From: Dimorphilus gyrociliatus
Lineage: Eukaryota; Animalia; Annelida
DNA length: 41,717 nucleotides
Direction of reading: 5' to 3'
NCBI GenBank assembly: GCA_904063045.1
Contig: CAJFCJ010000063.1
Coordinates: 82,378-124,094, forward strand
Shown: one piece after another, positions 1 through 41,717 of the stretch
Layout: each line of letters starts with the position of its first letter
How positions within the stretch are numbered: the first letter of the stretch is position 1
Position numbers and translations under genes: made by a program
The notes under the pieces: generated by a model
The model's input: only the letters and a program-made list of their open reading frames with translations
Told to the model about the DNA's origin: nothing
Databases searched by the model: none

Positions 1-997
1 ATAAATATGAATAATGAGGATCATTATCTTTGCAACAAATCATCAATTGGAGCTTTGTCAAAGGGGAAATTTGGTACCTTGATGTACTTTTAAGATTGCC
101 AATGAACCTTTCATTCAAATGTACTCCATTCATGTATTTTTGAAAAAAAATGGACAGCTTAAGCAAGTTCCTTTGCTTTTTTCTTTTCTGTCTTCTAAAA
201 AAAAGAGAGCATATAAACTACTTTTCCAGGTAAGAATTACATTCATAAATATACTTACTAATAAGCAATCATGTTAAATTTTAAGGCTGTGAAGGATTTA
301 GCTGAAAATTGTGCTCCTAAGAAAATAGTCTTAGACTATGAAAAGGCTGTTTGGAAAACTTTACAAAATATATGGCCTGATGCTGTCTTGACTGGATGTT
401 CATTTCACTGGTCTCAGGCAATATTTAGAAAAATTCAGGTTTATTGATTTCTAAAATTTTTAACAATCCAATTAATATTTTTTTTGTTTAAGGAACTTGG
501 TTATAGCAGGGAATTTAGAAAAAAGAGGGAGCTTGGGAATCCATGAGAATGATTATGTCTTTGCCATATTTGCCTCATGGCATGATTGAAAATCAATTCA
601 CTAAAATTCAAAATCAACTGACAAAGAAAATAAACTGTCTGATTTGTTGGACTATGTGTCTAATAGTTGGATAAAAAATACATTTTGGTCTCCAGAGACT
701 TGGTCTGTTTTTGATCAAAGCATAAGGACAAATAATGATCTGGAAGGTTATCATCAAAGGCTCAATAAAATTGTTGGAGAAAATGTTTCTTTTTATTTAG
801 TGATTGATGAGTTAAAGAGGGAAGCAGACATGATAAATCTGTACAAAAAGCTTTTAAGTGAGAGAAAGATAATTAGACTTCAGAGGAAGACTTATAGCCA
901 AATTCAAAAAGATCTTTTCTTAATTTGGGAAAATTTTAAAACAGGTGAAATTAATGCAAACCAGCTTCTGCAGCTTTGCTCAGAATTATATTATTGA
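1..997 (+). pseudogene. MULE transposase C-terminal part with two introns and frameshifts
   Basis: 1-nt deletion just after the first catalytic D (gat gta ctt instead of gat ggt act). Introns follow LLFQ (about 230-286) and RKIQ (about 440-492), and further frameshifts precede ORF 644-997. Confidence 0.85.
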
Positions 998-1251
998 AAA
1001 TAATTGACAATACCTTGATATCAAAAAACTTTACTTGAAAACACTGGTCATTTAATTGTAAAACTTGAAAAAAGTTTGTCTTTCTTTTAAAGTTGTTTAC
1101 AAATAATCAATACACAATTTATATGGTAAACCTAAAGTTGCATATATAAAAAGTTTTCTATTAACTTGTTTTTCAATATAGATTTACATTTAAATGAAAT
1201 TTATTTTTATTTATGTTTTCTTTTAGTTCATGGATATTTAATTTTAGTTTA

Positions 1252-1620
1252 TAGACATTTTCTTTCACTGTATGGACGTTTTCTTTCACTTTATGGACGT
1301 TTTCTTTCACTTTATGGACGTTTTCTTTCACTTTATGGACGTTTTCTTTCACTTTATGGACGTTTTCTTTCACTCCATAAGGAAATATAATTCCTAAAAA
1401 ATTAAGCTAATAGGAAAAGTTAAGTGATTTTTTTTGTGAATATTTCATTTATTAATTATATGTTTAACATATTCTTTTACCAAAGGTTTACTTTTTCAAC
1501 ACATATTTATATTTAAATGAAATTTATTTTAATGGACGTTTTCTTTCAGTTCATGGACGTTTTCTTTCAGTTTATGGACGTTTTCTTTCATGGACGTTTT
1601 CTTTCATGGACGTTTTCTGT
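1252..1620 (+). repeat. Subterminal tandem arrays of E0 (21-bp and 16-bp units, core ATGGACGTTTTCTTTC)
   Basis: Six units at 1252-1377 and five at 1532-1620, read directly from the sequence. Confidence 0.95.
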
Positions 1621-1627
1621 CGACCCC

Positions 1628-1829
1628 CAGGAATTGTAGCTGCCCCAGTCATCAAATGGTACTTTAAAAAGCTATTACCATCAACTTTGGCTCCACTACT
1701 TTTAATTCTCAACATTAATTCATTAATTTTTGAAAGATACTCATCTACTTCCTTGGCTCTGGCTTTGTCATTCTCATAAACCAAAATAACATTCATTGAA
1801 GTAGCATTGTGGGCTGTCGACTGCGCCAT
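1628..1829 (-). pseudogene. Retrotransposon gag-like fragment (Ty1/copia UBN2-like), cut by E0
   Basis: MAQST...KEVDEYLSKINELMLRIKSSGAKVDGNSFLKYHLMTG resembles the copia gag VDEYL..I.EL...L...G.K. motif and lies directly 3' of an LTR-like repeat. Confidence 0.45.
1818..1828 (-). other. Putative primer-binding site TGGCGCAGTCG (tRNA-Ser type)
   Basis: Starts with TGG, 4 nt after the LTR 3' end, and is complementary to the 3' end of an invertebrate tRNA-Ser (..CGACTGCG-CCA) as recalled from the literature. Confidence 0.5.
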
Positions 1830-1832
1830 ATT

Positions 1833-2767
1833 TGTACTTTGTTGTATTGTAATTGTAGGAATTTCTGGTTCGTCACAACTGTAATTGTCCTTTCCAATCA
1901 TTTACCAACTTGCCAAAGTACTGGTCCAAATAGAACCTTTAAAGTTCGTCCACAAATAGTCTAACAAAGGCAATTTCGGTAGAAATTGATTAACAAAACA
2001 CCAGTATTTCGTCCAAAGAATATGTATTGAGTAAAATGAGCTTCTAGTTCTAAACAAGCTAGTTTAAACAACTAGCTGACGGTTAGAAAACTGAACTATC
2101 AACTGTTAATTTCGTAGGGTTTATATACTCTTTTAAGGGTTGATAGTTCACAAATTTCAATGTTCACAAAAACAAAAGTAACATTTGAAGACAAAGAAAA
2201 GTTCTAAATATGGTCATGTTTTTATTGTTTTCCTCTTCTAAATAATAGTTGAATTTCGAAGGTTGGAGAGTTGCATAAGATGTAACAATTTTAGTAGGAC
2301 AAGTCCAACAATCAAGAAAACATGTAGATTGTATATTTGACCGTTTTTATATTCTACCTTAATAATGATATTCAATTGATTGAGTTAGTAAATTTAGCAT
2401 CAGCATATAAGGAGGAAGTATATCTGATTAATGCATGTTAAAAAGAACAGTATTGTGTATACAATACTGTTGAATAGTGAATATAATCTAAACTTAGAAT
2501 TTAAGCATAATTGATAATTAATTGAACTAGTTTTAGTTGGAAATCATAAATTTATGGATTAATAAATTGTAATATTAATGCTAGGTTGCAAATAGCAAAT
2601 ATTCTTTATATAATTTAATAGGTTTTATTGCTGCATAATGTGTATGCACTGCCCTATGCGAAACTAGGTCACTACTGCTTATCTTTATCAGTGCTATCTG
2701 CATAGTACAATACTGGTTCAATACTACTTCTCTATTGTAGAATATAGCTGACGAATGTATGTGTACA
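1833..2767 (-). mobile_element. LTR copy A (935 bp)
   Basis: Reverse complement of 22963-23866 apart from a ~31-bp indel and substitutions. Termini are TGTAC...GTACA (TG..CA), followed by a PBS-like motif and a gag-like ORF. Confidence 0.65.
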
Positions 2768-2789
2768 CTCTGAAAACAAGTTAAAAAGA

Positions 2790-3235
2790 ATGTTTATATT
2801 TGGGTGATTTGCTCAGAGAATGTACATCATTAAAATCCTATAGTCAAAATGGTTTGAAAATTTCAGGTAAAGGTTTTGAGAGAATATGTCATGGTCTAAA
2901 ATCTTCATCAAAATCTCTTGAATTGATCAATTTTTTGTTCTTTAAATATCAAATTAACCAATCACAAGAATATCTATTTGGAAAACTTGCTTTTGAAGTG
3001 CACTGACTTACAGAAAATCTATGTATCTCGTAGTTGTATTGCTATTCTTATAGCTGTTGGTTTGAAATCCTTAATTCATCAGCCATTGATCAATGATGTA
3101 TATTATGGTGATAAATTTTCAGAGTTAAAATTAGCTTTTCGCGTAAAATGTTTTGTGGATTTAGGAAGAATTTGTAACTTTTTCGAATTATCAGCAGAAA
3201 CTCTGACATCAGTATATATATCTACAAACTTTTGA
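2790..3235 (+). pseudogene. RNI-like (NLR-type) leucine-rich repeat fragment, frameshifted
   Basis: LGDLLRECTSLK..GKGFERICHGLKSSSKSLELINF; same repeat family as 18126-20812; split over two frames. Confidence 0.75.
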
Positions 3236-3271
3236 AATTATTTTTCAAGTTTAATTAATCATTAAAGTATT

Positions 3272-3373
3272 TGTACTTTGTTGTATTGTAATTATTGAAA
3301 CTTGTAGTTCATCACAATCCAATTCGTCCTCTCCAAATCATTTAACAATTTGCCAAAGTACTCACACAAATAG
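3272..3373 (-). mobile_element. LTR 3'-end fragment
   Basis: Homologous to 1833-1935 and ends in CAAAGTACA. Confidence 0.6.
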
Positions 3374-3375
3374 AA

Positions 3376-3485
3376 TGATGCTTTGTCATCCAATAGATTA
3401 TCCTATATATCAAAATTTTTCTTCTGGCTCTCAGCATATGTCTTCTTTGATGTCTGTAGATCCTTTTCTCTGATAGTAATTTTTC
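3376..3485 (-). pseudogene. MULE transposase C-terminal remnant
   Basis: Translates to KLLSEKRIYRHQR/KTYAESQKK, matching KLLSERKIIRLQRKTY of E0. Confidence 0.55.
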
Positions 3486-3610
3486 GGGGTCGACAGAAAA
3501 CGTTCACAAATGTGAAATTTGAAGGCTAGGTTTTAGATTGAAATAAGGTTAGAAGGAAGAATACAGCAACTGATTTCTACTTAGGAGGCTCTCCTCTTAG
3601 GATCAGAGCT
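3486..3610 (+). mobile_element. MULE-derived MITE end (truncated)
   Basis: Begins GGGGTCGACAGAAAACG and is homologous to the reverse complement of 24030-24133. Confidence 0.6.
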
Positions 3611-3766
3611 AAAAATGTATAGCTGCATTTACTTCTCACACTGTTTTTAAAAGAGGAACTGGTGATAAAATTTCAAGATCAAGCCTCATTTTAAGAATCT
3701 ACTTTGAAAATTGTTTCAAAGAAAGGAGACAAAGTTTCTTTTAGTTATTCTAATTTTTCCAATTAT

Positions 3767-4705
3767 TTATCTTGCACAAGTTATCTTTTTGAGAAGATTT
3801 GTGTAAAATTTCCTGCTTTGGATTCTTACTGATGGTTTTGTATAACCATGAACAAGTGGATTTATTGTTGAATTTGAAAGAACAATTGCTGATATTGAAT
3901 TTGTAATTATCTGAAGTTTTGGTCCCAATTGAGTGTATCCTTCATTCAATCTATAATAATTAACAATTGACATTACAACTGGCACAGTCCATAAAAGCCA
4001 ATTGAATATTAATAAATAGGTTATGACTCTAATGCTAGTCCCTTCGGTTTCATATTTTTAACATTTGACACATCTGAAATTGCTCTTCTGTGTTTCCTTA
4101 CTGCTCTTAATATTGGTATATAGAAAAATAAACTGGCAGTGGTATTAGGAAGAATAACAATTAGTCCCCAAAAGTATAAATACGAGAATGAAAAGACAGT
4201 ATGAATGTCACATATAAAAGTAACATTTGATTTTAAAACACTGCTATATTTATTCCAGCCCATAACCGGAAGTGAGTTGACAATTATACTGATTAGCCAG
4301 ACAATGGCAAGTAAAACAAAAGCCGTCTTTCTTGTCCATAGTTTATGAAATTTAAAAGGATTTTTGATTGCTATAAATTTTTCAAATATAATGAGCGTTA
4401 CAGTGAATGATGATGCTGCAACAATCAAAAAGACCATTTGACTTGAAATGAGGCAAAGGTAATAGTTTTTTTGACTATTTTCCAAAAGAAAGACACAAGT
4501 GATAGTTATTGAATATAAAATATCAGTAACAGTCAATACAGTCACACCAAAATTTTTCAATTTCCACATGTCTTTAGTAATTATACCAATTAGGATTAAA
4601 TTACTATTTTAAAAACAAACCAACAATTTGATTACAGTACATCAATGATAATATAATAGTTTTAGCATTCAGCATCCTTGATGCTGTAAAGAGTAATAAA
4701 TACAT
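3767..4705 (-). pseudogene. Intronless class A (rhodopsin-like) GPCR with two single-base frameshifts
   Basis: Seven hydrophobic helices are recoverable, with EKF at the DRY position, LPVMGWN after TM4 and NSTINPLVHGY in TM7. There is a +1 A near 4610 and a -1 A near 4058, both in A-runs. The start codon is uncertain (4675 or 4705). Confidence 0.85.
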
Positions 4706-5405
4706 TGGAGATAGACCTAATAAATTATGTACAAGAAAAAAATTAACTTTCTTCAGGTAAAATCTAAAGCTTATTCATATAAAAAAAAGTACCATTAACA
4801 AAATTTATTGTATCCCCAATTAGTAATAGAAATATGCTTGTATATAGGCCCAATTGAACATTTTATGACAACTGTACTATTTCATTAATGAAATGGTGCA
4901 GTAAGTAAATTTTTAATAGTTACCATTAACTTCAATTCTTATTTCAGTGGAGTAGAAACTCTACCCAACTGTCCCCTAACAGCATCATTGGTTAATTATT
5001 TATATGTATTACTTAGAACCTAACGAGATATAAAACTGTCATTGACTATGCATTTATCATAATTAATATCACTGTAAAGCATTTATATTCTTCTCTTTTG
5101 TCTTCCAAAATAGTAAAATCATCAGTATTTTCACTTAAATGCAATTAGACAGTAAAAATTTCATCAGAAATTCACTTAGATGCAAGTTTTAAATTGAAAA
5201 AAGAAATACAGATTTCATGAAAACATTCAATCAGACAGCAACTTTACAGCAATGTTTATTTCAATTGACATTGATAGCATGATAATAAAGGGGGAAAAGT
5301 GGAAAGAAGCCATGAAGAATGTTGGTTGATTAATGTTAATGATGTTTTAAAACCATTCAAAATATCAAATTATCTGTAAAAAGCAATGCTTGTTTCTTAA
5401 AAAAT

Positions 5406-7900
5406 GAATACGACAGAAAACGGCCCCAACAGAAAACGGACCCAACAGAAAACGGCCTCAACTTGAACAGAAAACGGCCCCAACTGGAACAGAAAACGGC
5501 CCCAACTGAGACAGAAAACAGCCACAGGATTCTTCAACCTAAAATATATAAAACAAGAAATGAATTAAATTTTGAAAGTGTGTTTATTTGAAGAGTTGAA
5601 TACATTATGAGACTACAACTTAAAAGATCATGCAATTAAACAACAATTGATTTATTTATTGAGCTACTAAATAAAGTTCAGAACACTTTACTAGAACTTG
5701 TGATGAAGTAATCTCATGCTTTTCAAATCTTTCCCAAATTGAAAATATTTTATTTTGCAGGTTCTTATAAAGCTTTCTTTGGTATCTTAATATCTTCTTT
5801 TCTGATAACATTCTTTGATATGCTGCTATAAGGTCTGCTTCCCTTTTCAATTCATCTATCACAGAATAAAATGAAACATTCACTCCAACATTTCCATTCA
5901 ACCTATTGTGAAATCCCTCAACATCATTATTTGTTCTGATTGCACATTGATAGATAGACCAACATTTTGGTGACCAAACATCATTCAAAATCCAAGTTCT
6001 TTCAAAATAATCAATAAAATCAGCAAGTTTATCAATTGATTTAAGGTAATCCTTAATTTTAATAAACTCTATTGGAATAATGTGAGATGGAAGGAATGGC
6101 AAAGCCATTAGCTGTCTCATTTCAAACCATTGTCCATTTTTTTTGTTGAAGTCTGATGAATAACCAAGCTCCTAAAAAAACAAAATTAAAAATGACTCCA
6201 GTTTGAGTTTTAGGTTGAATAATACCTGAATTTTTCTATAAACTGCTTGATTCTAATGGAATAAGCATCCTGACAGATTTACATTTTCCCAATGATTTAA
6301 TACAGCTTTCCAAACAGCTTTTTCAAAATCCATAACTATCTTTTTTGGTTCCTTATATTGTAGCAGTTGATTAATGCACTTAAAAACAGTGAAATGAATA
6401 TTAAATGCATTTCAGAGAAAATTTCAAGTTGAACTACCTTGAATAACAGATTATATGCTTTTTTCTTTTTTGATGACATGAATGCATATAGAAGAGGAAC
6501 CTGTTTTAATTCACCTTCGTTTTTGAGGAATGAGTGAAATGAAAATAACTGTGTAAATGGGTCCTTAACAATCTTGAAAGTTCCATCTAAGTACCAGACT
6601 TTTGACACTGCAAGTAAGCTAAGTTGTTTTGAAGTGGAAAAAATAATCACTCTTTCATTTTTTTCAAGGACATCTTCCTTTAAGAAATCATCAGGAATGA
6701 AGCAATTATTAATAAGAAAGTTTCTTCCAATAGGTTCATTGGGACGATTTTTTCTTCTATGGTAATTTATCATTTCTTTGCAATTTTCAACTTTTACAAT
6801 ATTTCCCATATTTGCAAAAGGAAGCAGAACATTTTCAGCTATTTGTTTTCCACTAACATTGGTGTCAGTCTTTCCTTTTTGTTTTGCTGTCACTTTCATT
6901 TCAATAATTTGTTTTAAATTTTTTTTGGGGGGGTGAATATGATATTTAGACCCCAAAGAGAAGTTATTATTTCTTTGAACAACACTGGCAGGACATTTCA
7001 TTTTCTTGCTTCTAACTCCACATCTCCAAATTATGGAAGTCTTGTCTTTTCTTTTGACAACAAATGAGTGACCATTAGATACAAGTAATTCTTTGCCTTT
7101 TTGACTTCCTGTAGGGAATATTCTGAATTTACCATTGCTGTCATAGTTCACCTCTGGTATACTTTCAAAGGACTCCTCCATATTGATATCATTCTCATTC
7201 AAATGTAATGTATTTCCATGCAGAGGGCTGCTTTCACTAAGATTATCAACAAGCCTGTACTCTGAATCACAATTCAGTGTTTCAATAAGGGTAACCACTT
7301 CTTCATGATCAACATCCATTATTATATTTTGCACATCTATCTCTTCTCTTGAATGATTTAGATCTATATTTTCAGCATTTGAGACTTTATTGGTAGATTT
7401 ATCTTGTAAAATTTCATCACATTTGCTCAGAATAATTCTGATTCTTTTTTTATCAACACTTGAACATATAGAACATAATCCATCTACAAAAGAAAGAGCT
7501 TAGTTTACATTAAAATCAATTTGGATCTTACCTGATAAACAAGCCCAATGGACTTTATGATGACAAAGTGAACAAACACCTTGCTTCAGCTTATTAATCT
7601 TTTTCTTACATCCAAAACAATATGGTAGCATTGTGGCAAAAATCTCCTTTGAGCTGCTTTAACCTATTGGCAGGAATTTAAAAATAGTGCAAAATATTCA
7701 ACCTCTTAGGAAAAACTGGTGGACAATTTAATATTTTTTCATCCAATATTTACTAACTAATAGAAAAAAATTTTAAATTAACTTATTCTATTCAATTTAT
7801 GAGTATTGTATATTTTGAAATTTTGTGGCTGTTTTCTGTCTCAGTTGGGGCCGTTTTCTGTTGGGTCCGTTTTCTGTTGGGGCCGTTTTCTGTTGATCCC
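5406..7900 (-). mobile_element. Full-length MULE element E1 (2495 bp)
   Basis: Inverted subterminal arrays of AACAGAAAACGGCCCC at 5406-5527 and 7822-7900; ends GAATACGACAG and CTGTTGATCCC; encloses a transposase. Confidence 0.95.
5656..7631 (-). pseudogene. MULE transposase (PHD-like finger, FLYWCH finger, DDE), 4 exons, one in-frame TAG
   Basis: MLPYCFGC..CSLCHHKVHWAC/CSIC; GKELLVSNGHSF..WRC..C..HIH; WYLDGTFK, MDFEKA and RTNNDVEGFH. The three introns splice in frame. GCLFH*NQA carries a TAG at 6253-6255. Confidence 0.9.
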
Positions 7901-8780
7901 TGATACATAGGCTCATATGAAACTTCAATTGTTTATCTCACATTCTACCCTGTTGCACTAACTCTTTATGTTCTCTGATTGAAAAGGAAGTGCCCTATTT
8001 TTTTGAAATATCTTTTCATTGATAATTGAAATTTATTTTAAAGGGGTAAAGATTTTGTTAAAAGTCAACCAAAAACAATTATAGAAATGTACAGTAAGCT
8101 AAATGGCCAGATATTGCTTTGGTAAGAGATGTTTTTATTTCTATAGAAAATCCTTTCTTTTGAGATGATCCATCAGTTTTGAGTACAATTCTTATATCAT
8201 TAACTATTGGTTCTGTATAGACATCCTCCACAGAGTAGTAATGGTGATTAAAAAATCCTTCAAATTTAAAGGAGGGACCTAAAAAATATAAGATAAAAAG
8301 TTAAAAATTCAATGGATATATTTCTTTGTTTTTTTACAGACCATTTGAATTGATAATAGACAATTCATTTCCACATAATTTAGCAGAATTTGAGTTCTGT
8401 GTTATTAAATGAGAATCTTGTTGACAATTTGGTGAATACTCCACACCAAACTTAACAAATCTCTCAAAAAAATACTGAATATAAAGGGAAAAATATAACA
8501 TAGTCAATATTTAACAAAGTGAAGAGAAAACTTGAATTTCTTACCATTTTACATCTTGCATAATGTCTTAATATTAAACTGGTATTTTTTATACTTTGAT
8601 AAGGCTCAAGAGATTTAATAACTATCCTTTCACTCTCACATGACAACTGATAAACTTTATTCTCGTAATCTTTGAATCCAATTGTATACAATTGTATACA
8701 ATTTTCTCTTTTTTATTATCATAATTGGTTTTGGTAATTTTGTTTTTATTTCAATAAAATATGACCTACTGCCTAAAAAT
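7901..8780 (-). pseudogene. Multi-exon CUB-domain gene fragment truncated at the E1 end
   Basis: Spliced exons give FGVEYSPNCQQD..KLCG and IRIVLKTDGSSQKKGFSIEI (CUB signatures). A 10-bp duplication at 8681-8700 shifts the frame. Confidence 0.65.
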
Positions 8781-9009
8781 GGAGAAAAAGAGATTACTGG
8801 AACCACTAACCTTCACATAAGAAAAAGTTTAATTCAACCCTTCTCGATGGCACTTAATAAATTTTGAAGAGTGAAACCTTAATTAACCTTGTACCCAACC
8901 AAATAACTAATTCTGGTGTCAAACTGCATGAGTACACAGATTTTCATATCAAAATTATAAAAAAAACATTATTGCATGATAAAGGAATTTATTCTACTTG
9001 AAGCAAAAC

Positions 9010-9145
9010 AAAAAAATGGATTTCATTCCTGATGATTTCTTAAAAAATGACATTTATGAAAACAGCAATAGAATCCTTAATTTTGTCAAAATTATTTGTT
9101 ATAGATAGAACTTTCAAGATTGTGAAAGATCCACTCACAAAAGAA
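9010..9145 (+). pseudogene. MULE transposase remnant
   Basis: FIPDDFLKNDIYENSNR and IDRTFKIVKDP match E1 FIPDDFLK and LDGTFKIVKDP. Confidence 0.6.
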
Positions 9146-9234
9146 ATTCTTTAAGGGGTATTTCTGTGCTTCCCAATGGTGATTGATTTAAGAATGCTTG
9201 GATCAATGGTAAGTTTGTAAATGAGTTGTTGATA

Positions 9235-9400
9235 GCCTGTTAAAAATGAACATTTTGAAGATTTTTTGGGTAAGATTTTGGGTGGGGAATGGGTTATTAA
9301 AAATATGCGAGCAATTGATTTGTAATTAGGTGGGTCCAAACTAAGGTTAGGAAGAATGAAGTTCTTAAAACTGGATCCAGGGCTGGGTTAGGGTGAAACC
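9235..9400 (+). mobile_element. Decayed internal fragment of the TTAGG-rich MITE family
   Basis: GCAATTGATTTGTAATTAGG and GGGCTGGGTTAGGGT are shared with 3540-3590, 19100-19130 and 21980-22100. Confidence 0.4.
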
Positions 9401-9722
9401 TCAAAACTGTCTGAATTTTTTACACCTCCATTTGCATTTGGTTGTGAATCTGGCAGTATAATTCAACAGATTTTTTGTGAGTTAATGAGAACAAGAATCC
9501 TTACAGTTATATTACATTCTTAATAAATTAAATAGCATATTTATAGAACTACCTGTAAATCTTTGTTTAGGCTTGACACTCTCAATTCTGCATTATTAAT
9601 CCTATTAATAAGACTAAAGAAGTTCTGACTGACTTAGTGTTGTTATTATTGAAAAATGAGTTAATGAAAAGAATTCAATTGAAATTACACTGATAATCCC
9701 CTAATCAGAATACAATCTTGCT

Positions 9723-10908
9723 TTAAATATATGGTAAAGCACCATACTTTTCTAAAAATAATAAATTACAACATTGATTTGTGTTAAAAAATTTCAAGCT
9801 TTTTTTATTTGAAAATATTATTTCAAATGCTGAAAAGTTTGATATAAAACTTTTACTATTCAATTTTCTTGAATTTGATGATTTTTGTATTAATCTTTTA
9901 ACAACTTCGCCAAATGACTGAATATCATCAGAACCTAATTTTGTATCACAGTTACAAAATTTTTTTATTAACAGTATACACTTTTTTTTATTGCCTTCCA
10001 AATCCTTTTTTTTTAAAGAAAAGATTCTTTTTTTAAATAAGAAAAGACTGTAATAAATCTTCACCTGAAATGTTATTGTATCAAATGATATATCCTTATT
10101 ACATGACGATTTGGAATTATGACAAAATATAATTGCTGTTATTAAAGATTTTGCCATAATTAAAATATTTTTATTATTAACTATTTTAGGATCATTTTGA
10201 TTCATAGCAGAAAGTGGTAATGCTTCTCTGTCATATGATAAAAAATGGTAATTCATTTTATTACTGAATTTAAAATCTGTTTTTTTTTACATATTGAGAT
10301 TATTAATGAAGATATATTTTTATTTATTACTTTTTTCAAATTCTTTTTGTTTTGAAGCTGCAATATTTTTAGCTCTGCAGAATTTTTTTAAAAATTTTTA
10401 AGTATATTATTTTAAATTGTAGTAGGCCTTTAGTCTTACCTAAAACTTGCAAGAAAGCTTAAAATATCAGTTAAAGTATATAATAGAGGGTTAACAACTG
10501 AATTTAATGGTAGAAATATAACAACCAGTGCAATGTAAGCTTGACTTGATATAGTCAATGTAAAGAAAACTGAATAGATTCCTTTAAAGCAGAAAAATTT
10601 GTAAAAAATGAATATGAATTTATCATGATAAAACCTAAAATTGAAATTGGTAACCAACAAAAAACATTTGTTATAACAATTAAAAAAGATCTTAGTTTAA
10701 TTTTTTTTTGTAAAGTTTTAAATTTAGATTTTTCAAGTATATTTTTAGATTCCAAAGTTTTCTTCCATATTTTAAAATATAATGCAACAATTATTAGACA
10801 TACTAAACCAACAAAACAACCAAAAAATATAAAAGAAAAGAACCATCCTACTGTTTTAGAACTGGAAATATGTAATGTAAAACACACTGGACTTTTTGAG
10901 TAGTAATC
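9723..10908 (-). CDS. 3' exons of an LGR/relaxin-receptor-like (GRL101-type) GPCR with a long C-terminal extension; 5' part missing
   Basis: VCFTLH, IVITNVFCWLPISILG and FLPLNSVVNPLLYTL are LGR-type TM5-7 motifs. Three short GT-AG introns join these in frame to ORF 9723-10256. Confidence 0.72.
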
Positions 10909-11115
10909 CTAAGGATAGAAATTTAAATTATAACTCTGAAAATTTTTGGGTATTGACAGAAAGCATTTATGTTTAGGGATTTTAAATATTGAATTTTGAA
11001 ATTGTCTTAACTGCTCTATGGAAACTGCAAGATGAAAAGGTGAAAACAATCAATGTTTTCTGTCATAAAACTAAAAATTACTCTATAAAAGAACAATGGA
11101 GATATTGATACTAAA

Positions 11116-13639
11116 GGTGCAGTGACATTTCGGCCCAGGACAGTTCGGCCCACTTTTGGACATTTCAGCCCATTTTATGACTTTTTGAGTTAATTATGAA
11201 TTAATTACAATAAATAAGAAAAAGCAAATCAATTTTAAAATTAATAAAAAATATAATAAGTAATATAATATAGTAATTCCAGATATGTAAAATAATTATT
11301 ATAAAATTCAAAATATTTTCAGAATAATGGATACCAGTTTTCCTTATTTCTGAAGTATATTTTACATTGTTTTACAATTTCCTTTTCCTGTTTTGAGAAA
11401 AAGTAGAAAGCATATTTCTTTTCTTCATTTATCATAGAAGCTTCAATAGAAATTACAACATGAATTTGAAAAACTGTTGGAAGTGTGGATTAAGATTTCA
11501 TTGTACACAAAGAAAATTCAGATGCCAGTTGTGCAGACATATTATCATACAAAGTGTTCAAAATGTAAGTAAACTCTGTAACTTTCTCAGGTATAATGCT
11601 ATATCACCTATATATTAAGATGCAGATTATTGTCCTGATTGTCATGATGTCAGCAAACAAAAATTATTTATTAAATTAAAGAAAATAGATAATTATCATC
11701 AGAGTAAATTCATCCAGAATATGATGAAACTGTTGTTAATTTAGAATCATCAATGAATAATACAAGTGAAATGAATACAAATCAGGTAATTTCATTTGTT
11801 CAAAGATATTATTATTTCACCATAAATTTTAACAGTTAAGACTTTCCTTTGACTTCAATTCACCTGAATCACCAAACAATGAAAAAGAGTTGAACTTTCC
11901 TGAACATGACAAGACATGGCAAAGAGAGTTGATATAAGTGATGAAACTTCATTTGAGATGGATAAGCAGTATAACATCATGGAAAAAGAAAGAAAGAGAT
12001 GATTTCAAAATAGTTGTAGGTGGAAGTACAAAAAATAAAGACTTACTTCTACACAAAAACTGTTCATATTCTGTAAAAAGAAAAACTGAAAGTTCAATCA
12101 CCTGGAGATATACTCAGAGATATGCCAAAGCTCCTTGTCCTGCATACATATTACAAAAGGGATCAAAGTTCATTGTAAAAAATGAAAACCATCTTCATAA
12201 ATTGCATAAAAACATAGAAAGTGTTCTTCAATCAAGAATGGACTTAAAAGAAATGGCAACTGAGTAAAAGACCAAAAGATCCAAGACATTTAGATTGAAA
12301 AAAAAAAAAAAAAAAAAACTGAGTAAAAGACCAAAGCATCCAAGACATTTAGATTTTGAAATAAATCTGGATGAAGTTCCAATTGATTTCTTATTGAGAG
12401 ATATAAAAGAAAAGAAAAATCATTGTATTATAATTGGCACAAATCATCAAATAGAATTACTGGAATGTTGTAAAATTTGGTTCATTGATGCAACTTTTAA
12501 AGTTGTCAGAGATCCATTTTATCAACTGTTTTCAATTCATGGATTCTTGAAAAAACATGATGAATATCAACAGGTTCCATTGGTCTATGTTCTGATGAGT
12601 AGCAAGAAGAAAAGCTGTTAAATTGCTGTACTTCAGGTTTGAGATATTTCAGTATTTTTATCACTTTTAATTTATCATTTTTCATTTGAAAATAGGAGAT
12701 AAGAAAATTAATCAATGATAAAACTCCCAGAAAATGTGTGCCTGATTTTGAAAAGGCTATATGGATGGCACTTAAAGAGCAATTTCCCAATTCTGACCTT
12801 CAAGGATGCTCTTTTCATTTCAAACAAGCAGTTTTGAGGAACATACAGGTAGATTAAACAATCATATAAAGAAAATAATTAAATACTTATTTTATTAGAA
12901 ACTTGGATACATTACTGATTATAAAGAAAATGGGTACAAAGGAAAAATGTTACAAAAATTGATGTGTTTGGCATATCTGCCTTCAAATTTTATTGAACAA
13001 ATGTTTGTCCAACTAAAAGAAGAACTTTGTGAAAAGAAATTGTTTACAGATTTGCTTGAATATATAGAAGTAACATTCATGAAAAGCAGTACTTGGCCTC
13101 CTCAATTCTGGTCTGTTTATCAATTAATTGTGAGAACAAACAATCATGTTGAGGCATGGCATTCCAGACTAAACAAAAATTTGAAAATGGATGAGAAATT
13201 TTATTCTCTAATAAAAGAATTGAAAAGAGAAGCTGAATTAGCAGAGATCTTTGAAAAGTTATTGTCTGAAAAAAAGTTGAGAAAAATATAGAAGAAGAAG
13301 TATAAAGATTTAGAATTTAAAATATTGCAGTTGTGGAGTAATTTGAAGAAAGAGAATTGAGTTTGGATGAATTATTGGATAGACTTGTTGATTTAAATAT
13401 CTGTTAAAATTTGTTATTTCTTGTTCTGCATTTTAGTTATTAAACTTAACACTCCTATTTGTAAATTGTTTTTTATATTAAAAAAATAAACATAATTGTT
13501 CACAAAATAAAAATTATATTTGTCATATTTATCAATTCATAAGTACTAAACCTATCTTCAAGTGAGACACAATGCCTTTAGTATGATTACCTTAGAATGG
13601 GCCGAAATGTCCAAAAGTGGGCCGAAATGTCCTGACCCC
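11116..13639 (+). mobile_element. Full-length degenerate MULE element E3 (different subfamily)
   Basis: Inverted GACATTTCGGCCCAC arrays at both ends; PHD-like 5' exon, FLYWCH-like 11938-12267, WFIDATFK, GCSFHFKQA and RTNNHVEAWH; multiple stops and frameshifts. Confidence 0.92.
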
Positions 13640-14130
13640 ATTCTTTGAGCATAACAGATTTGCATTATGGAATTAATAATGGAACAAACAATATAGAAAA
13701 AATGCATGTCAAACTTGTTACATCTTATTCAAAAACAGATGCAGAAGAGGCAAGCTTGTTTTTGCTGTGCCACATGTTAGCCAGAAGTGATGCAATAGTT
13801 TTTCATGTCTTTGTTATGGATGGGGGTGTGAACGTACCCATGGCGGGTTGAAGCCTACCTTAATATATCTGAAATTGAGTGTAATATCTGTGTTTTTTAT
13901 ATTCCCTAACCCTAAATTGGAGCCCCTCTAACAATAAATTCATCCAAATATTCAAACTAACCCTTTCCTAAAATGTTTTCATGGTTGGAAATATTTGCTA
14001 ACAGGTATGTTTGCACCCAACCCCCTTTGTTATATGTTCATTGTGAGACTGTTACATTTCAACTTTGTAATCTTTTGACCAAGTGAACCCAAGCTTTGGT
14101 AAATGTATAAAAGGAAATACATTTCCCCAG

Positions 14131-14401
14131 TTTGGCAGTTCAGTTCTTTAATGGTTAACTGATTGTTTGAACTTGCTGGTTTGGAACTAGAAGCTCATTT
14201 ACTCAATGCATATTCTTTAACTAAAATACTGGCATTTTGTTGATTAATTTCTACCAAAATTACATTTTTTATAACTACTTGTGGACAAACTTGGAAGGTT
14301 CTGTTGGGACCAGTACTTTGGCAGATTGGTAAATGATTGGAAAGGATGAATACTGTTCAGAAGAAGCGGAAATTCCTACAATTACAATACGACAAAGTAC
14401 A
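14131..14401 (+). mobile_element. LTR 3'-portion fragment
   Basis: Diverged copy of 23597-23866 ending in CAAAGTACA; it interrupts the B-box gene. Confidence 0.7.
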
Positions 14402-14773
14402 GAAAAAGTTCTACATTTCTCATGATTTTCATCAAAACACAAAACACATAAGTTTTCCATGTCATGTGTTTGACAATACAACAATGACTCCTCATCATGA
14501 TTATTGCATGTACTTTTCATCTTTCTTTGACTTTCATTTGAATGTTCAAGTTGATTTTTTTTGTAGTTGATAAATTTGGCAAAAAGTTATTTTGATTGTT
14601 TTCCTGCATACTGGATAGGAAATATGTGTATTTCTAACTTTTAATTGTTTTATACATTTAAAACAACATGTATGTTGACAAGGAAAAATTCTACAATCAT
14701 TTCTTAATCAAGAACCCAAACAAAGTGCACATTGAAATTCATTTTGGTTGTTAAAATATCCTGCAACAGCCAT
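14402..14773 (-). pseudogene. TRIM-like RING plus B-box pseudogene
   Basis: MAVAG..CALC..*..FPCQHTCCF(fs)CIKQ..YPVCRK, then CNNHDEESLLYCQTHDMENLCVLCFDENHEKC; contains an in-frame TGA and a frameshift. Confidence 0.8.
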
Positions 14774-15880
14774 TTTGATTATGTGCAGCAATATTTATAT
14801 TCTTATTTTCACTTTCAAATATTTCAAATAAGTTGCTTTAATTATCTGGTTAAATTTGTGATATTTTATGAAAAAGTTAATATTTAAATTTTTAAAATTA
14901 ATGATATTTTGGGCATTTGATCAATATTTTAAATGATTTTTGCTAAAACCTAGCGACGAACTATTATTTGAATATAATACTCAAATTAAAATGATTGCAT
15001 TGGTCTGCTTAGCTAAATTGTACGTTCGTATTTCAAAAGTACTGATCAATTTAAAGCAATTAATAAATATTTAAATTCAATGATTTTTTCAAAATAAGAT
15101 ATTTAAAGAAGTCAGTTATATAAGAGTTTACTGCTGAGCATTGGGTTTTCATTGTTTGAAGTGAATACCTGCATATTGTTTTTCAGCAGTGACAGCATTG
15201 AATTTCTTCTACCTGCAATAGAATCTTTTACTGCAGTTGATGGAAACAGATGTCTTGGAGGTTGTCAACAACACCCACTCTTTTGTGGTTTTACCTTAAC
15301 CATAATCCAGCCGTGGACCCTATTAATAAAGTGCTTTGTTGTTCTTACTCATTAGTTTAAACTCACCTCTTAACAAATCAATTGCTTTAATATTTTTCCT
15401 AGCCCAAAATCACCCAAAAAGAATTTAAATAAATCAATGTTAGACAAACAATAAACAGTGTAAAAGGCTGGATTTGGCCTTGATGAAAAGAAAGAAGCTT
15501 ATAGTTATAAGTTTCATTGAACAGAGGCAAAAATGAGGTATACAGTTTTTCAAAAACTGCTAAAAGCTTTTGATTGATATGAATTATAATTTTCAGTTTA
15601 CTACTTACACATTCTAAAAGAAAGCAGTATTTATTTTACCAAAATTATACTACAGATAGCAGTTAATAAAGTAGAATTGATTCATAAATTTGAGTTTTAA
15701 GAATTTTACTTTTAACATGTCAATAATTGTCTCTCTTCACAAATATTATCCTTTAACACTAATTGATTTCTTAATGAAGTACAAACAATTAAACATACAT
15801 ATTCCTTTATAATAATAGGTAATTTCATGTTGGTGGTAAATTTTCTTCAAATTGTGGCCGAAAATTTCCTATAAGCAGAA

Positions 15881-17045
15881 ATGAAAAGCCTAATTTTAAT
15901 AGGCATTATTACGAATTTTATGATTGAATATCACGTCTTGGCAGAGTTATGGGAAAATCGTGAAGTTTTGCTTGAAAGGAGTAAATATCTTTTTTAAATC
16001 TATAAATGGATATATTTTTAAAACTTTACTATCTCTTTTTAGCTCGTCATTTATTTATACTGACAAATTATAAAATGAGAAAATGTCTTACAGTTCAAAA
16101 TTTGATTTTACATGTTACCGATATCGATGATTTTGAGAAAGTAAATTTGAAAAATGTTAATAGCTCTATATTTAAAATGGATACAGAACATCATATTATA
16201 ATTATATCTAATAATACATGTTTGGATTTGCCTGGTCATATTCCTTATTCTCCTCCATTACCAAAATTAAAAGCACATTATTTATGTGAAGAGCAATCTT
16301 CATTTCCTAATACTGATCAATTGTGGAAAGCTGAAATTTTACCCTCTCATCGATTCAGTTTCGTTTTTCGTAATTTACTGCAGAGTAATCTGTTTGTATT
16401 AAATACTTACTTTATAAATACTTCTCTTTAATCATATATATATATATATATATAAATATATATAATTCTAACTTGTATAGTGTTTTAACTGCGAAGGATG
16501 GTATAAAACTCTCTAATCAAAATATTCCTGAACAAGACGAATTTTGGTCTCTCAGGTCCGTTTGCTTAGGTCAACCATTACAAATTGGTACTTTTTTTTT
16601 ATTTTTAAAGTCTTCACTATGAATATTATTCATTAACTTTTTTTTTTCAGAATATATTCTAGCTGAGAGCAGTTCTATTACTAATAAAGATAAATTAATT
16701 GATGGTAATTCATCAACTTGCCTGAATATACCAAATGAAGAAACAGTCACAGTTTTTTCTATACGTCTCAGTTATAAATCTAATTTCCAATTAGACTTGG
16801 AATGGAACAGCAAAATGAACTGCTCGGAGAAAATATTCGTTTCGACAGAAGTTAAAGAAGATAGTTCATATCGTGAATTAAAATTATGTACACATATTAA
16901 TAAAAGTTCATTGAATTCTACTTGTTCTTGGATGTGTTCAGATGTAATAGAACACATGCCAATTGGAGTATGCATGACTGTTTTATTACACATTTGGCCT
17001 GAACCAAGCGACAATTTACAATTTTGTGAATTAATTTTTAAATAA
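15881..17045 (+). CDS. Four-exon secreted protein with a C-terminal galactose-binding/F5-8-like domain
   Basis: Signal-peptide-like MKSLILIGIITNF. Exons 15881-15980, 16043-about 16391, about 16481-16588 and 16651-17045 have compatible phases. The last exon has LIDGNSSTC ... LQFCELIFK*. Confidence 0.65.
16433..16463. repeat. (TA)n microsatellite (intronic)
   Basis: Read directly. Confidence 0.9.
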
Positions 17046-18125
17046 GAAATGAAAACAGACAAATAATGACGAAATACAAAATAAGCATCTGAAATAGTAA
17101 TAGTTTTTAAAAAATGTTGAAATATAATCTACAAGCACAATAAATGCCTGATTTTGATGTATAAGTTCTTTAAACAAAACTGCCCACTACTTAATCAAGT
17201 TATAGATAAACTATTGAACTAATTAACAATTATAAACTGAGTTTTGTAAGACCTTTGGTACTAAATTCCTTTTTATTATTTAGTATACATAGACATTCTT
17301 TACAATTTGAAATAGATTAAGCACACTAATGCTTCTCTCTGTCTAAATTTGCTCCAATTAACATCCATTAATTAAAGAAAGAGTCAGTTTATAATCCATA
17401 TCCTCTACAAATATTAAAGAATTTGCTTCAATTATGCTTACCATTTATCATAATAGTACAAATATTTTATTATCAATTCAATTATGTGGCAGAGTTAATG
17501 TGTGTTGAGGAAAGGGAGTGAGTGTCGTCGTCCTAAAGAGGGATGGTGACTTGATATTACATTCTTACTAGGTCAAGATCAACATGACTCTCATCAACTC
17601 AGGTGAGTAGAATCAAAAAAATCCATAAAAATGACAAAATGAATTTGAGAAGTATAAAAGGGGGAAAATATAGCATTTTGTGTTGCAACTCTCTAGCCAT
17701 ATTGAAGAGAAATAGTCAGTCACAACTTAGGAAGATATCTTCCTCACTTAAGCAATGAAATTAATAATTTTCAAAATGTCAATACTGATACAAACCATTA
17801 CTAAAAAAAAGTGTCTTTAACCAATAGACAATTTAATGTTGGACTTGTTGATAAACTTGTAATTTTCCCAATATTTCACCAAATGTGGATTGTTATCAAT
17901 TTATTAGCAACTACAATGTGAAATTGTTCACCAATTTGGTGATCTAATCTGTCTGCAAATTTCTATTCTGGTGAAACTTGGAAGGTGTTTTTGAATTACA
18001 TCACGTAATGCTGTAGAAATTGAATAACAACTGTTATTCAAGTATGATGATAAATTCTTATCAATTGTATCCAAACTATCAATTTTAAATGTTAATTGAA
18101 TAGTTTTTAATGATTAGAAAATCTT

Positions 18126-19560
18126 TTAATATTTCAATAAGAAATCCAAATCAGGTGCATTATCAATATCTAATGATTCAATTATGATTGATGTCAGTTG
18201 ATTTTTAGATGTTTGTAATCCTTGAAAAATTGACTTAAATTCTTTTATAAAATATTTCTCATGACTATTTATAGTAATTTGTTGTAATAATTTACATTCC
18301 TTAAGTAAAATACTAAAATTCTTTGTCTGATCACCATTCAGACAACAATTATGAAGAGTAATATTTAAAAGACAATGGGAAGATGATAATAATCCTTGGC
18401 ATATTTTCTCAAATGCTTTATATAATTGATAATCATGAGCAAATGAGAATTCTCTCAGTGACTTGCATTCTTCAGGTAAATCAGCTAATGAATTTCCTTG
18501 TTCTTCATTTAATTCACATTTGAAAACATCAATAAATTCAAGAGATTTAGATGATGATGATTTTAAATGATCAATTATTAAATAATGTTTAACATTTTGT
18601 GGAAGATAAATTTCTTTCAATGAAATACAATCCTTAACTAAAGAATTCAAATCGATATTTTCATTTTCAACAGTTGGAACAGTTAAATTATTAAATTTAA
18701 TAGTTTGAAGGCTTTCCAATGACGCTTTCAAGCCATTACAAATCATTCCAAATCCTTCACCTAATATTCCATTTCCCATACAGAAAAATTTTTCTAATGA
18801 TCTACATTCTTTGAGTAGATCATTTAAATAATATCATCAATACTACAATGAGAAACATTAATTGATAATAGATTATCGGATGATGATTTTAAACTATTAC
18901 ACAATATTTGAAATACTTCTACAGACATAGAATTCATACTTATATCAATATTTTGCAGTTGAGTACATTCCAAAAGAAAATCACTTAAATAGGAAATTTT
19001 TTGACCATTTAGGCAACAGTTTGAAAAATTAATAGATAAAAGTTATCCAGATGACATTTTTAATCTCCCCTAAGGGTTAGTGGTCATGGGAAAGGTTAGG
19101 TACAGCTAAGGGCTGGGTTAGGGTAAAAGCACCAATTTATGGACATTTTCTGTCGCTTCCGTAAATATCTTTTAAATGTTTACAATCTTTAAATAAATTT
19201 GCTAAAACAAAACCCTGATCATCAGTTTCTGAATTAATATGAATTTTTTGTAAAGAATTTGATGAGTTTTTTTTCAATGAATTACAAATTGATTCAAAAT
19301 CTTTGGAATTCAATTTTGGCATTCTTAAATTCAATTCTTGCAATGATTTATATTCATTGAATAGATTTCTTAAAAGTATAACATTTTGAAATGTAAATGA
19401 AGAAAAGTTAATAATTTTCAATGTTTTTGAACATGAATTCAATCCATTAAATATTTTCAACCAATTATCATCATCATCATCTCTAACACTTTTACAGTAA
19501 TTGATATTAATTTCTTTTAAGCATTTACATTTCGTCAATAAATTACCTAATATATCACTT
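18126..19560 (-). pseudogene. RNI-like LRR array (NLR-type), interrupted by a MITE and frameshifts
   Basis: Repeated F..IC.GL.SS..SL..I.F..C.LN units in ORFs 18126-18779 and 19137-19706. Confidence 0.8.
19066..19160. mobile_element. Truncated MULE-derived MITE
   Basis: Ends GGACATTTTCTGTCGCTTCC and is the reverse-complement homolog of 23930-24020. Confidence 0.65.
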
Positions 19561-19966
19561 CCGGTACTAGTAATTAAACAATTGGAGATTGTTAAACTTT
19601 CCAGTGAAACAATTTTTCTTGTAGAAAATCCCAATATAGACGCACGCTGTCTATTTATAGAATACGGTGGAAAACGTTCAAATCCTTGATTCAAAATGGC
19701 CACCATATTCTATAGTTCTGTATATTTACAATACTGATACTGTTGCCTAGAGACACTCCAGTCAAATACATTTCAACTATATAGACAGAGTCTATCTATA
19801 TTGGGATTTTCTACAATTACTGTTTATTATTGAACACTTGATTAAAATTTTACATTTTTCAAAAATAAAATAAAATACAATAAGGAAAATATATAGAAAA
19901 ATTAAATCAATGAATTTTTTTCAATTTCATCTTCATAAAGGAGTTGGTATTTTTTTTGTTTTTTAC

Positions 19967-20066
19967 TGTACACATACAATAGATAAGTAGTATTGAACCA
20001 GTATTGTACTGTGCAGATAGCACTGATAAAGATAAACAGTATTGACCTAGTCTTGAGTAGGGCAGT
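19967..20066 (+). mobile_element. LTR 5'-end fragment
   Basis: Starts TGTACACATAC and matches 22963-23080 with a deletion. Confidence 0.7.
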
Positions 20067-20349
20067 ACATATTTTATTAATGGTAAAATTTGGAAGCAAA
20101 ATTTTTATTCTGTCCCTACCAACTTTTTCTCAGAACAAACAATAATGTTGAGGGTTTGGCATACAAGGGGCAAAATGTCCAGGTGTGAAATGTCTTGGAA
20201 TCATTTCACTGATTGTTAGAGGAACTAAACTATCAACTGTTAACTTTGTAGAGCTGATATACTCTTTAAAGTTTGGATAGCTTAATAGATTTATGTATTG
20301 TAATAAATAATTTGAAAAAATAGAAAAAAGCAATTGTTTCATTTAAATT

Positions 20350-21023
20350 TCATTTCCAAGACCTTTGTTTTATTTTAGAACAAAGTTTTACCAGAGATCT
20401 CAGCCCTAAAAATTGTTCTGGTTGTAAATCAACACTTGTTAAATGAAGATTTTTCAAAGAGTTTGATGATTTCTGAAGTCCTTCACAAATATTCAAAAAT
20501 CCTTTTTTCATATTTTTATTCCATGATAGATTCATTGTTTCTATTATGGAACAATGTTTTAGCAAATTTCCAGTTACTATACTTTGTTCTTCATTTTCCA
20601 AAAGTGTTTGATGAACTTTGAAGTCCTTCGCAGATACTCAACACTCCCTTTCCCATATGTATATTAGAAAAAAGATATATTGTTTCAATTGTTGAACAAT
20701 GTTTCAGGAATTTTCCAATCTTTGTACTTTGTTGTATATTTAAATTACATTCAAATAATTTCAGACTTTTCAAAGTCTTTGATGAACTAAGAAGTCCTTC
20801 ACAAATATTCAAAAATCTTTGGCTTTTGAATTTTATTTAAATAGTTATTTTGTTTTTTGATGTTTTGTCTGCATTGTGGACAGCTTAGTTCATGATTTTC
20901 CATTTTCAATTGTTGAATACATCCAAAACAATAGGTATGCTGACATGGTAGTATTGTTGTATCTTTTCCCACCAAGTATTTCAAACATATTGAACATTTA
21001 AGTTCTTTTTCATTGATCATCAT
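20350..21023 (-). pseudogene. C3HC4 RING joined to RNI-like LRRs, frameshifted
   Basis: CSIC..LPCQHTYCFGC..CPQCR (20799-21023) runs into LRRs with a 171-nt (57-aa) period; a ~26-nt deletion near 20600 shifts the frame. Confidence 0.8.
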
Positions 21024-21029
21024 TGTTTG

Positions 21030-21041
21030 GCCGCCATTTTG
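21030..21041 (-). promoter_or_regulatory. YY1-type motif GCCGCCATTTTG just upstream of the RING ORF
   Basis: Exact match to the YY1 consensus in otherwise very AT-rich DNA; similar GCCATTTTG at the start of the paralogous RING at 14773. Confidence 0.35.
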
Positions 21042-21629
21042 AAACCATGGCTTTTTTTCGTTTTACTTTTAGCTATATTGGTAGCTAAGGGTTGTGTTTT
21101 TATTTTGTGGAATTTCAAATTTTTTTAATATGTGATCAATTTTATGATTCAAAGGAATTGATTAAGTATCTTTTCCCGTAATTTAAGGCTGTACCAAGGT
21201 ATTACTAAAACATGGACTGATCTGATAAATGTAAGGAAAATATGAAATTAATGTCAAATAGTGTGCTTTGTGCTCAGTTTTAATTTAAGAAGAATTCATT
21301 AATAGAATAATACAATACCTTACCTATTTCAACATTGATGTCACAATAACAGATGTCTAAATGTTTCAAATTTATTGATAAATTTTCCACAGTTATAATA
21401 ATGTTTGGAAATGAATCATTTCCCTGATATAAAGCGGAATCTATGAATAATTGGATTTAAAAAAAAAAAAACAATTCAACTATTCAATTGCTGTGGTTGG
21501 ACCCATGGTATGAATCACGCTTCCGTGATTATTGCTCTGAATCATTCAATCTAGTTATATATATGCTTAAATTTTCTTTTTATCTTGTTGCCTAACGGAT
21601 TGAAACAACCTAAATTATCAGAAGGAAAT

Positions 21630-21827
21630 GAACACTGAAAAGCCATTTGATCTGGTCAAATCTGCAAGCATAATACAGTAAATATACTGCTTCTACCTTG
21701 CACTCATGTGATTATATGCAGAACATGCTTGCAAAGTCTATGGAAATCAGAGTGTCCATCTTGTAGAAAGCCATTTATTGGATTTAAAAGTATTCTTTTG
21801 GATTTGAAAAGCCTAAAATTGTTTTAA
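21630..21827 (+). pseudogene. IAP/Mdm2-type (C3HC4_3) RING remnant, not in the ORF track
   Basis: Restoring one T at about 21654 gives DLCQICKHNTVNILLLPCTHVIICRTCLQSLWKSECPSCRKP. Confidence 0.65.
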
Positions 21828-21928
21828 AGTGAAAATGTAAAAGAAGAAAAAACATTTTTTAGTGTTTACATATCTATATTAGAAATTAATTGGTACTAAA
21901 TTTCTGTCTTCCTAAACTGCGTTCTACT

Positions 21929-22135
21929 GGGCTGACAGAAAAAGTCCCCAAGTGAGATATTTGAAATTAGATTAAAAAAAGGGTTAGGAGGAACAAAGTA
22001 ACCATTGATTTGTAGTTAGGGGAGGGGGGGGGGTTCATCTAAGAGTTAGGGGTAATCAAAATGGTTAGAGAGAGACAAGGGCTAGGTTAGAGTTAGGGTT
22101 AAGCCATGCATTTGGGGAGATTTTCTGTCGTATTC
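21929..22135. mobile_element. MULE-derived MITE with both ends
   Basis: GGGCTGACAGAAAA ... TTTTCTGTCGTATTC; the right end matches the E1/E2 GAATACGACAGAAAA end. Confidence 0.75.
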
Positions 22136-22962
22136 ACTTTGTACTTATCATTTTTTCTATATTCTATTAATTAATATAATTCAAATTTTTTGTGTCCTTG
22201 CAAGTTAGATTGCCAAGTAAGTTTTTTAAGCAATTTGTAAGTATAGTAATAATAAACAATAAATGTTATCCAATTATAAGAGATTGTTAGACTATTTTAC
22301 CATCATGTTATAGATTTATAGATTTTTCAACATTTCAGTTTAAATGACAGCTGTTAGAAATTAGCTAAGAGCTGAAGTAGAGAATGGTAACATAAGGTAA
22401 TGTTAAACTATTAAAATTTAATACTACAGGGAACCATACTATTCATATTAAATGCTTAGTATTCACTCTCGGCCAAAAATATCCATACATGGAAAAAAAA
22501 ATTTTTTTCAGAAACTCATTTTTCTCTAATTTTAAGGAATAAAATATTTTTTATTAAATTGAATTATATTGTTTAAAGGGTATTCTATGTAATTTATATT
22601 TATTTATTTTGGCTTTTTAGAGTACCTTTTTTTTTTTAACTATAGACAACAAGTATTGTTTGCAATTAAATTATATGATTTAAAAGCGGCCATAAATCTC
22701 CATATAAATATGTTTTTGGTTTAAAATATTAGTAGAACATTCGAATATAGAAGACAATTGATTCAACATCTTTGTCAAAATGAAATATCAATCATAAAAA
22801 CCCCTATGACCTACAAAGAACTTGAGGCAGACTTGAATATCCCAAGATCTTCACTCCAGTACACCTGTGAGAACAAAAGAGAAGGAGAACCAGACAGGAG
22901 GGGAAGACCACCCTAAGTGGATGAAAGAACAAAGTGTCTGGGTTAGAGGGTTAGAAAGTGTT

Positions 22963-23866
22963 TGTACACATACATTCATCAGCTATATTCTACAATAGAG
23001 AAGTAGTATTGAACCAGTATTGTACTATGCAGATAGCACTGATAAATATAAGCAGTATTGACCTTGTTTCGCATAGGGCAGTGCATACACATTAGGCAGC
23101 AATAAAACCTATTAAATTATATAAAGAATATTTGCTATTTGCAACCTAGCATTAATATTACAATTTATTAATCCATACATTTATGATTTTGAACTAAAAC
23201 TAGTTCAATTAATTATCAATTATGCTTCAATTCTAAGTTTAGATTATATTCACTATTCAACAGTATTGTATACACAATACTGTTCTTCTTAACATGCATT
23301 AATCAGATATACTTCCTCTGCATATGCTGATGCTTGTTAAGGTAGAATATAAAAACAGTCAAATATACAATCTACATGTTTTCTTGATTGTTGCACTTGT
23401 CCTACTAAAATTGTTACATCTTATGCAACTCTCCAACCTGAGAAATTCAACTATTATTTAAAAGAGGAAAACAATAAAAACATGACCATATTTACAACTT
23501 TTCTTTGTCTTCAAATGTTACTTTTGTTTTTGTCAACATTGAAATTTGTCAACTATCAACCCTTAAAAGAGTATATAAACCCTACGAAATTAACAGTTGA
23601 CAGTTCAGTTTTCTAACCATCAGCTAGTTGTTTAAACTAGCTTGTTTAGAACTAGAAGCTCATTTTACTCAATACATATTCTTTGCACGAAATACTCGTG
23701 TTTTGTTGATTAATTTCTACCGAAATTGCCTTTGTTAGACTATTTGTGGACGAACTTTAAAGGTTCTATTTGTGTGAGTACTTTGGCAAGTTGGTAAATG
23801 ATTGGAAAGGACGATTACAGTTGTGACGAACCAGAAATTCCTACAATTACAATACAACAAAGTACA
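22963..23866 (+). mobile_element. Solo LTR copy B (904 bp)
   Basis: TGTAC...GTACA termini; flanks GTGTT/GTGTC (5-bp TSD with one mismatch); AATAAA at 23101. Confidence 0.68.
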
Positions 23867-23927
23867 GTGTCTGATCAAGAGAGAGAGTGTTAGACTATTT
23901 GAAAGAATTGGCAACTGCCAACAAAAT

Positions 23928-24134
23928 GGATGAGACAGAAAACATCCACAAATCAGTGCTTTTACCCTAACCCTAACCCAGCTCTTAGCTGTACCTAACC
24001 TTTTCCATTAGCCCTAACCCTCAGAGGAGACCCTCCTAACTACAAATCAGTTGCTGTTTTCTTCTGCCTAACCATTTCTCAATCCAAATTTTTGTCTTGA
24101 AATTTCTCATTTGTGGACATTTTCTGTCAACCCT
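23928..24134. mobile_element. MULE-derived MITE with CCCTAA-rich interior
   Basis: GAGACAGAAAACATCCACAAAT ... ATTTGTGGACATTTTCTGTCAACCC inverted ends. Confidence 0.75.
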
Positions 24135-25277
24135 GTTTATATATTATATTTTTGATTAAATATTGTAGATATGAAGTTGAATATGGACTGAAAGATATGT
24201 ATTTAAAAGGAATAGTATGTTTTAATGTATTCTAAGAGATCCAAGAACTTATTTTTTTCAAAAAAGCTCTGTCTTTATGCTGTCAAATGTCAGTTGAATA
24301 ATATGTGGAATGGCAAAAAAGGGACTGCCATCAATTTTCTGAAATCTTTCCAGTGTACCATCTAAGGGTTAGGGGTAATCAAAACGGTTAGGGAGAGACA
24401 GGAAATAAGTTTCTGATAAAAAAAATATTTTTTTTCAATATATGGATGTTTATGGCCGAGAGTGTAGTTTAACACTACATTATCTTATTGTTCTCTACTT
24501 GAGTAGTGTTATTATTTATGCTCGAGCTCAGTGACTTTTTTTTATTATGAATCTAGAAGAATACTTCATAATAAAACTACTCTATTAAAAACTTAAAGAA
24601 TTCTGTTTCATTAAAACAGCAATGATTGTTAATTAGTTGTTTTATATCATTAATAAAAAAACCTACAATATCTATATATAAAACTTATAAAAATGATATC
24701 AATTTATATATCAGTATACTTTCCTTCTTCCTCTTATGCAATTCCTTATCAGTTTAGGCCTTAGATGTTAACAAGAAGTTCTAATCACCCAGATAAGGAT
24801 TGCTTATAGCAAATAGAGTCAAGGGTCATCATGTTATGCTATAGTGATGTTAACAACTATCAAATTAACACTAAATTTAAGAAGTGATAAGTTTAAATTT
24901 CTCATTGAGAAAATTTTAAGATGATGAATTTAGAACAAAAATTATTGCAGTTACTCTCAGACAATGATAACAACTTTAACCTAAAAAGAATATAGCCCTA
25001 ATGCTTAATGATCTTTTTTGCTATAGATGGATAGATAGACTATTGGAAAGGACAAATTCAATAATGATGAGCCAGGACTTCCTACAATTACAATTTATAA
25101 TTTATATTTAGACTCAAAAATACTTGAATAAGATTTTTATTTACATAGTTCCCAATCAATTAATCAGTTAGCTGATTGAATGTTTACCACTGATACTACT
25201 CAATTCTTTCTTCTGAAAATTACAAAAATGCCTTTTTGTTCTTTTGCTGTTTTTCTTTTTTTCATATTGTAAAGAGA

Positions 25278-26204
25278 TTATAAATATTTCTCCATTTTTA
25301 ACAACAACTGTTATGGCAGAAGAAAAAAAAATGATAAAAGTGGCGTGATTGATAAATTTAGAAAGAAAAGAGTGTTAAAGTCTCTCTCTTGTTTGTTTTT
25401 TTTACCTCATGACCAGCATTTAGACATTTTGGACCACTAATTTCGTATGTTGTAGTATATCCAGCTCTAAGATAAAGATTTATTGCAGGTTTATTATTCG
25501 AGTATACAGTTAAAGCTACTTTCTGTAAAAAAAAAAGATAGTTAAACAATTTTGATTGATTGTTAAAATTATCTTAACCTGTGCACCTCTTTGCTCTGCA
25601 ATATATTCAAAATATTCTAATACATTACGAGCAATCTTCTTCCCTCTTGCCTTCGAATCTACTGATATATATTCTATGTATTTTTCAGGAATTTCTGATC
25701 TAACACTAGTCTTGTCCACTTGCCACAAAGCTATTAAAAATTTCAAAACACCAAAGAAAGGAAAAATTTTAAATACTTCAGAAAGTGGTAGATGTTTTTC
25801 TTTCCTAAAAATAGAAACAATAATAAAAATATTAAATAATTATAACCAAAATGTTACCCTTCAAAATCCTGTATTTTTATAAAACCTTTTACTTCATTGT
25901 CCACTTCGGCTAGTAAAAAATTATCTCTTGTAGTCGTATCGTAATTTAAGGTTTTTATCCAAAAATTTTTCATACATTCTAGATTATTTTTTCCAATAAC
26001 ATAGGTTATTTCACTTTTAAAACCTTCAGTTAGTAAGTGTGCAACTCTGGGTATATCTTCTTCTCCCTTCAACATTCTAAAATTAAAGCCATCTATAACC
26101 GGCATTGTTCTTTTTACAGAACCCTTTTTAGCTAAAAATTCTTTATAGTTTGGCAACGATCCAACTCGTTTGATAGTAAAAAGTCTCTTTGCCAAAGCAT
26201 TCAT
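25278..26204 (-). CDS. GNAT-family N-acetyltransferase, 4 exons, apparently intact
   Basis: YIEYISVDSKARGKKIARNVL (motif A) and VALTVYSNNKPAINLYLRAGY (motif B); the last exon LLLKMEKYL* lies at 25278-25307. Confidence 0.85.
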
Positions 26205-27040
26205 TGTGGAGTATAATTTGAAAATAAGAAATTAATTTAACAAAATTGATATTTTGTTTGAAAATTTATAATTTGAAAAAAAAAACTCTCACTATACACA
26301 ATTTATCATAGACTATTCTTACAAGACTTTATATTGAGATAGTATTATCAAATATCTGAAATCTCTTTTATTATCTAAATATAGAAAAAATTGGGACGGG
26401 GTTAAAATTTTCATGATTATCTTGTCTTATTCTAACCTACAAACCTAAATTACTTTTCACTGATGATAAGTGTAATAGTCCTTTCGAAGTTATCATCTTG
26501 ATTTTATCACAAATTTGAAAAGTATAGTTACATTTAATACAAATTAAATTATTTTCAAATTCATTTTTTCAGGATTTAATCTATTCAAAAATCCATCAAA
26601 TATATGGGAAAAGTATTAGCACAGATTTGTGATGGACTCATCCAAATGGAAATAATTGAGCTGTCTGCGAATCTGATTTTAAGAAATATACCTGATGATA
26701 TTGGTTGGATGAGTTACATATACGACGACAACGCCCTCTGTTGGTTATAAACAGTCAAAAAACAGCAAAACAATATCTTTTGGTTCAATAGAATTATTTA
26801 GTGTGGAAATGTCATTAATTATATATTTTATTGTTATAGAAAATGAAAGATTAATATTTGAAACTAGAAGAGATGATACAATCATTAAACTGGAGTTGTA
26901 TTGTATAGAGAACTTGTAGACTTTCTTCTTCGTTTGTATGTTGAAGGCCGCAAAGTCGGTGTTAACCGTTTTTAAAAGCATTATTTGCGTTATTTACAAC
27001 AAACTAAACATTTATAGTAATTTAAAAACTTTAAATTTTA

Positions 27041-28075
27041 TTAAAGTTTTACATGACAAATTTCAACATCAGCAAAATATTTTTCATCTGTGGCTATTGT
27101 GTAATACAAATTTGTAACTGTATCATTACTTTCATCACAATTAAAAATAAATCTCTGATAATTATTATTGCTAATTGAAGATGTTTTCAGTTGACAAAAT
27201 CCCAGGTGTTTATCATTTAAAAATCCATCATATTTCTATTGAATTTTAATACTATTTCCGGTTGTATTTCTCTAGAATTGTATATTATTCCATTTAAATT
27301 TGAAATTTCCACAACAGCCGGTGGTTTTATCAAAGCAGTACAAGTGGAAATTATTTTGTCCGATAGATGTTGATTTTGTGGTTTTGTACAAGATTCTCCT
27401 TCTTGTAAATAGACAATTCTTCCATCTGTGATTTTTTGACAATAAAAATTAAGAAATAAATTGGAAAATTTCAACAATTTTTTTTTACCTATATCATTAA
27501 TTTTCAGGTGATGATCATGATTAATTTTAGAATTTTTCCAAGATATTTGAGATATATTGCTCACATTGAATTGAGTATAGTAATTTGTGTATTTAGATTG
27601 TACATTAAACCTTTACCAAATTGGATGAGTCCATTTGACATAGTTACCCAAAAATCATTCCATTGTTGACAATTGATATATTGTTGAACCGATGAGTCAT
27701 AGAATTTTTTATTTGGATTTAAGATCTCTATAAAACTTTCTACTGTATTTGATATGAAAATTTTATAAATTGCAATATCGTTATAATAGAATGAAATATA
27801 TATCTCGCTGCAACTGCTCTTCTCTCCGTACAAACTGAAACTGAATGATTTAAAATTGTCGTAAATGTATGATGGAAGATTGTAAACAAATTCTAAAGTG
27901 TTTTGTAAAATATATGTTCTTTTTGGTGAATCTGTGAAAAACAAAAAAATCAATAATTCATTGACAGAATAATCAATATTTTTTTTTTACATACTTTCAA
28001 TAAACACTTGAACTAATGAAAATCCAATTTTCCGACGTCCTGTTACTTCTGTAGTTTCTGTGAATGTGATACATA
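27041..28075 (-). pseudogene. 3' exons of a mosaic extracellular gene (FAMeT-like plus galactose-binding-like domain), truncated at the E2 end
   Basis: QWNDFWVTMSNGLIQFGKG (Methyltransf_FA-type motif); a phase-1 intron at about 27932-27995 splices in frame; frameshifts near 27570 and 27225; ends VEICHVKL*. Confidence 0.6.
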
Positions 28076-30591
28076 GAATACGACAGAAAACGGCCCCAAC
28101 AGAAAACGGACCCAACAGAAAATGGCCTCAACTTGAACAGAAAACGGCCCCAACTTGAACAGAAAACGGCCCCAACTGAGACAGAAAACAGCCACAGGAT
28201 TCTTCAACCTAAAATATATAAAACAAGAAATGAATTAAATTTTGAAAGTGTGTTTATTTGAAGAGTTGAATACATTATGAGACTACAACTTAAAAGATCA
28301 TGCAATTAAACAAGAATTGATTTATTTATTGAGCTACTAAATAAAGTTCAGAACACTTTACTAGAACTTCTGATGAAGTAATCTCATGCTTTTCAAATCT
28401 TTCCCAAATTGAAAATATTTTATTTTGCAGGTTCTTATAAAGCTTTCTTTGGTATCTTAATATCTTCTTTTCTGATAACATTCTTTGATATGCTGCTATA
28501 AGGTCTGCTTCCCTTTTCAATTCATCTATCACAGAATAAAATGAAACATTCACTCCAACATTTCCATTCAACCTATTGTGAAATCCCTCAACATCATTAT
28601 TTGTTCTGATTGCACATTGATAGATAGACCAACATTTTGGTGACCAAACATCATTCAAAATCCAAGTTCTTTCAAAATAATCAATAAAATCAGCAAGTTT
28701 ATCAATTGATTTAAGGTAATCCTTAATTTTAATAAACTCTATTGGAATAATGTGAGATGGAAGGAATGGCAAAGCCATTAGCTGTCTCATTTCAAACCAT
28801 TGTCCATTTTTTTTGTTGAAGTCTGATGAATAACCAAGCTCCTAAAAAAACAAAATTAAAAATGACTCCAGTTTGAGTTTTAGGTTGAATAATACCTGAA
28901 TTTTTCTATAAACTGCTTGATTCTAATGGAATAAGCATCCTGACAGATTTACATTTTCCCAATTATTTAATACAGCTTTCCAAACAGCTTTTTCAAAATC
29001 CATAACTATCTTTTTTGGTTCCTTATATTGTAGCAGTTGATTAATGCCCTGAAAAACAGTGAAATGAATATTAAATGCATTTCAGAGAAAATTTCAAGTT
29101 GAACTACCTTGAATAACAGATTATATGCTTTTTTCTTTTTTGATGACATGAATGCATATAGAAGAGGAACCTGTTTTAATTCACCTTCTGTTTTGAGGAA
29201 TGAGTGAAATGAAAATAACTGTGTAAATGGGTCCTTAACAATCTTGAAAGTTTCATCTAAGTACCAGACTTTTGACACTGCAAGTAAGCTAAGTTGTTTT
29301 GAAGTGGAAAAAATAATCACTCTTTCATTATTTTCAAGGACATCTTTCTTTAAGAAATCATCAGGAATGAAGCAATTATTAATAAGAAAGTTTCTTCCAA
29401 TAGGTTCATTGGGACGATTTTTTCTTCTATGGTAATTTATCATTTCTTTGCAATTTTCAACTTTCACAATATTTCCCATATTTGCAAAAGGAAGCAGAAC
29501 ATTTTCAGCTATTCATTTTCCACTAACATTGGTGTCAGTCTTTCCTTTTTGTTTTGCTGTCACTTTCATTTCAATAATTTGTTCTAAATTTTTTTTGGGG
29601 GGGTGAATATGACATTTAGACCCCAAAGAGAAGTTATTATTTCTTTGAACGACACTGGCAGGACATTTCATTTTCTTGCTTCTAACTCCACATCTCCAAA
29701 TTATGGAAGTCTTGTCTTTTCTTTTGACAACAAATGAGTGACCATTAGATACAAGTAATTCTTTGCCTTTTTGACTTCCTGTAGGGAATATTCTGAATTT
29801 ACCATTGCTGTCATAGTTCACCTCTGGTATACTTTCAAAGGACTCCTCCATATTGACATCATTCTCATTCAAATGTAATGTATTTCCATGCAGAGGGCTG
29901 CTTTCACTAAGATTATCAACAAGCCTGTACTCTGCATCACAATTCAGTGTTTCAATAAGGGTAACCACTTCTTCATGATCAACATCCATTATTATATTTT
30001 GCACATCTATCTCTTCTCTTGAATGATTTAGATCTATATTTTCAGCATTTGAGACTTTATTGGTAGATTTATCTTGTAAAATTTCATCACATTTGCTCAG
30101 AATAATTCTGATTCTTTTTTTATCAACACTTGAACATATAGAACATAATCCATCTACAAAAGAAAGAGCTTAGTTTACATTAAAATCAATTTGGATCTTA
30201 CCTGATAAACAAGCCCAATGGACTTTATGATGACAAAGTGAACAAACACCTTGCTTCAGCTTATTAATCTTTTTCTTACATCCAAAACAATATGGTAGCA
30301 TTGTGGCAAAAATCTCCTTTGAGCTGCTTTAACCTATTGGCAGGAATTTAAAAATAGTGCAAAATATTCAACCTCTTAGGAAAAACTGGTGGACAATTTA
30401 ATATTTTTTCATCCAATATTTACTAACTAATAGAAAAAAATTTTAAATTAACTTATTCTATTCAATTTATGAGTATTGTATATTTCGAAATTTTGTGGCC
30501 GTTTTCTGTTCTGATTGGGGCCGTTTTCTGTTCATTTGTGGCCGTTTTCTTTTGGGTCCGTTTTCTGTTGGGGCCGTTTTCTGTTGATCCC
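28076..30591 (-). mobile_element. Full-length MULE element E2 (2516 bp), near-identical to E1
   Basis: About 20 substitutions versus E1 by eye; differs in the right subterminal array. Confidence 0.95.
28326..30301 (-). pseudogene. MULE transposase of E2, inactivated
   Basis: Same TAG as E1 (28923-28925), an extra TGA at 29513-29515, and LDGT changed to LDET. Confidence 0.9.
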
Positions 30592-30868
30592 ATGTTTTCA
30601 GTAGTGTTCTTGTGACCCAATTACCTTTTTAGAATAAAATTAAATTTCCTTATAGATTCAATAAGATAAAAATGAAAATAGTTACCATCGGAGACAGGCA
30701 TCAATGCAAACATCACCATCACAACTAACAATATATTCTTTGTCTTCAACATAATTGCAGTTTTCCAGATATACAGTTCTCCTTTCAATGAAGGTTATGG
30801 TTTTAATTTCTTATAAGCACTACTCGAATGGTTTATATTGTTGCTAGTGGAAATAGGAAGTTGTAGTT

Positions 30869-30880
30869 TACGCATGCGCA
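30869..30880. promoter_or_regulatory. NRF1/ewg-like motif TACGCATGCGCA upstream of the Roco ATG
   Basis: One mismatch to YGCGCAYGCGCR, about 60 bp 5' of ATG 30939, in CpG-poor DNA. Confidence 0.35.
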
Positions 30881-30938
30881 AACCTATTGTTTTCCTTTAG
30901 AGTTGAAAGATAAAACTGTGTTAAAATTTGTTTTAGTT

Positions 30939-31540
30939 ATGTGCGATAAATTAAGGAAAGATATTCAAGTTGCCTTGAACAATATAATATCATCTCCCAT
31001 TGTGAAAGAAAGATTTTTAGCAAAATTACCATATCAATATGTAAAGGATATTGCAATTTCAGTAAGTTTTCCCTTTTTCGAATAAACTTCTCTTTGAATT
31101 TATATCCCCTTTGTAAATTATAGATTTTAGAAACAACTCACCTTAACAACATCTTTTCAAAAGAAGATTTGAAATTTAAAATTGATGTAAATAATCACAT
31201 TTTTTTAGAAGGGGAAGGGGAAGAAGGTGCAGAAGATATTTATGATTTTCTTCACCTTATCTTTCATCTTCCCTCTAAGCCAAAACTAATTGAAATATTG
31301 AAAAATTTCTGTAGACTTTTGATGAAAAAATTGAATTTTTAGAAAAGATAATCAATGCAGTTGGTCAGTTTTTCTTTTTCTTCAATTATTTAAATATTTT
31401 TAAAGAATAACACAGAAAATTTTCATTTTTTAAAAATAATAAGGTAAAGAATTTCAAGAATCAGATTTTGTTCATGCAAAAGACATTATTTCCGGAATAA
31501 ATACTGAAAGAACTCTAAGGTTTTTGCAAATGTTAACAAA
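30939..31540 (+). other. IFT54/TRAF3IP1 (MIP-T3)-type N-terminal calponin-homology domain (exons 1-4)
   Basis: QVALNNIISSPIVKERFLAKLPYQYVKDI, DEKIEFLEKIINAV and DIISGINTERTLRFLQML align colinearly with the IFT54 N-terminus as recalled ([61 protein letters not shown]). Confidence 0.75.
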
Positions 31541-34500
31541 GATTCAAAGAAAAACAAATACAGAGAGAAAACAATCTTTTGGTAAACAAAATGATGACAA
31601 ATTTAGACTGGTTAACAGATCAATTCTAAAACTCTTTATTGCAGATGAAATGAATACAACATCACCTAAAAGAGGTAAAATCGGCGAAACAATAGACAAT
31701 GAGTGTTTAGTACATAAAAACAGGTTACCTATGAAATTATTATTTTCCCAAAGTAGACAGGTTAATACTGAAATATATTTCTACTGCAATAATTTCAACG
31801 GATCTTCACTTAAACACTTTCTCTTTTTATCTCTTAGAATCCTTTATATAGAATGAATAATGACAACGAAACCGTACAAATGAATACAATAGAACTGGAA
31901 AATGTAGGCTTTATTAATGATTATTTCTTTTGCTTAATCACTCAAGTAAAAGGATTAATTAAGGAATTTAATGAAGTAGTATCTTTATTGAAGTTATAGT
32001 TATTACACTTTTAAATTATATTATCATTTGACAGTTGCCATGGATACCTTATTCAGTTAAATTGAATAAATGTCAGAGTATTACTGATTGGTCAGTATTC
32101 TGGTTGTATAAATTAGATAATAAAAATCTTGTGGATAGATCAAAGATATTGAGAAAGGTATTGAAAAAATTGATAAAATATTTACATTTTAAATAATACA
32201 AGCAAATTACAAAACACTTTTTTTTCATTTATAGATTTTTTGTTTTGATGATTGTATTTCATTGAGCAACTGGACATTTGAAACTTGTGTAAATTATATG
32301 AAACAAATACAAATTGATAGTAATAGTACTTCAACTCTTTGGAATTTTGAAAAAATGCCACCAGGAGAATGTATATCATTAATTTATCAATTATCACAAA
32401 ATGTTTCTGGCAATTTAGGAGCTGTTAATCTCTATTTAAATCCGTCTGTTAATCCAGTTTATGGAGAAGATAATATGATATTTACAGAAAAAAGTTAGGT
32501 TTCCATTATTTTTTTTATACATAAAAATAATTCTCTCTTTCTCCTCCTTCTTCTTCTTCTTCTTCTTTTGAAATTAGTTACGCTCAACACTGATGAAAAT
32601 CATACAGACTTTTTAAATCATAAGAAAGCGCTTATTATTCATTTCCATAGTTTGTATGAACAAAAAGAAAGATCTTATGAAAGAATTTTCCAAAGAATTG
32701 ACTTTAAGTCATTAATAACAAGACAAAAAATTGATTTTTCTACAAATGTTTTCAACTATTGGAAAATGAATGATTGGACTTTTTACGATTGCTATGAGGT
32801 AAAATTTTATAATTGACCTTGACCTATAATGTAAGTAATTGATGGGATTTATCTTATTACAAAATTTTAGGATTATGTACATCTTGTATCTCCAAAGAGA
32901 GCAATTTTTCTCATACCATTTAATTTAAATTATAATGAAGAGAACCTTTCCAAATATTTTCTAGATGTCATTATTCAACTTTTACAAATGGTAACATTCT
33001 GTATTTTGACACAATTTTTTAAAAAATTTCGTTTTTTTGTTTGTTATAGAATCTCAATCCACAAACTCTACCAGTTATTATTTTTATAGGATTCAATACT
33101 AATATAAATGAAATATCAGCTACATATGCCCTTATTTCTATTATTGAATCTTTTATAAAAGACTTTCAGAATACTATAATTGAAAAGTCAAGGTATAGAT
33201 TGTTAAAGTTATTTTAAGTAGAAAAAAACACCAATTTTTATCTTTATAATAAAAGTGGTCCAAAATTTACAAAGTTAAATTTCAATGAACAAAATAACCT
33301 ACACAATTTAATGGCTGTAAACCAGTTGTTAACAGAACTAAAAGCAAATCTTGAAGATGATAATTCTCGTATTGTTTCTTTCCTAAATATTGATTCTAAA
33401 AATAGTAACGAGGTTAAAGTTAAACACTTTCCTTTTTAGTTTATTAATATATTATTAATGGTTTTCCATTTTTTCCCTTTAATTAGAATTCAGTTGAAAA
33501 ATTATTACTTTTGATGTCAGAAGCATTCGAACAGGTTTCAACTAGCAATCAACAATTTAATGTAAGGGTTTTAATTAGAGTGTTTAAATTGTGATTAAAG
33601 TCTCTACAAAGCTATTTTCACTTCTTTATAGTATACAAATGATGTTATTAATGGATTTATTGAAAGAATTGATAATCTATTAGAGAAAAAACAAGAATTT
33701 TTAAGTATAACTCAACTTACAAAAGAATTAAATATTGAAGGTAATTCTGTAGTAATTAGACAAGAAATCATTTATTATTAAAGTCTCCTCTTCACCTTTG
33801 ATTATCACAGATCTAGTTTGTTTGGAAAAAAAGTATCAAGTAAAGAAAATATACCAATTTCCATATCTTAAAATATTGAAATTATGTCATACATTAGTTA
33901 GTGTGTTTTTTTTTTCAATTTCATATTTTCAATACTTTTTACCTTTTTCATTCAAAAAATCCAGGGACTTTTAATACTTTTTAAGAGTTTTGGTAGTGAA
34001 GAATGGTTTATAGCTAATCCGAAATGGTTTGCTAATTTAGTACAAAATTTACATACCGTATCGGAAGATTGCGATTATCGTGTTGAAGATGACCTATTCT
34101 TTCTTCACAAGTCGACAAAAGTTTGCCTAAAAGCTAAATGGTATTTTTCAACAATTCCATCAAAATCAGTAAGTTTTTAAGTACTAAACTCTTGCAACGT
34201 TTTCTTTTTATAAAATAAAAAATAATCAAAATTCAGGATATTTTTGAAATTATTTTTGGGATTGAATTAGCTCTAACATTGCCATCTACTTCTTTATTAC
34301 TTCCCCTTCAATTATCATACTGCGAAAAGGAAATGACCAAGTTAATGGAGGTAGTAGATTTTTTTTAGGCAAAAGGTGATTTTTTTGTCTAAAAAGTGTG
34401 TAAAATTTGTGTTTAACTCTTAAAAGGATAACAATGATATTGCTCAAGTTTCAATGATCTACACATTTAAAACAAAATTAAGCGAATTGGCTCATTGGAG

Positions 34501-35879
34501 AATTATCTATTATATAAATTTACTTTTCTGGAAAAACGAAATAAATACGACTATTAGCGACCTCTATTACAATTGGATAACATTTTACGACGGACCGGCT
34601 GAAGCTTCTATATGTTTCAATGATGATGAATGTAAATCTATAAAGATATGTTGTAGAATTTTAAAAAATGAGAATTCTCCATCAATACTTGCACATTTAT
34701 TAAAGCAAATTGAAACAGCTGTTGAATATTCATTAAAAATTTCATCAGTCTACTTCTCAGTGAGTAAAAAATGTTTACTTTTCTCTATTTTGACAATCTA
34801 ATGGTAATATTTAATTTTCAATACTAGAAAATTCTATTTACTCCATGGGGTAATGTGTTAATTGAACCAGAATCTAATGATACTTACTCAACTGAATATT
34901 TGAAAAATAATTTAAATTTTTGTAAGTTAAATTTAAATTTTCAAATTAAATTTAATTTTATTTCTCTTTTTTTTTTAAATAGTCAATAATTTCAATGTAT
35001 ATTTTGAACATGAATTACATAATATCTATGAAATTGGCTGTGTTAATAAGTGTAATTTAAGAAGGCAACACTTTTTATGGAAAATGCATAAACAATTATA
35101 TCCAACTTTTAAAAATGAAATATTGTTTGAAGAGGAAGGAGATATTGTTTGTAATTTAGATGAAATTTTACAAACTTCCACTCTGTGTAGTAATATGAAT
35201 CCAGTCAATTTCTATTCAATTACATTAAGAAATTGTTCAAATTTAAAATTTGAATTAGCGTAAGTCAATTAGAGATTATTTTAAAAAGTTATTTGAAAAT
35301 ATATTCATTTATTTAAAAATTTCTAGTAAGGACAACTATTCTATAGTTTTCAATTCTGATGAGAAGAGAATTTATAAGAGTACTTCTAATGGTATTGAAA
35401 AATTATTTGATTTTGACGTTCAACAATTTTCTGCTCTAACAATAAAATTTATGCCCAGCTATGATCAACGAGGCTCTTACAAAACGGCTTATAAAGTCTA
35501 TTTTCTATTTATAGAAACATATTTAAATTTCAAATGTCTTACAATTATTTCTTTGCTAGGCTTTGAATACAAAGCTTAAACTTTATATGGACAATATCTT
35601 CATTGGAAATTTGTCAGAACCGGAATTAGAATTTACACTAAAGTTTCATAATGCGGATAAAAATTTAATAATTGATTTTACATATGCACCTGTAAGTTAT
35701 TCATTTGTGATTTTAACCTTTTATCTTCCTTTCTCTCTCTTCCTAACAGAGACAAGAAATGAAACATTCACGAAATGCGTTAGAAGTAGGTCAAAAATTA
35801 ATAAATAATGGACATATTTCAACTGTTGGTATGTTTAAAATGAGTATTTAAATAAAAGTGTTAGTTTGAATTAAAAAAT

Positions 35880-35919
<40 letters not shown>

Positions 35920-38900
35920 ACTGTCTTCCTAATAGAAAGTATCTCAGAAAAGAGAAAATTAATAGTAATATCAAGAAAAAGAATATTTCTACCAGTTTCT
36001 GAAAATTTTAAATCAATTGAATATTGTCAAGTTAGTTGGGAGAATTTAACAGAATTTCAACAATTTTTTAAAATATATTCAATTCAAGAAATGGAGATAC
36101 TTGGTTTGAAAAATTACTTAATTAATTAATTAATTTTTCTATCATAAAAAATTATTATCTTATAGAAAACTTCAAGGATTATTTAAATCTTTACGATTTT
36201 CAACCAGTTCCTGATATTTGGTTTGGGAAAATAATGAGTGCAAAGTCATCAGCAGATATTCTATCAACTTTAGCTGTTGATAGTGCAGTATGTTTCAAAA
36301 ATAGTGTTACATCATCTGGTAGAGATACATTTTCAATTTTTATCATTGACAAACTACTTTTAACCTTTAATTGCATTTTTTAAACAATACCAGGTTACAT
36401 TTTTCAAGAAATCTCAAAGATGACACGAGTAATTGGAAAAACTAGATTCAAAGTTTCTAACACGCTAGTAGGGATAATTTTCCCCCAAGAGCTAAGAAAT
36501 GATTCATTTATCTATTTAAATGAATTTGTTGATTATGATAAGATGACAGCCTATATTATCTGTTCTATGCCTTCAGGCCAAATGTTAACTGCTGAAAACC
36601 CTAGTCACATATTGAAAAAATCGGCTAAAACAATTTCAAAAGTGCATTGCCAAGAACATCTTGAACTATATACATTATACATTTTGACTAGATGGTTAAA
36701 TATTAATGATAAGAATGTAATAATCTCATTTAAGGACACGGCAAAAATAGCTTTTTCACTTTATTCTCTGTTTTTCTTTTTGTAGTTTGTCACTAATATT
36801 GAATCAAGTCAACTCGAATTCTATTTTTCATTCTTGATGAATAAATATTCAAATGATCGAATTATTGAATATTTTTCAAACTATGAAACAAGCAAATCAG
36901 TTGTTGAGCAAGTATGATAAAATTTTCCATTCTCTTATCCTTTTTGTATTCAATTATAATAATAAATGATTCCATTTTTTCAGGTTTTAAAAGAATCTTT
37001 TCAAGTTGATAATTTATTAGGAACACTGGATAATTTAAAAACAACATTTACGTGTTATCTTCATGAAAATGCATTGCCAACAACAAAAAATGAAAGACAG
37101 AAATATTTGCAATTACTAGACAATGATAAGATCCAAAATGTAAAAAGAGATTTCCTGAAAGAGAATAATTGCCATTGGTAAATAGTTTTCAATTACTTTA
37201 GTGATTAAAGTCTCTTCCTATTCTATTATATTTTACAGTTTTAAATATTTAACAAAATGGCGTATTATCAATAATAACATAAGAACGGAAGAGGAAGATG
37301 GTGAAGATGATGGAGGACTATTTGAAAATGTTGAAAAAATGCACAGATTAAAGGATATTTACTTGTTAAAGTGTAATATTCAAACAGCTTTAAAACATGT
37401 TGATAGGATTGCATATTCTATTGAAAATTTTCAAATTATCAAGAGTCCTATCAAGACTATCCACCCTTCAATTGGAAAATGTTCATTAATAACTACTTTA
37501 CGCTTTGAAAATCTTCTACTATCAGACCTACCAATGGAATTGTCCAATCTAACTCTTTTAAAATTTTTATATCTTACGGGAAATTTATTTGAAAATGTTC
37601 CAAAAGTGATCAGTCAACTTTCAAATTTAACACAATTAAATCTAGATGCAATCAATTTCACACCATTTCATTCAAAGATACTAGAAACTGATATAGTATC
37701 GCTTGAAGAGTGGAAATATACCTACAACGAAAATTATTCTCAGTTGAGTAGTGTTGGATTTGATGAAGGAAGTATGATGAAACTCTTCAAGGAAATCGCA
37801 AGTGATGATAGTTTAAAAAGTAGAGATGAAATTCAAGAATTTCATGCAGTTCTTTATAAAAAACTACCTAGAATTACTTCTTGGAATGTTTTGGAAAATC
37901 TACATAAACAATCATTCAAAATACTTGTTATATTAAATTTAAAATATACCAGTTTTCAAACTTTGGATGATAGTATTGAATATTTGGAGAATTTACATAT
38001 TTTAGACATATCCTTTAATTTACTATTAGAAGAGATTAGCCCAAAAATCGCTTATCTTCCACTACAGACACTATATTTAGAAAATTGTCCATCATTGAGA
38101 ACACCTCCAAAGGTAATAGCAGTCAAAAGTCTAAAACATATACAAAACTATATGAGAGCTTTAGACAAGGGTTATGTATCTTGTAAAAGAACAAAATTAA
38201 TGCTTGTCGGTCTTGGAGGAGGTGGAAAAACAAGTTTAATGACTTCACTAACAGAAAATAATCAGGAAGAAAGTGAACAATTGGTAAAAAGTACTAAAGT
38301 TACAGATGGAATTTGTATTAGAAAATGGCTTGTTCAATCTATTGAATATTCAATATGGGATTTTGCAGGACAAACTGTCTATTATAATACTCATCAGTTC
38401 TTTTTATCAAATAGAGCCGTATATTTTTTGGTATGGAATGTTAGATCTGGAGAGGAGCATGCTGGTTTAAAATTCTGGTTGAATTCTATAAAATGTCATG
38501 CTCCTAAAGCACCTGTATTCATTGTAGGAACTCACATTGATCAGGTATTTTTCATACAGCTGCAATTAGGTCTAACTTTTTTTAACAATGAAATTACAAT
38601 GACGTTAGGTTGAAAAATCTGAATTACCAACCATCAAATATCAAGAAAAATATCCACAAATTAAAGGATTTTATAATGTCTCTTCACTAACCAAAAAAGT
38701 TTGTTTGTTCACATTTTTAAATGATAACTTTTTAAGAAACTTAAATTTTACAAAAATAAGGGTCTTAACGAATTAGTTGATGGTTTAATTAACATAACTA
38801 TTAACGAAAAATATATGAATGAGAAAATACCAAACTTTTGGTTAGATTTTGAAGAAAAATTATACAAGTATGCAAAAAAGAAATTCAAGTATTGAAATAT

Positions 38901-41717
38901 ATAAGAATATTAACTTTACCTTGAACAGAGTTAGCAAAACTTTAAATATAATCTCTATAGAGGAAGCCATCGGATTTGCTGAAGAAACTGGTATAATTGA
39001 TAAGGCTGAGGTTGATATTAAAATATTATTACATAACTCAATGATTCACTCTCTCTTCTAGTTTTATCAAGCAGTTGAATTTCTTCACGAATTAGGATCT
39101 ATTCAATACTTTCAAAATGAATACTTAAGGAAACAAATCATTATAAATCCTCAATGGATTGTTGATGTAATGGCTTGCGTTGTTTCCGTTCAAGAGAATT
39201 CAATAAAAGTTTGTATATAGGCCTAATTAGGAGGTATTTTTCATGCCGATATTCTTTTATTTTTAATCTAGAATGGAAAATTATTGCATGATGATTTGAA
39301 CAAAATTTGGCCCAGTGAGTCATACTCTAATCTTCACAAATGGCTTCTACGTTTAACTGAAGAGTTTGACTTAACATTTTCGTTGAAGAATGAAAGAGCA
39401 AGTTTAGTTCCCTGTCTTCTTCCTGATATTGAACCAGAGGTAAATGCATAGAATGTTTTAAAAATGATGTCTTTGAAGGTGACTTCAATGTTATAGAATG
39501 CTTGGGAAAAAGAATCTTTAAAGGAAGGGGAAAGTGAAACCAAAATGGTATATAAGTTTGACTACTTGCCTTTTGGATTATTTAACAGAGTCCAAGTTAG
39601 ATTATTTGAGTATGGTGATGAGTTTCTGATATGGAAAACTGGCTCTTATCTCACGAAAAATGGCCATAGAGGTATTTTAAAGAGAAAAAGGTATATAATC
39701 ATTTTTCTCACATGAATCAACAAGTTTATCTTTTACTTTTGTTAGCTCTTCAAAAATTCTTATCAAAGTTAGAGGATTTAAACCCGAAAATGTCCTCTTT
39801 CTCGTCCATGAAGTACTTGAAACACTAATTGCTGAATCTTTTCAAGGAGTTGAATTCAATTTTATGACGCCTTGTCCTGAATGTATTTATCATAAAATAC
39901 AACATCCTAGTATGGTTGAATCCTGGAGAATAAGAAAAGCTATGCAATTAAAAATTCCTTTTCTACAATGTACTCATAATTTTCATACTGTGTCTATAAC
40001 ACAACTTCAAAGTGAGTTTTGAGTTGTTTCAACATGCTAACTCTTGACAAAAAACTCTTCACTATAGATATGTTACCTCCTGAGAGCAGTGAGGAATTAG
40101 ATATGCATCTGCAAAATGCTGTTAGAGAATTAAAGAAAATTCAATTAAGGCCTATAAAAGATGTTTTAATGTTATATTGTTTGGCCGATGTTCCTTCAAA
40201 TGAGTCGGAAAGTTGTAATCATATCTCCGCATTGAGAATAAAAAATGAATTGGAAAAAGCTGGCTTTTATGTGTAAAATTCAAAAAAAAAAAAAGAAAAA
40301 TTTTTGATATTTTAAATTAAAAAAAATTACTTTTTCATTATCAGGAAAATGTTTAATGATTCTTGTGAAAATTACGTTGAAGAGGCGATATCTTCACTAA
40401 AATCTACACAAGTAGTACTCACACTGATGACAGATGATTTCATTAAGAATTCAACTTGTAGAAATTTATTCATTTATACAAAAAAGAATTTAGCTAAACA
40501 GAATCAGTTAATATTAATTAAAGAGAGCGATAAATGGAAAAAACATACAGATATTGGTATGCTGTGCTCAGATGATGTAAATATTTTCATTTAAATATCA
40601 ATTGCCTTTTACTTATATTTAAAAACTAATGATTTATCCATTTTCTCTCTCTTCTTCCTTCCTTCTCCTAACTTTTTTAGATATACATAAACATGCAAAA
40701 TGTTGAGAAATTTAGCGCAAAGATGAACGATTTGAAAAATTCGTTAAGTGTCAATTCAAAACCAACAAAATGGCCGCCGTGTTTTATAAGTTATTGTTGG
40801 AGTAATTCTCAAATGGCAATAAATAAAGGGACTAAAATGAATAAAAAAGCACTTGGTAAAACTGATCCAAGGTTATTAAAGGATAAACTTGAAGAAGCTG
40901 GAATTAATTGTTGGATGGATATTGAACAAGTAAATAGAGGTGGTTTATTTCAAGATATTGCTGAAGGCTTAAAAAAGGCTAAAATTGTTGTAGCTTGTGT
41001 ATCAGATGAGTACATTTTATCTAAAAATTGCCAAATGGAATTTCGTTTTGCATCTCTAACATTAAGATTACCAATTATTCTTGCAATTGTTGGAACTGGT
41101 AAAAATTGGATTCAATCCGAAATTGGTATGATATCTTTATCATATCCAAGAGTTAATCTTCAAGAAATGGATACCAACATTGTAGAAGTTGTTAATCTTG
41201 TCAAGGAAAAGATTGGTACAGAAGAATTAGATGAAAATGTCAGAATTGAAAAGGAGATTCATCATGAAGAATTTACAGAATTATTAGAATTAGCTGAAAG
41301 AAAATTACTAAGGCAATTGGCAACTTTACAAAATCTATCAAGAGGATTCAATTTTCCTCATATTCCAATATTAGATTATTCAACAAATTCAACTGAAAAT
41401 ACTACAAATCGATATCGTTTTGTCTTCCTTTGTGAGTGCGATCAGGTAAACAATTTTCAAACTCAATTAAAAATCAACAATTTTTTTAATTTTTTATTAT
41501 CATAGGGTTGGCATTTACCTGACAATCATCAAAGTATTCAATGGAATGTTCCATTTGAAAGTAGAGAAGCTGAAAAATATATGACAGAATGGTCTGGTTA
41601 TTTAGTTAGAATTTACGCTATTCTCCAACACAGTTCAATTCCATTGTTAGTGTTTAAAAATAAAGAAAGAAGTGATTTTATTGAGCAGATGCAATCAAAA
41701 TTAATCAGAAAAAATAA
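30939..41717 (+). CDS. Giant Roco-family protein: CH(IFT54-like), pseudoRoc-COR, unknown, LRR, Roc, COR, TIR-like, TIR; runs off the window
   Basis: About 38 exons join in frame via GT-AG introns with no stop found. P-loop GLGGGGKTS (38209-38235), WDFAG, THID, COR motifs FLHELG..INPQW and YKFDYLPFGLF, and TIR CFISYCWS..CWMD..VSDEY..SKNCQMEF. The ATG assignment is less certain than the rest. Confidence 0.9.
32579..34759 (+). other. Degenerate Roc-COR module
   Basis: Colinear self-similarity to the intact Roc-COR at 38185-39990; no P-loop or DxxG. Confidence 0.7.
35885..35915. repeat. (CT)n microsatellite (intronic)
   Basis: Read directly. Confidence 0.9.

Follow-up and report, generated by a model that had tools for sequence, protein, structure and literature searches.

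Elements and features of the locus

The stretch of annelid DNA analysed here, 41.7 kb in length (the window), carries two closely similar transposable elements, named E1 and E2, on either side of a 20.2-kb segment. The features are as follows, with T denoting a nonamer found beside both elements.

5397-5405: E1 outer flank, TTAAAAAAT, without a partner at any element end
5406-7900, minus strand (transposase sense): E1, a 2495-bp PHD/FLYWCH-MULE copy
6172-6225, minus strand: intron 3 of the transposase gene, 54 nt
6253-6255, minus strand: TAG stop of E1 where the conserved C.FHW motif has its Trp codon
6379-6437, minus strand: intron 2 of the transposase gene, 59 nt
7484-7531, minus strand: intron 1 of the transposase gene, 48 nt, GT..AG
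7901-7909: T copy 1, TGATACATA, directly after the E1 right terminus CTGTTGATCCC
7910-28066: inter-element segment of 20.2 kb, proposed to be permuted, with a GPCR fragment, a MULE, B-box/LRR exons, MITEs and ORFs
28067-28075: T copy 2, TGATACATA, directly before the E2 left terminus GAATACGACAG
28076-30591, minus strand, oriented as E1: E2, a 2516-bp PHD/FLYWCH-MULE copy
29513-29515, minus strand: second premature stop, in E2 only
30531-30551: 21-bp subterminal repeat unit that E1 lacks; E2 and other copies have it
30592-30600: E2 outer flank, ATGTTTTCA, without a partner at any element end

Alignment of E1 with E2 gave 2468 matches, 27 mismatches and a single 21-bp indel, and bore out the preliminary description of the elements as direct repeats (spacing 20,166 bp if the assembly is correct). 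The termini of E1, GAATACGACAG at window-left and CTGTTGATCCC at window-right, are confirmed by independent copies from other scaffolds, whose starts (GGGATCAACAG) and ends (CTGTCGTATTC) fall on the same bases. Approximately 12 substitutions are private to E1 and approximately 8 to E2. Since E1-only substitutions lie within 85 bp of the T-M1 junction and within 300 bp of the outer left flank, E1 is a distinct copy. The TAG stop of E1 is shared by E2 (28923-28925), and the Trp codon is kept in four other copies. Contigs from several sequencing runs were also compared with the window; run X1, the only DNA-type run, was taken as genomic DNA and belongs to the study behind the assembly, while the other runs behave as RNA. 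The intron joints of the transposase gene were seen in contigs of X2, X3 and X5 and were absent from those of X1.

Assignment to the MULE family

Domain searches were run exon by exon with the E1 exon ORF as query. A FLYWCH finger (PF04500) was identified at residues 77-134 of the ORF at 6336-7334 (E = 1.4e-11, 44.9 bits), together with a weak match to the MULE DDE domain PF10551 (E = 0.0036, 18 bits against a cutoff of 27.6). The nearest annotated relatives in the same genome, P0001 (94% identical) and P0004 (74% identical), carry precomputed PF10551 assignments. The inverted arms of E1 (5413-5483 versus 7823-7893) are 71 nt long, 92% complementary and composed of ACAGAAAACGGCCCCA units of 16 and 22 nt. 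Judged by the FLYWCH match, the weak MULE-domain match and the annotated MULE relatives, E1 and E2 are MULEs.

A related MULE, L004, has 74% DNA identity to the E family, shares its end motifs (GAATAC… and …GATCCC) and is flanked by a perfect 9-bp TSD, ATAAAATAT. The sole E-family copy with two readable flanks is represented twice, as L002 and L003, which are one insertion within a duplicated stretch; its TSD reads as 8 bp in the former and 7 bp in the latter, the readings differing in a C run. The TSD of about 9 bp given for MULEs in the preliminary description is matched in L004, and the E-family copy has 8 or 7 bp; the TSDs made in the clade of the family are 8-9 bp. Word depth of the family in X1 was higher than in the flanks by a factor of roughly 10-20, which gives the order of magnitude only, as contig depth is not copy number; the family probably comprises ten or more copies with 97-99% identity. 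It is transcribed and spliced in the RNA-type contigs, and with the Trp codon lost from E1 and E2 retained in the four other copies, the family appears to be active as well as multi-copy.

The shared nonamer and the outer flanks

When both strands were searched, TGATACATA was found to have only two exact occurrences in the window, one immediately right of E1 and one immediately left of E2, exactly where the preliminary description had placed them. The match does not go beyond nine bases: what adjoins it either is element sequence or differs. No match exists between the outer flanks TTAAAAAAT and ATGTTTTCA, or between either of them and TGATACATA, again as described earlier. The observation of two direct copies, a shared nonamer on their facing flanks and unmatched outer flanks is therefore confirmed.

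Based on the composition of the window (72% A+T), the probability of TGATACATA at one given place is 1.5e-5, and it remains below 1e-4 when the few noticeable pairings of flanks are allowed for. That two unrelated, rearranged elements have nine facing-flank bases alike by chance might be entertained for an AT-rich genome, in which about 1.3 occurrences of the nonamer are expected across the window, but the two that are actually present lie exactly, to the nucleotide, against element termini and on the correct strand, and coincidence is effectively excluded by these position statistics. As the match is far beyond chance, the earlier conclusion that a single target site was joined to the right end of E1 and the left end of E2 is sound. 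Unmatched outer flanks are what is expected if there were two separate original insertions.

RNA-type contigs and the flanks of E2

The contigs of X2 and X3 show E2-type letters at all of the exonic E1/E2 differences that they cover; in the RNA-type runs, E2 is the transcribed copy. Contigs of both runs extend left of the element (loose end 5406) into ...GTGAATGTGATACATA, and X3 also extends right of it (loose end 7900) into ATGTTTTCAGTAGTG..., so that, in the RNA-type contigs, the element with T at its left has the E2 outer flank at its right. Because these contigs reach both assembled flanks of E2, this element is probably truly without a TSD of its own. Coverage of 8052-8248 was nil in the RNA-type runs. 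The alternative pairing M2-T-E-T-M1 plus oL-E-oR (oL and oR being the outer flanks) was considered and is excluded by the E2 flanks and variants in the same contigs.

Proposed origin by reversed-ends transposition

Three routes had been proposed for the structure, and of these alternative-end transposition, which is a documented reaction, fits best; the other two rank below it. Specifically, a reversed-ends alternative transposition involving the right end of E1 and the left end of E2 may have permuted the 20 kb between them, a reading which, on the sequence, we consider about evenly poised between right and wrong. The starting point would have been two non-autonomous PHD/FLYWCH-MULE copies in direct orientation about 20 kb apart, each with its own TSD. 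The E1 TSD would survive as its left half, TTAAAAAAT, and the E2 TSD as its right half, ATGTTTTCA. As the copies are direct, the right end of E1 faces the left end of E2; these "reversed" ends would have been synapsed by transposase that an intact member of the family provided in trans. Cutting at both would release the segment between the elements; the two cut ends would then be inserted jointly at one 9-bp-staggered target, TGATACATA, within the released segment, and the two former ends of the segment would be sealed to each other by end joining, closing the chromosome. The product would read oL-E1-T-(former distal part)-(former proximal part)-T-E2-oR. The 20 kb would thereby be circularly permuted, the TSD would lie on the inner sides of the elements, and the outer flanks would have no counterpart. 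The copies with their orientation and exact termini, the nonamer they share, the E2 flanks in RNA and transcription of the family are observations; that both ends were cut together, that the target lay inside the segment and what the order was beforehand are what we infer from the sequence.

Such a reaction predicts an internal scar in which the inner halves of the two old TSDs are joined, so that ATGTTTTCA lies beside TTAAAAAAT. No such scar was found in the window in either orientation with up to three mismatches, the best approximate matches being at chance level or inside coding sequence; end joining could have degraded the old inner-flank junction. Joining 28075 to 7910 as a test restored neither a repeat nor an ORF. 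The preliminary description of the 20 kb as a circle opened at the element keeps its shared target site, but the segment may never have been opened in this way: neither an internal circle junction nor an empty site or unpermuted allele was found in the single assembly indexed. ORFs of the segment are found near 25.8-28.0 kb, and another MULE (11116-13639) is nested in it.

Alternative explanations

Of the competing readings, an assembly artefact comes first, though we think it unlikely. The four element-flank junctions would be real but misthreaded, with either a wrong left flank for E1 or a false join inside the 20 kb. Misthreading would have come about because contigs had broken in the 2.5-kb repeat, which is 97-99% identical between copies. 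The assembly, which is rich in gaps, was built from PBcR contigs of old PacBio data, with merging by HaploMerger2 and scaffolding by SSPACE-LongRead (PMC7854359). Gaps are frequent around MULE loci, the assembly often breaks at the E family, E-family copies in L001 and L005 adjoin N runs, and L002 and L003, which lie on two different scaffolds, duplicate each other at 98.8% identity. An X1 contig stops at 5192 where X2 goes on with sequence absent from the window, and after 10439 Illumina contigs and the window disagree by an indel of 9 bp. The left junction of E1 and the continuity of 7910-28066 are given by the assembly alone, the X1 contigs shown tiling only 8592-10661. Against an artefact, nine identical bases situated exactly at two element termini cannot be made by an assembler, the E2 flanks and variants are read in RNA-type contigs, private E1 substitutions adjoin both E1 flanks, and the window is without any N. 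Even if the 20 kb were discontinuous, the shared TSD would still need an alternative transposition of the translocation or inversion type. If a scaffolding error is the answer after all, this region of the reference is in need of re-assembly.

A cointegrate-like origin from one E element, by way of a 20-kb extrachromosomal circle and with duplication of the element, is improbable. E could have entered the circle by replicative transposition or by transposition of sister-chromatid ends, or else a circle with E at T could have recombined homologously into a resident E. In bacteria, an IS cointegrate is formed by replicative transposition of one donor IS, and the donor TSD pair flanks the whole structure. 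The preliminary analogy with this system holds for geometry, since here, as in a cointegrate or the "transpositional fusion" of an IS dimer, two direct copies bracket a circle-like segment opened at the TSD. The analogy fails at the outer flanks, where the TSD pair of the donor or resident is expected and TTAAAAAAT and ATGTTTTCA share nothing, and probably in the enzyme, as FLYWCH-MULE transposition is cut-and-paste rather than replicative (PMC5499845). The 20-kb eccDNA is an extra assumption. In favor of duplication, E1 and E2 share derived states, among them a TGG>TAG change that four other copies lack, as would be expected if one element had been duplicated; the common nonsense mutation fits either one copy having begotten the other or, equally, duplication of a single element by another route. 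Divergence in the internal region, however, is 0.80% between E1 and E2 versus 0.73-0.79% for either against L002, and being no lower than the divergence to L002 it does not mark the two as a clearly young duplicate pair.

Serial ectopic recombination is similarly improbable. Without any aberrant transposition, a standard insertion at T would have been duplicated with its surroundings, after which two deletions, through recombination with other E copies, would have trimmed the outer sides precisely at the elements. The probable ten or more near-identical copies are substrates for non-allelic recombination, and recombination between direct copies yields unmatched flanks; the nested MULE at 11116-13639 is also without a TSD. 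At least three events are required in place of one, however, and duplicated flanks or a leftover element inside the segment are predicted, while self-comparison of the window revealed neither duplicated T flanks nor a third E copy.

Comparison with known systems

The closest parallel to the proposed reversed-ends transposition (RET) at this locus is the maize Ac/fAc system. The maize reports (PMC3470690, PMC3744419, PMC4270019) describe reversed Ac/fAc ends that permute a 13-kb inter-transposon segment with a circular by-product, and cite Zhang and Peterson (2004) for the permutation alleles. Under the proposed reading, the two cases have in common direct copies that behave as a single transposon through their facing 5' and 3' ends, release of a segment and permutation of its order, a TSD-length repeat on the facing ends, and outer flanks left untouched. 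They differ in that Ac/fAc is a plant hAT system with 8-bp TSDs and the worm pair is an annelid MULE with a 9-bp TSD, in that the worm allele is natural (fixed or assembled) and its progenitor is not known, and in that the circle-junction scar of the maize cases was not found in the worm window.

For VANDAL21, an Arabidopsis MULE, alternative transposition has been proposed and a spacer circle detected by PCR (PMC12312487). As proposed there, the ends of two nearby Mutator-superfamily copies are used and a circular spacer is the by-product, which resembles the present case. The VANDAL21 pair is head-to-head with a 200-bp spacer, and its events were somatic in met1 mutants, with TSDs that were not resolved (PMC12312487), whereas the worm copies are direct, 20 kb apart and have an explicit TSD. 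The tandem direct duplications produced by RET, in which a flanking segment is duplicated and an identical TSD stands at the same side of each copy (PMC3744419), are alike in the element without a matching TSD and in breakpoints exactly at termini, but in the worm the TSD is on opposite sides and only the element itself is duplicated.

With respect to the enzyme, Muta1 of Aedes aegypti is a FLYWCH-MULE that moves by cut-and-paste like hAT elements, with excision by double-strand breaks (PMC5499845). The worm family shares its N-terminal FLYWCH finger and long TSDs and probably its DDE MULE transposase. It differs in having three short introns and, at the N terminus, an additional PHD-like stretch rich in Cys and His; E1 and E2 themselves are nonsense-mutated copies.

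Implications

In maize, alternative transposition has been proven to give rise to deletions, inversions, duplications and permutations, yet it is seldom recognised in finished genomes because its sole trace is a misplaced TSD. That an animal MULE carried out reversed-ends transposition in the germ line and fixed a 20-kb permutation inside an immune-type gene cluster is put forward tentatively, with confidence falling a little short of the halfway mark. If true, the reaction would have its first sequence-level footprint beyond plants and Drosophila P elements, and a clean annelid MULE case would show it to be general to cut-and-paste enzymes of the hAT/MULE type in animals. It would also provide a simple search rule for genome scans, namely a TSD common to the facing ends of two direct copies. 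Transposon activity would then be tied to a rearranged, fast-evolving receptor/immune cluster in a worm whose genome is among the smallest known from annelids, as a candidate means of reshuffling such clusters where the genome is very compact. The cluster in question comprises B-box/LRR genes, a GPCR and the promoter side of a giant Roco-TIR gene.

The E1 and E2 elements

The window is animal DNA with an A+T content of 72%. The preliminary description had placed two MULE copies in direct orientation within it, and repeats were found at the same coordinates. These copies, E1 and E2, belong to one PHD/FLYWCH family (the E family); 27 substitutions and a single 21-bp indel separate them.

Features of the two elements
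5406-7900, E1
28076-30591, E2, direct orientation relative to E1
5600-7700, minus strand, transposase gene region of E1
28270-30370, minus strand, transposase gene region of E2
7484-7531, minus strand, transposase intron 1 (E1 coordinates), short, GT..AG
6379-6437, minus strand, transposase intron 2 (E1 coordinates), short, GT..AG
6172-6225, minus strand, transposase intron 3 (E1 coordinates), short, GT..AG

The E gene lies on the minus strand and encodes a Cys/His-rich PHD-like N-terminal stretch ahead of a FLYWCH finger (E = 1.4e-11); the match to the MULE domain was weak, the exons having been searched one by one. Its ORF shows 72-94% identity to annotated D. gyrociliatus proteins. DNA copies 97-98.5% identical to E were identified at three other loci of GCA_904063045.1, and one of 94.5% identity at a fourth. 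The family is multi-copy, with a word depth in X1, the run taken as genomic DNA, roughly 10-20x that of the flanks, an order-of-magnitude figure only, contig depth not being a copy number. It is also expressed, contigs having been recovered from RNA-type runs. All three introns are spliced out in the contigs of X2, X3 and X5 (RNA-type runs) and retained in those of X1. Transcription of E2 extends at least 255 nt into its left flank and at least 181 nt into its right one, and E2 is therefore part of a longer transcript from the minus strand.

A TGG>TAG change in the C.FHW motif is common to E1 and E2 and absent from four other copies, and a second stop codon was found in E2 when the spliced model was translated and scanned. 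Both elements are dead, and the transposase for the E1/E2 event would have had to be supplied in trans.

The termini are asymmetric (GGGATCAACAG... and ...CTGTCGTATTC), and the inverted arms, of 71 nt, are composed of 16- and 22-nt subterminal units. Because the same termini recur, to the base, in independent copies and in MITE relatives, the limits of the element are objectively fixed, and its flanks with them.

Target site duplication

The 9-mer TGATACATA (T) directly adjoins the right terminus of E1 (7901-7909) and the left terminus of E2 (28067-28075), and no further copy occurs anywhere in the window. The outer flanks, TTAAAAAAT beside E1 and ATGTTTTCA beside E2, are unrelated. Both observations agree with the preliminary description, which had reported nine bases shared by the inner flanks and unmatched outer flanks.

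The 9-bp target site duplication (TSD) it had assumed for the family is compatible with the other insertions. Locus L004 holds a related MULE whose end motifs are the same (GAATAC… / …GATCCC) and whose 9-bp TSD, ATAAAATAT, is perfect. The sole E-family insertion with two readable flanks has one of 8 bp, and its duplicate one of 7 bp, differing in a C run. TSD length in these MULEs looks slightly variable. Partners were also sought at the ends of the nested MULE, the truncated MULE ending at 1627 and the MITEs, and none matched.

Proposed reversed-ends alternative transposition

A TSD forms when a left end and a right end, one of each, are joined to a single staggered cut in the target. In the present case the two ends come from separate copies and point towards each other, which, given a cut-and-paste enzyme, points to reversed-ends alternative transposition (RET). 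This is the best reading of the E1/E2 structure, with about an even chance of being correct. The facing ends of E1 and E2 would be cut, releasing the intervening segment, and both cut ends would be inserted together into T. With the target inside the released segment, the old ends of that segment would be joined to each other, closing the chromosome. The outcome would be a circular permutation of 7910-28066, with or without inversion, in which the TSD occupies the inner flanks while the outer ones stay as they were.

Such an outcome has been documented at maize Ac/fAc, where "permutations" of a 13-kb inter-transposon segment have been taken as evidence for its circularisation (PMC3470690; also PMC3744419 and PMC4270019); the E1/E2 structure works in the same way as these maize alleles. 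An inter-transposon circle was found by PCR in rice (PMC3470690), and in Arabidopsis a pair of VANDAL21 MULEs likewise gave a spacer circle (PMC12312487). Muta1, a FLYWCH-MULE, forms hairpins on the flanks when it cuts, as hAT elements do (PMC5499845), and the chemistry of RET is therefore allowed. The event type is thus already known, and MULE alternative transposition has already been proposed in plants. What would be new, if the reading is true, is a natural case, resolved at the sequence level, for a MULE of an animal, set in a cluster of B-box/LRR, GPCR and Roco-TIR genes.

RET predicts an internal junction, ATGTTTTCA.TTAAAAAAT, formed from the old inner TSD halves. Searching for the two sequences side by side in both orientations (gaps of -4 to 12, up to 3 mismatches) did not reveal it in the window, which does not fit the model; it may have been lost to end joining, an explanation that is no evidence in itself. 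Two candidates were rejected: 9032-9048 (ATGATTTC followed by TTAAAAAAT) is a conserved PDDFLK coding stretch in a MULE transposase relic (9022-9142), and the match at 27181 is at chance level. One perfect 9-bp tandem duplication, TTTCAAATA twice at 14813-14830, was the single case found in the segment, about 0.35 being expected by chance in 20 kb. It has the shape of a MULE excision footprint. In-silico joins of 28075 to 7910 and of 5405 to 30592, compared with the window and six other loci, restored no repeat or ORF; the joined T site restores nothing recognisable.

Integrity of the assembly

The assembly was built with PBcR from old PacBio data; HaploMerger2 was used for merging and SSPACE-LongRead for scaffolding. 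Its age, and the fact that E-family copies elsewhere adjoin runs of N, warrant caution. Such gaps lie directly beside MULE copies in four of the six fetched loci, truncating an E-family copy in L001 and another in L005; breaks at these elements are frequent in the reference assembly.

MULE loci adjoining gaps
L001, 11766-16406
L005, 6660-9892
L003, 15191-16832
L006, 7464-8106

L002 (1-7733) and L003 (7447-15190) are 98.8% identical over 7.8 kb, the former being the start of a 151-kb scaffold and the latter part of a 4.5-Mb scaffold. In both, the terminal repeat of another MULE-like element contains one and the same E copy, which has an internal deletion of 602 bp. Either a haplotig has been retained or a segmental duplication has occurred recently.

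Reads were compared over 4900-10800. Logan contigs were the only read data, so no single molecule spans an element. The X2 and X3 contigs carry E2-type letters at every covered exonic E1/E2 difference, including all E2-private sites in the span, and extend into ...CTGTGAATGTGATACATA at the left terminus and, in X3, into ATGTTTTCAGTAGTGTTC... at the right; none of them covers DNA on the right side of E1. The element with T on its left thus has the E2 outer flank on its right, which excludes the simple alternative threading, in which one element joins the two T-bearing segment ends and the other the two outer flanks. Within 85 bp of its T-bearing right flank, E1 carries substitutions and a 21-bp deletion that are private to it; within 300 bp of its outer flank it shows states that are private or in the minority. 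It is therefore a separate copy and not a polishing ghost. X5 was rejected as a second-strain DNA source, its contigs being transcript-like (introns removed, flanks uncovered).

Misthreading of the left junction of E1, or false joins within 7910-28066, is an unlikely explanation that nevertheless ranks next after RET. That junction and the continuity of the segment are as given by the assembly; X1 contigs tile only 8592-10661 within the segment. An X1 contig (1116 nt) also stops at 5192, where an X2 contig, matching to 5193, goes on with CTCTCACCAAGTGATTATAAAGAAATGGAT, which is absent from the window and six other loci. No splice signal was found at this boundary, 213 bp left of E1, and the break may represent a second allele, a paralogue or a polymorphic insertion. 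Loose-end sequences from the read comparison gave no matches in the window and loci. After 10439 an X1 contig has nine extra bases, CTTGAATCT, relative to the window, an assembly error or indel polymorphism.

Other models

Cointegrate-like origin from one element (replicative, through sister-chromatid ends, or by integration of a circle carrying E through recombination with a resident E) would account for the nonsense mutation common to E1 and E2. It requires the outer flanks to form a TSD pair, which TTAAAAAAT and ATGTTTTCA do not, and is considered improbable. The IS cointegrate, defined by that outer pair, accordingly differs from the present structure; of the routes proposed in the preliminary description, the alternative-end one fits best. 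Serial ectopic recombination, judged equally improbable, needs at least three steps and predicts duplicated flanks or a third E copy, neither of which was seen. The remaining probability is given to scenarios outside those considered. Tandem direct duplication by RET was ruled out since the element alone is duplicated, a macrotransposon using the outer ends since an outer TSD is lacking, sister-chromatid transposition of a single element since the outer flanks are not a TSD pair, and intramolecular replicative transposition since it would yield inverted copies or a deletion. Coincidental identity of the 9-mers (probability of T at one specified place, 1.5e-5) is regarded as excluded.

Neighbouring elements and genes

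Other elements in the window
11116-13639, plus strand, different, older MULE, termini GGTGCAGTGACATTTCGGCCC and GGGCCGAAATGTCCTGACCCC
1-1627, plus strand, third MULE, cut by the window start, ending ...CTGTCGACCCC at 1627
1215-1374 and 1532-1618, 21-nt subterminal tandem repeats of the third MULE

The older MULE is also without a TSD (flanks GATACTAAA and ATTCTTTGA) and adjoins a GPCR fragment with TM5-6 only (10555-10887); it may be the trace of another rearrangement associated with a transposon, or of a deletion next to it. The third MULE, of a related family, shows about 66% DNA identity to E over the transposase region.

A 0.9-kb inverted duplication (1833-2767 and 22963-23866, arms 96-97% complementary) links the left flank and the inter-element segment, with further copies at 14132-14402, 3268-3375 and 25030-25094. 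The repeated unit includes a B-box zinc-finger exon (14275-14520; PF00643, E = 0.0011) with LRR exons alongside, and its copies represent oppositely oriented paralogues from a B-box/LRR gene family.

Follow-up and report, generated by a model that had tools for sequence, protein, structure and literature searches.

Enzymatic signalling by TIR domains has been worked out in detail for bacteria and plants, whereas in animals it is known mainly from SARM1, an enzyme that is activated by clustering. In Roco proteins it is the COR domain that mediates dimerisation, in a manner that depends on the nucleotide state. Conflict systems are known to combine a leucine-rich repeat (LRR), Roc and COR core with an effector that varies (PMC8195603), and animal proteins with a TIR effector have been listed in sea anemones as the LRR-Roc-COR-TIR_2 proteins of 'Novel Gene 1' (PMC5094078), in Trichoplax as ROC-COR-TIR/MBT proteins (PMC4104024) and in Aplysia as ROCO-TIR proteins (PMC9334734). 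Animal TIR domains with the catalytic glutamate, some of them from Roc/COR proteins, were found to make cADPR in a Glu-dependent manner (bioRxiv 10.64898/2026.04.20.719644). The first-pass annotation of the locus described here called it an undescribed signalling system, which is too strong because the LRR-Roc-COR-TIR_2 arrangement is catalogued in the sea anemone, Trichoplax and Aplysia reports, there as architectures only. The searchable text of those three reports makes no mention of a fossil Roc-COR, a pair of Glu-less and Glu-bearing TIRs, a CaaX end or a CH-like domain.

The locus belongs to the small marine worm Dimorphilus gyrociliatus and was analysed in a window of 41,717 nt, to which all coordinates refer. 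Its gene, DgyrCDS14676, belongs by its domains to a family of animal ROCO proteins that carry TIRs in place of the kinase.

A single spliced gene

DgyrCDS14676 occupies positions 30939..41717 of the + strand, on which all features below also lie, and is delimited by the exon chain, the RNA joints and the public protein P0001. It comprises 40 exons in the window, and its 39 introns, all with GT..AG ends, measure 51-128 nt with a median of 67. The spliced chain contains 2,686 stop-free codons, which begin with the ATG at 30939 and run up to the final base of the window. One continuous reading frame had been claimed for the whole region; this is wrong, as every unspliced frame of 30939-41717 carries many stops under the standard or the ciliate code and the domains are spread over the 40 exons. 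A ciliate code was considered for the region and rejected because TGA stops persist in all frames.

RNA run X1 contains 22 GT..AG joints within 30850-36849, none of which occurs in DNA run X2, and all 15 listed joints of X1 agree with the 40-exon model. The lengths of the RNA contigs and the depth per bin match the exon sizes to the base, and one RNA contig has its first base at 30889, about 50 nt 5' of the ATG. DgyrCDS14676 is one expressed gene whose protein exceeds 2,686 residues. Its 3' end and true C-terminus are absent because the scaffold stops at the last base of the window, and approximately 190 further C-terminal residues are expected beyond that point.

The public protein P0001 has 2,321 residues and is 99% identical to the RNA-consistent model of 2,686 residues, of which it falls short by 365 residues net with the omission of a whole pseudo-domain. 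A 48-nt microexon of the CH-like domain at 31315..31362, supported by RNA joints 31186>31315 and 31362>31443, is absent from the public model, and its 16 residues are also present in the paralogue P0157. A 63-nt stretch at 31582..31644 that the public model treats as an exon is an in-frame intron with GT..AG ends; only its removal fits the RNA depth in bin 31450-31649 and the 1,014-nt RNA contig 2, and P0157 lacks the corresponding 21 residues. In remote searches P0157 and single exons served as stand-ins for the spliced protein. P0157 shows the same domain order within a single gene model and, together with the spliced chain and the RNA, it bears out the proposal of a single gene running from a CH-like domain through a pseudo-Roc-COR, LRRs and Roc-COR to two TIRs. 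Within this chain the CH-like domain, the degenerate COR, the LRRs, the live Roc-COR and both TIRs stand firmly, and the degenerate Roc is the less secure member.

The N-terminal region

The N-terminus of the protein is an IFT54/MIP-T3-type CH-like domain (30963..31544, residues 9-112, four exons; Pfam PF10243), whose score exceeds the cut-off of 23.4 bits even in the mis-spliced P0001, where it is 25.5 bits. The same domain of P0157 reaches 59.7 bits and is 62% identical to it, and in searches of the PDB the IFT54 CH domains are matched with an E value of 3e-8. Pfam searches on the N-termini of relatives found no CH-like domain outside Dimorphilus; the fusion is seen only in two Dimorphilus paralogues, and when the N-terminal 1,100 residues were compared to 5.8 billion proteins the paralogue was the only match returned. 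Pfam gave no match to the C-terminal coiled coil through which IFT54 partners IFT20, and the chain continues instead into the pseudo-Roc-COR; DgyrCDS14676 is not an IFT54 orthologue.

The degenerate Roc-like domain (32578..33259, residues ~353-499) is spread over exons 32578-32798, 32871-32990 and 33050-33192. The G1, G3 and G4 motifs are all missing: there is no GxxxxGK[ST], DxxG is replaced by DCYE and the NKxD/THxD position reads NTNINE. Most of the domain is a 596-nt intron in the public model, which bypasses these exons, and the RNA depth fits the exon sizes. The domain is conserved in the paralogues P0157 and P0004, but its assignment as a Roc is the weaker one. A Roc-only profile found no match below E 0.1 on the N-termini, and the signal appears only in profile-profile comparison, where hhalign aligns the domain in register with Roc directly at P 0.054-0.067 (0.05-0.07), and through relatives at P 5e-4 and 9e-4, the latter with the N-terminal Roc-like profile of other phyla. 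An ESM Atlas look-up of the pseudo-Roc scored in the 0.74-0.75 range, short of a usable lead.

The degenerate COR that follows (33347..34534, residues 529-782) comprises COR-A and the first part of COR-B. Positions 129-363 of the family Roc-COR profile match it with 13.4 bits in the whole protein and 15.8 bits in the N-terminal 1,440 residues, compared to a maximum of 6.8 in 2,000 shuffles, and the reciprocal profile of the degenerate COR matches true COR-A domains. A counterpart of this fossil Roc-COR occurs in amphioxus, Lingula, Haliotis, Pecten and Ylistrum. In the amphioxus relative a TIR still lies behind the fossil COR; no such further TIR is present in DgyrCDS14676. An AF2 model of the fossil Roc-COR (P0157 residues 270-790, 8-row alignment) was unfit for fold searches because its mean pLDDT was only 42.

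The GTPase core

Between the two Roc-COR units lies a middle region of ~550 residues (34906..37269), which is defined by RNA contig 3 and its joints; its exons 35936-36103, 36393-36716 and 36786-36911 are skipped by the public model. Pfam recognised no domain in it, and the ESM Atlas gave a weak lead to F5/8 type C with a score in the 0.74-0.75 range, below the usable level. Leucine-rich repeats follow at 37327..38169 (Pfam LRR_14, LRR_8, LRR_4).

The second Roc domain (38188..38623; Pfam Roc 1e-21 to 1.4e-22) is intact, with the G1 motif GLGGGGKTS, whose P-loop Lys codon is 38227-38229, the G3 motif DFAGQ and the G4 motif THID, all in exon 37239-38544. It is succeeded by COR-A (38830-39421; Pfam 2e-33) and COR-B (39533-40010; Pfam 9.4e-27), the order of Roc, COR-A and COR-B that marks a ROCO protein. 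Among solved structures the closest are M. barkeri Roco2 (4wnr, 5e-35), LRRK2 (2e-30) and C. tepidum Roco (3dpu, 2e-28). From its intact motifs this Roc is predicted to bind and hydrolyse GTP and may act as the gate of the protein. Pfam found no Pkinase match in P0001 or the complete paralogue P0157, and it is the TIRs that come after COR. The lack of a kinase reported by the first-pass annotation for the window was correct and extends to P0157, and the automatic UniProt name 'non-specific serine/threonine protein kinase' is wrong. DgyrCDS14676 thus presents LRR, Roc, COR and TIR_2 in this order on one chain.

The tandem TIR domains

TIR1 (40145..40749; family TIR profile 132 bits) is a true TIR that has a Leu codon (40466-40468) in the column of the TIR2 glutamate, and AF2 predicts a beta-alpha TIR fold for it (TIR model pLDDT 77). 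TIR2 (40756..41217; Pfam TIR_2 2e-14) carries a Glu at the catalytic position, E2481 (41038-41040), which belongs to the SxxYxxSxxCxxE helix and aligns with the conserved CxxE (CWDE) glutamate of the Cat1 TIR. The earlier reading of a degenerate TIR followed by one with the catalytic Glu is confirmed by this Leu and Glu in the same column. Across the family all 26 TIR2 domains carry this Glu, and the equivalent TIR1 column is hydrophobic in 23 of 28 and Glu in three.

The best PDB matches of the predicted TIR fold are SARM1 TIR domains, with a target TM of 0.67-0.74. A search of the PDB with the single TIR2 sequence returned mostly spurious RecA matches and was replaced by the family profile. 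A contact between TIR1 and TIR2 is not confidently predicted, because the tandem AF2 model has a pTM of 0.42. The glutamate at the catalytic position is necessary for NADase activity and is no proof of it; by its conservation TIR2 is a candidate NADase.

Beyond TIR2 lies a conserved region of one long helix and then beta strands (41218..41717, cut by the scaffold end), which has no Pfam match and is common to P0004, P0157, P0012 and others. In the paralogues it continues for ~190 more residues and ends in a CaaX box.

Conservation across phyla

The family was retrieved from at least 10 species and is present in annelids, molluscs, a brachiopod, a nemertean, a flatworm and amphioxus. Its members share the fossil N-terminal Roc-COR, a mostly Glu-less TIR1 and a Glu-bearing TIR2. 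A role for the pseudo-modules, as earlier proposed, gains weight because both the fossil Roc-COR and the order of dead and then live TIR are conserved from annelids to amphioxus.

A CaaX prenylation box is found at the C-terminus of 17 of 29 family proteins, and each of the two complete paralogues has one (CVIC and CLLL). As its own C-terminus is missing, the CaaX box of DgyrCDS14676 is assumed from these relatives. The CaaX ends point to a membrane anchor, and attachment by a C-terminal prenyl group appears more likely than attachment to microtubules.

Proposed mode of action and alternative readings

It is proposed that DgyrCDS14676 is a GTPase-switched Roco-TIR with built-in partners, acting as an innate-immune or stress switch within an old animal ROCO-TIR family, a reading to which we assign a probability of roughly 55%. 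The LRRs would act as a ligand sensor or keep the protein inactive. Depending on its GTP state, the live Roc would act through COR to alter the pairing of protomers, and this pairing would bring the C-terminal TIRs together. TIR2 would then have its active site completed by the Glu-less TIR1, a non-catalytic partner built into the same chain, and would cleave NAD+ to a cADPR-type signal or deplete it. Such a switch would be analogous to those of plant TIR-NLRs and SARM1. Within the chain, the fossil Roc-COR probably braces the live Roc-COR or pairs with it as a fixed partner.

That the long gene is an artefact, produced by merging neighbouring genes for a CH protein, a decayed Roco and a live Roco-TIR, is very improbable. 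The RNA evidence is split over several contigs, none of full gene length, with breaks near 31145, 32722 and 33253, and the public model is wrong at several places, but the RNA contigs abut or overlap at the breaks, the frame is kept at every joint of the 2,686 codons and the same order recurs in P0157 and in relatives of other phyla. Moreover, the CH exons share one RNA contig with the first pseudo-Roc exon, and another contig runs from the pseudo-COR through the LRRs to the P-loop of the live Roc. The CH-like domain could instead tether the protein to microtubules or cilia and report cytoskeletal damage, as suggested by the true IFT54-type domain at its N-terminus and by the fact that Dimorphilus is a heavily ciliated animal. 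The CH domain of IFT54 binds tubulin and microtubules, and the joint reversal of three of its lysines including K64 and K66 abolished tubulin binding (PMC4818760). The counterparts of mouse IFT54 R18, K25, K29, R33, K64, K66, K69 and R94 are S, R, K, Q, D, F, K and D, so that five of the eight basic residues and two of the three tubulin-binding lysines are lost, and the domain is near neutral (pI 6.7). Because most of the basic patch is lost the 'microtubule-tethered' label given to the protein is doubtful, and with the CH fusion limited to the two paralogues and CaaX boxes present in the family this reading is quite unlikely.

On a further reading both TIRs are scaffolds. The protein would then be an adaptor under GTPase control that brings in TIR proteins of the MyD88 or Toll kind, a role put forward for the ROCO-TIR proteins of Aplysia. 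In the Aplysia immunome these are grouped with TLRs and MyD88s, and a TLR cascade linked to a GTPase is suggested there (PMC9334734); TIR1 is without the Glu, like MyD88, and the family profile also weakly matches the TIRs of MyD88 and TLR1. A pure scaffold would not need the Glu that TIR2 retains in all 26 sequences across phyla, however, and in structure the TIRs come closest to those of the enzyme SARM1, which makes the adaptor rather unlikely. The preferred reading of a GTPase-switched TIR enzyme can tentatively be taken further, in a form that is possible but less probable than its core. The spiralian and amphioxus proteins might be prenylated, GTP-gated and NAD+-cleaving immune receptors, in which a fossil copy of the sensor and switch (LRR-Roc-COR, with the TIR kept in amphioxus) and the Glu-less TIR are built-in partners, allowing one chain to form asymmetric pairs that are otherwise intermolecular. 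Two Dimorphilus copies would then have captured the IFT54-type CH as a docking or sensing head.

The family joins an LRRK2-type GTPase switch to a TIR with a catalytic Glu and contains dead copies of both modules, which have been conserved over several hundred million years. It is a natural test case for how animal TIRs other than SARM1 are switched on. If the dead copies are internal partners, pseudo-domains can replace dimer partners in Roco and TIR proteins, which would bear on models of LRRK2 regulation. The analysis also corrects the public gene model and the kinase name attached to it.

Relation to known systems

The CH-like domain of DgyrCDS14676 shares the N-terminal fold of IFT54 (TRAF3IP1, MIP-T3; PF10243, PDB 2eqo, 5fmu and 5fmt) but differs from it in the loss of most of the tubulin-binding basic patch. 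The sea anemone, Trichoplax and Aplysia proteins are alike in their core of LRR, Roc, COR and TIR_2, in the absence of a kinase and in their presumed immune role, and relatives of DgyrCDS14676 share accessory domains with them, namely MBT in amphioxus and PLAT in Haliotis. LRRK2, LRRK1 and the prokaryotic Roco proteins (C. tepidum Roco, M. barkeri Roco2) have the same LRR-Roc-COR unit with intact G motifs; in contrast, the output of DgyrCDS14676 consists of two TIRs rather than a kinase and WD40, and a second, dead Roc-COR lies upstream.

Like SARM1 and C. elegans TIR-1, DgyrCDS14676 has a Glu at the catalytic position of its TIR2, with a predicted fold closest to the SARM1 TIR. Unlike them it has no ARM or SAM and carries a Glu-less TIR in cis, and its control would be exerted by a GTPase instead of the NMN/NAD+ sensor of SARM1. 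Plant TIR-NLRs and bacterial LRR-AP-GTPase-COR-effector systems likewise have a single chain in which repeats serve as the sensor, an NTPase as the switch and a TIR or another domain as the effector. The switch of DgyrCDS14676 is a Ras-like GTPase and not the STAND ATPase of the plant receptors, and compared to the bacterial systems it is an animal protein that is far larger and contains duplicated dead modules.

Gene structure and transcript evidence

The largest exon of the Roco gene (37186-38610), used as a query, retrieves with 99% identity P0001, the 2,321-residue public protein model of DgyrCDS14676 from the annelid Dimorphilus gyrociliatus, which can be threaded through the AT-rich window (G+C approximately 28%) as 33 exons separated by GT..AG introns. 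The first-pass annotation had described one continuous reading frame, yet stops occur in every frame of 30939-41717, both with the standard code and with a code in which TGA is the sole stop, and the apparent frame is made up of successive short exons. The revised gene model comprises 40 exons, 39 introns of 51-128 nt and 2,686 stop-free codons. Scaffold CAJFCJ010000063.1 ends exactly at the last base of the window, so that DgyrCDS14676 is truncated. The odd '...TECV' end that the public model gives it is an artefact of prediction, and the false last exon of that model stems from the scaffold ending inside the gene.

The public RNA run X1 carries DgyrCDS14676 as spliced contigs with 22 GT..AG joints within 30850-36849, none of which appears in the DNA run X2, and all 15 listed RNA joints agree with the revised model. 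Compared with this RNA-consistent model, the public one (CAD5126586.1) skips seven exons and takes one intron as exon. A 48-nt microexon inside the CH-like domain (31315-31362, + strand) is used in the revised model and not in the public one, which also reads as exon a 63-nt intron (31582-31644, +) that the revised model splices out. Three exons (32578-32798, 32871-32990 and 33050-33192, all +) take the place of a supposed 596-nt intron, and three further exons (35936-36103, 36393-36716 and 36786-36911, all +) are added. The fit is exact to the base in three respects: a 1,014-nt contig equals the summed exon parts from 31141 to approximately 32722, the 531 nt between two anchored blocks of contig 3 equal four proposed exons, and the depth per 200-nt bin equals contig depth multiplied by the exonic bases of the bin. 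A single contig links the CH exons with the first pseudo-Roc exon, and another spans the pseudo-COR, the LRRs and the Roc P-loop. The contigs break at 32531-32576 and 35872-35927 because read placement skipped the long CTT and CT tracts there as repeats; these are intronic polypyrimidine tracts just 5' of acceptor sites. The paralogue models DgyrCDS14632, 9496, 14654 and 3176 show similar gaps in the alignment.

Elsewhere in the window, an element encoding a FLYWCH zinc finger and a MULE transposase is present in two copies (5659-7499 and 28329-30169, both - strand) whose ORF translations are near-identical where compared; the copy immediately upstream of the Roco gene is publicly annotated as a 445-residue FLYWCH gene. 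Weaker, more diverged copies are found at 605-994 (+) and 11938-13288 (+). Frames of the rhodopsin-family 7TM receptor type at 3770-4608 (-) and 10558-10908 (-) match Pfam 7tm_1 (1e-17 and 5e-7) and are likely to be two GPCR genes, and a run of open frames at 18129-20637 (-) resembles the leucine-rich repeats of ribonuclease inhibitor, with a weak match to Pfam LRR_4.

Domain architecture

Pfam searches of P0001 and of single exons identified an MIP-T3 CH-like domain (residues 9-109; 25.5 bits, cut-off 23.4), LRRs, Roc (1e-21), COR-A (2e-33), COR-B (9e-27) and TIR_2 (2e-14). The live Roc retains the motifs GLGGGGKTS, DFAGQ and THID, and the closest solved structures are M. barkeri Roco2, LRRK2 and C. 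tepidum Roco. The middle region of the product contains no recognisable domain. As first read, the protein lacks a kinase: none is seen in P0001, the model of a gene whose 3' end lies beyond the scaffold, nor in a complete paralogue, and the name 'serine/threonine protein kinase' that UniProt assigns automatically is therefore misleading.

The proposed CH domain proved to be of the IFT54 type. When correctly spliced it is 62% identical to that of the paralogue P0157, which scores 59.7 bits and matches the solved IFT54 CH domains 2eqo, 5fmu and 5fmt at 3e-8. A shared-word search, which distant cases could escape, placed the domain in long proteins in two Dimorphilus paralogues alone, and Pfam found none when the N-termini of four relatives belonging to other phyla were searched. 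The CH domain of mouse IFT54 binds tubulin via a basic patch (R18, K25, K29, R33, K64, K66, K69, R94), and joint reversal of K64, K66 and K69 abolishes binding (Taschner et al., PMC4818760). Alignment to IFT54 CH structures places S, R, K, Q, D, F, K and D at these positions in DgyrCDS14676, and the domain holds 17 basic and 17 acidic residues (pI 6.7). The fold of the head is like that of IFT54, but the known tubulin-binding surface is not retained. Of the elements of the first reading, tethering to microtubules is the weakest.

The description of a degenerate TIR followed by one with the catalytic Glu holds. A family TIR profile matches both domains (132 and 175 bits), with L2325 (40466-40468) at the Glu column of TIR1 and E2481 (41038-41040) in TIR2. 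In a comparison of 28 family proteins, every one of the 26 complete TIR2 domains has Glu at this column, whereas TIR1 has Leu, Met or Ile in 22 cases, Phe, Ala or Ser in three and Glu in three. In the profile, the TIR2 Glu aligns with the CWDE glutamate of Cat1, an NAD-cleaving TIR, and MyD88 has Gln there. The AF2 structure predicted for TIR1-TIR2 and the tail (mean pLDDT 77) best matches SARM1 TIR domains in the PDB (target TM 0.67-0.74); its pTM of 0.42 means that the TIR1-TIR2 contact is not reliably predicted.

The fossil Roc-COR module and its possible origin

The upstream degenerate COR is shown by sequence comparison. Residues 529-782 match positions 129-363 of a Roc-COR profile built from 96 family segments, a span that takes in COR-A and half of COR-B. 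The score of 15.8 bits for the N-terminal 1,440 residues compares with a maximum of 6.8 in 2,000 shuffles and -3.9 for the reversed sequence, and conversely a profile of the Dimorphilus N-terminal module matches true COR-A domains of several species. The segment of approximately 150 residues directly upstream fits a G domain in length and order; it has lost the P-loop, DxxG and NKxD motifs, with the β4, β5 and G4 stretches still recognisable (e.g. RAIFLIPFNL, LPVIIFIGFNTNINE). Direct profile-profile comparison of this segment with Roc is weak (P 0.054-0.067). The corresponding stretch in amphioxus, Lingula, Pecten, Bulinus, Haliotis and Ylistrum matches Roc over 125 columns (P 4.9e-4), and the Dimorphilus segment matches that six-genus profile with the register unchanged (P 9e-4). 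AF2 gave no usable fold for the fossil Roc-COR (pLDDT 42). A degenerate Roc is likely, but not proven.

The LRR-Roc-COR-TIR-TIR family includes at least five Dimorphilus paralogues and members in bivalves (Pecten, Ylistrum, Argopecten, Sinanodonta), gastropods (Haliotis, Physella, Bulinus), the brachiopod Lingula, the nemertean Tubulanus, the flatworm Macrostomum and amphioxus. Many carry an upstream COR-like module (27.8 bits in amphioxus, lower in Haliotis, Ylistrum, Lingula and Pecten). In P0012 of Branchiostoma lanceolatum, annotated as MFHAS1, the N-terminal half contains LRR-like repeats, a COR-like module and a third TIR (residues 170-300, 464-739 and 753-878), the latter Glu-less with Val at the Glu column. 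This arrangement suggests an ancient internal duplication of the whole LRR-Roc-COR-TIR unit; the third TIR is lost in Dimorphilus. The inserts between the two halves differ among relatives (MBT, PLAT or F5/8 type C).

A CaaX box (e.g. CVIC, CLLL, CVIL, CSVM, CSLM) preceded by a basic, Ser-rich stretch ends 17 of 29 family proteins, with members from six phyla, and most of the others are visibly truncated models. Proteins with this ending include P0157, P0004, P0151, P0008, P0153, P0010, P0011, P0012, P0013, P0019, P0020, P0022, P0029, P0031, P0032 and P0162. The combination predicts prenylation of this TIR-bearing Roco family, and by analogy the DgyrCDS14676 protein is probably membrane-anchored.

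Comparison with known Roco-TIR proteins

Apart from the continuous frame, the observations of the first-pass annotation largely stand, and its interpretation does so in part. The protein probably acts as a TIR effector gated by GTP, with pseudo-partners built in. In literature outside subscription journals we found no mention of the fossil Roc-COR, of the conserved pairing of a dead TIR with a live one after it, of the CaaX ending or of the CH fusion. The LRR-Roc-COR-TIR_2 architecture itself is known from sea anemones as 'Novel Gene 1', and TIR_2 is also combined with such GTPase domains in oyster (with C2), Trichoplax (with MBT) and bacterial proteins (PMC5094078). Trichoplax ROC-COR proteins with MBT, CARD and TIR were drawn in a 2014 review (PMC4104024), and ROCO-TIR proteins with MBT or EF-hand are listed in the Aplysia immunome (PMC9334734). 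LRR-AP-GTPase-COR with variable effectors is a recognised layout in bacterial conflict systems (PMC8195603). Diverse animal TIRs make cADPR in a Glu-dependent manner according to a 2026 preprint, whose architecture-figure legend includes Roc and COR in the domain list for the proteins assayed (bioRxiv 10.64898/2026.04.20.719644). The DgyrCDS14676 protein is best regarded as a lineage-specific variant within this family of Roco-TIR proteins, a family known so far as catalogued architectures.

Follow-up and report, generated by a model that had tools for sequence, protein, structure and literature searches.

A predicted IFT54-type calponin-homology domain at the N-terminus of a Roco-TIR protein of Dimorphilus gyrociliatus

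The calponin-homology (CH) domain of the MIP-T3 type is, to our knowledge, normally found in one protein per genome, IFT54 (TRAF3IP1/MIP-T3/DYF-11). MIP-T3 reportedly tethers TRAF3 to microtubules, an observation ascribed to Ling and Goeddel in 2000. Among the Roco proteins, LRRK2 associates with microtubules. Background on the tethering of TRAF3 by MIP-T3 is available in PMC4617596 and PMC2268012. The CH domain of mouse IFT54 binds tubulin and microtubules through a basic patch composed of R18, K25, K29, R33, K64, K66, K69, and R94, and the triple K64/66/69E mutation abolishes the binding to tubulin (PMC4818760). Within IFT-B2, tubulin binding is a property of the IFT54 CH domain that is not shared by its two counterparts, those of IFT38 and IFT57 (Taschner et al. 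2016, PMC4818760), which bind IFT80 and IFT172 (PMC4818760).

The gene described here lies on the + strand of a 41,717-nt stretch of DNA (the window) from Dimorphilus gyrociliatus, a small marine worm. Like IFT54 (PF10243; 2EQO, 5FMU, and 5FMT), its product is predicted to begin directly with a full-length CH domain (about 100 residues) that shows the same conserved core motifs. Unlike IFT54, the worm CH domain is not followed by the MIP-T3_C coiled-coil body (the IFT20-binding part) but stands at the head of a Roco-TIR protein over 2300 residues long, and it has lost five of the eight basic-patch residues. The protein shares with the Roco family (LRRK1/2, MFHAS1/MASL1, DAPK1, and the invertebrate Roco-TIR proteins) the tandem LRR, Roc, COR-A, and COR-B, with intact P-loop, DFAGQ, and THID motifs, whereas it differs in having no detected kinase domain, a C-terminal TIR, and the N-terminal IFT54-type CH domain. 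By analogy, it may be compared with MIP-T3/TRAF3, where a CH domain of this family is likewise linked to a signalling component of the innate-immune type; the coupling there is non-covalent, via the MIP-T3 C-terminal coiled coil, while in the worm protein the CH domain and a TIR-bearing GTPase are fused covalently. The microtubule-associated CH-like domains of CEP44, CLUAP1/IFT38, IFT57, and CH_2/SPEF1 are neighbours of the worm CH domain in protein-language-model feature space, but Pfam gives the worm domain only MIP-T3.

Gene structure, transcript, and domain order

When the LRR-Roc exon was searched against 1.84 billion representatives, a 100% match was obtained to one public protein of 2321 aa (P0001), which a word search identified as DgyrCDS14676 of D. 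gyrociliatus. The Pfam domains precomputed for it are PF10243, Roc, COR-A, COR-B, and TIR_2. When mapped to the window, this model starts at the ATG at 30939, as does ours, and the CH domain is already joined there to the Roco body. The window is AT-rich (about 28% GC), and the introns are short, with GT..AG ends. The features of the gene are given below, where "the paralogue" is DgyrCDS14632.

30835..30885, + strand: conserved block upstream of the gene, a probable part of the promoter (about 80% identity to the equivalent position of the paralogue, with diverging flanks)
30939..31061, + strand: exon 1, start ATG and CH residues 1-41 (Pfam MIP-T3 match; PDB matches to 2EQO and 5FMU only; RNA joint 31061>31124)
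31124..31186, + strand: exon 2, CH residues 42-62 (RNA joints at both ends; colinear with the paralogue)
31187..31314, + strand: intron 2, 128 nt, GT..AG (RNA joint 31186>31315; partly coding in the public model)
31315..31363, + strand: exon 3, CH residues 63-79 (RNA joints; absent from the public model; 75% identity to TFDQKIQLLEKIIKAV of the paralogue)
31444..31581, + strand: exon 4, CH residues 79-112 and a charged tail (RNA joint 31362>31443; Pfam match of the public model to profile position 110)
31645-31760, 31838-31975, 32035-32157, and 32235-32493, + strand: exons 5-8, linker with no recognised domain (sole chain fitting the contig depth bins; no Pfam match)
32578-32798, 32871-32990, and 33050-33192, + strand: exons 9-11, perhaps a degenerate Roc-like region (contig record 1 covering 145 nt of exon 9; weak Roc similarity of exon 10)
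33256..36902, + strand: exons 12-27, middle region without a Pfam domain (one spliced contig of 3925 nt, record 2; frame continuous with exons 1-11)
37239..38544, + strand: large exon with LRRs and the live Roc GTPase (Pfam Roc 80.6 bits, LRR_14, LRR_8; record 2 reaches about 38376)
38609..40013, + strand: COR-A and COR-B exons (108.9 and 95.1 bits, respectively, on the public model; exon-level matches at 39284-39451 and 39545-39715)
40067..41717, + strand: TIR region (TIR_2 46.9 bits on the ORF at 40693-41505 and 58.1 bits on the public model)

The RNA evidence consists of the contigs of one public run (X1), the only public run containing the stretch; since these contigs are spliced, they are RNA-derived. 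The joints 31061>31124, 31186>31315, and 31362>31443, all of them GT..AG, confirm the three CH introns, and the second of these bears out the initial annotation, in which a 128-bp intron at 31187-31314 had been proposed to remove an apparent frameshift. Contig record 1 has a length of 1014 nt and includes the piece 32233-32493. For exons 5-8, all stop-free GT..AG chains between exon 4 and this piece were enumerated, and exactly one (31444-31581, 31645-31760, 31838-31975, 32035-32157, 32235-32493) reproduces the depth bins 137/123/141/58. Because the exon lengths in this model sum exactly to the 608 positions of record 1 upstream of the listed piece, record 1 corresponds to the last 46 nt of exon 2, exons 3-8, and 145 nt of exon 9. 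Of the co-transcription of exons 1-4 with the downstream exons, on which the initial annotation had made its reading depend, this contig shows the stretch from exon 2 to exon 9. The contig of exon 1 overlaps record 1 by about 7 nt.

Record 2 (3925 nt) runs from about 33255 via 15 joints, 12 of which are listed and three of which were worked out from the piece positions, to 36786, and then for about 1335 nt more; by length bookkeeping it ends, on the best model, inside the Roc part of the exon 37239-38544. Depth arithmetic (a depth of about 11.2) suggests a third spliced contig that would cover 32725-33192 over exons 9-11. From 30939 to 36902, the exons add up to 4083 nt, or 1361 codons without a single stop, and are separated by 26 GT..AG introns of 58-128 nt, after which the gene continues into the LRR-Roc-COR-TIR part. 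The CH domain and Roc-COR are therefore placed on one transcript by tiled contigs together with the 1361-codon frame, and not by a single molecule. We regard this architecture and the co-transcription of the CH domain with the Roco-TIR body as almost certain.

Two contig fragments of high depth (at least 24-41) end in loose ends of 255 letters, before 32164 and behind 34686, and the former overlaps intron 7. They could represent a transcript of a paralogue, a repeat, or an alternative form.

The order of the domains is the CH domain, a linker of about 210 residues, a long middle region (possibly a degenerate Roc-COR), LRR, live Roc, COR-A/B, and TIR. As in Roco proteins, Roc is followed directly by COR, and the motifs of the live Roc are intact (the P-loop GLGGGGKTS, DFAGQ, and THID). 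No kinase domain and no MIP-T3_C were matched by Pfam on the public model. It had been noted earlier that the downstream protein is not the body of IFT54, and this agrees with the presence of LRR, Roc, COR-A, COR-B, and TIR_2 in its place. Exon-by-exon Pfam scans of exons 2, 4, 5-12, 16, and 18 gave nothing useful.

Exons 9-11 (32578-33192) have the look of a degenerate Roc: KLVTLN occupies the site of the P-loop strand, and the live Roc's RAVYFLVWN and APVFIVGTHID have look-alikes in RAIFLIPFN and PVIIFIGFNTNI. For exon 10, alignment to the switch II/beta-5 region of the live Roc gave an E-value of 0.008 in a single comparison, while the similarity of exons 9 and 11, compared exon by exon with the live Roc, was not significant.

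Past the TIR, no stop closes the frame before the end of the window (41717), and the true 3′ end of the gene is located outside it. In the public model, the transcript is spliced after YMTE to a two-residue end (CV), and the last residues of the paralogue are CVIC, which resembles a CaaX box.

Comparison with the RNA revealed wrong splicing of DgyrCDS14676, both in the CH domain and in other places, and showed that the splicing of the CH domain in the initial annotation is correct. Intron 2 is partly read as coding in the public model, exon 3 (31315-31363) is skipped, an in-frame intron 4 of 63 nt is retained, and exons 9-10 and others are missing; the true product exceeds 2321 aa by several hundred residues. 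The UniRef name of this entry is serine/threonine kinase, yet it has no detected kinase domain. As a practical point, the public annotation of DgyrCDS14676 carries both a wrong splicing of the CH domain and a misleading kinase name.

The conserved block upstream of the gene, about 47 nt in length and 55-105 nt before the ATG, has its counterpart at 5880-5930 of the paralogue's locus (L002). Its 25-nt core is unique in the window, where 0 chance matches are expected. The block contains a core CGCATGCGC (NRF1-like) and, on the other strand, a ACTACAAC-TTCC-like motif. An X-box-like (RFX) motif in this block was considered as evidence for ciliary regulation and rejected, the matches numbering 5 against 3 expected. 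Further upstream, two nearly identical copies of an ORF pair are located at 5656-7334 and 28326-30004 (both − strand), with fragments at 644-997 and 12947-13291 (+ strand). By eye, one ORF of the pair looks like a FLYWCH-type zinc finger fused to a transposase-like part, and the other is a conserved C-terminal ORF; the copies look like a recently active DNA transposon, and one of them is directly upstream of the promoter of the CH gene. Two long ORFs at 18126-19706 (− strand) look, again by eye, like leucine-rich repeats of the ribonuclease-inhibitor type (NLR-like), and they suggest a neighbourhood rich in immune-type genes.

Family assignment and putative tubulin-binding surface of the CH domain

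Exon 1 alone matches the Pfam profile PF10243 (MIP-T3 CH-like) at profile positions 5-36 (E = 8.5e-4, 19.7 bits), and against the whole PDB it matches only the CH structures of human and mouse TRAF3IP1 (2EQO and 5FMU). Residues 1-340 of the public model score 29.8 bits, above the gathering score of 23.4, although this score belongs to a model that skips exon 3; the Pfam MIP-T3 profile check called for in the initial annotation therefore came out in favour of the family. Since the match extends over positions 5-110 of the 113 in the profile, about 100 residues are colinear with the N-terminus of IFT54, close to the 110 aa claimed earlier for TRAF3IP1/IFT54. In the PDB, the public model matches best the CH domain of IFT54 from three organisms: human, mouse, and Chlamydomonas. 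Exon 4 alone gave no match in the PDB, exons 2 and 4 alone being too short to score. The motifs of the hydrophobic core (LPYQYVKDI, KIxxLEKII, and TLxFLxML) are intact. The CH fold would end near 31544 within exon 4, the remainder of which is the charged tail, and the product of exons 1-4 comprises about 125 residues. On these sequence criteria, exons 1-4 encode a complete CH domain of the MIP-T3/IFT54 family at the N-terminus. AlphaFold2 on a six-row alignment (A1) returned an all-helical model with a pLDDT of 43, which is unusable (shallow alignment). A true IFT54 was also sought by a word search with the CH region, restricted to a protein length of 220-700 aa; no match was obtained, and this blank carries no weight.

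The basic patch was located by means of an HMMER alignment between the paralogue and 5FMU, combined with A1, which has no gaps. At the positions of the mouse patch, the window gene has S18, R25, K29, Q33, D62, F64, K67, and D92, and the paralogue has K18, Q25, N29, Q33, D62, F64, K67, and D92, so that three and two of the eight are basic, respectively. The substitutions in the window gene include K64 to D, K66 to F, and R94 to D, those of K64 and R94 being charge reversals. Thus, two of the three lysines that are jointly critical for tubulin binding are lost, two patch positions are now acidic, and the conserved basic patch of the tubulin-binding IFT54 CH domain was not found. The lysines K58, K60, K67, and K73, adjoining the lost lysine cluster, are conserved in both paralogues. 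A hand count from the alignments gave a net charge over the aligned span of about −1, as compared with +2 in mouse. The domain belongs to the IFT54-type fold family, but the characterised tubulin surface is largely gone. The initial annotation had proposed that a ciliary tubulin-binding module was recruited to a Roco protein: the recruitment stands, with the PF10243 match and one transcript and frame, whereas a tubulin-binding or ciliary character of the domain is putative here, only three of the eight patch residues being basic.

Paralogues, selection, and distribution

The paralogue DgyrCDS14632 (P0151; 2553 aa; locus L002) is 58% identical and has the same architecture, PF10243 with Roc, COR-A, COR-B, and TIR_2 and no match to MIP-T3_C. 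Its model contains the equivalent of exon 3, and the translations of exons 1-4 of the window align to it without gaps, at identities of 63, 52, 75, and 49%, respectively. Its CH domain scores 55.9 bits against PF10243 (E = 5e-15), and in the PDB it matches 2EQO (3.5e-8), 5FMU (4.8e-8), 5FMT (2e-6), and the IFT54 in 8BD7, the E-values ranging to 2.8e-5; the next match after the IFT54 entries is a classical CH domain with an E-value of 0.18.

The three CH introns are located at identical codons and in identical phases in the two genes. As the CH domain is shared by DgyrCDS14676 and DgyrCDS14632 with the same introns, it was acquired before their duplication. Over the 111 codons of the CH domain, compared exon by exon, the two genes show an identity of 61%, a dN of 0.22, a dS of 0.93, and a dN/dS of 0.24, a ratio indicating that the domain is kept under purifying selection in both paralogues.

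A third paralogue (P0004) is found on CAJFCJ010000013.1 (locus L001). Exons like exons 5-7 lie upstream of its annotated start (7934-8600 and 9103-9496 of that locus), and its public model is therefore N-terminally truncated. CH exons were not found within 10 kb upstream of it by tblastn and motifs; thus, the CH domain is dispensable for at least one family member. Further upstream, transposase-like ORFs are present.

Other carriers of the CH domain were sought with phmmer, using the CH domains of both models, and there were none among the 149 other closest LRR-Roc representatives. Within the length range 1277-4062 aa, a word search with the CH region returned only the gene itself, and over long proteins overall it returned only the two Dimorphilus genes. 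The literature, within a limited coverage, gave nothing on MIP-T3 with Roco, on Roco with a CH domain of the MIP-T3 type, or on Dimorphilus with Roco. CH-Roco-TIR appears to be a new domain combination in a known family, so far in only one species or lineage.

Possible role of the CH domain and its meaning

The best explanation, which falls a little short of an even chance and rests on analogy, is that the CH domain, acquired before the duplication, would serve as the N-terminal targeting module of a GTPase-controlled TIR signalling protein. It would bring the protein to a microtubule-based structure, be it cytoplasmic microtubules, basal bodies, or cilia, an arrangement resembling that in which MIP-T3 holds TRAF3 on microtubules. 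That the domain has some targeting or docking role is very likely. Microtubules or tubulin are the most likely single target, although we name them tentatively; the binding surface is remodelled, and therefore the affinity for tubulin is probably weaker, or differently mediated, than in IFT54. A more specific version, in which the CH domain would hold a GTPase-gated TIR effector at microtubules or the ciliary base and release it on a change of the Roc switch, is unlikely and likewise drawn by analogy. If true, such hold-and-release would be the sequestration logic of MIP-T3/TRAF3 within one polypeptide and a natural experiment linking Roco proteins to microtubules by a dedicated domain.

The alternative that survives best, possible and only slightly less probable than a microtubule target, is that the CH domain acts in protein-protein docking or in intramolecular regulation without tubulin binding, like those of IFT38 and IFT57, and that it recruits a partner or packs against the Roco core. 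The CH domains of these two proteins bind IFT80 and IFT172, not tubulin (PMC4818760), and the worm domain has lost five of the eight patch residues, including two of the three critical lysines, with two charge reversals; the dN/dS of 0.24 shows that some function is retained. Nevertheless, the nearest family by sequence is the tubulin-binding one, and several of the lysines adjoining the lost cluster are kept in both paralogues.

It is quite improbable that the CH domain is a decaying leftover of exon shuffling without a present function. The dN/dS of 0.24, the core motifs and intron phases kept though the paralogues differ at 39% of the residues, and an open frame whose CH exons are spliced in RNA all speak against decay, even if the eroded tubulin patch, the lack of a CH domain upstream of the third paralogue, and the apparent restriction of the CH-Roco family to one species would be expected of it. 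A gene-model artefact, in which exons 1-4 would form a separate small CH-only gene upstream of the Roco gene, has hardly any probability: the RNA contigs show breaks near 31141-31147, 32722, and 33192/33255, and an ATG occurs at 33311, 56 nt past the start of record 2, but record 1 physically links exon 2 to exon 9, the break at 32722 falls within an exon, 1361 stop-free codons run across every break, and two independent public models and the paralogue have the same N-terminus on the Roco body.

The movement of the CH domain onto another signalling protein and its retention there under selection show that this domain is portable as a module. Should it have kept the ability to bind microtubules, the worm proteins would provide a simple model for the coupling of Roco GTPases to the cytoskeleton, which is relevant to LRRK2, and they would bear on the old link between MIP-T3 and immune adaptors.

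What the first reader, a model, noticed from the sequence alone, without database searches (positions are those of the whole stretch)
32579..34759. Hidden pseudo-GTPase Roc-COR upstream of the real one
Seen (degenerate vs intact, same order): DWTFYDCYEDYVHLVSPKRAIFLIPFNL vs IWDFAGQTVYYNTHQFFLSNRAVYFLVWNV; PQTLPVIIFIG vs PKAPVFIVG; GLLILF..FIANPKWF vs GSIQYF..IIINPQWI; IELALTL..LLLPLQL vs FDLTFSL..LVPCLL; MIYTF vs MVYKF; IKICCR vs ILIKVR. The G1, G3 and G4 motifs are lost, yet the exons stay open. Inference: a retained pseudo-Roc-COR that may form an intramolecular pseudo-dimer.
Basis: partly seen in the sequence, partly recalled or inferred. Interest (0 to 1): 0.8.

Follow-up and report, generated by a model that had tools for sequence, protein, structure and literature searches.

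The report
Dead Roc-COR module before live one
One very long, transcribed gene of the small marine worm Dimorphilus gyrociliatus carries a second, degenerate copy of the Roc-COR GTPase switch (the core of the Parkinson's protein LRRK2) upstream of its working copy, and relatives from molluscs to amphioxus carry the same dead copy, which no paper I could search describes.

Summary
They lie in exons that a spliced RNA contig joins to the real LRR-Roc exon. The spliced frame stays open for 1535 codons. The COR half of the claim is firmly supported. A profile of the upstream modules finds only LRRK1 and LRRK2 COR-A among solved structures. An AlphaFold model of this gene's segment matches the Chlorobium Roco COR domain at Z 14.8. 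The Roc half is supported only indirectly. It shows no significant sequence similarity to any G domain. However, the homologous module of an amphioxus relative folds as a Ras-like domain plus COR (Z about 12), and the worm exons align colinearly with that module. The canonical P-loop and DxxGQ patterns occur only in the live Roc of all 15 family members checked; loss of G4 was read by eye. The public gene model skips most of the pseudo-Roc. The proposed pseudo-dimer within one chain was not tested. The scan had already reported this architecture on another piece of this genome. Verdict: real, a new variant of a known kind.

The parts
30939..31540 (+). First exons of the gene: N-terminal MIP-T3/IFT54-type CH-like domain (start codon at 30939)
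   Evidence: P0001 (the annotated product, 100% identical) starts here. Pfam MIP-T3 gives E 7.1e-7 and 29.6 bits, above the cutoff, on P0001:9-109.
32578..32798 (+). Exon pE1: pseudo-Roc strand 1, the degenerate P-loop place (HFHSLYEQKERS), helix 1, strands 2-3, and the degenerate G3 place (FYDCYE)
   Evidence: The 3' junction 32798>32871 is seen in a spliced contig. The 5' junction (donor 32494, 84-nt intron) is inferred and keeps the frame. This exon is absent from the annotated protein P0001. The secondary-structure assignment comes from pattern and position only.
32871..32990 (+). Exon pE2: pseudo-Roc helix 2, strand 4, helix 3
   Evidence: It is 41% identical to paralog P0004:24-62 (BLASTP E 2.8e-7). 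The best, but not significant, local match to real Roc lies here. It is absent from P0001.
33050..33192 (+). Exon pE3: pseudo-Roc strand 5, the degenerate G4 place (GFNTNI), helix 4
   Evidence: GT..AG intron 32991-33049 is inferred. The exon is colinear with P0004. P0001 includes only its 3' part.
33256..33412 (+). Exon pE4: conserved F-N-x-Q-x-N helix and putative strand 6
   Evidence: P0001:390-441. The motif is shared with paralogs, molluscs and amphioxus.
33487..33561 (+). Exon pE5: putative last helix of the pseudo-Roc
   Evidence: Junctions 33412>33487 and 33561>33632 are in the spliced contig. P0001:442-466.
33632..34350 (+). Exons pE6-pE9 (33632-33740, 33811-33896, 33965-34168, 34237-34350): pseudo-COR-A
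   Evidence: All junctions are in spliced contig record 1. hhalign against real COR-A covers this stretch. The profile hits LRRK1 and LRRK2 COR-A in the PDB. The AF2 model matches the 3dpt COR domain. Exon pE8 alone scores 14 bits on the iterated Roc-COR HMM.
34427..35259 (+). Exons pE10-pE12 (34427-34759, 34828-34921, 34983-35259): pseudo-COR-B and its tail; the module ends near 35000-35259, beyond the finding's end
   Evidence: hhalign pairs MIYTF with MVYKF and IKICCR with ILIKVR. The VIA alignment to the COR domain runs to model residue 433, which is P0001:787. Junctions come and from record arithmetic.
35327..37177 (+). Eight linker exons between the dead and live modules, about 450 codons, with no recognised domain
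   Evidence: Spliced contig record 1. The frame is open. Pfam finds nothing. P0001 skips 35936-36103, 36394-36716 and 36786-36911.
37239..38544 (+). Large exon: LRR repeats plus the live Roc (GLGGGGKT, WDFAGQ, THID)
   Evidence: Pfam Roc E 1.4e-22, plus LRR families. P0001:1105-1539. The exon is joined to the upstream exons by junction 37177>37239.
38609..40013 (+). Exons of the live COR-A and COR-B
   Evidence: Pfam COR-A E 1.7e-10 and 5e-10; COR-B E 2.8e-8 and 2.9e-16. The region is 50-58% identical across phyla.
40016..41717 (+). C-terminal exons with TIR domains; the gene runs off the window
   Evidence: Pfam TIR_2 E 5e-12 and E 2.6e-16 with two stretches on P0001:1880-2321.

Best explanation
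Window 30939 to beyond 41717 is one gene of Dimorphilus gyrociliatus, DgyrCDS14676. The protein is probably about 2700 residues long. The public model has 2321 and skips several exons that the RNA supports.

Domain order is: CH-like domain, dead Roc-COR, a linker of about 450 residues, LRR, live Roc-COR, two TIR domains.

The segment 32578 to about 35259 is an ancient internal copy of the Roc-COR unit. It keeps the fold: a COR-A winged-helix part, a COR-B part and, most likely, a Ras-like alpha/beta domain. It has lost the P-loop, the DxxG motif and the NKxD-type motif, so it cannot be expected to bind or hydrolyse GTP. That makes it a pseudoGTPase module.

Shown here:
- It is transcribed, spliced and in frame with the live module.
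- Its COR part is homologous to real COR and is predicted to have the COR fold.
- The module occurs in relatives from five phyla.
- None of the 15 family members checked has a canonical P-loop or DxxGQ motif at the corresponding places of the module.

Inferred mechanism, at about one chance in four. Roco GTPases are controlled by COR-mediated dimerisation (established for Chlorobium Roco and LRRK2). On that basis the dead module would serve as a built-in, nucleotide-blind partner or docking surface for the live Roc-COR. GTP binding by the live Roc would then change how the two modules pack, and so whether the C-terminal TIR domains can assemble.
For: One transcript with an open frame: a spliced contig of 3925 nt joins exons from about 33255 to 38367 through 14 listed GT..AG joints, and a second contig shows 32798>32871. 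There are 1535 codons without a stop, against an expected 56 stops in 646 codons.

Identity of the gene: the LRR-Roc exon is 100% identical to P0001, which is CAD5126586.1 DgyrCDS14676.

COR homology:
- hhalign of the upstream modules (A1) against real Roc-COR (A2) gives 95.6% probability, E 1.1e-8 and 175 columns. The wider alignment gives 96.2% and E 2.1e-9.
- The A1 profile against all PDB sequences finds only LRRK1 (E 2.9e-5) and LRRK2 (E 2e-4), in COR-A.
- An HMM built only from P-loop-bearing Roc-COR domains hits P0001:494-667 at E 6.6e-4. After one iteration it hits 420-670 at 53 bits.
- The reverse search, with a pseudo-COR HMM, hits the COR-A site of more than 25 real Roco proteins, always about 95 residues after the end of Roc.

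COR fold: the AF2 model of P0001:355-880 has pTM 0.60. Its top 30 Foldseek hits are all Roco COR domains. VIA-align gives Z 14.8 against 3dpt_B, with 251 of 299 residues aligned.

Roc fold: the AF2 model of the amphioxus module P0013:290-770 shows the Ras order of strands and helices. Residues 9-211 match Rab, Ras and Cdc42 at Z 11.4-12.3, rmsd about 3.2 A, over about 150 residues. Residues 214-481 match COR at Z 12.6.

Link from the worm to that module: hhalign of a worm-only profile against a profile of the other phyla gives one colinear alignment from pseudo-Roc helix 2 to COR-B, E 1.2e-8. The Roc part alone gives P 3e-4.

Language-model features of paralog P0162:1-330 lie nearest to COR-A and Roc+COR-A clusters, score 0.94.

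Motif loss is universal among the members checked.
Against: The pseudo-Roc has no significant sequence similarity to real Roc or to any solved G domain.

I could not fold this gene's own pseudo-Roc. No database protein contains exons pE1-pE3 in full, and the joined spliced model was not to be sent to tools.

The fold evidence for the Roc part therefore comes from a relative about 15% identical, modelled at pLDDT of about 60-78 from an alignment of 18 sequences.

The junctions 32494>32578, 32990>33050 and 33192>33256 are not in the listed RNA joints. The annotated isoform skips pE1, pE2 and part of pE3, so some transcripts may lack the pseudo-Roc.

Nothing here bears on contact between the two modules. 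Pfam recognises none of the pseudo exons.
Confidence: 0.75

Rival explanations
1. Only the COR part is a degenerate duplicate. The roughly 240 residues before it (pE1-pE5) are an unrelated alpha/beta domain, and its strand-helix rhythm merely resembles a G domain.
For: No profile or pairwise test links pE1-pE3 to Roc or to any GTPase. MAFFT stacks the three exon fragments on one another, as any repeated strand-helix unit would.
Against: The homologous amphioxus module is predicted as a complete Ras-like fold placed directly before COR, as in every Roco protein. The worm module aligns colinearly with it from helix 2 onward. The best local matches to real Roc, though weak, fall at the corresponding strands.
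Confidence: 0.15
2. The segment is a decaying duplicate or a separate pseudogene that read-through transcripts happen to include. It has no role in the protein.
For: It evolves much faster than the live module: 12-26% identity in A1 against 47-58% in A2. The public gene model leaves part of it out.
Against: It has 646 codons with no stop where about 56 are expected. Its small introns are spliced precisely and in frame. The module is present in four or more worm paralogs and in molluscs, a brachiopod, a nemertean and amphioxus. The fold is still predictable.
Confidence: 0.03
3. The upstream module still binds a nucleotide or another ligand in a non-canonical way and acts as a second, slow switch rather than as a dead scaffold.
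For: Some pseudoGTPases keep nucleotide binding without hydrolysis (my own knowledge of the pseudoGTPase literature; not tested here). The G-like fold appears to be kept.
Against: No GK[ST], no DxxG and no [NT]KxD at the corresponding places in this gene, read directly from the sequence. The canonical P-loop and DxxGQ patterns are missing from the module of every member checked. The amphioxus copy reads VGDHTPAS at the P-loop place.
Confidence: 0.05

Closest known systems
Canonical Roco proteins: LRRK2, LRRK1, MFHAS1/MASL1, Chlorobium tepidum Roco
   Same: A Ras-like domain is followed directly by COR-A and COR-B. The upstream module's profile and model match exactly these proteins. The downstream half of the same protein is a normal LRR-Roc-COR.
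   Different: Canonical members, as described in the papers and reviews I searched, have one Roc-COR, and it is competent for GTP. Here a second copy without G1, G3 or G4 precedes it in the same chain.
Proteins with two P-loop-bearing Roc domains in one chain: Pyrinomonadaceae MAG protein HEY0321628.1 (P0120) and Branchiostoma belcheri XP_019630255.1 (P0137)
   Same: P0120 carries two full Roc-COR units on one polypeptide (165-622 and 687-1136). P0137 gives a full Roc-COR hit at 575-1150 plus further Roc-COR hits downstream.
   Different: Both have two P-loops (GEGGAGKT and GEPSAGKT in P0120; GEKMAGKT and GQFRSGKT in P0137), though the regex found only one canonical DxxGQ motif in each. In the worm family the first copy is dead in every member checked. 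I did not test whether these tandems share an origin with the worm family.
PseudoGTPase domains, for example the pG1 and pG2 domains of p190RhoGAP, or CENP-M (from my own knowledge, not tested here)
   Same: A G-domain fold is kept, the nucleotide motifs are lost, and the domain is used as a structural or regulatory part of a larger protein.
   Different: Those examples are not Roc domains, are not followed by COR, and do not sit beside a live copy of themselves.
Pseudokinase-kinase tandem of JAK kinases, JH2-JH1 (analogy only, from my own knowledge)
   Same: A dead copy of the catalytic module sits upstream of the live copy in one chain, which suggests regulation in cis.
   Different: The fold and the chemistry are different. 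Nothing here shows that the two Roc-COR modules touch.

Membership tests
Roco family (Roc-COR supradomain), applied to the upstream module | COR-A and COR-B domains homologous to those of known Roco proteins | tested here: met
   hhalign 95.6%, E 1.1e-8. The PDB profile search finds only LRRK1 and LRRK2 COR-A. The AF2 model matches 3dpt_B at Z 14.8 with 251 residues aligned. The top 30 Foldseek hits are all Roco COR.
Roco family (Roc-COR supradomain), applied to the upstream module | A Ras-like G-domain fold directly N-terminal of COR-A | tested here: inconclusive
   Met for the homologous amphioxus module: Z 11.4-12.3 against Rab and Ras over about 150 residues. For this gene's own exons the evidence is limited to colinear profile alignment with that module (P 3e-4; E 1.2e-8 for the whole module). 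The worm pseudo-Roc itself could not be folded.
Roco family (Roc-COR supradomain), applied to the upstream module | GTP-binding motifs G1 (GxxxxGK[ST]), G3 (DxxG) and G4 ([NT]KxD) | tested here: not met
   Direct reading gives HFHSLYEQKERS, FYDCYE and GFNTNI. The regex finds canonical G1 and G3 only in the live Roc of each family member. The module is therefore a derivative of the family's supradomain, not a functional Roc.
Roco family, applied to the downstream module of the same gene | Roc with intact motifs, followed by COR-A and COR-B | tested here: met
   Pfam Roc E 1.4e-22, COR-A E 1.7e-10, COR-B E 2.9e-16. GLGGGGKT and WDFAGQ are present.
PseudoGTPase (a G-domain fold that lacks nucleotide binding or hydrolysis) | Experimentally shown lack of GTP binding or hydrolysis | not testable with these tools
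   Only the loss of motifs is shown. A binding assay is needed.
GAD-type regulation (G proteins activated by nucleotide-dependent dimerisation through COR) | COR-B to COR-B contact, here between the dead and live modules in cis | not tested
The two modules together with the linker exceed the 1200-residue limit, and pieces may not be joined.

The most novel reading that the evidence does not exclude
The dead Roc-COR pairs in cis with the live Roc-COR through their COR-B surfaces. A single chain would then mimic the Roco homodimer: a built-in, concentration-independent GAD switch in which GTP binding by the one live Roc opens the pseudo-dimer and licenses assembly of the C-terminal TIR domains. 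The arrangement would date from before the split of protostomes and deuterostomes.
Probability: 0.25. Interest if true: 0.8.

Novelty: new variant of a known kind. Interest (0 to 1): 0.62.

Why it matters
How dimerisation through COR controls the Roc GTPase is still debated for LRRK2 (reviews PMC6337361 and PMC6320773; the monomer-dimer cycle of the Chlorobium homologue, PMC5714945).

A natural protein that fuses a nucleotide-blind Roc-COR to a live one offers an asymmetric, single-chain version of that dimer. It could be expressed and solved, and it could be compared with the tandems that carry two P-loops.

The finding also flags a widespread invertebrate family that joins Roco and TIR domains and is probably involved in innate immunity or cell death. 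Public annotation calls its members 'uncharacterized' or 'non-specific serine/threonine protein kinase', and gene models often miss the degenerate module, as happens here.

Tried and rejected
Searches and tests that gave nothing:
- Pfam on each pseudo exon.
- BLASTP of the real Roc-COR pieces against the six-frame window: nothing significant.
- phmmer of single exons pE8 and pE10 against the PDB.
- Atlas features of exon pE10: no usable hit.
- Roc-COR HMMs against single exons: only pE8 (14 bits) and pE10 (5 bits) rise above noise; pE1-pE3 do not.
- hhalign of pseudo-Roc profiles against real Roc: E 0.12 and 0.68.
- An HMM of the non-worm pseudo-Roc against single worm exons: background level.
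- The pseudo-Roc profile (A6) against PDB sequences: nothing.
- Pfam on the linker.

dN/dS: the only close pair, P0004 and P0162, is a mosaic of 100%-identical and 20-30%-identical blocks, probably from gene conversion. Other paralogs are saturated. No clean estimate was possible, so it was not attempted.

A word search with P0004:1-420 found only one more paralog, P0162. Its model also starts inside the pseudo-Roc.

Rejected readings:
- Chance resemblance: rejected for the COR part.
- A separate pseudogene: rejected by the RNA evidence and the open frame.

Exons were searched one by one by reference, and database proteins (P0001 and its relatives) were used for profiles and folds. Exons were joined only inside scripts, to count stops and check reading frames.
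Full report
THE LOCUS

The window is AT-rich (about 28% GC). It carries a gene with very small GT..AG introns.

Pfam on the open stretches downstream of the finding shows an ordinary Roco architecture:
- LRR plus Roc in one large exon, 37186-38610 (Roc E 1.4e-22).
- COR-A (E 1.7e-10 and 5e-10).
- COR-B (E 2.8e-8 and 2.9e-16).
- TIR_2 (E 5e-12).

A search of 1.84 billion representative proteins with the LRR-Roc exon returned a 100% identical protein, P0001, of 2321 residues. It is CAD5126586.1, DgyrCDS14676 of the annelid Dimorphilus gyrociliatus. P0001 starts at 30939 with a MIP-T3/IFT54-type CH-like domain (E 7.1e-7).

THE OBSERVATION

I laid the contigs of the one public run that holds this DNA on 32500-38499. 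These contigs lack the introns. A contig of 3925 nt joins exons from about 33255 to 38367 through 14 listed GT..AG joints of 58-76 nt.

Five further introns follow from GT..AG ends, reading frame, and the arithmetic of the contig coordinates. With them the spliced frame from 32571 to 38559 holds 1535 codons and no stop.

The 12 exons of the candidate module hold 646 codons with no stop. The other two frames have 53 and 83 stops, and 2000 shuffles have a mean of 56 and a minimum of 33. The 5' junction into the first pseudo exon (donor 32494, acceptor ending at 32577, 84 nt) keeps the frame, but no listed joint shows it.

So the segment is coding, expressed, and on the same RNA as the live Roc.

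The public gene model differs from this picture. P0001 joins 32493 directly to about 33090, so it omits pE1, pE2 and the start of pE3, which is most of the pseudo-Roc. It also omits three linker exons.

IS IT COR?

Single-sequence tests fail: Pfam on the exons, BLASTP against the real pieces, and phmmer against the PDB.

Profiles succeed:
- The worm has at least four more paralogs that share the upstream region: P0003, P0004, P0011 and P0162.
- An HMM of their upstream regions hits the COR-A site of more than 25 genuine Roco proteins. The hit is always about 95 residues after the end of Roc and always uses the same part of the HMM.
- An HMM built only from 146 P-loop-bearing Roc-COR domains finds a second, upstream hit in amphioxus P0013 (463-731, E 3.6e-7; 1.6e-7 for its cluster mates P0151 and P0153), the scallop Ylistrum P0017 (E 7e-7), this gene's P0001 (494-667, E 6.6e-4) and others.
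- After one more round, P0001:420-670 scores 53 bits. Lingula and Haliotis proteins join at E of about 2e-7.
- With the tools' own aligner, the upstream modules (A1, 17 sequences, no real Roc-COR among them) match real Roc-COR (A2) at 95.6% probability and E 1.1e-8. The alignment pairs GLLILF..FIANPKWF with GSIQYF..IIINPQWI, IELALTL..LLLPLQL with FDLTFSL..LVPCLLP, MIYTF with MVYKF, and IKICCR with ILIKVR.
- The A1 profile searched against all PDB sequences finds only LRRK1 (E 2.9e-5) and LRRK2 (E 2e-4), in COR-A.
- AlphaFold2 on P0001:355-880 with A1 gives pTM 0.60, with a confident core at model residues 120-400. Its 30 best Foldseek matches are all Roco COR domains. VIA-align gives Z 14.8, rmsd 5.6 A and 251 of 299 residues against the Chlorobium COR domain 3dpt_B, over model residues 115-433.

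The COR-like part runs from about 33632 to about 35000, which is past the finding's end.

IS IT ROC?

Here the sequence signal is gone. The pseudo exons are not detected by Roc-COR HMMs. A pseudo-Roc profile finds nothing in the PDB.

Structure prediction on a relative gives the evidence:
- The amphioxus module P0013:290-770 was folded with an alignment of upstream modules only and without templates. It shows the strand and helix order of a Ras-like domain.
- Its residues 9-211 match Rab35, Rab21, KRAS and Cdc42 at Z 11.4-12.3, rmsd about 3.2 A, over about 150 residues.
- Its residues 214-481 match COR at Z 12.6. Roc-COR tandems are the best Foldseek hits over 485-544 columns.
- Its P-loop place reads VGDHTPAS.

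The link to the worm rests on these results:
- Exons pE1 (its end), pE2, pE3 and pE4 align colinearly with the N-terminus of paralog P0004 (pE2 at E 2.8e-7).
- A worm-only pseudo-Roc profile matches the pseudo-Roc profile of the other phyla at P 3e-4 over 107 columns.
- Worm-only and non-worm whole-module profiles, each aligned separately, give one colinear alignment from helix 2 of the pseudo-Roc to COR-B at E 1.2e-8.
- A motif F-N-x-Q-x-N, followed by a strand and a helix ending in EKLL-like residues, is shared across phyla at the place of strand 6 and the last helix. I read this by eye.
- Language-model features of P0162:1-330 lie nearest to COR-A and Roc+COR-A clusters (score 0.94). This counts as a lead only.

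I could not fold this gene's own pseudo-Roc. No database protein holds exons pE1-pE3 in full, and the joined spliced model was not to be sent to tools. I put the Roc reading at about 0.7-0.75 and the COR reading above 0.95.

MOTIFS AND AGE

Each of the 15 family members checked has exactly one canonical P-loop and one WDFAGQ in its live Roc, and neither motif at the strand-1 or strand-3 place of the upstream module. The one extra P-loop pattern match, GQCNFGKS at residue 449 of amphioxus P0013, lies well away from the strand-1 place.

The live Roc-COR is 47-58% identical between the worm and molluscs, nemertean, brachiopod and amphioxus. The upstream module is 12-26% identical.

The module occurs in Annelida, Mollusca, Brachiopoda, Nemertea (weakly, E 4e-3) and Cephalochordata. 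It therefore most likely predates the split of protostomes and deuterostomes, and it was already dead in the common ancestor or died early.

In amphioxus the upstream COR is followed by a TIR domain and MBT repeats. That suggests the duplicated unit was Roc-COR-TIR.

MECHANISM

The identity of the module is shown. Its role is inferred.

From published work on Chlorobium Roco and LRRK2 (for example PMC5714945 and PMC6337361), COR-B mediates dimerisation, and the GTPase cycle is coupled to a change between monomer and dimer. A nucleotide-blind Roc-COR in the same chain is well placed to act as a permanent partner or docking surface for the live one.

Other roles remain open, such as oligomerisation between molecules or recruitment of other proteins next to the CH domain.

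No fold job could hold both modules, and no dN/dS estimate was possible because the close paralogs are mosaics.

WHAT IS KNOWN

Four full-text searches found no description of a dead Roc-COR beside a live one. Phrases such as 'two Roc domains' refer to dimers.

Tandems in which both copies carry a P-loop do exist, in a Pyrinomonadaceae MAG protein and in a Branchiostoma belcheri protein.

The scan itself had already noted this architecture. Report s1-172110, on another piece of this genome, reaches the same conclusion, and several first-reader notes describe paralogs. I used those notes as leads, for the organism's name and for where to look for relatives, and I tested the claims independently here.

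VERDICT

The module is a new variant of a known kind, the Roco family: a conserved pseudoGTPase Roc-COR that public annotation misses.

Noticed in passing
window 32493-33090, 35936-36103, 36394-36911: The public gene model DgyrCDS14676 (P0001) skips exons that spliced RNA contigs include. These are most of the pseudo-Roc (pE1, pE2 and the start of pE3) and three linker exons. The true product is probably about 2700 residues rather than 2321.
   Followed up: yes
window 30939-31540: The gene begins with a MIP-T3/IFT54-type CH-like domain (Pfam E 7.1e-7 on P0001:9-109). This is a tubulin-binding-type domain and is unusual for a Roco protein.
   Followed up: partly
window 40016-41502: Two TIR-like regions follow the live COR. 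Pfam reports two TIR_2 stretches on P0001:1880-2321. I did not examine catalytic residues.
   Followed up: no
window 35327-37177: A linker of about 450 residues between the dead and live modules has no recognisable domain in the worm. Relatives carry MBT repeats (Pecten, amphioxus), PLAT (Haliotis) or a TIR (amphioxus) between the two modules, and SPRY (Ylistrum, Sinanodonta) in the long region upstream of the live LRR-Roc, though not necessarily between the modules.
   Followed up: partly
P0120 (HEY0321628.1, Pyrinomonadaceae MAG) 165-622 and 687-1136; P0137 (B. belcheri) 575-1150 and 1363-1780: These proteins carry two P-loop-bearing Roc domains in one chain, and in P0120 both sit in full Roc-COR units. 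They are possible two-P-loop counterparts of the dead-plus-live arrangement.
   Followed up: partly
P0004 and P0162 (DgyrCDS9496 and DgyrCDS9499, same contig): These two neighbouring paralogs are a mosaic of 100%-identical blocks and blocks of 20-30% identity. This suggests recent gene conversion or exon shuffling within the family.
   Followed up: no
window 5406-5705 and 28076-28375; ORFs 6339-7334(-) and 29516-30004(-): A repeated element is present in two direct copies (99% identical over 300 nt). Each copy lies next to an ORF with a FLYWCH zinc finger (E about 1e-11). It is probably a transposon-derived repeat just upstream of the Roco gene.
   Followed up: partly
window 1833-2767 and 22963-23866: A pair of inverted repeats of about 900 nt, 96-97% complementary, lies 20 kb apart.
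   Followed up: no
window 4024-4569 (-): An ORF with a rhodopsin-family 7TM receptor domain (Pfam 7tm_1, E 1.7e-17). It probably belongs to a GPCR gene on the minus strand.
   Followed up: no
window 35872-35927: A (CT)n microsatellite lies inside the 107-nt intron 35829-35935. The reads tool skipped it as a repeat, which is why that junction had to be inferred from contig arithmetic.
   Followed up: yes
P0003 (DgyrCDS14654) residues 1-300: This paralog's model begins with a signal peptide and lectin-like sequence in place of a CH domain and pseudo-Roc. It looks like a fusion with an upstream gene model.
   Followed up: no
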